The position numbers and the translations under genes were made by a program. Shown piece after piece: positions 1-64,000 of a stretch of 64,000 bases of DNA (position 1 is the stretch's first letter; each line of letters begins with the position of its first letter). Source of the stretch: Heterodontus francisci. Lineage: Eukaryota. The notes beneath the pieces were generated by a model. The model made no database searches and was not told the DNA's origin. It saw only the letters and a program-made list of their open reading frames with translations. Location: the NCBI RefSeq assembly GCF_036365525.1, contig NC_090399.1:20222529-20286528 (forward strand). Reading direction: 5' to 3'.

Positions 1-1813
1 AGGGAAGGACACTGAGCTCAGGGACATGGGCACTGATGAAGGGAACTGCTCTGTCCCGTATGAGATCGAGCTTCTTGAGTTATATAGTTCCTGCACCCAT
101 CCTGTCGATTGGTCTATATTCCCTCACACACCTGACTTGTGGCCTTTACTTGATGTTGAGGATTTGGAACGGGATCGGAGTGAAGGGAGAGGTCCGAGCG
201 GATGTGTGCCACTCGGAGACGCCATGGTACTGATAGTTAGTTTGTAAAACAATATCAAATTGATGCAGTATGTATTGCTCTTCTGAGATTTCAACCGAAG
301 AAATGGGTTGCAGCAAAGTAGAGGAAGTTTCTTCAGTCTCCATTTAAGCTGTGCTCCAGCTGACCTCAGCGTGTCTCCACGCAAAACTGTGAAAATTCTT
401 GGCAATGCTTACAAGCTCAATCAGGCTGATCATGTAAGACATTCTATTCTCTCATTAATAGTGAATCTTTTACAAAGGCAATGAATAAAACGGATCTGGT
501 GGCTACCTCAACACGGTGCAGGGTTGGCACCCCAACGTTCTCCCGACGTCGGGTTCCCGACCCCCAGAAGGAAAATCCTTTTCACCAAAAGGAGGCACGG
601 TTGACTTGGCAACAAGTCCACTGTCACACTGAGGCCCTGTCACTAACTGAAAAACGACAGGTGGGAAACCTTCCAGCGCTCTCGACAAGTCTTTTCTTTT
701 CCCCTTGCAGAACCTGCGTTTCCAGTTTTTTTTTAACTTTCTGTCGTTTGGAAATCCCACAGACGATGGTCTAATCTTCATTCTCAATATGGATGGGATA
801 ACCAGCGGGATTCCTGCAGAAATAATTTCCCTATCCCTCTCCACGTTATGGCAGGAGATGGGGAGAACCCACCCACAACCACATCCTCTCCCACCCATTG
901 GAAATTCCATCCCTCAAAAATATTTCTTCTTTCAGAATATTTCGGAGCTGTGTCATATTGTTCTTGTATTTGACAGAGAGTTGGACCTTGTGATTGAGAA
1001 ACTGCAGGTATGTTTCAGGCCGTTGACCCAATATAAATGGCCTCCTTCATTTTGCAGCACATCTCATGACCTTGGGTTTCTACTTGCTTTTGGCTTGACC
1101 AAATGTTCTCGTTTCGCCCTCGTTCCTGCTCTCGAGCAGTGGCTTTTACTGAATTTTCTTTTCTTCACATAACTCAGATATGACATGATCACCCATTTTG
1201 CAGCATTATCCAAATTTAAAATTGCACCACCACCACCGCACAACTCCCCTCATCCCTCGCTCAGTTCCAACCCTAGAAGAAACCATTCTGTCCTTTTTCA
1301 GCGTGGTAGCATTCTTGCCTCCTCGTCAGAACGTCACCAGAGACTTAAACGCACAATCTCGGCTGCCGCTCCAGTGAGGGAGTGCTGCACTGTCGTAGGT
1401 GCTATCTTGTGGATGAGACATTAAACCAAGGCCCTGCCTGCCCTCTCAGGTGGACGGAAAAGACGCTGTGTCACTATTTTAAGGACTTCACCCCTTCCTC
1501 GGCTCTTCGGCTGCTGAAACCCTCATCCAGGACTTTGTTACCTTTCGACTTGACTATTCCAATGTTCTTACGACCAGTCTTCCACATTCTTCCCTCATAA
1601 ATTTGAGGGCATCCTAAACCTTGCTCCCCACGTCTGAACACACACCAAGTCCTGTTCACCAACACCCCTGTGTTTGCTGACTCATTTTGGCTATCAGTTT
1701 AGTAATAAATTGATTTTAAAATTCCCATCCTTGTTTTCAAATGCCACCATGGTCTCACCCCTCCCTATCTCTGTAATCTCCTACAGCCCCACAACCCTCT
1801 GGGATATCGACAC

Positions 1814-2556
1814 TGCCCGACCTGAACCCGATGGGACCTGACATGTGTCTGGTGCGGGTTGGGTCACTCTTCTGGGCCCGGTTTTCGGGATTATGTCGGG
1901 TCTGAGTCAGACACACACAGTATTAATTGGACTTGAAAGGTTGTTTAAAAGGATTAAGATTGGAGCCATGAAGTCAGTGATTGTTTGGTCACAAGGTAAA
2001 CAGAAACCCATGGAGTTGTGCCCATTCAGGTTGTGCCACGCTGTACCAGTATCCGCATTGCTTAAAATAAAGACCTCAGTTGCCCGAAGGCTCAGAAAAT
2101 ATCATTATACATTAACTAGACTCCTGCTTTACAGGTCGAAATACTTGCTGTAAGTTTATCCAGTGAGCAGCTGAGATGCCGAGACCAGGAAGGTCCTGAG
2201 TGATTAATTATTATTACAGTACTGTACTGTATGTGTGGTGGAATGGAGTCCTGACAGTGATCATTTTATATTTTTTTATATAAATACTGTATATTTTATA
2301 ATAATTAATCTCTCAGGACCTTCCTGGTCTCTGCATCTCAGCTGCTCACTGGATAAACTTGCAGCAAGTATTTCAACTGAAAAAGTGAAAAACAGATTCG
2401 GAGTTGGAAGGTAGGTAAAGTGAACATTCCGTTGGTCGGGTTGGGTCGGACTCGGGTCGGGTTGGGCATGGGAAAAAATGGAAGGACTCAGACCAGGTTG
2501 GGCTCGGGTATGATGTGGTTCTGTTGTTTTTTTTTTCAGACCCGAGCAGGCCTTTC
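1814..2556. mobile_element. Non-autonomous DNA transposon (hAT-like MITE) with a 77-bp internal inverted repeat
   Basis: Subterminal CCCGA/TCGGG motif clusters at both ends. Candidate 8-bp target duplication: ATC(T/G)ACAC at 1806-1813 and ATCTACGC at 2557-2564. The host L2-like sequence is continuous across the insertion. Confidence 0.6.
2138..2374. repeat. Inverted repeat with 77-bp arms (2138-2214 and 2298-2374) and an 83-bp spacer
   Basis: The arms are reverse complements with 3 mismatches. Copies at 23168-23404, 39734-39970 and 60647-60883. Confidence 0.95.
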
Positions 2557-3344
2557 ATCTACGCTTCTCTGATTCTGGCCTCGTGAGCTCCAACATTGGT
2601 GGCTGTGACTTCAGGTGCCTAGCCCCAAGCTCTGGAATTCCCTCACTCAACCTCTCCACTTCTCTCTCCTCCTTAAAGAAATTCATTAAAAACCTACCAC
2701 TCTGACCAAGCTTTTGGTCATCAGCTATAATATCATCTTATGTCACTTGGTCAAAGTTTGCTTATAATGCTCTTGTGAAGTGCCTTGTGATGTTATATTA
2801 CATTAAAGGTGCAATATAAATGCAAGTTGTTTTTGTTGTTGTTGAAGAAGACTGGGGGTGTTCTCCCCAACTTCACTAAAACAGATGATCTAGTCATTTA
2901 TCTCATTGCTGTTTGTGGGAGTTTGCTGCTGTGTGTAAACTGGATGCTGCATTGTCTACATTTCAAGAGTGACTGCATTTCAAAAAGGAGTCGAATTGGC
3001 TGTGATGCACTTTTGGATGTCCTGGGGTGGTGAAAGGTGATTTATAAATGGAAATCATTCAGGTCTTGCTTTACTGAAGACCAGCGTGGTCTGAAATGCT
3101 CAGGAAGATGACTGTGCATACAACCGAACAATTCAAAGGTCAGGTGCATCAGAAGGGAAAAACTCAGGTAGCAGAGACACTGAGAGATATATGAAGCAGG
3201 AAAGCAAATTTGAATCAAAACAGTTGTTAGAAATGAAAATGTATTAGCACACTTCCAAATAGAAATAATCAGAATAAGTATAGACAATCAAAACTGTTAG
3301 GAATCAATTCACAGAAGTCATCCAAATACTTGGTTCAATTACAA

Positions 3345-3611
3345 GCATCACACATGCACACTCACACACACTCACACATAGAGTAACACACACAGGTTGG
3401 AGTGTGTCACAAAGAGTAACACACGGGGCGGAGTGAGTCTCTCACACACACAGAGTAACACAAAGGCTGGAGTGTGTCAAACACACACAGAGTAACACAA
3501 AGGCTGGAGTGTGTCACACAACATGACACGCAGGTTGGAATTTTCAAACACACTTAGTAACATACAGGCAGGGTCAGGCACACAAACAGAGTAACACATA
3601 GGCTGGGGTCA
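3345..3611 (+). repeat. CA-rich ~35-bp minisatellite block (degenerate)
   Basis: Repeats of CACAGAGTAACACAnAGGCTGGAGTGTGTCA. Confidence 0.85.
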
Positions 3612-6600
3612 GTCTTTAAACATTAATCTTTATTGTATAATAACTATATACACTCCACACTAGCCTGTGTGTCTCCTTCAAAAGCATTGCTGTAACTGTT
3701 CTTGAGTCTCTCCCACATGATTTCTTAACTCATCCTGGTGGGCAGTAATCTTTACGTTCTCTCAAGATTAACCCTTTGATACCCTTATACTACATTTTCC
3801 CCACGTTTTTAGCCTAAGATATATTTAGACACATTCATTTTTTCATTTACACGCTATCCGATCTCCTCCCAAGTCTCTGACTTCATAGATTCAACCTATC
3901 AGGAGGCTTCACAACTCTCCCTAATCTTGTTGGTCGTCAGATGTGAAAGATTGATAATCTTTCTCTGATCCCTTGTTTCTTGACTTGGACGGTCTTCGTT
4001 GAGTTTTGTAGCATTTGGCACTTTTTGATTTTTCGGTTCATCATCTGAGTCGTCTAACTGTGTAACTAACGTCTTTGATGTAAAGGAATAAGATTCCTTC
4101 TATTTCTCCATTTAGGATCTTCTTGAGTCCATAGTAGAGAAGATCACTGTTGATTCTCATCTTTCTGGAGAATTACCCTGTCTCTCTTTTGGTTTCGTAC
4201 CCATACTTTTTGCCCTTCTGACAACTTTGGTAGGTTTCAGGTACGGAACCTTCTGTTATGATAATGGGTCTGCTTGTTTCAATATGACTTTTCTATGTCC
4301 AGTATTTTCTGATAATCCTTGCCTTGCAATCCTGGAAGTAACTTCTTGCATAGAATTGGAAATTGCTTTTGAAGTTTTCATTAAGAGTTGTGATGGCGCT
4401 AATCTGCACAATAATGGAATAGTTCTGTATGTCAGTCGTGCTAAATGGAAATCTCTTTTTTTTCCTCAACATAATTTTAATGGTTCTGACTGCTCGCTCA
4501 GCTTCTCCATTTGATTGTGGATACTTAGGAGAGCTTATTAGGTGAACAAATCCACATTATTCTGCAAAGTGCGTGAAGTAATCGTTTGCAAATTACAGTC
4601 CATTATCAGATAATATGTGATCAGGTATACCAGGTGTTGTGAAACTTCTTGTAAAACTCTGATGACTGCTTCAGTTGTTGTTGTGTTGTCCATCTTAACT
4701 TCGATCCATCCTGAGAAGTAATCAACTATAATTAGCTAGGCTCTTCCTTCAAAGAAGAACAAATCCACGGTCCAGTTGAGAATTGGGTCGAAATTAGAGG
4801 TTCTCTTTGATCTTGTCTTCCCCAGCTTCTTCCCCAGTTCTTTGTCCGTGTAGCACTCCTGTGAAACTCACTGCATTTCTGTTTCTCTCTCTGCTAATCT
4901 TTGAGCAGCACGGCGGGCTGTGAAATATTGCATTGTGTGGGCTCTGTAGCGAAATCTGGACTCTCTGCAAAACTCAGGTCAGGGTAGGGGGCTCTTCCTC
5001 TGTCCTCACTCCTGGATTATTCTCGTTAATCTACTTCAACTTTCTCAATAATATGAAGATCAATAAAAGTTCTTCTACTTAAGACTGTGAACTCCTGATT
5101 TCTTAGGACGTACAGTGTTTCTAATATTTACTTTCCATTATATTGAAGCGTTGCTTGTAACTTCCCCTTTACTTCAAGTACAAGACCTCCTGGGCCATGC
5201 AACTGAGTTTCTATTGCTTGCTCCGGTGTCAAGTTTGAAATGTGTCTGCTGACCAAAATGCTCGTTTCGGATCATTGATCTCACCCAGAAAATATTTCAA
5301 TTGGTCTGCTGCAGGAGCTTCTGTAACTTCATTTATCTCTCTATTCTTAACTACTTTTCCTTTAGAGGTTGGTGTGGTCACGATTTTATTTCAGCATAAT
5401 CTTACTGAGATGCCCTATTTTTCTGTAATAAAGGCATTCTGCTCTATTGGCGGGACACTGTCCATGCCTGTGGGACGTTTTTGCACCACAATGTTTAAGG
5501 ACATCTTTTGCTCTGCCCCCTTGTGTTCCTGTTTTCCTGGTACCTCTTGTTCAGCCGTCTGGTGAAGGAACGGAACTGTTACAGGAGGATTCCTGTACCG
5601 GGGTCTTTCCTCACCTCGTATGATTGGTCTGTTATTGCTGCAATAATTGATGTCGGCAACAAAAGCTTTCAAGACCTGTTCAAATTTTGTTGATTTTCTC
5701 AATACGCTGCTATTATATCATCAGCTACCGCACCAATTAAATACAATTATGTATTCATTATGGATCCCTTGTGACTTTTGAAACTCTCTGGAACTCCCAA
5801 TTTTTGATCCATTTTAAAAAAATTTATAGACTTTTTAGCGTGTTCCCCTTTCAGAAAATCTTTTTCTCACACTAGCTTGCTTTGATGGAGTGTAGCAGGT
5901 CTTTGAGAGAGTTCCTGATGTTTTAAATAGGCTTTCTAGGGGTTTTCCCTTTGCTTAAGCAGCTCACTTATATCTTTATTTATTTAGAGATACAGCACTG
6001 AAACAGGCCCTTTGGCCCACCGAGTCTGTTCCAATCAACAACCACCCATTGATACTAACCCTACACTACCCCCATATTTTCGACCACATCCACACCATTC
6101 TCCTACCACCTGCCTACACTAAGGGCAATTTAAAATGGCCAATTTACCTATCAACCTGCAAGTCTTTTGGAGGTGGGAGGAAACCGGAACACCCGGCGGA
6201 AACCCACGCAGACACAGGGAGAACTTGCAAACTCTGCACAGGCAGTACTCAGAATCGAACCCGGGTCGCTGGAGCTGTGAGGCTGCAGTGCTAACCACTG
6301 CGCCACTGTGCCATTGACAGCTGACGCAGCTATCTATTGGAATTAACAGCGCTGTTCCATAGACAGTTTCAGGGTTTTCCCCTTTTCTTTTTAAGATCAC
6401 GAGATACTTCAAGCTTGACTGCTTTAATGATTTTTTCAGGCTTGGCTGCATTAATGGAGATTCTGCTGTATTCGGGGTTTCCCTGCCCTTTTTTTCTCTT
6501 CAGTATCGGACTTTTCCCGTACATTTTTTTCAGTTCGTGTACTTTTCAGGGTTTTCTCCACTCTCCACCCTTGCATTCAGCCTGAGTGAGGGATGGGTTG

Positions 6601-7130
6601 ACCCCATTGCTTTTTTCTTTCAATCTCACACTGAGCCTTTGGAAAAAATAATTTGGAAAAACTCTTCAAAGTCTTTTTTTAAAACCAGGATTTCTCAGTC
6701 ATCAGCACAATGATTCACCCAATTGCCTGTTTGCAGCCATGCTTCCATTCCATGGAGCTTCTCTCAGCCTTCAAAGATCTGTTGTTTCTTTTTATCTTTT
6801 CAGATACTTATTTTAAATTCTCTCTTCTGGCTGAAGGATGCTAGTTACTTCAAACTTTTTCTTCTGGGTGTAGAATCCCTCCACTGTTCACCATATTATA
6901 TGTTTGGTTCTTCATGCTGCCACCGTCAGAGAGGTTCTTAGACTGTCGTGTTTAAACATTAATAATTATTGCATTGTAAGGATATACACTTCACACCAGC
7001 CTGTGTGTCTCCTTCAATAACCACGCTGTAACTGTTCCCAAGTCTCTCCCACATAATCCCTTACATCATCATGGTGGGCAGTAATCTTTATGTTCTCTCA
7101 AGATTAACCCTTTGATACATTTAGATGACA
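3612..7130 (-). mobile_element. Degenerate, internally deleted Gypsy LTR retrotransposon (LTRs about 3612-3794 and 6925-7130)
   Basis: Two ~180-bp direct repeats that start with TG on the minus strand and, in the 3' LTR, contain AATAAA. Purine tract GTGGGGAAAA next to the 3' LTR and PBS-like TGGCAGC next to the 5' LTR. Integrase remnant DLFFF..LIIVDYFSGWIEV..SDNG at about 4550-4770 and gag remnant at about 5250-5760. Confidence 0.85.
5975..6312 (-). mobile_element. tRNA-derived V-SINE (HE1-like shark SINE) inserted in the LTR element
   Basis: Minus strand shows an A box (TGGCGCAGTGG), a B box (GGGTTCGATTC), a V-domain core (TTCTCCCTGTGTCTGCGTGGGTTTCC..CCGGTTTCCTCCCAC), a CR1-like tail (GGGCCAAAGGGCCTGT) and a (TAAA)n end. 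Confidence 0.85.
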
Positions 7131-7836
7131 AAGCACACAGGCTGAAGTGTGTCACATACACACAGAGTAACACACAGGCTGCAGTGTGTCACATTCACAC
7201 AGATTAGCACACAGGCTGGAGGTATGACATACACGCATAGTAACACACAGGCTGCATTGTGTCACAGCAAAGAGTAACAGACAGGCTGCAGTGTGTCACA
7301 TACACACAGAGTAACACACTGGCTGCAGTGTGTCACATTCACACAGATTAGCACACAGGCTGGAGGTATCACATACACACATAGTAACACACAGGCTGCA
7401 TTGTGTCACAGCAAAGAGTAACACACAGGCTGGAGTGTGTCACATTCACACAGAGGAACACACAGGCTGGAATGAGTCACAAATGCAAAGTAACACCACA
7501 GACTGGAGCCAGTCTCTCTCTCTCACAGAGTGGCACAGAGGCTGGATTGTGTCACATACACAAAGTAACACACAGGCTGCAGTGTGTCACACAGAGTAAC
7601 ACGCAGGTTGGAATGAGTCACAAATGCAAAGTAACACACAGGCTGGAGTCAGTCTCACTCGCACACACAGAGTAACACACAGGCTGGAGTTTGTCACATA
7701 CACAGAGTAACACACAGGCTGGAGTATGTCACATACACAGAGTAACACACAGGCTGGAGTATGTCACATACACGCAGAGTAACACAAGTTGGAATGAGTC
7801 ACAAATGCAAAGTAACACACAGGCTGGAGTCAGTCT

Positions 7837-7868
<32 letters not shown>

Positions 7869-7972
7869 CACACAGGCTGGAGTTTGTCACATACACAGAT
7901 AAACACACTGGCTGGAGTGTTTCACACACACACACAGAGTAACACACCGGCTAGAGTGGGTCACACACACAG
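7131..7972 (+). repeat. ~35-bp minisatellite block with a (CA)n microsatellite
   Basis: Tandem CACAGAGTAACACACAGGCTG(G/C)AGTGTGTCACATA variants. Confidence 0.95.
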
Positions 7973-8532
7973 GGAATGTAGCCATCTTGCGGATTTTCTG
8001 ACGGTGGAATTGGATTTGGGCGGCACTTCCGCTCCCTCGCTTTTTGCCTGTTGCCACCCGATTACAAGTGGAAATCAAAGTTTCAGCTGCGGGCATGGGA
8101 GATACATGCGATCATGTGGTGCGGAATACTTTTCATGGTGGAGCCTGCTGTCATTCAGGGAAGCATTATGCATGGCATTGGTATAAATAATCCTTCAGTG
8201 CAATCAGGGAGGCTCATCAACGAGGCCAGTCTTTTTCAGAGACTTCTAGGCTTTTCCCCTTAAATCTTACCCACCCTCACCCATCTTTACACCTGTCGCA
8301 AACAAAGGCTATGGACCCTGGCAACATTACGGCAATAGCACTGAGGACCTGTGCTCCAGAACTTGCCGCGCCCCCAGACAAGCAGATTTGAGATGGTGCG
8401 GGAGGGGCGGGGCGGCGGGTGCGGGCGGGGGGCGGAATAGTAACTGCAGTGAGACTGGGACACCAGTAGATGGAGATGCTGAGCCATTGCTGATGGGAAG
8501 GTTTGGTGCTGCTGAGAGTTTGAAAGTTTCCA

Positions 8533-9049
8533 AACACAGAGTAACACGCTGGCTGGAGTGTGTCACAGGCACAGAGTAACACACTGGCTGGAGTGTGTCA
8601 CATACACAGAGTAACACGCTGGCTGGAGTGTGTCATATCCACAGAGTAACACACTGGCTGGAGTGTGTCACATACACAGAGTAACACGCTGGCTGCAGTG
8701 TGTCATATCCACAGAGTAACACACTGGCTGGAGTATGTCACATACACAGAGTAACATGCTGGCTGGTGTGTGTCACAGGCACAGAGTAACACACTGGTTG
8801 GAGTGTGTCACACGCACACACAGAATAACACACTGGCTGGAGGGTGTCACACACACACAGAATAACACACTGGCTGGAGTGTATCACACACACACGCACA
8901 CTACACACACACACACACACAGAATAAAACACTGGCTGGAGTATGTCACGCACACAGAGTAATACACTGGCTGGAGTGTGTCACACACAAACACACACAC
9001 AGAATAACACACTGGCTGGAGTGTGTACACACACAGAGTAACACACAGA
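8533..9049 (+). repeat. ~35-bp minisatellite block
   Basis: Tandem CACAGAGTAACACACTGGCTGGAGTGTGTCACATA variants. Confidence 0.95.
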
Positions 9050-9056
9050 ATTAGAA

Positions 9057-12031
9057 TTAGAACATTACAGCGCAGTACAGGCCCTTTGGCCCTCGATGTT
9101 GCGCCGACCTGTGAAACCATCTGACCGACACTATTCCATTTTCATCCATATGTCTATCCAATGACCACTTAAATGCCCTTAAAGTTGGCGAGTCTACTAC
9201 TGTTGCAGGCAGGGCGTTCCACGCCCCTACTACTCTCTGAGTAAAGAAACTACCTCTGACATCTGTCCTATATCTATCACCCCTCAACTTAAAGCTATGT
9301 CCCCTCGTGTTTGCCATCACCATCCGAAGAAAAAGACTCTCACTATCCACCCTATATAACCCTCTGATTATCTTATATGTCTCTATTAAGTCACCTCTCC
9401 TCCTCCTTCTCTCCAATGAAAACAACCTCAAGTCCCTCAGCCTTTCCTTGTAAGACCTTCCCTCCATACCAGGCAACATCCTAGTAAATCTCCTCTGCAC
9501 CCTTTCCATAGCTTCCACATCCTTCCTATAATGCGGTGACCAGAACTGCACGCAATACTCCAGGTGCGGCCTCACCAGAGTTTTGTACAGCTGCAGCATG
9601 ACATCGTGGCTCCGAAACTCGATCCCCCTACTAATAAAAGCTAACACACCATATGCCTTCTTAACAGCCCTATTAACCTGGGTAGCAACCTTCAGGGATT
9701 TATGCACCTGGACACCAAGATCTCTCTGTTCATCTACACTACCAAGAATCTTCCCATTAGCCCAGTACTCTGCATTCCTGTTACTCCTTCCAAAGTGAAT
9801 CACCACGCACTTTTCCGCATTAAACTCCATTTGCCATCTCTCAGCCCAGCTCTGCAGCCTATCTATGTCCCTCTGTACCCTACAACATCCTTCGGCACTA
9901 TCCACAACTCCACCGACCTTAGTGTCATCCGCAAATTTACTAACCCACCCTTCTACACCCTCTTCCAGGTCATTTATAAAAATGACAAACAGCAGTGGCC
10001 CCAAAACAGATCCTTGCGGTACACCACTAGTAACTAAACTCCAGGATGAACATTTGCCATCAACCACCACCCTCTGTCTTCTTTCAGCTAGCCAATTTCT
10101 GATCCAAAGCTCTAAATCACCTTCAACCCCATACTTCTGTATTTTCTGCAATAGCCTACCGTGGGGAACCTTATCAAACGCCTTACTGAAATCCATATAC
10201 ACCACATCCACTGCTTTACCCTCATCCACCTGCTTGGTCACCTTCTCGAAAAACTCAATAAGGTTTGTGAGGCACGACCTACCCATCACAAAACCGTGCT
10301 GACTATCGCTAATGAACTTATTCTTTTCAAGATGATTAAACATCCTGTCTCTTATAACCTTTTCCAACATTTTACCCACAACCGAAGTAAGGCTCACAGG
10401 TCTATAATTACCAGGGCTGTCTCTGCTCCCCTTCTTGAACAAGGGGACAACATTTGCTATCCTCCAGTCTTCCGGCACTATTCCTGTCGACAATGACGAC
10501 ATAAAGATCAAGGACAAAGGCTCTGCAATCTCCTCCCTAGCTTCCCAGAGAATCCTAGGATAAATCCCATCTGGCCCAGGGGACCTATCTATTTTCACAC
10601 TTTCCAAAATTGATAACACCTCCTCCTTGTGAACCTCAATCCCATCTAGCCTAGTAGCCTGAATCTCAGTATTCTCCTCGACAACATTTTCTTTCTCTAC
10701 TGTAAATACTGACGCAAAATATTCATTTAACACTTCCCCTAGCTCCTCTGATTCCACACACAACTTCCCACTACTATCCTTGATTGGCCCGAATATAACT
10801 CTAGTCATTCTTTTATTCCTGATATACCTATAGAAAGCCTTAGGGTTTTCCCTGATCCTATCCGCCAATGACTTCTCGTGTCCTCTCCTTGCTCTTCTTA
10901 GCTCTCCCTTTAGATCCTTCCTGGCTAGCTTGTAACTCTCAAGCGCCCTAACTGAGCCTTCACGTCTCATCCTAACATAAGCCTTCTTCTTCCTCTTGAC
11001 AAGCTCTTCAACTTCTTTAGTAAACCACGGCCCCCTCGCTCGACAACTTCCTCCCTGCCTCACAGGTATATACTTATCAAGGACACGCAGTAGCTGCTCT
11101 TTGAATAAGCTCCACATTTCGATTGTTCCCATCCCCTGCAGTTTCCTTCCCCATCCTACGCATCCTAAATCTTGCCTAATCGCATCATAATTTCCTTTCC
11201 CCCAGCTATAATTTTTGCCCTGCGGAATATACCTATCCCTGCCCATCGCTAAGGTAAACCTAACCGAATTGTGATCACTATCACCAAAGTGCTCACCTAC
11301 ATCTAAATCTAACACCTGGCCGGGTTCATTACCCAGTACCAAATCCAATGTGGCATCGCCCCTGGTTGGCCTGTCTACATACTGTGTCAGAAAACCCTCC
11401 TGCACACACTGGACAAAAACTGACCCATCTAAAGTACTCGAACTATAGTATTTCCAGTCGATATTTGGAAAGTTAAAGTCCCCCATAACAACTACCCTGT
11501 TACTCTCGCCCCTGTCGAGAATCACCTTCGCTATCCTTTCCTCTACATCTCTGGAAGTATTTGGAGGTCTATAAAAGACTCCCAACAGGGTGACCTCACC
11601 TCTCCTGTTTCTAACCTCGGCCCATACTACCTCAGTAGACGAGTCCTCAAACGTCCTTTCTGTCGCTGTAATACTCTCCTTGATTAACAATGCCACACCA
11701 CCCCCCCCCCCCCCCCCCCTCCCCCTCTTTTACCATCTTCTCTGTTCTTACTGAAACATCTAAATCCCGGAACCTGCAACATCCATTCCTGCCCCTGCTC
11801 TACCCATGTCTCCGAAATGGCCACTACATCGAGATCCCAGGTACCAACCCATGCTGCAAGCTCACCCACCTTATTCCGGATGCTCCTGGCGTTGAAGTAG
11901 ACACACTTTAAACCAGGTTCTTGCTTGCCAGTGCCCTCTTGCGTCCTTGTAACCTTATCCCTGACCTCACTACTCTCAACATCCTGTACACTGGAACTAC
12001 AATTTAGGTTCCCATCCCCCTGCTGAATTAG
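9057..12031 (-). CDS. CR1 ORF2, AP endonuclease plus reverse transcriptase; one frameshift in the G-run at about 11700-11719
   Basis: Endonuclease motifs YFNARS, SETW, GDFN and SDH. RT motifs DFSKAFD, GVPQGSVLGP and FADD. An 879-aa open frame at 9057-11696 and an upstream N-terminal part in another frame, open to 12031. Confidence 0.93.
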
Positions 12032-12949
12032 TTTAAACCCCCCCGAAGAGCACTAGCAAATCTCCTCCCCAGGATATTGGTACCCCTCTGGTTCAGGTGA
12101 AGACCATCCTGTTTGTAGAGGTCCCACCTACCCCAGAAAGAGCCCCAGTTATCCAGGAAATCAAAACCCTCCCTCCTGCACCATCCCTGCAGCCACGTGT
12201 TCAACTCCTCTCTCTCCCTATTCCTCGCTTCACTATCACGTGGCACGGGCAACAACCCGGAGATAACAACTCTGTTTGTTCTCGCTCTAAGCTTCCACCC
12301 TAGCACCCTGAATTTCTGTCTTAAATCCCCATCTCTCTTCCTACCTATGTCGTTGGTGCCTATGTGGACCACGACTTGGGGCTGGTCCCCCTCCCCCTTA
12401 AGGATCCCAAAAACACGATCCGAGACATCACGAACCCTGGCACCTGGGAGGCAACATACCAACCGTGAGTCTCTCTCGTTCCCACAGAACCTCCTATCTG
12501 TTCCCCTAACTATGGAGTCCCCAATGACTAATGCTCTGCTCCTCTTCCCCTTTCCCTTCTGAGCAACAGGGACAGACTCTGTGCCAGATACCTGTACCCC
12601 ATTGCTTACCCCTGGTAAGTCGTCCCCCGAAACAGTATCCAAAACGGTATACCTGTTGTTGAGAGAAACGGCCACAGGGGATCCCTGCACTGCCTGCTGG
12701 TTCCCTCTCCTTCCCCTGACGGTAACCCATCTACCTACTTCTTTTACCTGAAGTGTGACTACCTCCCCATAACTCCTCTCAATAACCCCCTCCGCCTCCC
12801 GAATGATCCGAAGTTGCTCCAGCTCCAGTTCCCTAACGCGGTTCACGAGGAGCTGGAGTTGGGTGCACTTCCCGCAGATGCAGTCAGCAGGGACACTCTT
12901 GGCGACCCTTACCTCCCACATTCTGCAGGAGGAACATACAACTGCCTTA
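12028..12949 (-). CDS. CR1 ORF1 (zinc finger, coiled coil, SGNH/GDSL esterase); start codon lost by truncation
   Basis: CSSC...CGKC, LQLLVNRVRELELEQL, GDSIVR, HIGTND and DGLHLN motifs. Confidence 0.9.
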
Positions 12950-13089
12950 ACAGACTGGTGTACGTCAAGAATATCAATGTGATACCAAGAAACAACTGAA
13001 GACACTGGATGCTGCAAAGGCAATGGACCTTGACAACGTTCCGGCAATAGTACTGAAGACCAGTACCTGATATGAAATGTGACCCGTGG

Positions 13090-13672
13090 TAAGATGGAAT
13101 TTCTTCTGGAAATCGGTTTTGCAGGATGAATTTCCTGGAATATTTCCAGAATGTGTTGTGACAAGGTCCCAGGCTCATAAGGTTAAACAAGATGAGATGG
13201 ATTCAGATGTTTTCGAGGACAATTCTGATGTTTGGTTGGCTGAAATATTTTTCAGGGATTTGGATGAGGACATTGGTGTTAAAGGCTCCAAGGTTAACAA
13301 TGGGGAATTGTTTAGCAGATCTCCCGTGATTTTGGGATACAACAGGCAGATCCTGATTTTAGGAGCTTGTCTCAGGCGACCTGTTTTGAGCCACAGACTG
13401 AAAAGTTTTATTAGTGTTATTACGTCAAGAAAGAAGAGGAAGTGGAGACCTCTCCGCTGATGAGGATTGGACTGTAATCCATCAAATGGTTGTCCCTCCT
13501 TGCTATCATAGTGTAATTTAGAGAATTGCCAATGAAATCCCAGTCACAGGTCATTTGTGTTTTCCAAAAACTCAGGTTAGGGTAATGACATATTGTTACT
13601 AGCAAAGCTGCATCAGGATGTGGTTCACTATTGTAAGACATGCCACACATGTCAAATGGTTGGGATCCACAA
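13090..13672 (+). mobile_element. Degenerate Gypsy (Gmr1-like) pol fragment with an integrase zinc-binding region
   Basis: FPECVVTRSQ, then across frameshifts KWRP..ADEDWTVIHQMVVPP..GHL..KT..DVVHYCKTCHTCQMVG. Copies at about 29610-30195 and 50522-51108. Confidence 0.75.
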
Positions 13673-13859
13673 CCTATATCTTTTCCTTTGCCACCTATCT
13701 CAATAAAAGCAGATTTCCTTTCATTATCAAAAGTCTTTTCTTTCCAATTACTCTGAAAGTTTCCAAATTGAGGCCTGTGACAACTGCTTTGTGAATCAAT
13801 TCATAATCATGTGCTACTACTGCGGCTTCCTTTATTTTACAAACTTCATTTTTTAAAAT

Positions 13860-14225
13860 TTGTTTGTGGGATGTGGGCGTTGCTGGCTAGGCCAGCATTT
13901 ATTGCCCATCCCTAAATGCCTTTGAACTGAGTGGCTTGCGAGGCCATTTCAAAATGCTTTTTTGGGTCTGGAGTCAGATGGAGGTCAGACCACGTAAGGA
14001 TGGCAGATTTCCTTCCGAAAAGGACATTAGTTAAACAGATGGGTTTTTATAACAACTGACAAAGATTTCATGGTCACCATTAAACTAGCTTTTTAATTAC
14101 AGAATTGTGAAGAAAATTCAAACTTCACCTTCACCTATGGTGGGATTCGATCCCATGTCCCCAGATCTTTAGTTTGTGCTCTGGAATACTAGTTTAATGA
14201 CATTAACACTCTGCCGCGACCTCCC
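13860..14225 (-). mobile_element. Old tRNA-derived SINE remnant
   Basis: B-box-like GGATCGAATCCC on the minus strand near 14145-14155 and a LINE-like tail GGGCAATAAATGCTGGCCTAGCCAGCAACGCCCACATCCC. Confidence 0.65.
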
Positions 14226-14359
14226 CCATGTTGCTTCATTTGGAAACTTATTCCTGAACAAATAATATGTTTCAAATCTTCCATCAGAATTACTTCCCTC
14301 AGGCTCTCAAAGTCTTGTGCAATCTTTATTGACCTACACCGCCTATCAAATTCAATCGT

Positions 14360-14495
14360 GTCTTTCAACAGGAAATAGGAGAAATACTTGAAGGGAAAAG
14401 AAATGCGAGTAGACGGGGAAAGGACCGGATGTGGGACTAGATAAATTGCTCTTGCAGAGAGTAGGCACGGGCTTGATGGGCCGAATCACCTCCTT
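14360..14495 (+). mobile_element. Old CR1 3'-end fragment
   Basis: AATACTTGAAGGGAAAA...GGGACTAGAT...GATGGGCCGAATCACCTCCTTC resembles a CR1 3' UTR. Confidence 0.55.
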
Positions 14496-16487
14496 CACGA
14501 GGAGTGACAGCGCCCATTAAGGCCTGATCACTCACTAATCGAGGAAGAGGTCTTGCAAATAAAGATGAGTGTTGAGGCTGGAGGACACATCCTGCAGGTT
14601 TCTTGTCTAATTAACAGTGTGCCTGTTCTGAACGAAATCTCACACTGACACACAATGCATCGCAAAATTCAGCTGCTTTCAGCTGACGCTCATCAGTCTT
14701 TGCTTGACCTCAGTCCTAAATACTAATTCTTGACCTTCTGTTCTATTTCAGGGCAATGGAATGTGCCCAGAACCTGAGGTGTGGGAAATGGGTTGCACTT
14801 GTGATCATGCAGAAGCACCCACGCTTACTTCCGCAAGCATCAGCTCAGAGACTTGCATTGCCAGTACTTTAGTTGGTATGCAAGATGGTTATGGACTGTT
14901 CGACTCAAGGAGCACCAGAGAATGGAAAATGGGTAGCGGGATTGGATGGTTAGTAAGGGGCTTTCTGTAGGAAGAGCTAACATCTTAAAGAGCACAGCTG
15001 AAGATTTCGAGGACACAGTCAACATTCAAAAACTGATTCCTATTTACCAGGGCTATTTCAGTGCTTTGGGCAGCCTGCCTGCGATTCGACACACAATGAC
15101 AGAGAGCATGGAAAAATCCAGCTCCAGCTATTGGTGGGCGGGGTGTGGGGGTGGGGGGCGCGAGAGGGGGAGGCGTGTGTGTTTGTGAGGGGTGGGGTGG
15201 GCGTGTGAATGGATCATTCAGAACGGTTTTAACACCTTAATGTCGAGAATGGAGTGAGACAATTGAAGTCAACGGAACTGAGTATTGGAAGGGGCGCATA
15301 AAGGGCAGTCGATTCCATGCCACCCACATTGCTTTCATGCCAAAGGCGAACTGTTATCCTGTCGATACATAGACTGCTTTAGGGAAATAGCAGATCCACC
15401 TTGTATTCCTGCTGATTTATATTATTCCTTTTTAGTAATGCATCAAAGACAGCCTGCGCTACAATTAAACTGCTTCTTACAATACAGACATCAACAACGA
15501 CCTGCGGGGCACAAACCAGGCAGAACCACTTTTGCTGCCTTTTCTTCCAGATGCCGCTATTCAGTGCTATTGAAGTCAAGTAGATTGAATATCGGTAGGG
15601 GCGTGTAACAAGCCACCAATGCAATGCCACCTGCTTTGTCAATATCCACCCCCGTGTACTTGCATGGCATGTTTAATGCAGAAAACCATCCCAAAGCACT
15701 TCAGAGAGGCCGAATCAAATACTAATAGTTATTGAACCAAGAGTAATTCTGAGAATAGGATTGGTCAAAAAGGTGAGTGTCAGGGACTGTCTTGAAGGAG
15801 TTGAGGGATAGTAAGGTGGAGCGGTTTAGAGCAGCAATTCCACAGAGCGGGTGTCTGTGGCTCCAGGTTTGACAGCAAGAGGGGATCGAGTCTTTGCTGA
15901 AGATGTCGTAATTGAAGAGGGAGGACAGTTGGGATGTTAGGCATGGAGCAGGTCAAAGGGATAGAAAGAGAGAATAGGCTGAAGATCAGGGAGGGTGGCT
16001 AATCGGAACCTGGACAGTAATAATCGGCGTAGCTTTGACGTTAGACCATTGTGTCAAACCTGTGGTACGGACTGCACCACTCGGGAAGAAGCTCTCCTGA
16101 TTTTTATTTCCAACAAAGTCAAAATTACCCCACTTAGCTCTGCTGGCGTCAAAGGCATGAACCAGGGTTTGAACGTCTGATGCATTGACGAAAAGCTAGA
16201 GTTCGACAACATTAAGACAGTGAAACTTGTCGGTCTATATTCACTTCTCGGTTCAACCTAAACACAATGTCCCATTAACGCTGAGCTGCTGTGATCAAAA
16301 TGCAGCAACGGAGCAAGAGTCTCAGAGGCGAGGATTTTTTCAGTCTGAGATTGCACACTGTTTTTAACTCTCTGGGGATCGGGGAGTTCACGTTAATTGC
16401 TGGTTTATGAAGAGATGTAGTAACTTGTTTGTTTGAAAGCATCTAGCTAATGACACCGGTTCTGTGACCTCACTCTCTCACTGGACG

Positions 16488-16505
16488 ATTGGCTCGTGTA
16501 CAAAT
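16488..16505 (+). promoter_or_regulatory. Putative core promoter of GPCR copy 1: inverted CCAAT (ATTGG) plus variant TATA (TACAAAT)
   Basis: ATTGG at 16488-16492 and TACAAAT at 16499-16505, 60 nt upstream of the ATG. The paralogues have TATAAAT here. Confidence 0.5.
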
Positions 16506-16558
16506 GAGGTTGTTTCAGTGCATTGCCTCGCATCTACCGCTCCTGGTTTTCGAAGAAA

Positions 16559-16622
16559 ATGGGACGACAGGCACTTCCGATAGAAATGTTGTATCCTATT
16601 CTCGCAGTTATTGGCATTCCTG
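16559..16622 (+). CDS. GPR139/GPR142-like class A GPCR copy 1, exon 1 (MGRQALPIEMLYPILAVIGIP)
   Basis: AAAATGG Kozak context, 64 nt ending at a G|GTAAGT donor (phase 1). It joins exon 2 in frame to rebuild TM1 (GIPANLL). Confidence 0.9.
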
Positions 16623-17041
16623 GTAAGTAATTCGAAACTATCCTGAAAAATTTAGTGCACCATTGCTAAACTGCATTATTATTTTCCCTGTGTGTTTTTG
16701 TTATTGTCGTTGTTGTCTTTGTGGCGGTAATTTGCATTGGCCAGGTGGAAAGGACGATCAATAGAATGCTCGCCCATTGATGAGCTCGTCCGATTTTGGT
16801 CCCCTTTGATGTTTATGTTAATGGCTCAGTCCTGTTCTGTACCACTGGGCGGGCAGTCAATCCCTCCGCATAACAAAGTGAAAATGGACCCTGTGTCATT
16901 TGGACTGAGCTGTGGCTCTGTCGGTCGCAATCTCTGCTTTGAGTCGGATAATCTTGCGTTTCCCTCCCATTTCAGTGAGTTGAGTTCATACTGTAAGCTG
17001 CCATTTCGGTGCAATATTGATGAAGTGATGCTATATTGTCG

Positions 17042-17770
17042 AATCATAGAATGGTTACAGCACAGAAGGAAACCATTCATCACGTCGTGTCCATGCCAGT
17101 TCTCAGGGAGTGCAGCACAGCTCGTCCCATTCCCTAGTCTTTCCCCCTGAGCCCAGCATTTCTCACTTCAGATAAATATTCTATTCCCTTTTGAAAGCCA
17201 CAATTCAATCTGCCTTCACCACACTCTCAGGCAGTGGATGCCAGATCCGAACCATTCACTGCATAAGATAACTTTTCCTCCCCTTTGATTCTTTCACCAA
17301 ACACTTTAAATCGGTGTCCTCTGATTCTCGACCCTCCCGCCAATGGCAACAGTTTCTCTCTATCTATTCTGTCCTGTCCCCCTCATGATTTTGAATACCT
17401 CTATCAAATCTCCTCTCAATTATCTCTTCTTTAAGCAGAATAGTCCCAACAGATCAGTAAATGAAGTCCCTCATCCCCAGAACCATTTTGTAAATATTTT
17501 CTGCACGCTCTTCAATGCTTTCACGTCCTTCCTAAAGTGTGGTGCCCAGAATTGTATAGAATACTCCAGCTGAGGCCGAGCCAGTGTTTTATAATGGCCC
17601 GACATTAACTTCCTTGCTTTTCTACCCTATGCTGCGATCTATAAAGCCCAGGATCCGTAATCCTTATTTACCAATTTCTCAACCTGACCTGTCACCTTCA
17701 ACGATTTGTGCTCATACACCCGTCCCCCACATCCCCGCCAGAACCCTCTGCTCCTGCACCTTCTTTAGAA
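17042..17770 (-). mobile_element. Old CR1 3' fragment in the GPCR intron
   Basis: Minus-strand remnant YKTLARPQLEYSIQFWAPHFRKDVKALKRVQK and a TTCTATGAT-type tail. Also present in copies 2 and 3. Confidence 0.85.
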
Positions 17771-18692
17771 TTGTTTATCCATTATTTTATATTTCCTTTC
17801 CTCATTCTTAAAATCATCTTTTTATGAGACGTTAAAAAGTAACTGATTTAATTTTAATAAAAATGCAGTACTGGTTCAGCTGGATACAATCGTCATACTG
17901 CTAAATGTTGAATTAAATCTCAAACTATTCACGTATGGGGTAATTTTCACTTTGTATTAACATCAATGTGCAAGAAAGACGGAAGGGCTGTAAAATACGG
18001 GGCCCATTTGATATCAATTGCTTTTGTTTTTTTTTGCACGGCAATGAAAGTTAAAAATGTTCCCAAGGTTTCTATTTGCATTGAAAGTGAGATAAAACAG
18101 CATTAATCAGTAATAGGCAAGGAATGTTTATACGTTTTAACCTCATCGAACCGTAAAAAACTGATTGCATTGGATGAAACTCTGATTTTACCTGTCGCCC
18201 GATTTTCTTCTCTATTGAAGTCACTGTGAACAACATTGGACGGAACGAGCATCCCATAGAATCCGTCAGCATCCGGCCCAGCAAGTTACTTCCAAATGGC
18301 TCCCATTAATGTTTTCATATTAGAATATCTTGAAGTTACCGCAGGGAAAAAATGTCTGGCAAGAAGATGGGGAAGTATGCAGCAGCTGCTATGTGACAAT
18401 TTATTCCAATCCAGGTTAACTATTAGCTATATTGTGCAATGGGTAATACTGAATTCACCGCCCCTTGTACATTCAGCCTGTTACTCTCTTCCAATGACTT
18501 CCATGGAAAAAAAATGGATGGCCAATTAGATACCGCTATTTGACCCGGTCACACATGGCTAAAATTACCCCCGGTTCCTCCACCCCACAACTCCCAGCCT
18601 TATGATGCTTAACACCAGATTTCCAACTTGCTGTCAGTGTACATCTCTGTTGAATTTTTCTGTTAAATTTCCTGTTTTTGCATTTCTCCTAG

Positions 18693-19591
18693 CAAACCTG
18701 CTGTCATTTCTGGTTCTTTTCCAAAGGAAATGCGGTCTTTCCAAAGGAATCACTCATTATATGATGGCCATGGCCGTGGGAGACCTCATGGTCCTTATCT
18801 TTAATGTTATTGTGAGCCAAATCATCAAGTATCATTTTCCAGATTCATTGCTGAACTACACATCCACGTGTCGTTTTACTGTCTTCATGCAAGGGTTTAG
18901 CATTCAGCTCTCTATCTGGTTCACAATGTCGTTCACCTTTGACCGTTTTGTCGCAATTTGTTGCCAGAAATTGAAATCAAGATATTGCACCGAAAGGACA
19001 GCCACCATGGTTGTAACGGCCATGTGTGTGCTCAACATTTTGATCAATATTCCCATGCCTTTCCGCTATGAGCCCGATTATATTCTCAACAATATACAGT
19101 GGGGCTGCCGCACCATCACAGGATATTTTACTTCACCCGCATGGAAGGTTCACCAATGGATTACCAATCTCTCAAGTACATTACTTCCAATTCCTTTGCT
19201 GCTGCTGTTGAACTCTCTCACCGTCAGGCACATCTTATTAGCCAGTAGAGCTCGCAAAGCCCTGAAGAGCAACAACAATGGAAAAACCGGCAGTGATCCC
19301 GAGATGAAGAACAGAAGAACATCCATCATTCTACTCTTTGCTATCTCGGGCACTTTTATTGTGTTGTCGGCCCCTATTACCGTAATACACATTTGTGTCG
19401 GTGTCACACAGACACTCGATTTCCAAGGTTCAAACTCACTTTATTTGGCAATTAGAATCACATTTCTGTTGATGTGCACCAGCTCCTGTACAAACACTTG
19501 TATTTATGCACTGACACAGAGGAGATTCAGAGCGGAGATCAGGAATATGGTGAAATATCCGTATTATCTCATTGTTAAATTATTTAAATAA
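18693..19591 (+). CDS. GPR139/GPR142-like class A GPCR copy 1, exon 2 (spliced protein 320 aa)
   Basis: Polypyrimidine tract and AG acceptor at 18691-18692. Hydrophobic TM segments with motifs CGLSK, AMAVGDL, FTFDRFVAICC, an ECL2 Cys, LLNSLTVRHIL, DPEM.NRR and SSCTNTCIY..TQRRFR. Confidence 0.93.
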
Positions 19592-19597
19592 TTGTTG

Positions 19598-19603
19598 AAT
19601 AAA
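19598..19603 (+). other. Candidate polyadenylation signal AATAAA (a second one at 19876-19881)
   Basis: Starts 7 nt after the stop codon and is present in all three copies. Confidence 0.35.
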
Positions 19604-19899
19604 GTAAGTGATATCAAACTTCAATTAATTGCCTGGCATTTTCTTTGCAACTTTGCACAATGTCTTTTAAAGTTCTAAGGGCAACACAACCCACAGTTTG
19701 GAAGAGTCCACTTGATTTATAAATTCCACTAAGAATTTGAATAAGTTGAGGAGGCAGAATCATCCCCTTCAGAATCTCTGGTTACGGTTGTTTATCCGGT
19801 TATTAATGTCCACGCACTTGGAATGCCGAATTGGAGGATGATGTGACATAGCAGAGCACCTTGACAGGTTCAAATAATAAAGATCTTTCAACACACTGA

Positions 19900-20600
19900 C
19901 ATCCGAATTTGGAGCAGGAGGAGGCCTGTCATTCCTTCGAGCCTGCTCCGCCATTTGATAAGATCATGGCAGATCTGGTTATGGCCTCAAATTTCCTGTC
20001 TACCTGATGTAACGCTGACTCCCTTATCAATCAGGATTCTATCTAAAACAGCACCTCAAGAGTCAGATCACCATGAAATACAATGGGATATTGTGTTTGA
20101 TGGCAGGTGTTATGGAATATAAATATAGAGATTTAGTGGTGAATCTCTCCCAGACTTTTGTGAGACCAAACCCGCAGTATTTTGTGCTCTTTTGGACTCA
20201 ACACTGTTGGCCAATTTGGATGTAATAGTGAGGACACAGCGTAGTAAACTCACTAGCATGATGTCGGACATGAATAAATCCAAATATGAAAAATGAGTTC
20301 GTTCTCAATCAGAAGAGAAGAGATTTCAGGCTGAATTAATAGAGATAGTTGCAGTAATGAAAGCCTGGAGCAGAATAGATAGATCTTGAGAGTAAATGAA
20401 AGAGATTTAGGACAGAGAACAGAAGAAACTTTGTGATACCTAGAATTGTGAAGCTGTGACTTGGATTTTTGGAGTTATTGATTGAAGCAGAGACTGTGAC
20501 AACTTTAACGGGTTTGATATGATGTTTAAAGACCAATGAATAAAGTAATATTGGAGCAGTGCGACCAGATATGATTAAAACTATTGCTTATGTAGATGAC
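19900..20600. mobile_element. Old CR1 fragments in both orientations
   Basis: GGAGCAGGAG..GCCTGCTCCGCCATT..ATAAGATCATGGC is a minus-strand 3' end. It is followed by a degenerate plus-strand ORF2 C-terminal region. Confidence 0.55.
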
Positions 20601-20699
20601 AAATACAGACATGGGTTGATCTGCCCCAACGACCTGCTTTCGTGTTGCAATTTCTATGAAATTCATTTTTTCGTGTGGTAATTGATTTGTTTTCTTCTG

Positions 20700-21330
20700 C
20701 TGGCAAGACTTCATGTTTGGCCAATTCCTTGCAGCCCTGAGGATGTGATGGCCAGCCTTCAATTTTACCTGCTGCTCTCCTTCTGATGGTGCAGCAGCGA
20801 TGATGCCAGGAAGGGAATCCCAGGATACAGATACAGCGACCATGAACAAATTGTGACATATGTCTAAGCAAGAATGGTATGTGACTTACAAATGATGATG
20901 TTCCAATGACATTTTGTCCCTGTGTTTCTCGGTGGGAGAGGTTACAGGTGAGGAAGGTCCTGTCGAATTAAACTTGATGGCTTGCTGCAGTGCATCCGAT
21001 AAACTGTATTTTCAGGAACCATTGTGTGTCAGCTGCAGAGGGAAGGACACTGAGCTCAGGGACATGGGCACTGATGAAGGGAACTGCTCTGTCCCGTATG
21101 AGATCGAGCTTCTTGAGTTGTATAGTTCCTGCACCCATCCTGTCGATTGGTCTATATTCCCTCACACACCTGACATGTGGCCTTTACTTGATGTTGAGGA
21201 TTTGGAACGGGATCGGGGTGAAGGGAGAGGTGCGAGCGGATGTGTGCCACTCTGAGACGCTGTGGTACTGATAGTTAGCGGGTAAAACAATATCAAATTG
21301 ATGCAGTACGTATTGCTCTTATGAGATTTC
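20700..21330 (-). mobile_element. Degenerate LINE (CR1/L2 group) ORF2 C-terminal fragment; also at 1-290, about 37270-37900 and 58180-58810
   Basis: Minus-strand remnants REYRPIDRMGAGTIQLKKLDLIRDRAV and SWDSLPGIIAAAP..KLKAGHHIL resemble LINE RT C-termini. Confidence 0.6.
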
Positions 21331-22854
21331 AACCGAAGAAATGGGTTGCAGCAAAGTCGAGGAAGTTTCTTCAGTCTCCATTTAAGCTGTGCTCCAGCTG
21401 ACCTCAGCGTGTCTCCACGCAAAACTGTGAAAATTCCTGGCAATGCTTACAAGCTCAATCAGGCTGATCATGTAAGACATTCTATTCTCTCATTAATAGT
21501 GAATCTTTTACAAAGGCAATGAATAAAACGGATCTGGTGGCTACCTTAACACGGTGCAGGGTTGGCACCCCAACGTTCTCCCGACGTCGGGTTCCCGACC
21601 CCCAGAAGGAAAATCCTTTTCACCAAAAGGAGGCACGGTTGACTTGGCAACAAGTCCACTGTCACACTGAGGCCCTGTCACTAACTGAAAAACGACAGGT
21701 GGGAAACCTTCCAGCGCTCTCGACAAGTCTTTTCTTTTCCCCTTGCAGAACCTGCGTTTCCAGTTTTTTTTTTTTAACTTTCTGTCGTTTGGAAATCCCA
21801 CAGACGATGTTCGAATCTTCATTCTCAATATGGATGGGATAACCAGCGGGATTCCTGCAGAAATAATTTCCCTATCCCTCTCCACGTTATGGCAGGAGAT
21901 GGGGAGAACCCACCCACAACCACATCCTCTCCCACCCATTGGAAATTCCATCCCTCAAAAATATTTCTTCTGGCAGAATATTTCGGAGCTGTGTCATATT
22001 GTTCTTGTATTTGACAGAGAGTTGGACCTTGTGATTGAGAAACTGCAGATATGTTTCAGGCCGTTGACCCAATATAAATGGCCTCCTTCATTTTGCAGCA
22101 CATCTCATGACCTTGGGTTTCTACTTGCTTTTGGCTTGACCAAATGTTCTCGTTTCGCCCTCGTTCCTGCTCTCGAGCAGTGGCTTTTACTGAATTTTCT
22201 TTTCTTCACATAACTCAGATATGACATGATCACCCATTTTGCAGCATTATCCAAATTTAAAATTGCACCGCCACCACCGCACAACTCCCCTCATCCCTCG
22301 CTCAGTTCCAATCCTAGCAGAAACCATTCTGTCCTTTTTCAGCGTGGTAGCATTCTTGCCTCCTCGTCAGAACGTCACCAGAGACTTAAATGCACAATCT
22401 AGGCTGCCGCTCCAGTGAGGGAGTGCTGCACTGTCGTAGGTGCTATCTTGTGGATGAGACATTAAACCAAGGCCCTGCCTGCCCTCTCAGGTGGACGGAA
22501 AAGACGCTGTGTCACTATTTTAAGGACTTCACCCCTTCCTCGGCTCTTCGGCTGCTGAAACCCTCATCCAGGACTTTGTTACCTCTAGACTTGACTATTC
22601 CAATGTTCTTCCGACCAGTCTCCCACATTCTTCCCTCATAAATTTGAGGGCATCCGAAACCTTGCTCCCCACGTCTGAACTCACACCACGTCCTGTTCAC
22701 CAACACCCCTGTGTTTGCTTACTCATTTTGGCTATCAGTTTAGTAATAAATTGATTTTAAAATTCCCATCCTTGTTTTCAAATGCCACCATGGTCTCACC
22801 CCTCCCTATCTCTGTAATCTCCTACAGCCCCACAACCCTCTGGGATATCTACAC

Positions 22855-23586
22855 TGCCCGACCTGAACCCGATGGGACCTGACATGTGTCTGGTCACTCT
22901 TCTGGGCCCGTTTTTCGGGATTATGTCGGGTCTGAGTCAGACACACACAGTATTAATTGGACTTGAAAGGTTGTTTAAAAGGATTAAGATTGGAGCCATG
23001 AAGTCAGTGATTGTTTGGTCACAAGGTAAACAGAAACCCATGGAGTTGTGCCCATTCAGGTTGTGCCACGCTGTACCAGTATCCGCATTGCTTAAAATAA
23101 AGACCTCAATTGCCCGAAGGCTCAGAAAATATCATTATACATTAACTAGACTCCTGCTTTACAGGTCGAAATACTTTCTGTAAGTTTATCCAGTGAGCAG
23201 CTGAGATGCCGAGACCAGGAAGGTCCTGAGTGATTAATTATTATTACAGTACTGTACTGTATGTGTGGTAGAATGGAGTCCTGACAGTGATCATTTTATA
23301 TTTTTTTATATAAATACTGTATATTTTATAATAATTAATCTCTCAGGACCTTCCTGGTCTCTGCATCTCAGCTGCTCACTGGATAAACTTGCAGCAAGTA
23401 TTTCAACTGAAAAAGTAAAAAACAGATTCGGAGTTGGAAGGTAGGTAAAGTGAACATTCCGTTGGTCGGGTTGGGTCGGACTCGGGTCAGGTTGGGCATG
23501 GGAAAAAATGGAAGGACTCAGACCAGGTTGGGCTCGGGTATGATGTGGTTCTGTTGTTTTTTTTTTCAGACCCGAGCAGGCCTTTC
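22855..23586. mobile_element. hAT-like MITE, unit 2 copy
   Basis: Flanked by ATCTACAC and ATCTACGC; internal inverted repeat at 23168-23404. Confidence 0.6.
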
Positions 23587-24533
23587 ATCTACGCTTCTCT
23601 GATTCTGGCCTCGTGAGCTCCAACATTGGTGGCTGTGACTTCAGGTGCCTAGCCCCAAGCTCTGGAATTCCCTCACTCAACCTCTCCACTTCTCTCTCCT
23701 CCTTAAAGAAATTCATTAAAAACCTACCACTCTGACCAAGCTTTTGGTCATCAGCTATAATATCATCTTATGTCACTTGGTCAAAGTTTGCTTATAATGC
23801 TCTTGTGAAGTGCCTTGTGATGTTATATTACATTAAAGGTGCAATATAAATGCAAGTTGTTTTTGTTGTTGTTGAAGAAGACTGGGGGTGTTCTCCCCAA
23901 CTTCACTAAAACAGATGATCTAGTCATTTATCTCATTGCTGTTTGTGGGAGTTTGCTGCTGTGTGTAAACTGGATGCTGCATTGTCTACATTTCAAGAGT
24001 GACTGCATTTCAAAAAGGAGTCGAATTGGCTGTGATGCACTTTTGGATGTCCTGGGGTGGTGAAAGCTGATTTATAAATGGAAATCTTTCAGGTCTTGCT
24101 TTACTGAAGACCAGCCTGGTCTGAAATGCTCAGGAAGATGACTGTGCACACAAACGAACAATTCAAAGGTCAGGTGCATCAGAAGGGAAAAACTCAGGTA
24201 GCACAGACACTGAGAGGTATATGAAGCAGGAAAGCAAATTTGAATCAAAACAAGGGAAAGTGTATTAGCACACTTCCAAATAGAAATAATCAGAATAAGT
24301 ATAGACAATCAAAACTGTTAGGAATCAATTCACAGAAGTCATCCAAATACTTGGTTCAATTACAGGCATCACACATGCACACTCACACACACTCACACAT
24401 AGAGTAACACACACAGGTTGGAGTGTGTCACAAAGAGTAACACACGGGGCGGAGTGAGTCTCTCACACACACAGATTAACACAAAGGCTGGAGTGTGTCA
24501 AACACACACAGAGTAACACAAAGGCTGGGGTCA

Positions 24534-27500
24534 GTCTTTAAACATTAATCTTTATTGCATAATAACTATATACACTCCACACTAGCCTGTGTGTCTCCTT
24601 CAAAAGCCTTGCTGTAACTGATCTTGAGTCTCTCCCACATGATTTCTTAACTCATCCTGGTGGGCAGTAATCTTTACGTTCTCTCAGGATTAACCCTTTG
24701 ATACCCTTATACTACATTTTCCCCACGTTTTTAACCTAAGATATATTTAGACACATTCATTTTTTCATTTACACGCTATCCTATCTCCTCCCAAGTCTCT
24801 GACTTCATAGATTCAACCTATCAGGAGGCTTCACAACTCTCCCTAATCTTGTTGGTCGTCAGATGTGAAAGATTGATAATCTTTCTCTGATCCCTTGTTT
24901 CTTGACTTGGATGGTCTTCGTTGAGTTTTGTAGCATTTGGCACTTTTTGATTTTTCGGTTCATCATCTGAGTCGTCTAACTGTGTAACTAACGTCTTTGA
25001 TGTAAAGGAATAAGATTCCTTCTATTTCTCCATATAGGATCTTCTTGAGTCCATAGTAGAGAAGATCGCTGTTGATTCTCATCTTTCTGGAGAATTACCC
25101 TGTCTCTCTTTTGGTCTCGTACCCATACTTTTTGCCCTTCTGACAACTTTGGTAGGTTTCAGGTACGGAACCTTCTGTTATGATAATGGGTCTGCTTGTT
25201 TCAATATGACTTTTCTATGTCCAGTATTTTCTGATAATCCTTGCCTTGCAATCCTGGAAGTAACTTCTTGCATAGAATTGAAAATTGCTTTTGAAGTTTT
25301 CATTAAGAGTTGTGATGGCGCTAATCTGCACAATAATGGAATAGTTCTGTATGTCAGTCGTGCTAAATGGAAATCTCTTTTTTTTCAATCCACATAATTT
25401 TAATGGTTCTGACTGCTCGCTCTGCTTCTCCATTTGATTGTGGATACTTAGGAGAGCTTGTTAGGTGAACAAATCCACATTATTCTGCAAAGTGCGTGAA
25501 GTAATCGTTTGCAAATTGCAGTCCATTATCAGATAATATGTGATCAGGTATACCAGGTGTTGTGAAACTTCTTGTAAAACTCTGATGACTGCTTCAGTTG
25601 TTGTTGTGTTGTCCATCTTAACTTCGATCCATCCTGAGAACTAATCAACTATAATTAGCTAGGCTCTTCCTTCAAAGAAGAACAAATCCACGGTCTAGTT
25701 GAGAATTGGGTCGAAATTACAGGTTCTCTTTGATCTTGTCTTCCCCAGCTTCTTCCCCAGTTCTCTGTCCGTGTAGCACTCCTGTGAAACTTACTGCATT
25801 TCTGTTTATCTCTCTGCTAATCTTTGAGCAGCACGGCGGGCTGTGAAATATTGCATTGTGTGGGCTCTGTAACGAAATCTGGACTCTCTGCAAAACTCAG
25901 GTCAGGGTATGGGGCTCTCCCTCTGTCCTCGCTCCTGGATTATTCTCGTTTATCTACTTCAACTTTCTCAATAATATGAAGATCAATAAAAGTTCTTCTA
26001 CTTAAGTCTGCGAACTCCTGATTTCTTAGGACATACAGTGTTTCCAATATTTACTTTCCATTATATTGAAGCGTTGCTTGTAACTTCCCCTTTACTTCAA
26101 GTACAAGACCTCCTGGGCCATGCAACTGAGTTTCTATTGCTTGCTCCGGTGTCAAGTTTGAAATGTGTCTGCTGACCAAAATGCTCGTTTCAGATCATTG
26201 ATCTCACCCAGAAAATATTTCGATTGGTCTGCTGCAGGAGGTTCTTTAACTTCATTTATCTCTCTATTCTTAACTACTTTTCCTTTAGAGGTTGATGTGG
26301 TCACGATTTTATTTCAGCATAATCTTACTGAGATGCCCTATTTTTCTGTAATAAAGGCATTCTGCTCTATTGGCGGGACACTGTCCATGCCTGTGGGACG
26401 TTTTTGCAACACAATGTTTAAGGACATCTTTTGCTCTGCCCCCTAGTGTACCTGTTTTCCTGGTACCTCTTGTTCAGCCGTCTGGTGAAGGAACGGAACT
26501 GTTACAGGAGGATTCCTGTACCGGGGTCTTTCCTCACCTCGTATGATTGGTCTGTTATTGCTGCACTAATTGAAGTCGGGAACAAAAGCTTTCACAACGT
26601 GTTCAAATTTTGTTGATTTTATCAATACGCTGCTATTATATCATCAGCTACAGCACCAATTAAATACAATTATTTATTAATTTGCTCTGCTTCAGACCTG
26701 CTGTCCAATTTCAATACAATTCTATATCTGAGAAATATTTTCCTCTATCGTACCCAGTTTTGAGTCTGATTGGATCCCTTGTGACTTTTGAAACTCTCTG
26801 GAAGTCCCAATTTTTGATCCATTTTTAAATCATTTAGAGACCTTTTAGCGTGTTCCCCTTTAAGAAACTCTTTTTCTCACACTAGCTTGCTTTGATGGAG
26901 TGTATCAGGTGCTTGAGAGAGTTCCTGATGTTTTAAATAGGCTTTCTAGGGGTTTACCCTTTGCTTCAGCAGCTCACTTATATCTTTATTTATTCTGAGA
27001 TACAGCACTGAAACAGGCCCTTTGGCCCACCGAGTCTGTTCCAATCAACAACCACCCATTGATACTAACTCTACACTGCCCCCAGGTTTTCTACCACATC
27101 CGCACCATTCACCTACCACCTGCCTACACTAGGGGCAATTTACAATGGCCAATTTACCTATCAACCTGCATACTTTTGGAGGTGGGAGGAAATCGGAACA
27201 CCCGGCGGAAACCCACGCAGACACAGGGAGAACTTGTAAACTCTGCACAGGCAGTACTCAGAATCGAACCCGGGTCGCTGGAGCTGTGAGGCTGCAGTGC
27301 TAACCACGGCGCCACTGTGCCACTGACAGCTGACACAGCTGTCTATTGGAATTAACAGAGCTGTTCCGTGGACAGTTTCAGGGTTTTCCCCTTTTCTTTT
27401 TAAGACCACGAGATACTTCAAGCTTGACAGCTTTAATTATTTTTTCAGGCTTGGCTGCATTAATGGAGATTCTGCTGTATTCGGGGTTTCCCTGCCCTTT

Positions 27501-28139
27501 TTTTCTCTTCAGTATCGGACTTTTCCCGTACATTTTTTTCAGTTCGTGCACTTTTCAGGGTTCTCTCCACTCTCCACCCTTGCATTCAGCCTGAGTGAGG
27601 GATGGGTTGACCCCATTGCTTTTTTCTTTCAATCTCACACTGAGACTTTGGAAAAAATAATTTTTTAAAACTCTTCAAAGGCTTTTTTTTAAACCAGGAT
27701 TTCTTAGGCGTCAGCACAATAATTCAGCCGATTGCTTGTTTGCAGCCATGCTTCCATTCTATGGAGCTTCTCTCAGCCTTCAAAGATCTGTTGTTTCTTT
27801 TTATCTTTTCAGATACTTATTTTAAATTCTCTCTTCTGGCTGAAGGATGCTAGTTACTTCAAACTTTTTCTTCTGAGTGTAGAATCCCTCCACTGTTCAC
27901 CATATTATATGTTTGGTTCTTCATGCTGCCACCGTCAGAGAGGTTCTTAGACTGGAGTGTTTAAACATTAATCTTTATTGCATTGTAAGGATATACACTT
28001 CACACCAGCCTGTGTGTCTCCTTCAATAACCACGCTGTAACTGTTCCCAAACCTCTCCCACATAATCCCTTACATCATCATGATGGGCCGCAATCTTTAC
28101 GTTCTCTCAAGATTAACCCTTTGATACATTTAGATGACA
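24534..28139 (-). mobile_element. Degenerate Gypsy LTR element, unit 2 copy (V-SINE at about 26985-27321)
   Basis: Same paired LTRs. It retains roughly 90 bp of gag sequence at about 26680-26770 that is missing in units 1 and 3. Confidence 0.85.
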
Positions 28140-28560
28140 AAGCACACAGGCTGAAGTGTGTCACATACACACAGAGTAACACACAGGCTGGAATGAGTCA
28201 CAAATGCAAAGTAACACCACAGGCTGGAGTCAGTCTCTCTCTCACTCACAGAGTAACACACAGGCTGGGGTTTGTCACATACACAGAGTAACACACAGGC
28301 TGGAGTTTGTCACATACACAGAGTAACACACAGGCTGGAGTATGTCACATACACAGAGTAACACACAGGCTGGGGTATGTCACATACACAGAGGAACACA
28401 CAGGCTGGAATGAGTCACAAATGCAAAGTAACACACAGGCTGGAGTCAGTCTCACTCACACACACACACACAGAAACACACAGGCTGGAGTCAGTCTCCC
28501 GCACACACACACACACACACACACACAGAAACACACATGCTAGAGTGGGTCACACACACA
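28140..28560 (+). repeat. Minisatellite block, unit 2
   Basis: Same ~35-bp monomer in a shorter array. Confidence 0.9.
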
Positions 28561-29127
28561 GGGAATGTATTCATCTTGTGGATTTTCTGACGGTAGAATT
28601 GGATTTGGGCGGCACTTCCGCTCCCTCGTTTTTTGCCTGTTGCCACCCGATTACAAGTGGAAATCAAAGTTTCAGCAGCGGGCATGGGAGATACATGCGA
28701 TCATGTGGTGTGGAATACTTTTCATGGTGGAGCCTGCTGTCATTCAGGGAAGCATTATGCATGGCATTGTTATAAATAATCCTTCAGTGCAATCAGGGAG
28801 GCTCATCAACGAGGCCAGTCTTTTTCAGAGACTTCTGGGCTTTTCCCCTTAAATCTTACCCACCCTCACCCATCTTTACACCTGTCGCAAACAAAGGCTA
28901 TGGACCCTGGCAACATTACGGCAAGAGCACTGAGGACCTGTGCTCCAGAACTTGCCGCGCCCCCAGACAAGCAGATTTGTGATGGTGCGGGGGTGCGTGG
29001 AGGGGTGGGGTGGGTGTGGGTGGGGGGGGGAATAGTAACCGCAGTGAGACAGGGACACCAGCAGATGGAGATGCTGAGCCATTGCTGATGGGAAGGTTTG
29101 GTGTTACTGAGAGTTTGACAGTTTCCA

Positions 29128-29482
29128 AACACAGAGTAACACGCTGGCTGGAGTGTGTCACAGGCACAGAGTAACACACTGGTTGGAGTGTGTCACACGC
29201 ACACACAGAATAACACACTGGCTGAAGTGTGTCACACACACACAGAGTAACACACTGGTTGGAGTGTGTCACACGCACACACAGAATAACACACTGGCTG
29301 AAGTGTGTCACACACACACAGAATAACACACTGGCTGGAGTGTGTACACACACAGAGTAACTTACTGGCTGGAGTGTGTCACACACAAACACACAGAATA
29401 ACACACTGGCTGGAGTGCGTCACACACACAGAATAACACACTGGCTGGAGTGTGTACACACACAGAGTAACACACAGGCTGG
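29128..29482 (+). repeat. Minisatellite block, unit 2, ending at the empty CR1 site
   Basis: GAGTAACACACAGGCTGGTGTACGTC is contiguous here. Confidence 0.9.
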
Positions 29483-32400
29483 TGTACGTCAAGAATATCA
29501 ATGTGCTACCAAGAAACAACTGAAGACACTGGATGCTGCAAAGGCAATGGGCCGTGACAATGTTCCGGCAATAGTACTGAAGACCAGTACCTGATATGAA
29601 ATGTGACCCGTGGTAAGATGGAATTTCTTCTGGAAATCGGTTTTGCAGCATGCATTTCCTGGAATATTTCCAGAATGTGTTGTGACAAGGTCCCAGGCTC
29701 ATAAGGTTAAACAAGATGAGATGGATTCAGATGTTTTCGAGGACAATTCCGATGTTTGGTTGGCTGAAATATTTTTCAGGGATTTGGATGAGGACATTGG
29801 TGTTAAAGGCTCCAAGGTTAACAATGGGGAATTGTTTAGCAGATCTCCCGTGATTTTGGGACACAACAGGCAGATCCTGATTTTAGGAGCTTGTCTCAGG
29901 CGACCTGTTTTGAGCCACAGACTGAAAAGTTTTATTAGTGTTATTACGTCAAGAAAGATGAGGAAGTGGAGACCTCTCCGCTGATGAGGATTGGACTGTA
30001 ATCCATCAAATGGTTGTCCCTCCTTGCTATCATAGTGTAATTTAGAGAATTGCCAATGAAATCCCAGTCACAGGTCATTTGTGTTTTCCAAAAACTCAGG
30101 TTAGGGTAATGACATATTGTTTCTAGCAAAGCTGCATCAGGATGTGGTTCACTATTGTAAGACATGCCACACATGTCAAATGGTTGGGATCCACAACCTA
30201 TATCTTTACCTTTGCCACCTATCTCAATAAAAGCAGATTTCCTTTCATTATCAAAAGTCTTTTCTTTCCAATTTCTCTGAAAGTTTCCAAATTGAGGCCT
30301 GTGACAACTGCTTTGTGAATCAATTCATAATCATGTGCTACTACTGCGGCTTCCTTTATTTTACAAACTTCATTTTTTAAAATTTGTTTGTGGGATGTGG
30401 GCGTTGCTGGCTAGGCCAACATTTATTGCCCATCCCGAAATGCCTTTGAACTGAGTGGCTTGCGAGGCCATTTCAAAATGCTTTTTTGTGTCTGGAGTCA
30501 GATGGAGGTCAGACCACGTAAGGATGGCAGATTTCCTTCCGAAAAGGACATTAGTTAAACAGATGGGTTTTTATAACAATCGACAATGGTTTCATGGTCA
30601 CAATTAGACTAGCCTTTGAATTCCAGAATTGTGAAGAAAATTCAAACTTCACCTTCTCCTATGGTGGGATTCGATCCCTTGTCCCCAGATCTTTAGTTTG
30701 TGCTCTGGAATACTAGTTTAATAACATTAACACTCTGCCGCGACCTCCTCCATGATGTTTCATTTGGAAACTTATTCCTGAACGAATACTGTGTTTCAAA
30801 TCTTCCATCAGAATTACTTCCCTCAGGCTCTCAAAGTCTTGTGCAATCTTTATTGACCTATACCACCTGTCAAATTCAATCGTGTCTTTCAAAAGGAAAT
30901 AGGATAAATACTTGAAGGGAAATGAAATGGGAGTAGAGGGGGAAAGGACCGGATGTGGGACTAGATAAATTGCTCTTGCAGAGAGTAGGCACGGGCATGA
31001 TGGGCCGAATCACCTCCTTCACGAGGAGTGAGAGCGCCCATTAAGGCCCTATCACTCACTAATCGAGGAAGAGGTCTTGCAAATAAAGATGAGTGTTGAG
31101 GCTGGAGGACACATCCTGCAGGTTTCTTCTCTAATTTACAGTGTGCCCGTTCTGAACGAAATCTCACACTGACACACAATGCATAGGAAAATTCAGCTGC
31201 TTTCAGCTGACGCTCATCAGTCTTTGCTTGACCTCAACCCTAAATACTAATTCTTGACCTTCTGTTCTATTTCAGGGCAATGGAATGTGCCCAGAACCTG
31301 AGGTGTGGGAAATGGGTTGCACTTGTGATCATGCGGAAGCACCCACGGTTACTTCCGCAAGCATCAGCTCAGAGACTTGCATTGCCAGTACTTTAGTTGG
31401 TATGCAAGATGGTTATGGACTGTTCGACTCAAGGAGCAGCAGAGAATGGAAAATGGGTAGCGGGATAGGATGGTTAGTAAGGGGCTTTCTGCAGGAAGAG
31501 CTAACATCTTAAAGAGCACAGCTGAAGATTTCAAGGACACAGTCAACATTCAAAAACTGCTTCCTATTTACCAGGGATTATTCAGTGCTTTGGGCAGCCT
31601 GCCTGCGATTCGACACACAATGACAGAGAGCATGGAAAAATCCAGCTCCAGATGTTGGAGAGGGGGTGAGGGGGTGGGGGGGGGGTGGGGGGTGTGTGTG
31701 TTTGTGAGGGGTGGGGTGGGCGTGTGTATGGATCATTCAGAACGGTTTTAACACCTTAATGACGAGAATGGAGTGAGACAAGTGAAGTCAACGGAACTGA
31801 GTATTGGATGGGGCGCATAAAGGGCAGTCGATTCCATGCCACCCACATTGCTTTCATGCCAAAGGCAAACTATTATCCTGTCGAAATATAGACTGCTTTA
31901 GGGAAATAGCAGATCCACCTTGTATTCCTGCTGATTTATATTATTCCTTTTTAGTAATGCATCAAAGACAGCCTGCGCTACAGTTAAACTGCTTCTTACA
32001 ATACAGACATCAACAACGACCTGCGGGGCACAAACCAGGCAGAACCACTTTTGCTGCCTTTTCTTCCAGATGCCGATATTCAGTGCTATTGAAGTCAAGT
32101 AGATTGAATATCGGCAGGGGCGTGCAACGAACCACCAATGCAATGCCACCTGCTTTGTCAATATCCACTCCCGTGTACTTGTATGGCATGTTTAATGCAG
32201 AAAACCATCACAAAGCACTTCAGAGAGGCCGAATCAAATAATAATAGATATTGAACCAAGAGTAATTCTGAGAATAGGATTGGTCAAAAAGGTGGGTGTT
32301 GGGGACTGATTGAAGCAGTTGAGGGATAGTAAGGTGGAGCGGTTTAGAGCAGCAATTCCACAGAGCGGGTGTCTGTGGCTCCAGGTTTGACAGCAAGAGG

Positions 32401-33012
32401 GGATCGAATGGGGAGTCTTTGCTGAAGAGGTCGTAATTGAAGAGGGAGGACAGTTGGGATGTTAGGCATGGAGCAGGTCACAGGGATAGAAAGAGAGAAT
32501 AGGCGGAAGTTCAGGGAGGGTGGCTAATCGGAACCTGGACAGCAATAATCGGCGTAGCTTTGACGTTAGACCATTGTGTAAAACCTGTGGTATGGAGTGC
32601 ACCACTCGGGAAGAAGCTCTCCTGATTTTTTTTTCCAACAAAGTCGAAATTACCCCACTTAGCTCTGCTGGTGTCAAAGGCATGAACGAGGGTTTGAACG
32701 TCTGATGCAGTGACGAAAAGCTGGAGTTCGACAACATTAAGACGGTGAAACTTGTCGGTCTATATTCACTTCTCGGTTCAACCTAAACCCAATGTCCCAT
32801 GAACGCTGAGCTGCTGCAATCAAAAAGCAGCAACGGAGCAAGAGTCTCAGAGGCGAGGATTTTTTCAGTCTGAGATTGCACACTGTTTTTAATTCTCTGG
32901 GGATTGGGGAGTTCACGTTAATTGCTGGTTTATGAAGAGATGTAGTAACTTGTTTGTTTGAAAGCATCTAGCTAATGACACCGGTTCTGTGACCTCACTC
33001 TCTCACTGGACG

Positions 33013-33030
33013 ATTGGCTCGTGTATAAAT
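33013..33030 (+). promoter_or_regulatory. Putative CCAAT (ATTGG) plus TATA (TATAAAT) promoter of GPCR copy 2
   Basis: TATAAAT at 33024-33030, 60 nt upstream of the ATG at 33084. Confidence 0.55.
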
Positions 33031-33083
33031 GAGGTTTTTTCAGTGCATTGCCTCGGATCAACCGCTCCTAGTTTTTGGAGAAA

Positions 33084-33147
33084 ATGGGACGACAGGCACT
33101 TCCAATAGAAATGTTCTTTCCGATTCTCGCAGTTATTGGCATTCCTG
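33084..33147 (+). CDS. GPR139-like GPCR copy 2, exon 1 (MGRQALPIEMFFPILAVIGIP)
   Basis: ATG in Kozak context, GTAAGT donor at 33148. Confidence 0.9.
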
Positions 33148-35226
33148 GTAAGTAATTCCAAACTACCCTGAAAGATTTAGTGCACCATTGCTAAACTGCA
33201 TTATTATTTTCCCTGTGTGTTTTTGTTATTGTTGTTGTTGCCTTTGTGACGGTAATTTGCATTAGCCAGGTGTTAAAGTCGAGCATTCGATCGCTCGCCC
33301 ATTGATGAGTTCGTCCGATTTTCGTTCCCTTTGATGTTTATGTTAATGGCTCAGTCCTGTTCTATATCACTGGGCAGGCAGTCAATCCCTCCGCATTACA
33401 AAGTGAAAATGGACCCTGTGTCATTTGTACTGAGCTGTGGCTCTGTCGGTCGAAATCTCTGCTTTGAGTCGGATAATCTTGCGTTTCCCTCCCATTTCAG
33501 TGAGTTGAGTTCAGACTGTAAGCTGCCATTTCGGTGCAATATTGATGAAGTGATGCGATATTGTCGAATTATAGAATTGTTACAGCACAGAAGGAAACCA
33601 TTCATCACGTCGTGTCCATGCCAGTTCTCAGGGAGTGCAGCACAGCTCATCCCATTCCCCTGTCTTTCCCCCCGAGCCCAGCATTTTTCTCTTCAGATAA
33701 ATATTCAATTCCCTTTTGAAAGCCACAATTCAATCTGCCTTCACCACACTCTCAGGCAGTGGATTCCAGATCCGAACCATTCACTGCGGAAGATAACTTT
33801 TCCTCCCCTTTGATTCTTTCACCAAACGCCTTAAATCGGAGTCCTCTGAAATTCGACCCTCCCGCCAATGGGAACAGTTTCTCTCTATCTATTCTATCCA
33901 GTCCCCTCATGATTTTGAATACCTCTCAATATTGCACCTCTCAAATCTCCTCTCAATTATCTCTTCTTTGAGCAGAATAGTCCCAACAGAGCAGTAAATG
34001 AAGTCCCTCATCCCCAGACCATTTTGTAAATATTTTCTGCACTCTCTTCAATGCTTTCACGTCCTTCCTAAAGTGTGGTGCCCAGAATTGTATAGAATAC
34101 TCCAGCTGAGGCCGAGCCAGTGTTTTATAATGGCCCGACATAACTTCCTTGCTTTTCTACTCTCTGCCACGATCTATAAAGCCCAGGATCCGTATTCCTT
34201 ATTAACCAATTTCTCAACCTGCCCGATCACCTTCAACGATTTGTGCTCATACACCCGTCCCCCACATCCCCGCCAGAACCTTCTGCTCCTGAACCTTCTT
34301 TAGAATTGTTTATCCATTATTTTATATTGCCTTTCCTCATTCTTAAAATCATCTTTTTATGAGATGTTAAAAAATAACTGATTTAATTTTAATAAAAATG
34401 CAGAACTGGTTCAGCTGGATACAATCATCATACTGCTAAATGTTGAATTAAATCTCGAACTATTCACGTATGGGGTAACTTTCACTTTGTATTAACATCA
34501 ATGCGCAAAAAACACGGAAGGGCTGTAAAGTACGGGGCCCATTTGATATCAATTGCTTTTGTTTTACTTTGCACGGCAATGAAAGTTAAAAATGTTCCCA
34601 ATGTTTCTATTTGCATTGAAAGGGAGATAAAACAGCATTAATCAGTAATAGGCAAGGAATGTTTATATGTTTTAACCTAATTGAACCGTAAAAAACTGAT
34701 GGCATTGGATACAACTCTGATTTTACCTGTCGCCCGATTCTCTTCTCTATTGAAGTCACTGTGAACAACATTGGGCGGAACGAGCATCCCATAGAATCCG
34801 TCAGCATCCGGCCCAGCAAGTTACTTCCAAATGGCTCCCATTAATGGTTTCATATTAGAATATCATGAAGTTACCGCAGGGAAAAAATGTCTGGCAAGAA
34901 GATGGGGAAGTTTGCTGCAGCTGCCACGTGACAATTTATTCCAATCCAGGTTAACTATTAGCTATATTGTGCAATGGGTAATATTGAATTCTCCGCCCCT
35001 TGTACATTCAGCCTGTTACTCTCTTCCAATGACTTCCATGGAAAAAAAATGGATGGCCAATTAGATACCGCTATTTGACCCGGTCACACATGGTTAAAAT
35101 TACCCCCGGTTCCTCCACCCCACAACTCTCAGCCTTATGATGCTTAACACCAGATTTCCAACTTGCTGTCAGTGTACATCTCTGTTCAATGTTTTGTTAA
35201 ATTTCCTGTTTTTGCATTTCTCCCAG

Positions 35227-36125
35227 CGAACCTGCTGTCAGTTTTGGTTCTTTTCCAAAGGAACTGCGGTCTTTCCAAAGGAATCACTCGTTATATGATG
35301 GCCATGGCCGTGGGAGACCTCATGGTCCTTATCTTTAATGTTATTGTGAACGAAATCATCAAGTATCATTTTCCAGATTCATTGCTGAACTACACTTCCG
35401 CGTGTCGCTTTAGTGTCTTCATGCAAGGGTTTAGCATTCAGCTCTCTATCTGGTTCACACTGTCGTTCACCTTTGACCGTTTTGTCGCAATTTGTTGCCA
35501 GAAATTGAAATCAAGATATTGCAACGAAAGGACAGCCACCACGGTTATAACGACCATGTGTGTGCTCAACATTTTGAACAATATTCCCATGCCTTTCCGC
35601 TATGAGCCCGATTATACTCTCAACAATATACAGTGGGGTTGCCGCACCGTCACAGGATATTTTACTTCACCCGCATGGAAGATTCACCAATGGATTACCA
35701 TCCTCTCAAATGCATTACTTCCAATTCCTTTGCTGCTGCTGTTGAACTCTCTCACCGTCAGGCACATTTTATTAGCCAGTCGAGCTCGCAAAGCCCTGAA
35801 GAGCAACAACAATGGAAAAACCGGCAGTGATCCCGAGATGAAGAACAGAAGAACATCCATCATTCTACTCTTTGCTATCTCGGGCAGTTTTATTGTGTTG
35901 TCGGCCCCTATTACCGTAATACACATCTGTGTCGGTGTCACACAGACAGTCACTTTCCAAGGTTCAAACTCACTTTATTTGGCAATTAGAATCACATTTC
36001 TGTTGATGTGCACCAGCTCCTGTACAAACACTTGTATTTATGCACTGACACAGAGGAGATTCAGAGCGGAGATCAGGAATATGGTGAAATATCCGTATTA
36101 TCTCATTGTTAAATTATTTAAATAA
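35227..36125 (+). CDS. GPR139-like GPCR copy 2, exon 2 (spliced protein 320 aa)
   Basis: TTTCTCCCAG acceptor and an 899-nt open frame with the same motifs. Confidence 0.93.
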
Positions 36126-39100
36126 TTGTTGAATAAAGTAAGTGAAATCAAACTTCAATTAATTGCCTGGCATTTTCTTTGCAACTTTCACAATGTCTTT
36201 TAAAGTTCGAAGGGCAACACATCTCACAGTTTGGAAGAGTCCATTTGATTTATAAATTCCACTAAGAATTTGAACAAGTTGAGGAGGCAGAATCATCCCC
36301 TTCAGAATCTCTGGTTACGGTTGTTTATCCGGTTATTAATGTCCACGCACTTTGAATGAGGGACTGCAGAATGATGTGACATAGCGGAGCGCCTTGACAG
36401 GTTCAAATAATAAAGATCTTTCAACACACTGACATCCGAATTTGGAGCAGGAGTAGGCCTGTCATTCCTTCAAGCCTGCTCCGCCATTTGATAAGATCAT
36501 GGCAGATCTGGTTATGGCCTCAAATTTCCTGTCTACCTGATGTAATTTTGACTCCCTTATCAATCAGGATTCTATCTAAAACAGCACCTCAAGAGTCAGA
36601 TCACCATGAAATACAATGGGATATTGTGTTTGATGGCAGGTGTTATGGAATATAAATATAGAGATTTAGTGGTGAATCTCTCCCAGACTTTTGTGAGACC
36701 AAACCCGCAGTATTTTGTGCTGTTTTGGACTCAACACTGTTGGCCAATTTGGATGTAATAGTGAGGACACAGCGCAGTAAACTCACTAGCAAGATGTCGG
36801 ACATGAATAAATCCAAATATGAAAAATGAGTTCGTTCACAATCAGAAGAGAAGAGATTTCAGGCTGAATTAATAGAGATGGTTGCAGTAATGAACGCCTG
36901 GAGCAGAATAGATAGATGCAACGATTGATGGGTCTATCAGCAGTGAACATAGATCTTGAGAGTAAATGAAAGAGATTTAGGACAGAGAACAGAAGAAACT
37001 TTGTGACACCTAGAATTGTGAAGCTGTGACTTGGATTTTTGGAGTTATTGATTGAAGCAGAGACTGTGACAACTTTAACGGGTTTGATATGATGTTTCAA
37101 GACCAATGAATAAAGTAATATTGGAGCAGTGCGACCAGATATGATTAAAACTATTGCTTATGTAGATGACAAATACAGATGTGGGTTGATCTGCCCCAAC
37201 GACCTGCTTTCGTGTTGCAATTTCTATGAAATTCATTTTTTCATGTGGTAATTGATTTGTTTTCTTCTGCTGGCAAGACTTCATGTTTGGCCAATTCCTT
37301 GCAGCCCTGAGGATGTGATGGCCAGCCTTCAATTTTACCTGCTGCTCCCCTTCTGATGGTGCAGCAGCGATGATGCCAGGAAGGGAATCCCAGGATACAG
37401 ATACAGCGACCATGAACAAATTGTGACATATGTCGAAGCTAGAATGGTATGTGACTTACAAATGATGATGTTCCAATGACATTTTGTCCCTGTGCTTCTC
37501 GGTGGGAGAGGTTACAGGTGAGGAAGGTGCTGTCGAATTAAACTTGATGGCTTGCTGCAGTGCATCCGATAAACTGTATTTTCAGGAACCATTGTGTGTC
37601 AGCTGCAGAGGGAAGGACACTGAGCTCAGGGACATGGGCACTGATGAAGGGAACTGCTCTGTCCCGTATGAGATCGAGCTTCTTCAGTTGTATAGTTCCT
37701 GCACCCATCCTGTCGATTGGTCTATATTCCCTCACACACCTGACTTGTGGCCTTTACTTGATGTTGAGGATTTGGAACGGGATCGGGGTGAAGGGAGAGG
37801 TGCGAGCGGATGTGTGCCACTCTGAGACGCTGTGGTACTGATAGTTAGCGGGTAAAACAATATCAAATTGATGCAGTACGTATTGCTCTTCTGAAATTTC
37901 AACTGAAGAAATGGGTTGCAGCAAAGTAGAGGAAGTTTCTTCAGTCTCCATTTGAGCTGTGCTCCAGCTGACCTCAGCGTGTCTCCACGCAAAACTGTGA
38001 AAATTCTTGGCAATGCTTAAAAGCTCAATCAGGCTGATCATGTAAGACATTCTATTCTCTCATTAATAGTGAATCTTTTAAAAAGGCAATGAATAAACCG
38101 GATCTGGTGGCTACCTCAACACGGTGCAGGGTTGGCACCCCAACGTTCTCCCGACGTCGGGTTCCCGACCCCCAGAAGGAAAATCCTTTTCACCAAAAGG
38201 AGGCACGGTTGTCTTGGCAACAAGTCCACTGTCACACTGAGGCCCTGTCACTAACTGAAAAACGACAGGTGGGAAACCTTCCAGCGCTCTCGACAAGTCT
38301 TTTCTTTTCCCCTTGCAGAACCTGCGTTTCCAGTTTTTTTTTAACTTTCTGTCGTTTGGAAATCCCACAGACGATGTTCTCATCTTCATTCTCAATATGG
38401 ATGGGATAACCAGCGGGATTCCTGCAGAAATAATTTCCCTATCCCTCTCCACGTTATGGCAGGAGATGGGGAGAACCCACCCACAACCACATCCTCTCCC
38501 ACCCATTGGAAATTCCATCCCTCAAAAATATTTCTTCTGGCAGAATATTTCGGAGCTGTGTCATATTGTTCTTGTATTTGACAGAGATTTGGACCTTGTG
38601 ATTGAGAAACTGCAGGTATTTTTCAGGCCGTTGACCCAATATAAATGGCCTCCTTCATTTTGCAGCACATCTCATGACCTTGGGTTTCTACTTGCTTTTG
38701 GCTTGACCAAATGTTCTCGTTTCGCCCTCGTTCCTGCTCTCGAGCAGTGGCTTTTACTGAATTTTCTTTTCTTCACACAACTCAGATATGACATGATCAC
38801 CCATTTTGCAGCATTATCCAAAGTTAAAATTGCACCGCCACCACCGCACAACTCCCCTCATCCCTCGCTCAGTTCCAATCCTAGAAGAAACCATTCTGTC
38901 CTTTTTCAGCGTGGTAGCTTTCTTGCCTCCTCGTCAGAACGTCACCAGAGACATAAACGCACAATCTAGGCTGCCGCTCCAGTGAGGGAGTGCTGCACTG
39001 TCGTAGGTGCTATCTTGTGGATGAGACATTAAACCAAGGCCCTGCCTGCCCTCTCAGGTGGACGGAAAAGACGCTGTGTCACTATTTTAAGGACTTCACC

Positions 39101-39421
39101 CCTTCCTCGGCTCTTCGGCTGCTGAAACCCTCATCCAGGACTTTGTTACCTCTAGACTTGACTATGCCAATGTTCTTACGACCAGTCTTCCACATTCTTC
39201 CCTCATAAATTTGAGGGCATCCTAAACCTTGCTCCCCACGTCTGAAGACACACCAAGTCCTGTTCACCAACACCCCTGTGTTTGCTTACTCATTTTGGCT
39301 ATCAGTTTAGTAATAACTTGATTTTAAAATTCCCATCCTTGTTTTCAAATGCCACCATGGTCTCACCCCTCCCTATCTCTGTAATCTCCTACAGCCCCAC
39401 AACCCTCTGGGATATCTACAC

Positions 39422-40151
39422 TGCCCGACCTGAACCCGATGGGACCTGACATGTGTCTGGTCACTCTTCTGGGCCCGGTTTTCGGGCTTATGTCGGGTCT
39501 GAGTCAGACACACACAGTATTAATTGGACTTGAAAGGTTGTTTAAAAGGATTAAGATTGGAGCCATGAAGTCAGTGATTGTTTGGTCACAAGTTAAACAG
39601 AAACCCATGGAGTTGTGCCCATTCAGGTTGTGCCACACTGCACAGTATCCGCATTGCTTAAAATAAAGACCTCAATTGCCCGAAGGCTCAGAAAATATCA
39701 TTATACATTAACTAGATACCTGCTTTACAGGTCGAAATACTTGCTGTAAGTTTATCCAGTGAGCAGCTGAGATGCCGAGACCAGGAAGGTCCTGAGTGAT
39801 TAATTATTATTACAGTACTGTACTGTATGTGTGGTAGAATGGAGTCCTGACAGTGATCATTTTATATTTTTTTATATAAATACTGTATATTTTATAATAA
39901 TTAATCTCTCAGGACCTTCCTGGTCTCTGCATCTCAGCTGCTCACTGGTTAAACTTGCAGCAAGTATTTCAACTGAAAAAGTGAAAAACAGATTCGGAGT
40001 TGGAAGGTAGGTAAAGTGAACATTCCGTTGGTCGGGTTGGGTCGGACTCGGGTCGGGTTGGGCATGGGAAAAAATGGAAGGACTCGGACCAGGTTGGGCT
40101 CGGGTACGATGTGGTTCTGTTGTTTTTTTTTTCAGACCCGAGCAGCCTTTC
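39422..40151. mobile_element. hAT-like MITE, unit 3 copy
   Basis: Same structure; inverted repeat at 39734-39970. Confidence 0.6.
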
Positions 40152-41206
40152 ATCGACGCTTCTCTGATTCTGGCCTCGTGAGCTCCAACATTGGTGGCTG
40201 TGACTTCAGGTGCCTAGCCCCAAGCTCTGGAATTCCCTCACTCAACCTCTCCACTTCTCTCTCCTCCTTCAAGAAATTCATTAAAAACCTACCACTCTGA
40301 CCAAGCTTTTGGTCATCAGCTGTAATATCATCTTATGTCACTTGGTCAAAGTTTGCTTATAATGCTCTTGTGAAGTGCCTTGTGATGTTATATTACATTA
40401 AAGGTGCAATATAAATGCAAGTTGTTTTTGTTGTTGTTGAAGAAGACTGGGGGTGTTCTCCCCAACTTCACTAAAACAGATGATCTAGTCATTTATCTCA
40501 TTGCTGTTTGTGGGAGTTTGCTGCTGTGTGTAAACTGGATGCTGCATTGTCTACATTTCAAGAGTGACTGCATTTCAAAAAGGAGTCGAATTGGCTGTGA
40601 TGCACTTTTGGATGTCCTGGGGTGGTGAAAGGTGATTTATAAATGGAAATCTTTCAGGTCTTGCTTTACTGAAGACCAGCGTGGTCTGAAATGCTCAGGA
40701 AGATGACTGTGCATACAAACGAACAATTCAAAGGTCAGGTGCATCAGAAGGGAAAAACTCAGGTAGCACAGACACTGAGAGATATATGAAGCAGGAAAGC
40801 AAATTTGAATCAAAACAGTTGTTACAAGGGAAAGTGTATTAGCACACTTCCAAATAGAAATAATCATAATAAGTATAGACAATCAAAACTGTTAGGAATC
40901 AATTCACAGAAGTCATCCAAATACTTGGTTCAATTACAGGCATCACACATGCACACTCACACACACTCACACATAGAGTAACACACACAGGTTGGAGTGT
41001 GTCACAAAGAGTAACACACGGGGCGGAGTGAGTCTCTCACACACACAGAGTAACACAAAGGCTGGAGTGTGTCAAACACACACAGAGTAACACAAAGGGT
41101 GGAGTGTGTCACACAACATGACACGCAGGTTGGAATTTTCAAACACACTTAGTAACATACAGGCAGGGTCAGGCACACAAACAGAGTAACACATAGGCTG
41201 GGGTCA

Positions 41207-44200
41207 GTCTTTAAACATTAATCTTTATTGCATAATAACTATATACACTCCACACTAGCCTGTGTGTCTCCTTCAAAAGCCTTGCTGTAACTGTTCTTGA
41301 GTCTCTCCCACATGACTTCTTAACTCATCCTGGTGGGCAGTAATCTTTACGTTCTCTCAAGATTAACCCTTTGATACCCTTATACTACATTTTCCCCACG
41401 TTTTTAGCCTAAGATATATTTAGACACATTCATTTTTTCATTTACACGCTATCCGATCTCCTCCCAAGTCTCTGACTTCATAGATTCAACCTGTCAGGAG
41501 GCTTCACAACTCTCCCTAATCTTGTTGGTCATCTGATGTGAAAGATTGATAATCTTTCTCTGATCCCTTGTTTCTTGACTTGGACGGTCTTCGTTGAGTT
41601 TTGTAGCATTTGGCACTTTTTGATTTTTCGGTTCATCATCTGAGTCGTCTAACTGTGTAACTAACGTCTTTGATGTAAAGGAATAAGATTCCTTCTATTT
41701 CTCCATATAGGATCTTCTTGAGTCCGTAGTAGAGAAGATCGCTGTTGATTCTCATCTTTCTGGAGAATTACCCTGTCTCTCTTTTGGTTTCGTACCCATA
41801 CTTTTTGCCCTTCTGACAACTTTGGTAGGTTTCAGGTACGGAACCTTCTGTAATGATAATGGGTCTGCTTGTTTCAATATGACTTTTCTATGTCCAGTAT
41901 TTTCTGATAATCCTTGCCTTGCAATCCTGGAAGTAACTTCTTGCATAGAATTGGAAATTGCTTTTGAAGTTTTCATTAAGAGTTGTGATGGCGCTAATCT
42001 GCACAATAATGGAGTCGTTCTGTATGTCAGTCGTGCTAAATGGAAATCTCTTTTTTTTTCATCAACATAATTTTAATGGTTCTGACTGTTCTCTCAGCTT
42101 CTCCATTTGATTGTGGATACTTAGGAGAGCTTGTTAGGTGAACAAATCCACATTATTCTGCAAAGTGCATGAAGTAATCGTTTGCAGATTACAGTCCATT
42201 ATCAGATAATATGTGATCAGGTATACCAGGTGTTGTGAAACTTCTTGTAAAACTCTGATGACTGCTTCAGTTGTTGTTGTGTTGTCCATCTTAACTTCGA
42301 TCCATCCTGAGAAGTAATCAACTATAATTAGCTGGGCTCTTCCTTCAAAGAAGAACAAATCCACGGTCTAGTTGATAATTGGGTCGAAATTAGAGGTTCT
42401 CTTTGATCTTGTCTTCCCCAGCTTCTTCCCCAGTTCTCTGTCCGTGTAGCACTCCTGTGAAACTTACTGCATTTCTGTTTATCTCTCTGTTAATCTTTGA
42501 GCAGCACGGCGGGCTGTGAAATATTGCATTGTGTGGGCTCTGTAGCGAAATCTGCACTCTCTGCAAAACACAGGCCAGGGTAGGGGGCTCTCCCTCTGTC
42601 CTTGCTCCTGGATTATTCTCGTTTATCTACTTCAACTTTCTCAATAATATGATGATAAATAAAAGTTCTTCTACTTAAGTCTGTGAACTCCTGATTTTTT
42701 AGGACATACAGTGTTTCTAATATTTACTTTCCATTATATTGAAGCGTTGCTTGTAACTTCCCCTTTACTTCAAGTACAAGACCTCCTGGGCCATGCAACT
42801 GAGTTTCTATTGCTTGCTCCGGTGTCAAGTTTGAAATGTGTCTGCTGACCAAAATGCTCGTTTCGGATCATTGATCTCACCCAGAAAATATTTCGATTGG
42901 TCTGCTGCAGGAGCTTCTTTAACTTCATTTATCTCTCTATTCTTAACTACTTTTCCTTTCGAGGTTGATGTGGTCACTATTTTATTTCAGCATAATCTTA
43001 CTGAGATGCCCTATTTTTCTGTAATAAAGGCATTATGCTCGATTGGCGGGACACTGTCCATGCCTGTGGGACGTTTTTGCACCACAATGTTTAAGGACAT
43101 CTTTTGCTCTGCCCCCTCGTGTACCTGTTTTCCTGGTACCTCTTGTTCAGCCGTCTGGTGAAGGAACTGAACTGTTACAGGAGGATTCCTGTACCGGGGT
43201 CTTTCCTCACCTCGTATGATTGGTCTGTTATTGCTGCACTAATTGATGTCGGAAACAAAAGCTTTCAAGACTTGTTCAAATTTTGTTGATTTTATCAATA
43301 CGCTGCTATTATATCATCAGCTACAGCACCAATTAAATACAATTATGTATTCATTATGGATCCCTTGTGACTTTTGAAACTCTCTGGAACTCCCAATTTT
43401 TGATCCATTTTTTAAACATTTATAGACTTTTTAGCGTGTTCCCCTTTAAGAAAATCTTTTTCTCACACTGGCTTGCTTTGATGGAGTGTAGCAGGTGCTT
43501 GAGAGAGTTCCTGATGTTTTAAATAGGCTTGCTAGGGGTTTTCCCTTTGCTTAAGCAGCTCACTTATATCTTTACTTATTTAGAGATACAGCACTGAAAC
43601 AGGCCCTTTGGCCCACCGAGTCTGTTCCAATCAACAACCACCCATTGATACTAACCCTACACTACCCCCATATTTTCGACCACATCCACACCATTCTCCT
43701 ACCACCTGCCTACACTAGGGGCAATTTACAATGGCCAATTTACCTATCAACCTGCAAGTCGTTTGGAGGTGGGAGGAAACCGGAACACCCGGCGGAAACC
43801 CACGCAGACACAGGGAGAACTTGCAAACTCTGCACAGGCAGTACTCAGAATCGAACCCGGGTCGCTGGAGCTGTGAGGCTGCAGTGCTAACCACTGCGCC
43901 ACTGTGCCATTGACAGCTGACGCAGCTGTCTATTGGAATTAACAGCGCTGTTCCATAGACAGTTTCAGGGTTTTCCCCTTTTCTTTTTAAGATCACGAGA
44001 TACTTCAAGCTTGACTGCTTTAATGATTTTTTCAGGCTTGGCTGCATTAATGGAGATTCTGCTGTATTCGGGGTTTCCCTGCCCTTTTTTTCTCTTCAGT
44101 ATCGGACTTTTCCCGTACATTTTTTTCAGTTCGTGCACTTTTCAGGGTTCTCTCCACTCTCCACCCTTGCATTCAGCCTGAGTGAGGGATGGGTTGACCC

Positions 44201-44726
44201 CATTGCTTGTTTCTTTCAATCTCACACTGAGCCTTTGGAAAAAATAATTTTGAAAAACTCTTCAAAGTCTTTTTTTTAAACCAGGATTTCTCAGTCATCA
44301 GCACAATGATTCACCCAATTGCCTGTTCGCAGCCATGCTTCCATTCCATGGAGCTTCTCTCAGCCTTCAAAGATCTGTTGTTTCTTTTTATCTTTTCAGA
44401 TACTTATTTTAAATTCTCTCTTCTGGCTGAAGGATGCTAGTTACTTCAAACTTTTTCTTCTGGGTGTAGAATCCCTCCACTGTTCACCATATTAGATGTT
44501 TGGATCTTCATGCTGCCACCGTCAGAGAGGTTCTTAGACTGTCGTGTTTAAACATTAATAATTATTGCATTGTAAGGATATACACTTCACACCAGCCTGT
44601 GTGTCTCCTTCAATAACCACGCTGTAACTGTTCCCAAGTCTCTCCCACATAATCCCTTACATCATCATGGTGGGCAGTAATCTTTATGTTCTCTCAAGAT
44701 TAACCCTTTGATACATTTAGATGACA
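41207..44726 (-). mobile_element. Degenerate Gypsy LTR element, unit 3 copy (V-SINE at about 43571-43908)
   Basis: Paired LTRs and an integrase remnant ORF at 42134-42364. Confidence 0.85.
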
Positions 44727-45405
44727 AAGCACACAGGCTGAAGTGTGTCACATACACACAGAGTAACACACAGGCTGCAGTGTGTCACATTCACACAGAT
44801 TAGCACACAGGCTGGAGGTATGACATACACGCATAGTAACACACAGGCTGCATTGTGTCACAGCAAAGAGTAACAGACAGGCTGCAGTGTGTCACATACA
44901 CACAGAGTAACACACTGGCTGCAGTGTGTCACATTCACACAGATTAGCACACAGGCTGGAGGTATCACATACACACATAGTAACACACAGGCTGCATTGT
45001 GTCACAGCAAAGAGTAACACACAGGCTGGAGTGTGTCACATTCACACAGAGGAACACACAGGCTGGAATGAGTCACAAATGCAAAGTAACACCACAGACT
45101 GGAGCCAGTCTCTCTCTCTCACAGAGTGGCACAGAGGCTGGAGTGTGTCACATACACAAAGTAACACACAGGCTGCAGTGTGTCACACAGAGTAACACGC
45201 AGGTTGGAATGAGTCACAAATGCAAAGTAACACACAGGCTGGAGTCAGTCTCACTCGCACACACAGAGTAACACACAGGCTGGAGTTTGTCACATACACA
45301 GAGTAACACACAGGCTGGAGTATGTCACATACACACAGAAACACACTGGCTGGAGTTTGTCACATACACAGAGTAACACACCGGCTAGAGTGGGTCACAC
45401 ACACA
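44727..45405 (+). repeat. Minisatellite block, unit 3
   Basis: ~35-bp monomer array. Confidence 0.9.
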
Positions 45406-45966
45406 GGGAATGTATCCATCTTGCGGATTTTCTGACGGTGGAATTGGATTTGGGCGGCACTTCCGCTCCCTCGCTTTTTGCCTGTTGCCACCCGATTACA
45501 AGTGGAAATCAAAGTTTCAGCTGCGGGCATGGGAGATACATGCGATCATGTGGTGCGGAATACTTTTCATGGTGGAGCCTGCTGTCATTCAGGGAAGCAT
45601 TATGCATGGCATTGGTATAAATAATCCTTCAGTGCAATCAGGGAGGCTCATCAACGAGGCCAGTCTTTTTCAGAGACTTCTAGGCTTTTCCCCTTAAATC
45701 TTACCCACCCTCACCCATCTTTACACCTGTCGCAAACAAAGGCTATGGACCCTGGCAACATTACGGCAATAGCACTGAGGACCTGTGCTCCAGAACTTGC
45801 CGCGCCCCCAGACAAGCAGATTTGAGATGGTGCGGGAGGGGCGGGGCGGCGGGTGCGGGCGGGGGGCGGAATAGTAACTGCAGTGAGACTGGGACACCAG
45901 TAGATGGAGATGCTGAGCCATTGCTGATGGGAAGGTTTGGTGCTGCTGAGAGTTTGAAAGTTTCCA

Positions 45967-46483
45967 AACACAGAGTAACACGCTGGCTGGAGTGTGTCAC
46001 AGGCACAGAGTAACACACTGGCTGGAGTGTGTCACATACACAGAGTAACACGCTGGCTGGAGTGTGTCATATCCACAGAGTAACACACTGGCTGGAGTGT
46101 GTCACATACACAGAGTAACACGCTGGCTGCAGTGTGTCATATCCACAGAGTAACACACTGGCTGGAGTATGTCACATACACAGAGTAACACGCTGGCTGG
46201 TGTGTGTCACAGGCACAGAGTAACACACTGGTTGGAGTGTGTCACACGCACACACAGAATAACACACTGGCTGGAGGGTGTCACACACACACAGAATAAC
46301 ACACTGGCTGGAGTGTATCACACACACACGCACACTACACACACACACACACACAGAATAAAACACTGGCTGGAGTATGTCACGCACACAGAGTAATACA
46401 CTGGCTGGAGTGTGTCACACACAAACACACACACAGAATAACACACTGGCTGGAGTGTGTACACACACAGAGTAACACACAGA
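45967..46483 (+). repeat. Minisatellite block, unit 3
   Basis: Near-identical to 8533-9049. Confidence 0.9.
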
Positions 46484-46490
46484 ATTAGAA

Positions 46491-49467
46491 TTAGAACATT
46501 ACAGCGCAGTACAGGCCCTTTGGCCCTCGATGTTGCGCCGACCTGTGAAACCATCTGACCGACACTATTCCATTTTCATCCATATGTCTATCCAATGACC
46601 ACTTAAATGCCCTTAAAGTTGGCGAGTCTACTACTGTTGCAGGCAGGGCGTTCCACGCCCCTACTACTCTCTGAGTAAAGAAACTACCTCTGACATCTGT
46701 CCTATATCTATCACCCCTCAACTTAAAGCTATGTCCCCTCGTGTTTGCCATCACCATCCGAAGAAAAAGACTCTCACTATCCACCCTATATAACCCTCTG
46801 ATTATCTTATATGTCTCTATTAAGTCACCTCTCCTCCTCCTTCTCTCCAATGAAAACAACCTCAAGTCCCTCAGCCTTTCCTTGTAAGACCTTCCCTCCA
46901 TACCAGGCAACATCCTAGTAAATCTCCTCTGCACCCTTTCCATAGCTTCCACATCCTTCCTATAATGCGGTGACCAGAACTGCACGCAATACACCAGGTG
47001 CGGCCTCACCAGAGTTTTGTACAGCTGCAGCATGACATCGTGGCTCCGAAACTCGATCCCTCTACTAATAAAAGCTAACACACCATATGCCTTCTTAACA
47101 GCCCTATTAACCTGGGTAGCAACCTTCAGGGATTTATGCACCTGGACACCAAGATCTCTCTGTTCATCTACACTACCAAGAATCTTCCCATTAGCCCAGT
47201 ACTCTGCATTCCTGTTACTCCTTCCAAAGTGAATCACCACGCACTTTTCCGCATTAAACTCCATTTGCCATCTCTCAGCCCAGCTCTGCAGCCTATCTAT
47301 GTCCCTCTGTACCCTACAACATCCTTCGGCACTATCCACAACTCCACCGACCTTAGTGTCATCCGCAAATTTACTAACCCACCCTTCTACACCCTCTTCC
47401 AGGTCATTTATAAAAATGACAAACAGCAGTGGCCCCAAAACAGATCCTTGCGGTACACCACTAGTAACTAAACTCCAGGATGAACATTTGCCATCAACCA
47501 CCACCCTCTGTCTTCTTTCAGCTAGCCAATTTCTGATCCAAAGCTCTAAATCACCTTCAACCCCATACTTCTGTATTTTCTGCAATAGCCTACCGTGGGG
47601 AACCTTATCAAACGCCTTACTGAAATCCATATACACCACATCCACTGCTTTACCCTCATCCACCTGCTTGGTCACCTTCTCGAAAAACTCAATAAGGTTT
47701 GTGAGGCACGACCTACCCATCACAAAACCGTGCTGACTATCGCTAATGAACTTATTCTTTTCAAGATGATTAAACATCCTGTCTCTTATAACCTTTTCCA
47801 ACATTTTACCCACAACCGAAGTAAGGCTCACAGGTCTATAATTACCAGGGCTGTCTCTGCTCCCCTTCTTGAACAAGGGGACAACATTTGCTATCCTCCA
47901 GTCTTCCGGCACTATTCCTGTCGACAATGACGACATAAAGATCAAGGACAAAGGCTCTGCAATCTCCTCCCTAGCTTCCCAGAGAATCCTAGGATAAATC
48001 CCATCTGGCCCAGGGGACCTATCTATTTTCACACTTTCCAAAATTGATAACACCTCCTCCTTGTGAACCTCAATCCCATCTAGCCTAGTAGCCTGAATCT
48101 CAGTATTCTCCTCGACAACATTTTCTTTCTCTACTGTAAATACTGACGCAAAATATTCATTTAACACTTCCCCTAGCTCCTCTGATTCCACACACAACTT
48201 CCCACTACTATCCTTGATTGGCCCGAATCTAACTCTAGTCATTCTTTTATTCCTGATATACCTATAGAAAGCCTTAGGGTTTTCCCTGATCCTATCCGCC
48301 AATGACTTCTCGTGTCCTCTCCTTGCTCTTCTTAGCTCTCCCTTTAGATCCTTCCTGGCTAGCTTGTAACTCTCAAGCGCCCTAACTGAGCCTTCACGTC
48401 TCATCCTAACATAAGCCTTCTTCTTCCTTTTGACAAGCTCTTCAACTTCTTTAGTAAACCACGGCTCCCTCGCTCGACAACTTCCTCCCTGCCTCACAGG
48501 TATATACTTATCAAGGACACGCAGTAGCTGCTCTTTGAATAAGCTCCACATTTCGATTGTTCCCATCCCCTGCAGTTTCCTTCCCCATCCTACGCATCCT
48601 AAATCTTGCCTAATCGCATCATAATTTCCTTTCCCCCAGCTATAATTTTTGCCCTGCGGAATATACCTATCCCTGCCCATCGCTAAGGTAAACCTAACCG
48701 AATTGTGATCACTATCACCAAAGTGCTCACCTACATCTAAATCTAACACCTGGCCGGGTTCATTACCCAGTACCAAATCCAATGTGGCATCGCCCCTGGT
48801 TGGCCTGTCTACATACTGTGTCAGAAAACCCTCCTGCACACACTGGACAAAAACTGACCCATCTAAAGTACTCGAACTATAGTATTTCCAGTCGATATTT
48901 GGAAAGTTAAAGTCCCCCATAACAACTACCCTGTTACTCTCGCCCCTGTCGAGAATCATCTTCGCTATCCTTTCCTCTACATCTCTGGAAGTATTTGGAG
49001 GTCTATAAAAGACTCCCAACAGGGTGACCTCACCTCTCCTGTTTCTAACCTCGGCCCATACTACCTCAGTAGACGAGTCCTCAAACGTCCTTTCTGTCGC
49101 TGTAATACTCTCCTTGATTAACAATGCCACACCACCACCCCCCCCCCCCCACCCCTCCCCCTCTTTTACCATCTTCTCTGTTCTTACTGAAACATCTAAA
49201 TCCCGGAACCTGCAACATCCATTCCTGCCCCTGCTCTACCCATGTCTCCGAAATGGCCACTACATCGAGATCCCAGGTACCAACCCATGCTGCAAGCTCA
49301 CCCACCTTATTCCGGATGCTCCTGGCGTTGAAGTAGACACACTTTAAACCAGGTTCTTGCTTGCCAGTGCCCTCTTGCGTCCTTGTAACCTTATCCCTGA
49401 CCTCACTACTCTCAACATCCTGTACACTGGAACTACAATTTAGGTTCCCATCCCCCTGCTGAATTAG
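46491..49467 (-). CDS. CR1 ORF2 (endonuclease plus RT), frameshifted in the G-run at about 49134-49155
   Basis: Same motifs as the unit 1 copy, with 4 amino-acid differences visible in the long frame. Confidence 0.93.
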
Positions 49468-50385
49468 TTTAAACCCCCCCGAAGAGCACTAGCAAATCTC
49501 CTCCCCAGGATATTGGTACCCCTCTGGTTCAGGTGAAGACCATCCTGTTTGTAGAGGTCCCACCTACCCCAGAAAGAGCCCCAGTTATCCAGGAAATCAA
49601 AACCCTCCCTCCTGCACCATCCCTGCAGCCACGTGTTCAACTCCTCTCTCTCCCTATTCCTCGCTTCACTATCACGTGGCACGGGCAACAACCCGGAGAT
49701 AACAACTCTGTTTGTTCTCGCTCTAAGCTTCCACCCTAGCACCCTGAATTTCTGTCTTAAATCCCCATCTCTCTTCCTACCTATGTCGTTGGTGCCTATG
49801 TGGACCACGACTTGGGGCTGGTCCCCCTCCCCCTTAAGGATCCCAAAAACACGATCCGAGACATCACGAACCCTGGCACCTGGGAGGCAACATACCAACC
49901 GTGAGTCTCTCTCGTTCCCACAGAACCTCCTATCTGTTCCCCTAACTATGGAGTCCCCAATGACTAATGCTCTGCTCCTCTTCCCCTTTCCCTTCTGAGC
50001 AACAGGGACAGACTCTGTGCCAGATACCTGTACCCCATTGCTTACCCCTGGTAAGTCGTCCCCCGAAACAGTATCCAAAACGGTATACCTGTTGTTGAGA
50101 GAAACGGCCACAGGGGATCCCTGCACTGCCTGCTGGTTCCCTCTCCTTCCCCTGACGGTAACCCATCTACCTACTTCTTTTACCTGAGGTGTGACTACCT
50201 CCCCATAACTCCTCTCAATAACCCCCTCCGCCTCCCGAATGATCCGAAGTTGCTCCAGCTCCAGTTCCCTAACGCGGTTCACGAGGAGCTGGAGTTGGGT
50301 GCACTTCCCGCAGATGCAGTCAGCAGGGACACTCTTGGCGACCCTTACCTCCCACATTCTGCAGGAGGAACATACAACTGCCTTA
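49464..50385 (-). CDS. CR1 ORF1 (zinc finger, coiled coil, SGNH esterase), 5'-truncated
   Basis: GDSIVR, HIGTND and DGLHLN motifs. Confidence 0.9.
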
Positions 50386-53300
50386 ACAGACTGGTGTACG
50401 TCAAGAATATCAATGTGATACCAAGAAACAACTGAAGACACTGGATGCTGCAAAGGCAATGGACCTTGACAACGTTCCGGCAATAGTACTGAAGACCAGT
50501 ACCTGATATGAAATGTGACCCGTGGTAAGATGGAATTTCTTCTGGAAATCGGTTTTGCAGGATGAATTTCCTGGAATATTTCCAGAATGTGTTGTGACAA
50601 GGTCCCAGGCTCATAAGGTTAAACAAGATGAGATGGATTCAGATGTTTTCGAGGACAATTCTGATGTTTGGTTGGCTGAAATATTTTTCAGGGATTTGGA
50701 TGAGGACATTGGTGTTAAAGGCTCCAAGGTTAACAATGGGGAATTGTTTAGCAGATCTCCCGTGATTTTGGGATACAACAGGCAGATCCTGATTTTAGGA
50801 GCTTGTCTCAGGCGACCTGTTTTGAGCCACAGACTGAAAAGTTTTATTAGTGTTATTACGTCAAGAAAGAAGAGGAAGTGGAGACCTCTCCGCTGATGAG
50901 GATTGGACTGTAATCCATCAAATGGTTGTCCCTCCTTGCTATCATAGTGTAATTTAGAGAATTGCCAATGAAATCCCAGTCACAGGTCATTTGTGTTTTC
51001 CAAAAACTCAGGTTAGGGTAATGACATATTGTTACTAGCAAAGCTGCATCAGGATGTGGTTCACTATTGTAAGACATGCCACACATGTCAAATGGTTGGG
51101 ATCCACAGCCTATATCTTTTCCTTTGCCACCTATCTCAATAAAAGCAGATTTCCTTTCATTATCAAAAGTCTTTTCTTTCCAATTTCTCTGAAAGTTTCC
51201 AAATTGAGGCCTGTGACAACTGCTTTGTGAATCAATTCATAATCATGTGCTACTACTGCGGCTTCCTTTATTTTACAAACTTCATTTTTTAAAATTTGTT
51301 TGTGGGATGTGGGCGTTGCTGGCTAGGCCAGCATTTATTGCCCATCCCTAAATGCCTTTGAACTGAGTGGCTTGCGAGGCCATTTCAAAATGCTTTTTTG
51401 TGTCTGGAGTCAGATGGAGGTCAGACCACGTAAGGATGGCAGATTTCCTTCCGAAAAGGACATTAGTTAAACAGATGGGTTTTTATAACAACTGACAAAG
51501 ATTTCATGGTCACCATTAAACTAGCTTTTTAATTCCAGAATTGTGAAGAAAATTCAAACTTCACCTTCACCTATGGTGGGATTCGATACCATGTCCCCAG
51601 ATTTTTAGTTTGTGCTCTGGAATACTAGTTTAATGACATTAACACTCTGCCGCGAACTCCCCCATGTTGTTTCATTTGGAAACTTATTCCTGAACGAATA
51701 ATATGTTTCAAATCTTCCATCAGAATTACTTCCCTCAGGCTCTCAAAGTCTTGTGCAATCTTTATTGACCTACACCACCTATCAAATTCAATCGTGTCTT
51801 TCAAAAGGAAATAGGATAAATACTTGAAGGGAAAAGAAATGCGAGTAGACGGGGAAAGGACCGGATGTGGGACTGGATAAATTGCTCTTGCAGAGAGTAG
51901 GCACGGGCTTGATGGGCCGAATCACCTCCTTCACGAGGAGTGAGAGCGCCCATTAAGGCCCGATCACTCACTAATCGAGGAAGAGGTCTTGCAAATAAAG
52001 ATGAGTGTTGAGGCTGGAGGACACATCCTGCAGGTTTCTTGTCTAATTAATAGTGTGCCTGTTCTGAACGAAATCTCACACTGACACACAATGCATAGGA
52101 AAATTCAGCTGCTTTCAGCTGACGCTCATCAGTCTTTGCTTGACCTCAGTCCTAAATACTAATTCTTGACCTTCTGTTCTATTTCAGGGCAATGGAATGT
52201 GCCCAGAACCTGAGGTGTGGGAAATGGGTTGCACTTGTGATCATGCGGAAGCACCCACGCTTACTTCCGCAAGCATCAGCTCAGAGACTTGCATTGCCAG
52301 TACTTTAGTTGGTATGCAAGATGGTTATGGACTGTTCGACTCAAGGAGCAGCAGAGAATGGAAAATGGGTAGCGGGATAGGATGGTTAGTAAGGGGCTTT
52401 CTGTAGGAAGAGCTAACATCTTAAAGAGCACAACTGAAGATTTCGAGGACACAGTCAACATTCAAAAACTGATTCCTATTTACCAGGGATTTTTCAGTGC
52501 ATTGGGCAGCCTGCCTGCGATTCGACACACAATGACAGAGAGCATGGAAAAATCCAGCTCCAGCTGTTGGAGAGGCGGTGAGGGGGTGGGGGTGTTGGGG
52601 GTGTGTGTGTTTGTGAGGGGTGGGGTGGGCGTGTGTATGGATCATTCAGAACGGTTTTAACACCTTAATGTCGAGAATGGAGTGAGACAATTGAAGTCAA
52701 CGGAACTGAGTATTGGATGGTGCGCATAAAGGGCAGTCGATTCCATGCCACCCACATTGCTTTCATGCCGAATGCAAACTATTATCCTGTAGATTTTTAG
52801 ACTGCTTTAGGGAAATAGCAGATCCACCTTGTATTCCTGCTGATTTATATTATTCCTTTTTAGTAATGCATCAAAGACAGCCTGCGCCACAAATAAACTG
52901 CTTCAGACAGTACAGACATCAACAACGACCTGCGAGGCAGAAACCAGGCAGAACCACTTTTGCTGCCTTTTCTTCCAGATGCCGATATTCAGTGCTATTG
53001 AAGTCAAGTAGATTGAATATCAGCAGGGGCGTGTAACGAGCCACCAATGCAATGTCACCTGCTTTGTCAATATCCACTCCCGTGTACTTGTATGGCATGT
53101 TTAATGCAGAAAACCATCACAAAGCACTTCAGAGAGGCCGAATCAAATAATAATAGATATTGAACCAAGAGTAATTCTGAGAATAGGATTGGTCAAAAAG
53201 GTGGGTGTTAGGGACTGTCTTAAAGCAGTTGAGGGAGAGTAAGGTGGAGCGGTTTAGAGCAGCAATTCCACAGAGCGGGAGTCTGTGGCTCCAGGTTTGA

Positions 53301-53922
53301 GAGCAAGAGGGGATCGAATGGGGAGTCTTTGCTGTAGAGGTCGTAATTGAAGAGGGAGGACAGTTGGGAAGTTAGGCATGGAGCAGGTCACAGGGATAGA
53401 AAGAGAGAATAGGCGGAAGTTCAGGGAGGGTGGCTAATTCGAACCTGGACAGGAATAATCGGCGTAGCTTTGACGTTAGACCATTGTGTAAAACCTGTGG
53501 TATGGAGTGCACCAGTCGGGAAGAAGCTCTCCTGATTTTTATTTCCAACAAAGTCGAAATTACCCCACTTAGCTCAGCTTGTGTCAAAGGCATGAACCAG
53601 GGTTTGAACGTCTGATGCATTGACGAAAAGCTGGAGTTCGACAACATTAAGACGGTGAAACTTGTCGGTCTATATCCACTTCTCGGTTCAACCTAAACCC
53701 AATGTCCCATTAATGCTGAGCTGCTGCGATCAAAATGCAGCAACGGAGCAAGAGTCTCAGAGGCGAGGATTTTTTCAGTCTGAGATTGCACACTGTTTTT
53801 AATTCTCTGGGGATCGGGGAGTTCACGTTAATTGCTGGTTTATGAAGAGATGTAGTAACTTGTTTGTTTGAAAGCATCTAGCTAATGACACCGGTTCTGT
53901 GACCTCACTCTCTCACTGGACG

Positions 53923-53940
53923 ATTGGCTCGTGTATAAAT
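53923..53940 (+). promoter_or_regulatory. Putative CCAAT plus TATA promoter of GPCR copy 3
   Basis: ATTGG at 53923-53927 and TATAAAT at 53934-53940; ATG at 53994. Confidence 0.55.
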
Positions 53941-53993
53941 GAGGTTGTTTCAGTGCATTGCCTCGTATCAACCGCTCCTGGTTTTCGGAGAAA

Positions 53994-54057
53994 ATGGGAC
54001 GACAGGCACTTCCGATAGAAATGTTGTATCCGATTCTCGCAGTTATTGGCATTCCTG
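53994..54057 (+). CDS. GPR139-like GPCR copy 3, exon 1 (MGRQALPIEMLYPILAVIGIP)
   Basis: ATG in Kozak context, GTAAGT donor at 54058. Confidence 0.9.
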
Positions 54058-56135
54058 GTAAGTAATTCGAAACTATCCTGAAACATTTAGTGCACCATTG
54101 CTAAACTGCATTATTATTTTCCCTGCGTGTTTTTGTTATTGTCGTTGTTGCCTTTGTGGCGGTAATTTGCATTGGCCAGGTGGTAAGGACGATCAATAGA
54201 ATGCTCGCCCATTGATGAGCTCGTCCGATTTTCGTTCCCTTTGATGTTTATGTTAATGGCTCAGTCCGGTTCTATATCACTGGGCGGGCAGTCAATCCCT
54301 CCGCATTACAAAGTGAAAATGGACCCTGTGTCATTTGTACTGAGCTGTGGCTCTGTCGGTCGAAATCTCTGTTTAGAGTCGGATAATCTTGCGTTTCCCT
54401 CCCATTTCAGTGAGTTGAGTTCATACTGTAAGCCGACATTTCGATGCAATATTGATGAAGTGATACGATATTGTCGAATTATAGAATTGTTACTGCACAG
54501 AAGGAAACCATTCATCACGTCGTGTCCATGCCAGTTCTCAGCGAGTGCAGCACAGCTCATCCCTTTCCCCTGTCTTTCCCCCCGAGCCCAGCATTTTTCT
54601 CTTCAGATAAATATTCAATTCCCTTTTGAAAGCCACAATTCAATCTGCCTTCACCACACTCTCAGGCAGTGGATTCCAGATACGAACCATTCACTGCGGA
54701 AGATAACTTTTCCTCCCCTTTGATTCTTTCACCAAACGCCTTAAATCGGTGTCCTCTGAAATTCGACCCTCCCGCCAATGGGAACAGTTTCTCTCTATCT
54801 ATTCTATCCAGTCCCCTCATGATTTTGAATACCTCTCAATATTGCAACTCTCAAATCTCCTCTCAATTATCTCTTCTTTGAGCAGAATAGTCCCAACAGA
54901 GCAGTAAATGAAGTCCCTCATCCCCAGACCATTTTGTAAATATTTTCTGCACTCTCTTCAATGCTTTCACGTCCTTCCTAAAGTGTGGTGCCCAGAATTG
55001 TATAGAATACTCCAGCTGAGGCCGAGCCAGTGTTTTATAATGGCCCGATATAACTTCCTTGCTTTTCTACTCTCTGCCACGATCTATAAAGCCCAGGATC
55101 CGTATTCCTTATTAACCAATTTCTCAACCTGCCCGATCACCTTCAACGATTTGTGCTCATACACCCGTCCCCCACATCCCCGCCAGAACCTTCTGCTCCT
55201 GAACCTTCTTTAGAATTGTTTATCCATTATTTTATATTGCCTTTCCTCATTCTTAAAATCATCTTTTTATGAGACGTTAAAAAGTAACTGATTTAATTTT
55301 AATAAAAATGCAGTACTGGTTCAGCTGGATACAATCGTCATACTGCTAAATGTTGAATTAAATCTCGAACTATTCACGTATGGGGTAATTTTCACTTTGT
55401 ATTAACATCAATGTGCAAGAAAGACGGAAGGGCTGTAAAATACGGGGCCCATTTGATATCAATTGCTTTTGTTTTGCTTTGCACGGCAATGAAAGTTAAA
55501 AATGTTCCCAATGTTTCTATTTGCATTGAAAGGGAGATAAAACAGCATTAATCAGTAATAGGCAAGGAATGTTTATATGTTTTAACCTAATCGAACCGTA
55601 AAAAACTGATGGCATTGGATACAACTCTGATTTTACCTGTCGCCCGATTCTCTTCTCCATTGAAGTCACTGTGAACAACATTGGGCGGAACGAGCATCCC
55701 ATAGAATCCGTCAGCATCCGGCCCAGCAAGTTACTTCCAAATGGCTCCCATTAATGGTTTCATATTAGAATATCATGAAGTTACCGCAGGGAAAAAATGT
55801 CTGGCAAGAAGATGGGGAAGTTTGCAGCAGCTGCTACGTGACAATTTATTCCAATCCAGGTTAACTGTTAGCTATATTGTGCAATGGGTAATATTGAATT
55901 CTCCGCCCCTTGTACATTCAGCCTGTTACTCTCTTCCAATGACTTCCATGGAAAAAAATGGATGGCCAATTAGATACCGCTATTTGACCCGGTCACACAT
56001 GGTTAAAATTACCCCCGGTTCCTCCACCCCACAACTCTCAGCCTTATGATGCTTAACACCAGATTTCCAACTTGCTGTCAGTGTACATCTCTGTTCAATG
56101 TTTTGTTAAATTTCCTGTTTTTGCATTTCTCCCAG

Positions 56136-57034
56136 CGAACCTGCTGTCAGTTTTGGTTCTTTTCCAAAGGAAATGCGGTCTTTCCAAAGGAATCACTCGT
56201 TATATGATGGCCATGGCCGTGGGAGACCTCATGGTCCTTATCTTTAATGTTATTGTGAACGAAATCATCAAGTATCATTTTCCAGATTCATTGCTGAACT
56301 ACACTTCCGCGTGTCGTTTTACTGTCTTCATGCAAGGGTTTAGCATTCAGCTCTCTATCTGGTTCACAATGTCGTTCACCTTTGACCGTTTTGTCGCAAT
56401 TTGTTGCCAGAAATTGAAATCAAGATATTGCACCGAAAGGACAGCCACCACGGTTATAACGACCATGTGTGTGCTCAACATTTTGAACAATATCCCCATG
56501 CCTTTCCGCTATGAGCCCGATTATACTCTCAACAATATACAGTGGGGCTGCCGCACCGTCACAGGATATTTTACTTCACCCGCATGGAAGATTCACCAAT
56601 GGATTACCATCCTCTCAAGTACATTACTTCCAATTCCTTTGCTGCTGCTGTTGAACTCTCTCACCGTCAGGCACATTTTATTCGCCAGTAGAGCTCGCAA
56701 AGCCCTGAAGAGCAACAACAATGGAAAAACCGGCAGTGATCCCGAGATGAAGAACAGAAGAACATCCATCATTCTACTCTTTGCTATCTCGGGCAGTTTT
56801 ATTGTGTTGTCGGCGCCTATTACCGTAATACACATCTGTGTCGGTGTCACACAGACAGTCGATTTCCAAGGTTCAAACTCACTTTATTTGGCAATTAGAA
56901 TCACATTTCTGTTGATGTGCACCAGCTCCTGTACAAACACTTGTATTTATGCACTGACACAGAGGAGATTCAGAGCGGAGATCAAAAATATGGTGAAATA
57001 TCCGTATTATCTCATTGTTAAATTATTTAAATAA
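56136..57034 (+). CDS. GPR139-like GPCR copy 3, exon 2 (spliced protein 320 aa)
   Basis: TTTCTCCCAG acceptor and an 899-nt open frame. Confidence 0.93.
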
Positions 57035-58518
57035 TTGTTGAATAAAGTAAGTGAAATCAAACTTCAATTAATTGCCTGGCATTTTCTTTGCAACTTTGCA
57101 CAATGTCTTTTAAAGTTCTAAGGGCAACACATCCCACAGTTTGGAAGAGTCCACTTGATTTATAGATTCCAATAAGAATTTGAACAAGTTGAGGAGGCAG
57201 AATCATCCCCTTCAGAATCTCTGGTTACGTTTGTTTATCCGGTTATTAATGTCCACGCACTTTGAATGCCGAATTGGAGGATGATGTGACATCGCAGAGC
57301 GCCTTGACAGGTTCAAATAATAAAGATCTTTCAACACACTGACATCCGAATTTGCAGCAGGAGTAGGCCTGTCATTCCTTCAAGCCTTCTCCACCATTTG
57401 ATAAGATCATGGCAGATCTGGTTATGGCCTCAAATTTCCTGTCTACCTGATGTAACGCTGACTCCCTTATCAATCAGGATTCTATCTAAAACAGCACCTC
57501 AAGAGTCAGATCACCATGAAATACAATGGGATATTGTGTTTGATGGCAGGTGTTATGGAATATAAATATAGAGATTTAGTGGTGAATCTCTCCCAGACTT
57601 TTGTGAGACCAAACCCGCAGTATTTTGTGCTCTTTTGGACACAACACTGTTGGCCAATTTGGATGTAATAGTGAGGACACAGCGTAGTAAACTCACTAGC
57701 AAGATGTCGGACATGAATAAATCCAAATATGAAAAATGAGTTCGTTCTCAATCAGAAGAGAAGAGATTTCAGGCTGAATTAATAGAGATGGTTGCAGTAA
57801 TGAAAGCCTGGAGCAGAATAGATAGATGCAACGATTGATGGGTCTATCAGCAGTGAACATAGATCTTGAGAGTAAATGAAAGAGATTTAGGACAGAGAAC
57901 AGAAGAGACTTTGTGACACCTAGAATTGTGAAGCTGTGACTTGGATTTTTGGAGTTATTGATTGAAGCAGAGACTGTGACAGCTTTAACGGGTTTGATAT
58001 GATGTTTAAAGACCAATGAATAAAGTAATATTGGAGCAGTGCGACCAGATATGATTAAAACTATTGCTTATGTAGATGACAAATACAGACATGGGTTGAT
58101 CTGCCCCAACGACCTGCTTTCGTGTTGCAATTTCTATGAAATTCATTTTTTCGTGTGGTAATTGATTTGCTTTCTTCTGCTGGCAAGACTTCATGTCTGG
58201 CCAATTCCTTGCAGCCCTGAGGATGTGATGGCCAGCCTTCAATTTTACCTGCTGCTCTCCTTCTGATGGTGCAGCAGCGATGATGCCAGGAAGGGAATCC
58301 CAGGATCCAGATACAGCGACCATGAACAAATTGTGACATATGTCTAAGCTAGAATGGTATGTGACTTACAAATGATGATGTTCCAATGACATTTTGTCCC
58401 TGTGCTTCTCGGTGGGAGAGGTTACAGGTGAGGAAGGTCCTGTCGAATTAAACTTGATGGCTTGCTGCAGTGCATCCGATAAACTGTATTTTCAGGAACC
58501 ATCGTGTGTCAGCTGCAG

Positions 58519-61500
58519 AGGGAAGGACACTGAGCTCAGGGACATGGGCACTGATGAAGGGAACTGCTCTGTCCCGTATGAGATCGAGCTTCTTGAGTTA
58601 TATAGTTCCTGCACCCATCCTGTCGATTGGTCTATATTCCCTCACACACCTGACTTGTGGCCTTTACTTGATGTTGAGGATTTGGAACGGGATCGGGGTG
58701 AAGGGAGAGGTGCGAGCGGACGTGTGCCACTCGGAGACGCCATGGTACTGATAGTTAGTTTGTAAAACAATATCAAATTGATGCAGTACGTATTGCTCTT
58801 CTGAGATTTCAACTGAAGAAATGGGTTGCAGCAAAGTAGAGGAAGTTTCTTCAGTCTCCATTTAAGCTGTGCTCCAGCTGACCTCAGCGTGTCTCCACGC
58901 AAAACTGTGAAAATTCTTGGCAATGCTTACAAGCTCAATCAGGCTGATCATGTAAGACATTCTATTCTCTCATTAATAGTGAATCTTTTACAAAGGCAAT
59001 GAATAAAACGGATCTGGTGGCTACCTCAACACGGTGCAGGGTTGGCACCCCAACGTTCTCCCGACGTCGGGTTCCCGACCCCCAGAAGGAAAATCCTTTT
59101 CACCAAAAGGAGGCACGGTTGACTTGGCAACAAGTCCACTGTCACACTGAGGCCCTGTCACTAACTGAAAAACGACAGGTGGGAAACCTTCCAGCGCTCT
59201 CGACAAGTCTTTTCTTTTCCCCTTGCAGAACCTGCGTTTCCAGTTTTTTTTTTTAACTTTCTGTCGTTTGGAAATCCCACAGACGATGTTCTAATCTTCA
59301 TTCTCAATATGGATGGGATAACCAGCGGGATTCCTGCAGAAATAATTTCCCTATCCCTCTCCACGTTATGGCAGGAGATGGGGAGAACCCACCCACAACC
59401 ACATCCTCTCCCACCCATTGGAAATTCCATCCCTCAAAAATATTTCTTCTTTCAGAATATTTCGGAGCTGTGTCATATTGTTCTTGTATTTGACAGAGAG
59501 TTGGACCTTGTGATTGAGAAACTGCAGGTCTGTTTCAGGCCGTTGACCCAATATAAATGGCCTCCTTCATTTTGCAGCACATCTCATGACCTTGGGTTTG
59601 TACTTGCTTTTGGCTTGACCAACTGTTCTCGTTTCGCCCTCGTTCCTGCTCTCGAGCAGTGGCTTTTACTGAATTTTCTTTTCTTCACATAACTCAGATA
59701 TGACATGATCACCCATTTTGCAGCATTATCCAAATTTAAAATTGCACCACCACCACCGCACAACTCCCCTCATCCCTCGCTCAGTTCCAACCCTAGAAGA
59801 AACCATTCTGTCCTTTTTCAGCGTGGTAGCATTCTTGCCTCCTCGTCAGAACGTCACCAGAGACTTAAACGCACAATCTCGGCTGCCGCTCCAGTGAGGG
59901 AGTGCTGCACTGTCGTAGGTGCTATCTTGTGGATGAGACATTAAACCAAGGCCCTGCCTGCCCTCTCAGGTGGACGGAAAAGACGCTGTGTCACTATTTT
60001 AAGGACTTCACCCCTTCCTCGGCTCTTCGGCTGCTGAAACCCTCATCCAGGACTTTGTTACCTCTAGACTTGACTATTCCAATGTTCTTACGACAAGTCT
60101 TCCACATTCTTCCCTCATAAATTTGAGGGCATCCTAAACCTTGCTCCCCACGTCTGAAGACACACCAAGTCCTGTTCACCAACACCCCTGTGTTTGCTGA
60201 CTCATTTTGGCTATCAGTTTAGTAATAAATTGATTTTAAAATTCCCATCCTTGTTTTCAAATGCCACCATGGTCTCACCCCTCCCTACCTCTGTAATCTC
60301 CTACAGCCCCACAACCCTCTGGGATATCTACACTGCCCGACCTGAACCCGATGGGACCTGACATGTGTCTGGTCACTCTTCTGGGCCCGTTTTTCGGGCT
60401 TATGTCGGGTCTGAGTCAGACACACACAGTATTAGTTGGACTTGAAAGGTTGTTTAAAAGGATTAAGATTGGAGCCATGAAGTCAGTGATTGTTTGGTCA
60501 CAAGGTAAACAGAAACCCATGGAGTTGTGCCCATTCAGGTTGTGCCACGCTGTACCAGTATCCGCATTGCTTAAAATAAAGACCTCAATTGCCCGAAGGC
60601 TCAGAAAATATCATTATACATTAACTAGACTCCTGCTTTACAGGTCGAAATACTTGCTGTAAGTTTATCCAGTGAGCAGCTGAGATGCCGAGACCAGGAA
60701 GGTCCTGAGTGATTAATTATTATTCCAGTACTGTACTGTATGTGTGGTGGAATGGAGTCCTGACAGTGATCATTTTATATTTTTTTATATAAATACTGTA
60801 TATTTTATAATAATTAATCTCTCAGGACCTTCCTGGTCTCTGCATCTCAGCTGCTCACTGGATAAACTTGCAGCAAGTATTTCAACTGAAAAAGTGAAAA
60901 ACAGATTCGGAGTTGGAAGGTAGGTAAAATGAGCATTCCGTTGGTCGGGTTGGGTCGGACTCGGGTCGGGTTGGGCATGGGAAAAAATGGAAGGACTCAG
61001 ACCAGGTTGGGCTCGGGTATGATGTGGTTCTGTTGTTTTTTTTTTCAGACCCGAGCAGGCCTTTCATCTACGCTTCTCTGATTCTGGCCTCGTGAGCTCC
61101 AACATTGGTGGCTGTGACTTCAGGTGCCTAGCCCCAAGCTCTGGAATTCCCTCACTCAACCTCTCCACTTCTCTCTCCTCCTTAAAGAAATTCATTAAAA
61201 ACCTACCACTCTGACCAAGCTTCTGGTCATCAGCTGTAATATCATCTTATGTCACTTGGTCAAAGTTTGCTTATAATGCTCTTGTGAAGTGCCTTGTGAT
61301 GTTATATTACATTAAAGGTGCAATATAAATGCAAGTTGTTTTTGTTGTTGTTGAAGAAGACTGGGGGTGTTCTCCCCAACTTCACTAAAACAGATGATAT
61401 AGTCGTTTATCTCATTGCTGTTTGTGGGAGTTTGCTGCTGTGTGGAAACTGGATGCTGCATTGTCTACATTTCAAGAGTGACTGCATTTCAAAAAGGAGT

Positions 61501-61780
61501 CGAATTGGCTGTGATGCACTTTTGGATGTCCTGGGGTGGTGAAAGGTGATTTATAAATGGAAATCTTTCAGGTCTTGCTTTACTGAAGACCAGCGTGGTC
61601 TGAAATGCTCAGTCAGATGACTGTGCATACAACCGAACAATTCAAAGGTCAGGTGCATCAGAAGGGAAAAACTCAGGTAGCAGAGACACTGAGAGATATA
61701 TGAAGCAGGAAAACAAATTTGAATCAAAACAGTTGTTGCAAAGGAAAGTGTTTAACCTCACTTCAAAATAGAAATAATAA
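58519..61780 (+). repeat. Partial duplication unit 4 (first ~3.27 kb; includes the MITE at 60334-61065)
   Basis: Collinear with 1 to about 3270, after which homology breaks. Confidence 0.93.
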
Positions 61781-61879
61781 TAATAAAGAAGGTAAGGGGG
61801 GAATAGTAACTGCAGTGAGAAAGGGACACCAGCAGATGGCGATGCTGTGCCATTGCTGATGGGAGGGTTCGGTTTTCCA

Positions 61880-64000
61880 AACAAACGCTGGCTGGAATGT
61901 GTCACAGGCAGAGAGTAACAGACAGGCTGGAGTGTGTCACGCACACGCAGAATAACACACTGGCTGGAGGGTGTCACACACAGAGTAACACACAGGCTGC
62001 AGTGTGTCACAGACACACAGAGTAACACACAGGCTGCAGAGTGTCACATACACAGAGAGTAACACACTGGCTGCAGTGTGTCACATACACACAGAGTAAC
62101 ACACAGGCTGCAGAGTGTCAAACACACACAGAGTAACACACTGGCTGCAGTGTGTCACATACACAGAGTAACACATTGGCTGCAGTGTGTCACATACACA
62201 GAGTAACACACTGGCTGCAGTGTGTCACATACACAGAGAGTAACACACGGGCTGCTGTGTGTCACGTACACACAGAGTAACACACAGGCTGCAGAGTGTC
62301 ACACACACACAGAGTAACACACTGGCTGCAGTGTGTCACATAAACAGAGTAACACATTGGCTGCAGTGTGTCACATACACAGAGTAACACACTGGCTGCA
62401 GTGTGTCACATACACAGAGAGTAACACACGGGCTGCAGTGTGTCACGTACACACAGAGTAACACACTGGCTGCAGTGTGTCACATACACAGGGTAACACA
62501 CTGGCTGCAGTGTCACATACACAGAGAGTAACACTGGCTGCAGTGTGTCACATACACACAGAGTAACACATTGGCTGCAGTGTGTCATATACACAGAGTA
62601 ACACGCAGGCTGCAGTGTGTCACAGACACACAAAGTAACACACAGGCTGCAGTGTGCAACATACACACAGAGTAACACACTGGCTGCAGTGTGTCACATA
62701 CACAGAGAGTAACACACTGCAGCCAGTGTGTCACATACACAGAGAGTAACACACGGGCTGCAGTATGTCACGTACACACAGAGTAACACACTGGCTGCAG
62801 TGTGTCACGTACAAAGAGTAACACATTGGCTGCAGTGTGTCACATCCACAGAGCAACACACTGGCTGCAGTGTGTCACATACACAGAGAGTGACACACGG
62901 GCTGCAGTGTGTCAGGTACACACAGAGTAACACACTGGCTGCAGTGTGTCACATACACAGAGTAACACACTGGCTGCAGTGTGTCACAAACACAGAGAGT
63001 AACACACTGGCTGCAGTGTGTCACATACACACAGAGTAACACACGAGCTTCAGTGTGTCACATACACAGAGTAACGCACTGGCTGCAGTGTCACATACAC
63101 AGAGAGCAGCACGCAGGCTGCAGTGTGTCACAGACACAGAGAGTAACACACAGGCTGCATTGTGTCACATACACAGAGAGTAACACACTGTCTGCAGTGT
63201 GTCACATACGCAGACCAACACGCAGGCTGCACTGTGTCACATACACAGAGAGTAACACACAGGCTGCAGTGTGGCACATACACAGAGAGTAACACTGGCT
63301 GCAGTGTGTCACATACACAGAGTAACACACTGGCTGCAGTGTGTCACATACACAGAGTAACACACTGGCTGCAGTGTGTCACATACACAGAGAGTAACAC
63401 GCAGGCTGCAGTGTGTCACATCCACAGAGAGTAACACACAGGCTGCATTGTGTCACATACACAGAGAGTAACACTGGCTGCAGTGTGTCAAATACACACA
63501 GAGTAACACACTGGCTGCAGTGTGTCACATACACAGAGTAACACGCATGCTGCAGTGTGTCACATACACAGAGAGTAACACACGGGCTGCAGTATGTCAC
63601 ATACAAAGAGTAACACATTGGCTGCAGTGTGTCACATACACAGAGTAACACACTGGCTGCAGTGTGTCACATACACAGAGAGTGACACACGGGCTGCAGT
63701 GTGTCAGGTACACACAGAGTAACACACTGGCTGCAGTGTGTCACATACACAGAGTAACAGACTGGCTGCAGTGTGTCACATACACAGAGTAACACACTTT
63801 CTGCAGTGTGTCACCAGCACAGAGAGTAACACACGGGCTGCAGTATGTCACGTACACACAGAGTAACACACTGGCTGCAGTGTGTCACGTACAAAGAGTA
63901 ACACATTGACTGCAGTGTGTCACATACACAGAGCAACACACTGGCTGCAGTGTGTCACATACACAGAGAGTGACACACGGGCTGCAGTGTGTCAGGTACA
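61880..64000 (+). repeat. Satellite array of 33-37-bp monomers (CACAGAGTAACACACTGGCTGCAGTGTGTCACATA), continuing past the window end
   Basis: More than 2.1 kb of uninterrupted tandem monomers, roughly 60 copies. Confidence 0.97.

Follow-up and report, generated by a model that had tools for sequence, protein, structure and literature searches.

We consider it likely, at a probability of roughly 0.6, that the three class A GPCR genes in the window (the whole stretch of 64,000 nucleotides of Heterodontus francisci DNA analysed here) are recent tandem copies of a family of several thousand loci that serves as a chemical-sensing repertoire. Because a variable predicted pocket is combined with a fixed signalling side, this is likely an overlooked set of chemosensory receptors in an animal to which very few have been attributed. 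In the mechanism that we propose, a single-copy receptor of the GPR139/GPR142/GPR210-like group would have been duplicated in early cartilaginous fishes and would have spread by tandem duplication of 15- to 60-kb blocks, with each copy retaining one G-protein output and having its pocket retuned to different water-soluble ligands, for which kinship suggests amino-acid derivatives or peptides as candidates. Expression from a common promoter would be sparse and would occur in one class of chemosensory cells, of which olfactory neurons are the most probable. More tentatively, and in our estimate at slightly less than even odds, sharks and rays may possess a fifth olfactory receptor family that evolved independently from a GPR139-related orphan and is expressed as one or a few receptors per olfactory neuron from a common Fox/homeodomain/Ebf/TATA promoter.

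Each of the three genes lies on the plus strand and, with splicing inferred from the sequence, comprises two exons encoding 320 amino acids: Exon 1 contributes 21 codons plus 1 nt and ends at a GTAAGT donor, and exon 2 follows an AG acceptor (Table 1). The family belongs to the class A (rhodopsin-like) GPCRs by its 7TM fold, 7tm_1 score, and activation motifs. Exon 2 matches Pfam 7tm_1 with an E value of about 1e-19 (68–71 bits versus a cut-off of 30.5), and the predicted structure of a white shark relative (P0002) is a confident 7TM model of 7 helices plus helix 8 (pLDDT 89). The sequence-only reading had described three units with one intact 320-aa two-exon GPCR each, as the spliced frames and the Pfam match bear out, and its pairwise differences of about 24, 11, and 17 residues came out the same on recount (24 for genes 1 and 2, 11 for genes 2 and 3, and 17 for genes 1 and 3).

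Table 1. Features of the window, with positions counted from its first nucleotide.
Feature	Position	Strand	Remarks
Gene 1 predicted promoter/5' UTR	16420..16558	+	Fox-like, homeodomain-like, and Ebf-like motifs; TATA box altered to TACAAA
Gene 1 exon 1	16559..16622	+	Short N-terminus and first half of TM1; phase-1 GT donor
Gene 1 exon 2	18693..19591	+	Remainder of 7TM receptor and stop
Gene 2 predicted promoter/5' UTR	32945..33083	+	Fox-like at -133 and TATAAA at -60 from ATG
Gene 2 exon 1	33084..33147	+	
Gene 2 exon 2	35227..36125	+	
Gene 3 predicted promoter/5' UTR	53855..53993	+	
Gene 3 exon 1	53994..54057	+	
Gene 3 exon 2	56136..57034	+	Final gene of array
CR1-type LINE, unit 1	9060..13182	-	GDSL-esterase ORF1; endonuclease/RT ORF2
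CR1-type LINE, unit 3	46494..50618	-	Same element; missing from 16.6-kb unit
35–37-bp satellite blocks within units	7134..9046; 28143..29482; 44730..46480		
35–37-bp satellite array	61888..64000		Adjoins gene array and runs on past the window

The units are blocks of 96–98% identity at offsets of about 16.5 and 20.9–21.0 kb, and a 4.1-kb CR1-type LINE is found in two of them and lacking from the 16.6-kb unit. In an earlier description of almost everything else in each unit as transposable element debris, the word understates a LINE that is nearly full length (a 384-aa esterase frame and an endonuclease/RT frame of 890–914 aa). The tandem arrangement of intact receptors recognized in the window holds up, and the window's three genes form the end of a local array of 16 copies: The 40 kb past the window contain no family match, which makes gene 3 the last of the array, and every one of the 13 local genes reconstructed in full encodes 320 aa. 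An assembly artefact was rejected by the divergence of the window genes' introns (2.3–4.8%) and by purifying selection on coding changes.

Across the genome, two coding motifs had 5,430 and 4,033 exact matches (control motifs, 0), and capture-recapture gave an estimate of 6,600–8,500 family loci. These counts bear out and exceed the initial proposal of a lineage-specific birth-and-death family, which, far from consisting of only these few copies, appears to comprise thousands. Of 115 unique motif-picked loci, 77 had an open exon 2 and about a third were broken; together with the motif counts, this suggests roughly 2,000–5,000 intact family genes in the Heterodontus francisci genome. Among 46 open loci, only 25 had an exon 1 at a distance of up to about 6.7 kb. 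Roughly one in four sampled matches (10/36 intron-anchored and at most 34/134 rare-codon matches) came from contigs with numbers above 51, among which there may be false duplicates, and both subsamples clustered by subfamily so that no per-chromosome distribution is drawn from them. The named close relatives, 117 of the best 120 of 1,500 database matches, all came from sharks and rays, and no chimaera members were among these best 120.

GPR139 is the top PDB match for the family by sequence (E 4e-7) and by fold (7vug), and both have a phase-1 intron in TM1 before N1.50. Shark GPR139 (L031), the single-copy sister gene (L188), and the majority of open family loci agree in their acceptor position; for shark GPR139, the 60 kb upstream of exon 2 yielded no exon 1, and the position of its intron is taken from the acceptor and from database proteins. 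Phylogenetic analysis (IQ-TREE, LG+G4, 60 rows) placed the family, GPR139/GPR142, and GPR210-like genes in one superclade apart from invertebrate neuropeptide receptors and other class A receptors (99/92), as did a 180-row FastTree phylogeny (support 95), with no OR, TAAR, V1R, V2R, or T2R sequences knowingly included in these trees. The family, whose earliest-branching member is P0357, clusters with the single-copy GPR210-like vertebrate gene and amphioxus genes (98/96), and an AU test spoke against a clade of the family with GPR139 and GPR142 (p = 0.026). Descent from the GPR139/142 clade, as first suggested, was correct as to relatedness but not as to nesting: The family is a sister lineage of GPR139/GPR142 that is closer to the third single-copy vertebrate gene and the amphioxus genes. 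The window genes being copies of GPR139 was ruled out by the tree, by the same AU test, and by a separate true GPR139 that has one match in the Heterodontus francisci genome, compared to thousands for the family, and is about 88% identical from shark to human.

Unlike GPR139, the family keeps the cysteines of C3.25 and loop 2 and does not keep E3.32, F3.33, R6.51, and N7.39. The Trp/Phe pocket of GPR139 is formed by E108, F109, H187, W241, R244, and N271 (PMC7318219); the corresponding residues of window gene 2 are Q, G, T, S, I, and F. Across the family only W241 is mostly kept (42/48, with H187 in 17/48), and the family lacks the Trp/Phe-binding set. Its nearest relatives, the GPR210-like genes, are single-copy in sharks, coelacanth, sturgeon, teleosts, amphibians, and reptiles, together with a lamprey/bichir gene, and have their intron at the same position; in Heterodontus francisci there is one copy with an invariant pocket, whereas the family is many-copy with a hypervariable one. 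Our label is a loose one that is not tied to one of the three sets of Rinne et al., whose 2019 study without shark data named GPR210A/B (PMC6504862). The next-nearest atlas clusters are protostome MIP/FMRFamide/proctolin/myosuppressin receptors (Pfam 7TM_GPCR_Srw neighbourhood), which form a separate tree branch with mostly unnamed rows. According to PMC8514136, they have a common origin with GPR139/142 in a wider clade that includes invertebrate neuropeptide receptors, and no ligand precursor of this group is known in vertebrates.

The diversity of the family (104 proteins that form 47 clusters at the 80% identity level, with a median identity of 50% between pairs) is concentrated in the predicted pocket, where entropy across 48 representatives is 2.58 bits versus 1.12 at other TM positions (p = 2e-9). 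This contrast was repeated in 37 database members (2.21 versus 1.02), whereas the single-copy sister gene has 0.71 bits in the pocket versus 0.86 elsewhere at similar overall divergence. The pN/pS ratio is 0.32 at cytoplasmic and 0.43 at other TM positions, 0.84 in loops, and 1.15 in the pocket, the last being not significantly above 1 (p = 0.17); among the 16 copies of the window's own array, there is no preference for the pocket (pN/pS 0.37). N1.50, D2.50, DRF, C3.25 with the loop-2 Cys, P5.50, N7.49, and Y7.53 are retained in 46–48 of the 48 representatives, P6.50 and P7.50 are mostly substituted, and W6.48 is present in 42 of 48 as against Ser in the window genes. The cytoplasmic face and core are under purifying selection with hypervariable predicted pocket positions, and the family carries the sequence signature of a many-ligand repertoire.

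A short promoter with TATA, Fox-like, homeodomain-like, and Ebf-like motifs is predicted to be common to the family. Among 24 representatives, 18 have TATAAA, 14 a Fox-like motif, 11 a homeodomain-like motif, and 16 an Ebf-like site no more than 32 nt from TATA, as against 6 of 95 control windows, for motifs that were picked after seeing the data and in upstream sequences that share ancestry. The Ebf-like site is degenerate at a fixed distance to TATA, and the spacing is one base away from that in the single mouse composite probe compared; exact Ebf sites were found in 0 of 29 upstream regions, and in the window itself the Ebf-like site is a weak one with 2 mismatches. Fox, Ebf, and homeodomain factors are active in many cell types. 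In mouse, OR promoters and enhancers are marked by Lhx2/Ebf sites, according to PMC5608512.

Contigs on a family exon were obtained from three runs guessed to be RNA (43, 78, and 24). DNA or pre-mRNA origin is possible because no spliced joint occurs among the contig rows listed and two contig loose ends read as intron acceptors; no RNA dataset containing the window's exon was listed. GPR139 labels were not found in the supplements of PMC11372145, PMC13188829, PMC10529500, and PMC11806052. According to PMC10116579, catshark olfactory neurons are nearly all microvillous Go/TRPC2 cells with V2R expression and do not express ORs. There is no GPCR among the top 50 olfactory-specific catshark genes. 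The tissue of the three runs is unlabelled, and their contigs would also fit an innate-immune or barrier repertoire of leukocyte or epithelial sentinel receptors for microbial or parasite products, like formyl-peptide receptors or MRGPRs. A hypervariable pocket, fixed output, and birth-and-death turnover fit such pathogen-driven families equally, and Ebf and Fox factors are also active in lymphocytes. We nonetheless regard this alternative as unlikely, given that homeodomain-like and Ebf-like motifs beside TATA resemble olfactory regulation and that two shark immune single-cell supplements (in which labels may differ, and one file of which has 4,750 characters) contain no GPR139-named row.

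Satellite blocks and a LINE within near-identical units, the broken third of loci, the existence of identical or near-identical copies, and the possible false duplicates among sampled matches are what would be expected if a few functional receptors had been passively multiplied by satellite- and LINE-driven segmental duplication in a 6-Gb genome, with most copies redundant or silent. This is improbable in light of purifying selection that extends to the most recent copies (pN/pS 0.33–0.45), diversity focused on the pocket, dozens of old subfamilies (the window's own has relatives in sharks and rays), and upstream motifs that are conserved amid diverged flanks. We give little credence to an internal signalling or identity code, with receptors for the shark's own diversified peptides of a reproductive, gut, or neural kind or with tags for the recognition of neurons or gametes, which would agree with the neuropeptide receptors of the wider clade, with peptide receptors as top structural neighbours after GPR139, and with GPR139 as a brain receptor, since endogenous-ligand receptors hold their pockets invariant, as the sister gene does, and we know of no matching expansion of peptide precursor genes.

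A chemical-sensing repertoire of this kind would have arisen independently of the other sensing repertoires of vertebrates. A description of the expansion was not found in the literature searched, which mostly excluded subscription journals. Cartilaginous fishes have been described as GPCR-poor (PMC8455134), a claim contradicted on sequence alone by a family of class A receptors that runs to thousands and is automatically labelled "probable GPR139". The large noses and tiny known receptor sets of sharks have been explained as discrimination traded for sensitivity (PMC10116579), and the family makes this explanation directly testable. If the olfactory reading is true, the thousands of intact genes in Heterodontus francisci would exceed every GPCR repertoire so far reported for a vertebrate, and the view of sharks smelling with a few dozen receptors would be overturned; even with an immune and no olfactory role, the receptor family would be very large and previously undescribed. 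It would further supply naturally occurring variants of the pocket on the framework of GPR139, a drug target.

The family appears to differ from the vertebrate chemoreceptors (OR, TAAR, V1R, V2R, T2R, and FPR) in its ancestry, as a GPR139-related lineage, and also in having a coding intron in TM1. Like them, it has tandem clusters on many chromosomes, short N-termini, many pseudogenes, a variable pocket with a conserved cytoplasmic face, and compact common upstream motifs. Its estimated size is at least that of the elephant OR repertoire with 1,948 genes (quoted in PMC11979771).

The family of two-exon class A receptors to which the three genes of the window belong is real and far larger than the sequence-only reading had supposed. 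A 24-nt pattern for the TM3 motif DRF[VI][AS]ICC had 5,430 exact matches in the genome and a 32-nt pattern for the motif at the start of TM6 had 4,033, with none for the reversed control of either, which bears out the proposed expanding repertoire of more than a few copies. On contigs C1 to C16, for which both pattern listings are complete, the two patterns had 77 and 74 matches with 47 in common, an overlap that scales to 6,600–8,500 loci genome-wide. A search of the shark's own genome returned 12,688 candidates, and 130 of the 132 scored (a set biased to the best matches) were without a stop. Of 115 sampled loci, 77 had an open exon 2; the sample is clustered and not random (30 of 36 from an intron-anchored listing, 50 of 134 from a rare-codon listing, and 40 hand-spread from the TM3 and TM6 listings, less 5 duplicates). 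For 25 of 46 open loci, a Met-bearing exon 1 was recovered no farther than about 6.7 kb away; in the remainder the intron may be longer or exon 1 missing. From the open fraction and this recovery of exon 1, we estimate about 3,600 open exon 2 copies (5,430 × 0.67), with a lower limit near 2,000 when the count is restricted to loci whose exon 1 was recovered, and about 5,000 should the larger locus total be right. Roughly a quarter of the sampled matches lie on contigs numbered above 51, which may include false duplicates; even allowing for these, the estimate of intact copies is near or above the 1,948 ORs of the elephant, as quoted in PMC11979771. Clustered at 80% identity, the 104 open proteins make up 47 groups; their median identity is 50%. 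Family loci extend from 0.02 to at least 60 Mb on contig C21 and from 7.5 to 42 Mb on C28, and whole chromosome arms may be largely composed of such arrays. Four pseudogenes on C28 (L044, L047, L048, and L051) share the same insertion of about 0.6–0.9 kb in loop 2, which shows that amplification extends to broken copies, too.

Each of the three window genes, all on the forward strand, consists of a 64-nt coding exon 1, a 2.07-kb GT-AG intron, and an 899-nt exon 2 (splicing predicted from sequence). Their spliced frames yield proteins of 320 residues with 24, 17, and 11 pairwise differences, the same values already claimed for three intact receptors, and the exon 2 copies score 68–71 bits against Pfam 7tm_1. 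Residue 247, at toggle position 6.48, is Ser in the window subfamily; Trp is kept there in 42 of 48 divergent family representatives. The repeat units are 96%–98% identical and carry a 35–37-bp satellite; every unit has internal blocks of it, which may favour unequal crossing-over. A CR1-type LINE was copied together with the unit in two of the three and is absent from the 16.6-kb unit; its ORF2 starts in a different frame, across a G-run.

Coordinates of repeats in and beside the window and of the sister gene (G000, this genome assembly; C25, one of its contigs; L numbers, retrieved loci)
Feature	Position	Strand	Remark
CR1-type LINE, near full length	window 9060–13182 and 46494–50618	−	GDSL-esterase ORF1 and endonuclease/RT ORF2
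35–37-bp satellite bordering the array	window 61888–64000 and L189–L192		dense for at least 40 kb
Sister gene L188, third paralog of the GPR139 group	G000:C25:37863886–37864857		single-copy orphan

The local array comprises 16 copies with 92%–100% identity at 19.93–20.28 Mb of contig C29, all with an open exon 2. Thirteen were fully reconstructed, giving 12 distinct proteins, all of 320 residues; BLAST recovered exon 1 of two more, both missed by the exact pattern, and the last had no exon 1 match in the 5.6 kb examined. The 40 kb downstream of the window is satellite-rich and held no family match. Because introns of local copies differ by 2.3%–4.8% and pN/pS across the 16 copies is 0.33–0.45 in all four protein regions, the sequences argue for constraint on these copies and against an assembly artefact.

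Since activation motifs are retained in 46–48 of 48 representatives, family members are likely to be signalling receptors. Entropy at 24 pocket-facing positions, assigned by standard class A numbering (author-set alignment anchors; TM1 and TM4 excluded), was 2.58 bits against 1.12 at other TM positions (48 representatives, p = 2e-9). This pocket is hypervariable, whereas that of the sister gene, the nearest single-copy vertebrate relative, is no more variable than its remaining TM positions (0.71 against 0.86, p = 0.31, 47 representatives), at similar mean identity of the two sets (56% and 53%). Variability is lowest at the cytoplasmic face (0.93, against 2.07 on the extracellular side), and the pocket pattern is seen again among family members in the database. 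In a count that is not tree-based and combines 10 groups of recent copies, pN/pS was 0.32 at the cytoplasmic face, 0.43 at other TM positions, 0.84 in loops, and 1.15 in the pocket, the last not significantly above 1. This is the pattern expected of many inputs with one output. Because the Trp/Phe-binding residues of GPR139, as defined in PMC7318219, are mostly absent, the ligands are likely to be others than those of GPR139. The sister gene's pocket is invariant and charged (E2.61, D3.29, R6.51, and D7.36).

We regard the family as a candidate chemosensory repertoire, with a probability of about 0.6; that it is specifically olfactory is a tentative reading, at somewhat below even odds. An immune or barrier sensing role seems unlikely, and passive amplification of the copies or an internal peptide or identity code would each be less probable still. 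Counting against the olfactory reading, almost all olfactory neurons of the catshark are of the microvillous Go/TRPC2 type, with ORs unexpressed (PMC10116579, in the part available), and the top 50 olfactory-specific catshark genes include no GPCR in the accessible text of PMC11979771, where sparse multi-copy genes would escape. Expression data give a weak hint of family transcription: exon 2 of another subfamily matched, at 80% likeness, 43, 78, and 24 contigs of varied members from three runs that are RNA by guess only, with two contigs of one run at a depth of about 81. The contig rows listed included no spliced exon joint, and two loose ends resembled intron acceptors; no RNA run was listed as containing the window exon, and searches for the GPR139 label in the supplements of PMC11372145, PMC13188829, PMC10529500, and PMC11806052 were blank.

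Human GPR139 was the best PDB match both by sequence (E 4e-7) and for the confident model of the relative P0002, though by a narrow margin, and a GPR139-specific pattern matched the genome once, on contig C24, at 88% identity to human. Distant relatives came from a profile search with GPR139/142 (20 named), and an IQ-TREE phylogeny (LG+G4, 60 rows, 283 columns) was built on rows of a 180-row FastTree tree and of an added sister-gene search. The family forms a single clade (support 100/100) that groups with the single-copy vertebrate gene and a lamprey/bichir gene (98/96) and next with amphioxus genes (100/98), and this assemblage is sister to GPR139 and GPR142 (99/92). The suggested origin inside the GPR139/142 clade thus gives way to a place in its sister group; an exclusive group of the family with both receptors was rejected at p = 0.026 in a constrained-tree test under a model without mixture. 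A phase-1 intron before N1.50 is common to GPR139, the sister gene, and the family, and the catshark protein P0357 is the earliest-branching member in both trees. GPR139/142 have been linked to invertebrate neuropeptide receptors (PMC8514136, in part). The sister gene, with one copy in this genome, occurs in sharks, coelacanth, sturgeon, teleosts, amphibians, turtles, and squamates, with no mammal or bird among the 120 matches listed. The gene probably belongs to one of the GPR210 sets that Rinne et al. named in a survey without shark sequences (PMC6504862). Two database entries carry TMEM183A isoform names, hinting at a neighbouring gene.

Among the top 120 database matches of the family, all 117 named ones are proteins of sharks and rays, 17 species in all (3 unnamed), usually labelled "probable G-protein coupled receptor 139". 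The best-matching named protein, P0001, is from Heterodontus francisci, which makes a bullhead shark the likely source of the genome. Since relatives of the window subfamily occur in white shark (77%), sawfish (64%), skate (57%), and electric ray (56%), it is likely older than the shark–ray split. The sequences are public under automatic names, but the family itself appears not to have been described in the literature searched, where no paper reported its expansion; cartilaginous fishes are called relatively poor in GPCRs in PMC8455134, and the accessible part of PMC10620051 has no passage on GPCRs.

Immediately 5′ of exon 1 in 24 representatives, hand-picked from diverse subfamilies, lies a shared, ordered block of motifs selected post hoc from the same data: Fox-like (14 of 24; shuffles 0.9), homeodomain-like (11; shuffles 0.7), Ebf-like, and TATAAA (18, of which 2 off position; shuffles 3.8). 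The Ebf-like 10-mer, with at most 2 mismatches and at most 32 nt before the TATA, was found in 16 of 24 regions against 6 of 95 other windows (shuffle mean 1.8); an exact Ebf site was in none of 29 upstream regions. A strict 26-nt Fox and homeodomain pattern had 1,341 genome matches and its control none. In the mouse, the promoters and enhancers of OR genes draw on Lhx2 and Ebf sites, and the shark spacing is 1 base off the single composite probe compared (PMC5608512, in part). The block points to olfactory neurons as a lead, not proof. In 3 of 13 local copies (window 16470–16480, L194, and L196), TACAAA replaces TATAAA, which could lower their expression.

Follow-up and report, generated by a model that had tools for sequence, protein, structure and literature searches.

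A conserved slippery heptamer at the ORF1-ORF2 junction of esterase-type CR1 LINEs points to probable programmed -1 ribosomal frameshifting

How the second open reading frame of a LINE is translated is called an open question in the available portions of several reviews (PMC3894237, PMC3708506, PMC5009743). CR1-group elements, which the accessible text of PMC13343379 describes as the dominant retrotransposons of most vertebrates, raise this question at our locus: where does ORF2 translation begin if ORF2 opens in another frame at the ORF1 stop and offers no ATG before its endonuclease? The window studied here is a 64,000-nucleotide stretch of the 6.0-Gb genome of Heterodontus francisci (NC_090399.1, positions 20,222,529 to 20,286,528), and the closest named homologues come from sharks and rays. 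The relevant features, in window coordinates, are as follows.

12028..12948, minus strand: CR1 ORF1, 5'-truncated (zinc-finger/coiled-coil part plus SGNH esterase; PF13472, PDB 4c1b), ending ...RGGLN and stop
12031..12037, minus strand: slippery heptamer T_TTA_AAC in ORF1 phase
12028..12030, minus strand: ORF1 stop TAA, directly 3' of the heptamer; the overlapping ORF2-frame codon is ATT
12011..12020, minus strand: conserved G-rich box GGGGGATGGG, 11 nt past the heptamer, a candidate stimulator
11993..12012, minus strand: weak, non-conserved 5-bp stem GGAAC/GTTCC
9057..12037, minus strand: ORF2 frame (-1 relative to ORF1) with linker, APE endonuclease and reverse transcriptase; one break in this copy
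11804..11911, minus strand: N-terminal endonuclease motifs LKCVYFNARS to SETW, 5' of the first ATG
11780..11782, minus strand: first in-frame ATG of ORF2
11697..11725, minus strand: expanded G-run shifting the ORF2 frame
9047..9105, minus strand: 3' terminal stem-loop and (ATTCTA)n-type tail
46481..50384, minus strand: second copy of the same CR1 insertion in another array unit, heptamer at 49473-49467

Profile searches matched ORF2 to PF00078 (E 1.3e-35) and PF03372, that is, to an APE endonuclease followed by a reverse transcriptase (RT), and identified ORF1 as an SGNH esterase (PF13472, E 4.8e-14; PDB 4c1b, E 4.1e-24). The 3' end consists of a stem-loop and a short tandem tail, with no poly(A). 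Judged by this architecture and by junctions resembling published CR1 consensus sequences, the element is a CR1 LINE of the esterase-ORF1 type. At window 9057-9105 the ORF2 frame continues across the 3' stem-loop and ends within the first repeat of the tail, which leaves the window CR1 family almost without a 3'UTR. Vertebrate CR1 LINEs in the accessible text of PMC13343379 likewise combine an esterase ORF1, an APE and RT ORF2, and a stem-loop with a microsatellite tail. Public sources assign two CR1 ORF1 proteins (P0007 and P0080) to a bacterium and a flatworm, and these labels probably reflect host-DNA contamination.

An earlier note on this DNA had placed T_TTA_AAC in ORF1 phase immediately before the stop, and the minus strand indeed reads GGG GGT TTA AAC TAA TTC AG, with the heptamer at 12037-12031 and its twin at 49473-49467. 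As the note also claimed, the -1 frame is that of ORF2; it encodes FKLIQQGDG...LKCVYFNARS...ISETW, and its open stretch already begins 5 codons before the heptamer. An X_XXY_YYZ heptamer in zero-frame phase and a downstream ORF that stays open in the -1 frame across the site thus occur together. The presence of the 7-mer alone means little because TTTAAAC has 24 matches in the window versus 10.9 expected; it is phase and conservation that carry the signal.

The first in-frame ATG (11782-11780) lies 85 codons after the TTT codon and past both endonuclease motifs, which bears out the earlier description. It is codon 86, inside the endonuclease domain, in 29 of 30 copies of the window family; in the remaining copy the anchor is off by one base. 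In L010, a copy with ORF2 open through the locus end, the endonuclease profile begins at residue 47 of the -1 frame, and starting at the first ATG drops profile positions 1-63 of 225, ISETW included. This motif aligns with IQETH of the L1 endonuclease, and its Glu presumably binds metal. Because a start at the first ATG loses the endonuclease N-terminus with ISETW, the window family needs entry into ORF2 upstream of any AUG. The earlier assertion that AUG is missing upstream of the endonuclease therefore holds for the window family, but some related families do have one, in one case as UAAUG.

The two window copies represent one insertion that was duplicated along with a tandem array, and the unit between them has an empty site, so they are not independent. 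Neither contains the ORF1 start, whose ATG is seen only in longer copies elsewhere. In both, an expanded G-run breaks ORF2, with 29 and 31 nt between the flanks versus 9 nt in 14 of 30 copies. These window copies are inactive relics of the proposed frameshift design, 5'-truncated and carrying the expanded G-run. Across four array copies this run in the endonuclease region measures 29, 31, 23 and 20 nt (window 11697-11725 and 49130-49160; L003 and L004), against the typical 9 nt, which reflects either real microsatellite growth after insertion or a homopolymer assembly error. The array itself, with units of about 17-21 kb, repeats single-exon rhodopsin-family 7TM receptor ORFs (18563-19591, 35148-36125, 56057-57034); the CR1 insertion is present in some units and absent at about 29474.

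The earlier note had named loss of the heptamer as a finding that would count against its reading, and the heptamer proved to be kept within and across families and species. Among 137 copies from six CR1 families (A to F) of the H. francisci genome, 121 carry the exact heptamer followed by TAA or TAG (A 28/30, B 30/30, C 24/30, D 12/12, E and F together 27/35), three further loci not being anchored in this count. The queries used to retrieve families B, C and D ended in LN, a bias toward intact ends; E and F were fetched with a remote query ending in GN, and the matches stopped before the last ORF1 residues. Copies within one family are 96-99% alike, and within-family conservation is therefore trivial.

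Metagenome contigs contained 24 loci. Of the 15 that were inspected, 10 extend to the end of ORF1; T_TTA_AAC stands there in nine (followed by TAG in six, TGA in one and a degenerate codon in two), and one distant element has G_TTA_AAC TAG. Wherever these junctions are readable, ORF2 lies in the -1 frame, and in two elements (L097 and L092) it runs for about 1,000 codons, open from the heptamer. Most of these elements appear to be bird-type from their likeness to a swallow protein. In the published CR1 consensus table (PMC13343379), 18 of 23 matches to TTTAAAC plus stop look by eye like junctions, and they come from alligator, crocodile, bearded dragon, frog, coelacanth, bowfin, chimaera, sharks and rays; as the table was searched for the motif itself, with about 400 characters seen per sequence, it gives presence and not frequency. 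Shifted-frame copies read FKL at the junction in ray and other proteins, and one protein (P0279) that reads across the junction as FKL fits a copy with an indel. A search of longer homologues returned no natural full-length in-frame ORF1-ORF2 fusion, which is weak evidence. RNA contigs cover the junction, with strand, level and translation not readable from them.

Does this conservation exceed what the protein requires? Nine vertebrate lineage representatives, with 26-79% amino acid identity, were compared codon by codon. Identical residues share a codon in only about 25-62% of cases, and among 21 columns with an invariant residue a single codon is kept in only three, namely one Cys, the final Leu (TTA) and the final Asn (AAC). 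The first T of the heptamer never varies, although its codon encodes any of five amino acids (G, A, T, S or C), and TTA makes up 3-24% of Leu codons in the five ORF2s counted. These comparisons indicate that the heptamer is conserved at the nucleotide level, beyond coding need.

The C-termini of ORF1 homologues carry a related pattern. In 181 of 259 homologues the C-terminus could be scored; 121 of these end in N (99 LN, 13 GN, 2 KN and 7 other), and 60 do not, including a teleost clade. The residue preceding LN permits an NNT codon in 98 of 99 proteins, that preceding GN permits NNG in 13 of 13, and that preceding KN permits NNA in both. X_XXA_AAC is thus compatible with the preceding residue in 113 of 114 proteins, as far as protein evidence goes. 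Residues encoded with a pyrimidine only and those with a purine only stand at 31:1 before LN and 0:11 before GN, and P0258, ending in HPN, would fit C_CCA_AAC. Kinship inflates these counts; in a quick tree, however, QGN, SGN, AGN, SKN and FLN ends stand side by side in one supported clade. The xGN and xKN proteins are linked to LINE ORF1s by homology alone. DNA of xGN-type relatives was sought in viral contigs, genome contigs and plasmids and none was obtained, and an atlas search gave no more than confirmation of an SGNH fold. A subclade of the xGN group (P0161, P0179, P0200, P0234 and P0255) ends in FFR, FFH, GFR or GFC; slippery sites rich in U, for example G_GGU_UUU, could underlie these endings.

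Because ORF1 ends on a conserved T_TTA_AAC plus stop and ORF2 lies in the -1 frame, esterase-ORF1 CR1 elements likely produce ORF2 as part of an ORF1-ORF2 fusion, through programmed -1 ribosomal frameshifting. Most ribosomes would stop at UAA and release an ORF1 protein of about 310 aa. A minority would slip with tRNA-Leu and tRNA-Asn in place, from UUA AAC to UUU AAA, and then read on, giving ...RGG-L-N-L-I-Q-Q-G-D-G... at the junction. The product would be an esterase-endonuclease-RT fusion of about 1,300 aa, as estimated from coordinates, and the rarity of slippage would set a high ratio of ORF1 to ORF2 protein.

The best candidate for a stimulator is a G-rich box. In all 12 elements compared, drawn from 8 lineages, the pattern G4-6 N1-3 G3 begins 8-11 nt past the heptamer, against a background of 0-2 looser matches per 3 kb downstream in the same elements. 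It is kept where the encoded peptide changes (L092 and L104) and is incomplete in L094 and some published consensus sequences; four G3 tracts were seen in family D only. According to the accessible part of PMC3919603, a G-quadruplex behind UUUAAAC can stimulate -1 shifting, to about 7% at the best spacing of 6-8 nt. The box in CR1 would work by binding a protein, by forming a G-quadruplex or by pairing with a strand elsewhere, and not as a local hairpin.

Local structure was sought in several ways. In the window copy the region 3' of the heptamer folds no better than shuffles (z +0.66 to +2.02), no consensus pairs of a conserved hairpin appeared across 10 lineages, and no stimulatory hairpin or pseudoknot was seen 5-9 nt downstream. 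A simple search for pseudoknots, a check that the earlier note had proposed, gave none clearly above shuffles (best 4/60). Its GGAAC/GTTCC stem is where it was said to be (12012-11993, starting 19 nt past the heptamer), but as a likely stimulator it was dropped, being weak and not conserved. Pairing between the 3' tail and the sequence after the heptamer was set aside because it is not family-specific (own-family residual +0.87 kcal/mol, permutation p 0.83, 8 lineages): among 288 windows the window-family tail takes rank 34, it pairs better with the tail of another family, and a favourable value was obtained for family B alone (z -2.1). When homologous internal pairing partners were sought, with no control, only proline-codon-rich motifs came up.

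Several other routes to ORF2 have to be weighed against frameshifting. ORF2 might be a separate protein made by termination-reinitiation at the ORF1 stop, on an AUG or near-cognate codon overlapping it (UAAUG, UAAUU, UAGUG), as in SART1 and probably L1, with the heptamer forming part of the reinitiation signal or with both routes operating. The accessible texts of PMC3894237, PMC3708506 and PMC2881922 give UAAUG as the site used by SART1, that of PMC5009743 describes L1 ORF2 initiation as AUG-independent, and three published shark consensus sequences read TAATG. The -1 geometry is identical to that of UAAUG, and family B has TAATG, the SART1 stop-start, in 30 of 30 copies; the overlapping codon is AUU in families A and E and GUG in D, so reinitiation may coexist with the frameshift. 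A further point against frameshifting is the in-frame AUG that families D and E, as well as several bird-type elements, carry 5' of the endonuclease, at varying positions. However, AUG stands at the overlap in only one of 13 lineage representatives, the window family having UAAUU, while C, F, L092 and most bird-type elements carry AAU, GUU, GUA, GGU or GAU there, and the TAG used by many lineages rules out an overlapping AUG. In 6 of 13 representatives, family B included, the 100 nt upstream contain no UGGGA, a calicivirus reinitiation motif, and in the others its positions are scattered. Reinitiation also leaves the invariant first T and the LN/GN/KN switching unexplained, and we consider it unlikely as the route to ORF2.

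It might also be argued that the heptamer persists through simple inheritance, as the lineages share ancestry, or through a required Leu-Asn C-terminus of the esterase, with ORF2 reached by an unrelated route such as internal initiation. Codons vary freely in 18 of the 21 invariant-residue columns, by which this explanation is largely refuted; the 3-24% share of TTA among Leu codons in five ORF2s and the replacement of Leu by Gly or Lys together with the class of the preceding residue speak against it as well, and we regard it as very improbable. We give equally little credence to an ORF2-only mRNA spliced from a 5'UTR donor to an AG just past the ORF1 stop (TTCAG|CAG), or to RNA polymerase slippage joining the two frames. 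A 5'UTR GT-AG intron does work, as its exact removal in 17 genomic copies attests, and CAGCAG follows the ORF1 stop in family A; but a search for genomic copies joining the 5'UTR donor to the ORF2 start gave 0 matches, the 5' exon stretch examined has no ATG, and among the contig joints listed (10 of 10 in one set, 15 of 264 in another) no GT-AG joint falls at the junction. Moreover, CAGCAG is not conserved in families C and D or in bird-type elements.

The -1 frameshift preferred here has relatives among known systems. According to the accessible part of PMC5009743, U_UUA_AAC, G_GGA_AAC and A_AAA_AAC belong to the heptamers most prone to shifting, with G_UU(A) as a known variant; the same text describes viral -1 signals (coronavirus U_UUA_AAC, arterivirus G_UUA_AAC, retroviral gag-pol) that share with CR1 an in-phase X_XXY_YYZ, a short overlap and the passage from a structural protein to a polymerase. 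CR1 differs from them in that the stop follows the heptamer directly and that the searches for a local pseudoknot or hairpin 3' of it found none; the stimulator distance is taken up by a G-rich box instead. SART1 UAAUG has the frame relation seen in CR1, and family B has UAAUG itself, but in CR1 it is the heptamer that is conserved and not the AUG. A review legend (PMC5911963) states that the Dictyostelium APE-type non-LTR elements TRE5-A and TRE3-A both require a -1 frameshift for ORF2, so -1 frameshifting has a claimed precedent among LINEs; these elements belong to another clade with another ORF1 type, and their frameshift is known here from that legend alone. In the main text of PMC13343379, as far as accessible, "frameshift", "translation", "start codon" and "overlap" have 0 occurrences and the junction signal goes unremarked. 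A literature search with few subscription papers in its scope found no report of a CR1 frameshift signal; the 1997 chicken and turtle CR1 papers, outside that scope, may mention one.

If true, this frameshift would directly answer how CR1 ORF2 is translated, would predict an esterase-endonuclease-RT fusion, and would explain ORF2 annotations that start inside the endonuclease. Natural -1 signals would gain a deeply conserved member whose candidate stimulator is unusual. A broader reading is conceivable, in which a large branch of esterase-ORF1 LINEs, well beyond vertebrate CR1, uses a Gag-Pol-like -1 fusion with interchangeable X_XXA_AAC sites (U, G, A, perhaps C) and an unstructured G-rich box 8-11 nt downstream as stimulator, with no pseudoknot; we put this forward tentatively and rather doubt it. 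Were the branch-wide reading true, it would define a new class of frameshift signal in cellular genomes, one conserved from before sharks and birds diverged.

The 5'UTR of the window CR1 family contains a GT-AG intron of about 195 nt (L010, about 2754-2950, minus strand; also L027 and L203-L205). Genome-wide, 17 copies are precisely spliced, and in one more the donor lies 5 nt further downstream; exact donor sites that are unspliced number 1,604, many of them in tandem 5'UTR repeats. It appears from these copies that spliced CR1 RNA has been retrotransposed. One 5'UTR repeat unit is common to families A and D and lies upstream of each (e.g. C2:167080693 and C2:167081320), while the families themselves are distant, with about 52% ORF1 identity in the esterase part. 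This combination suggests that a 5'UTR was swapped between them.
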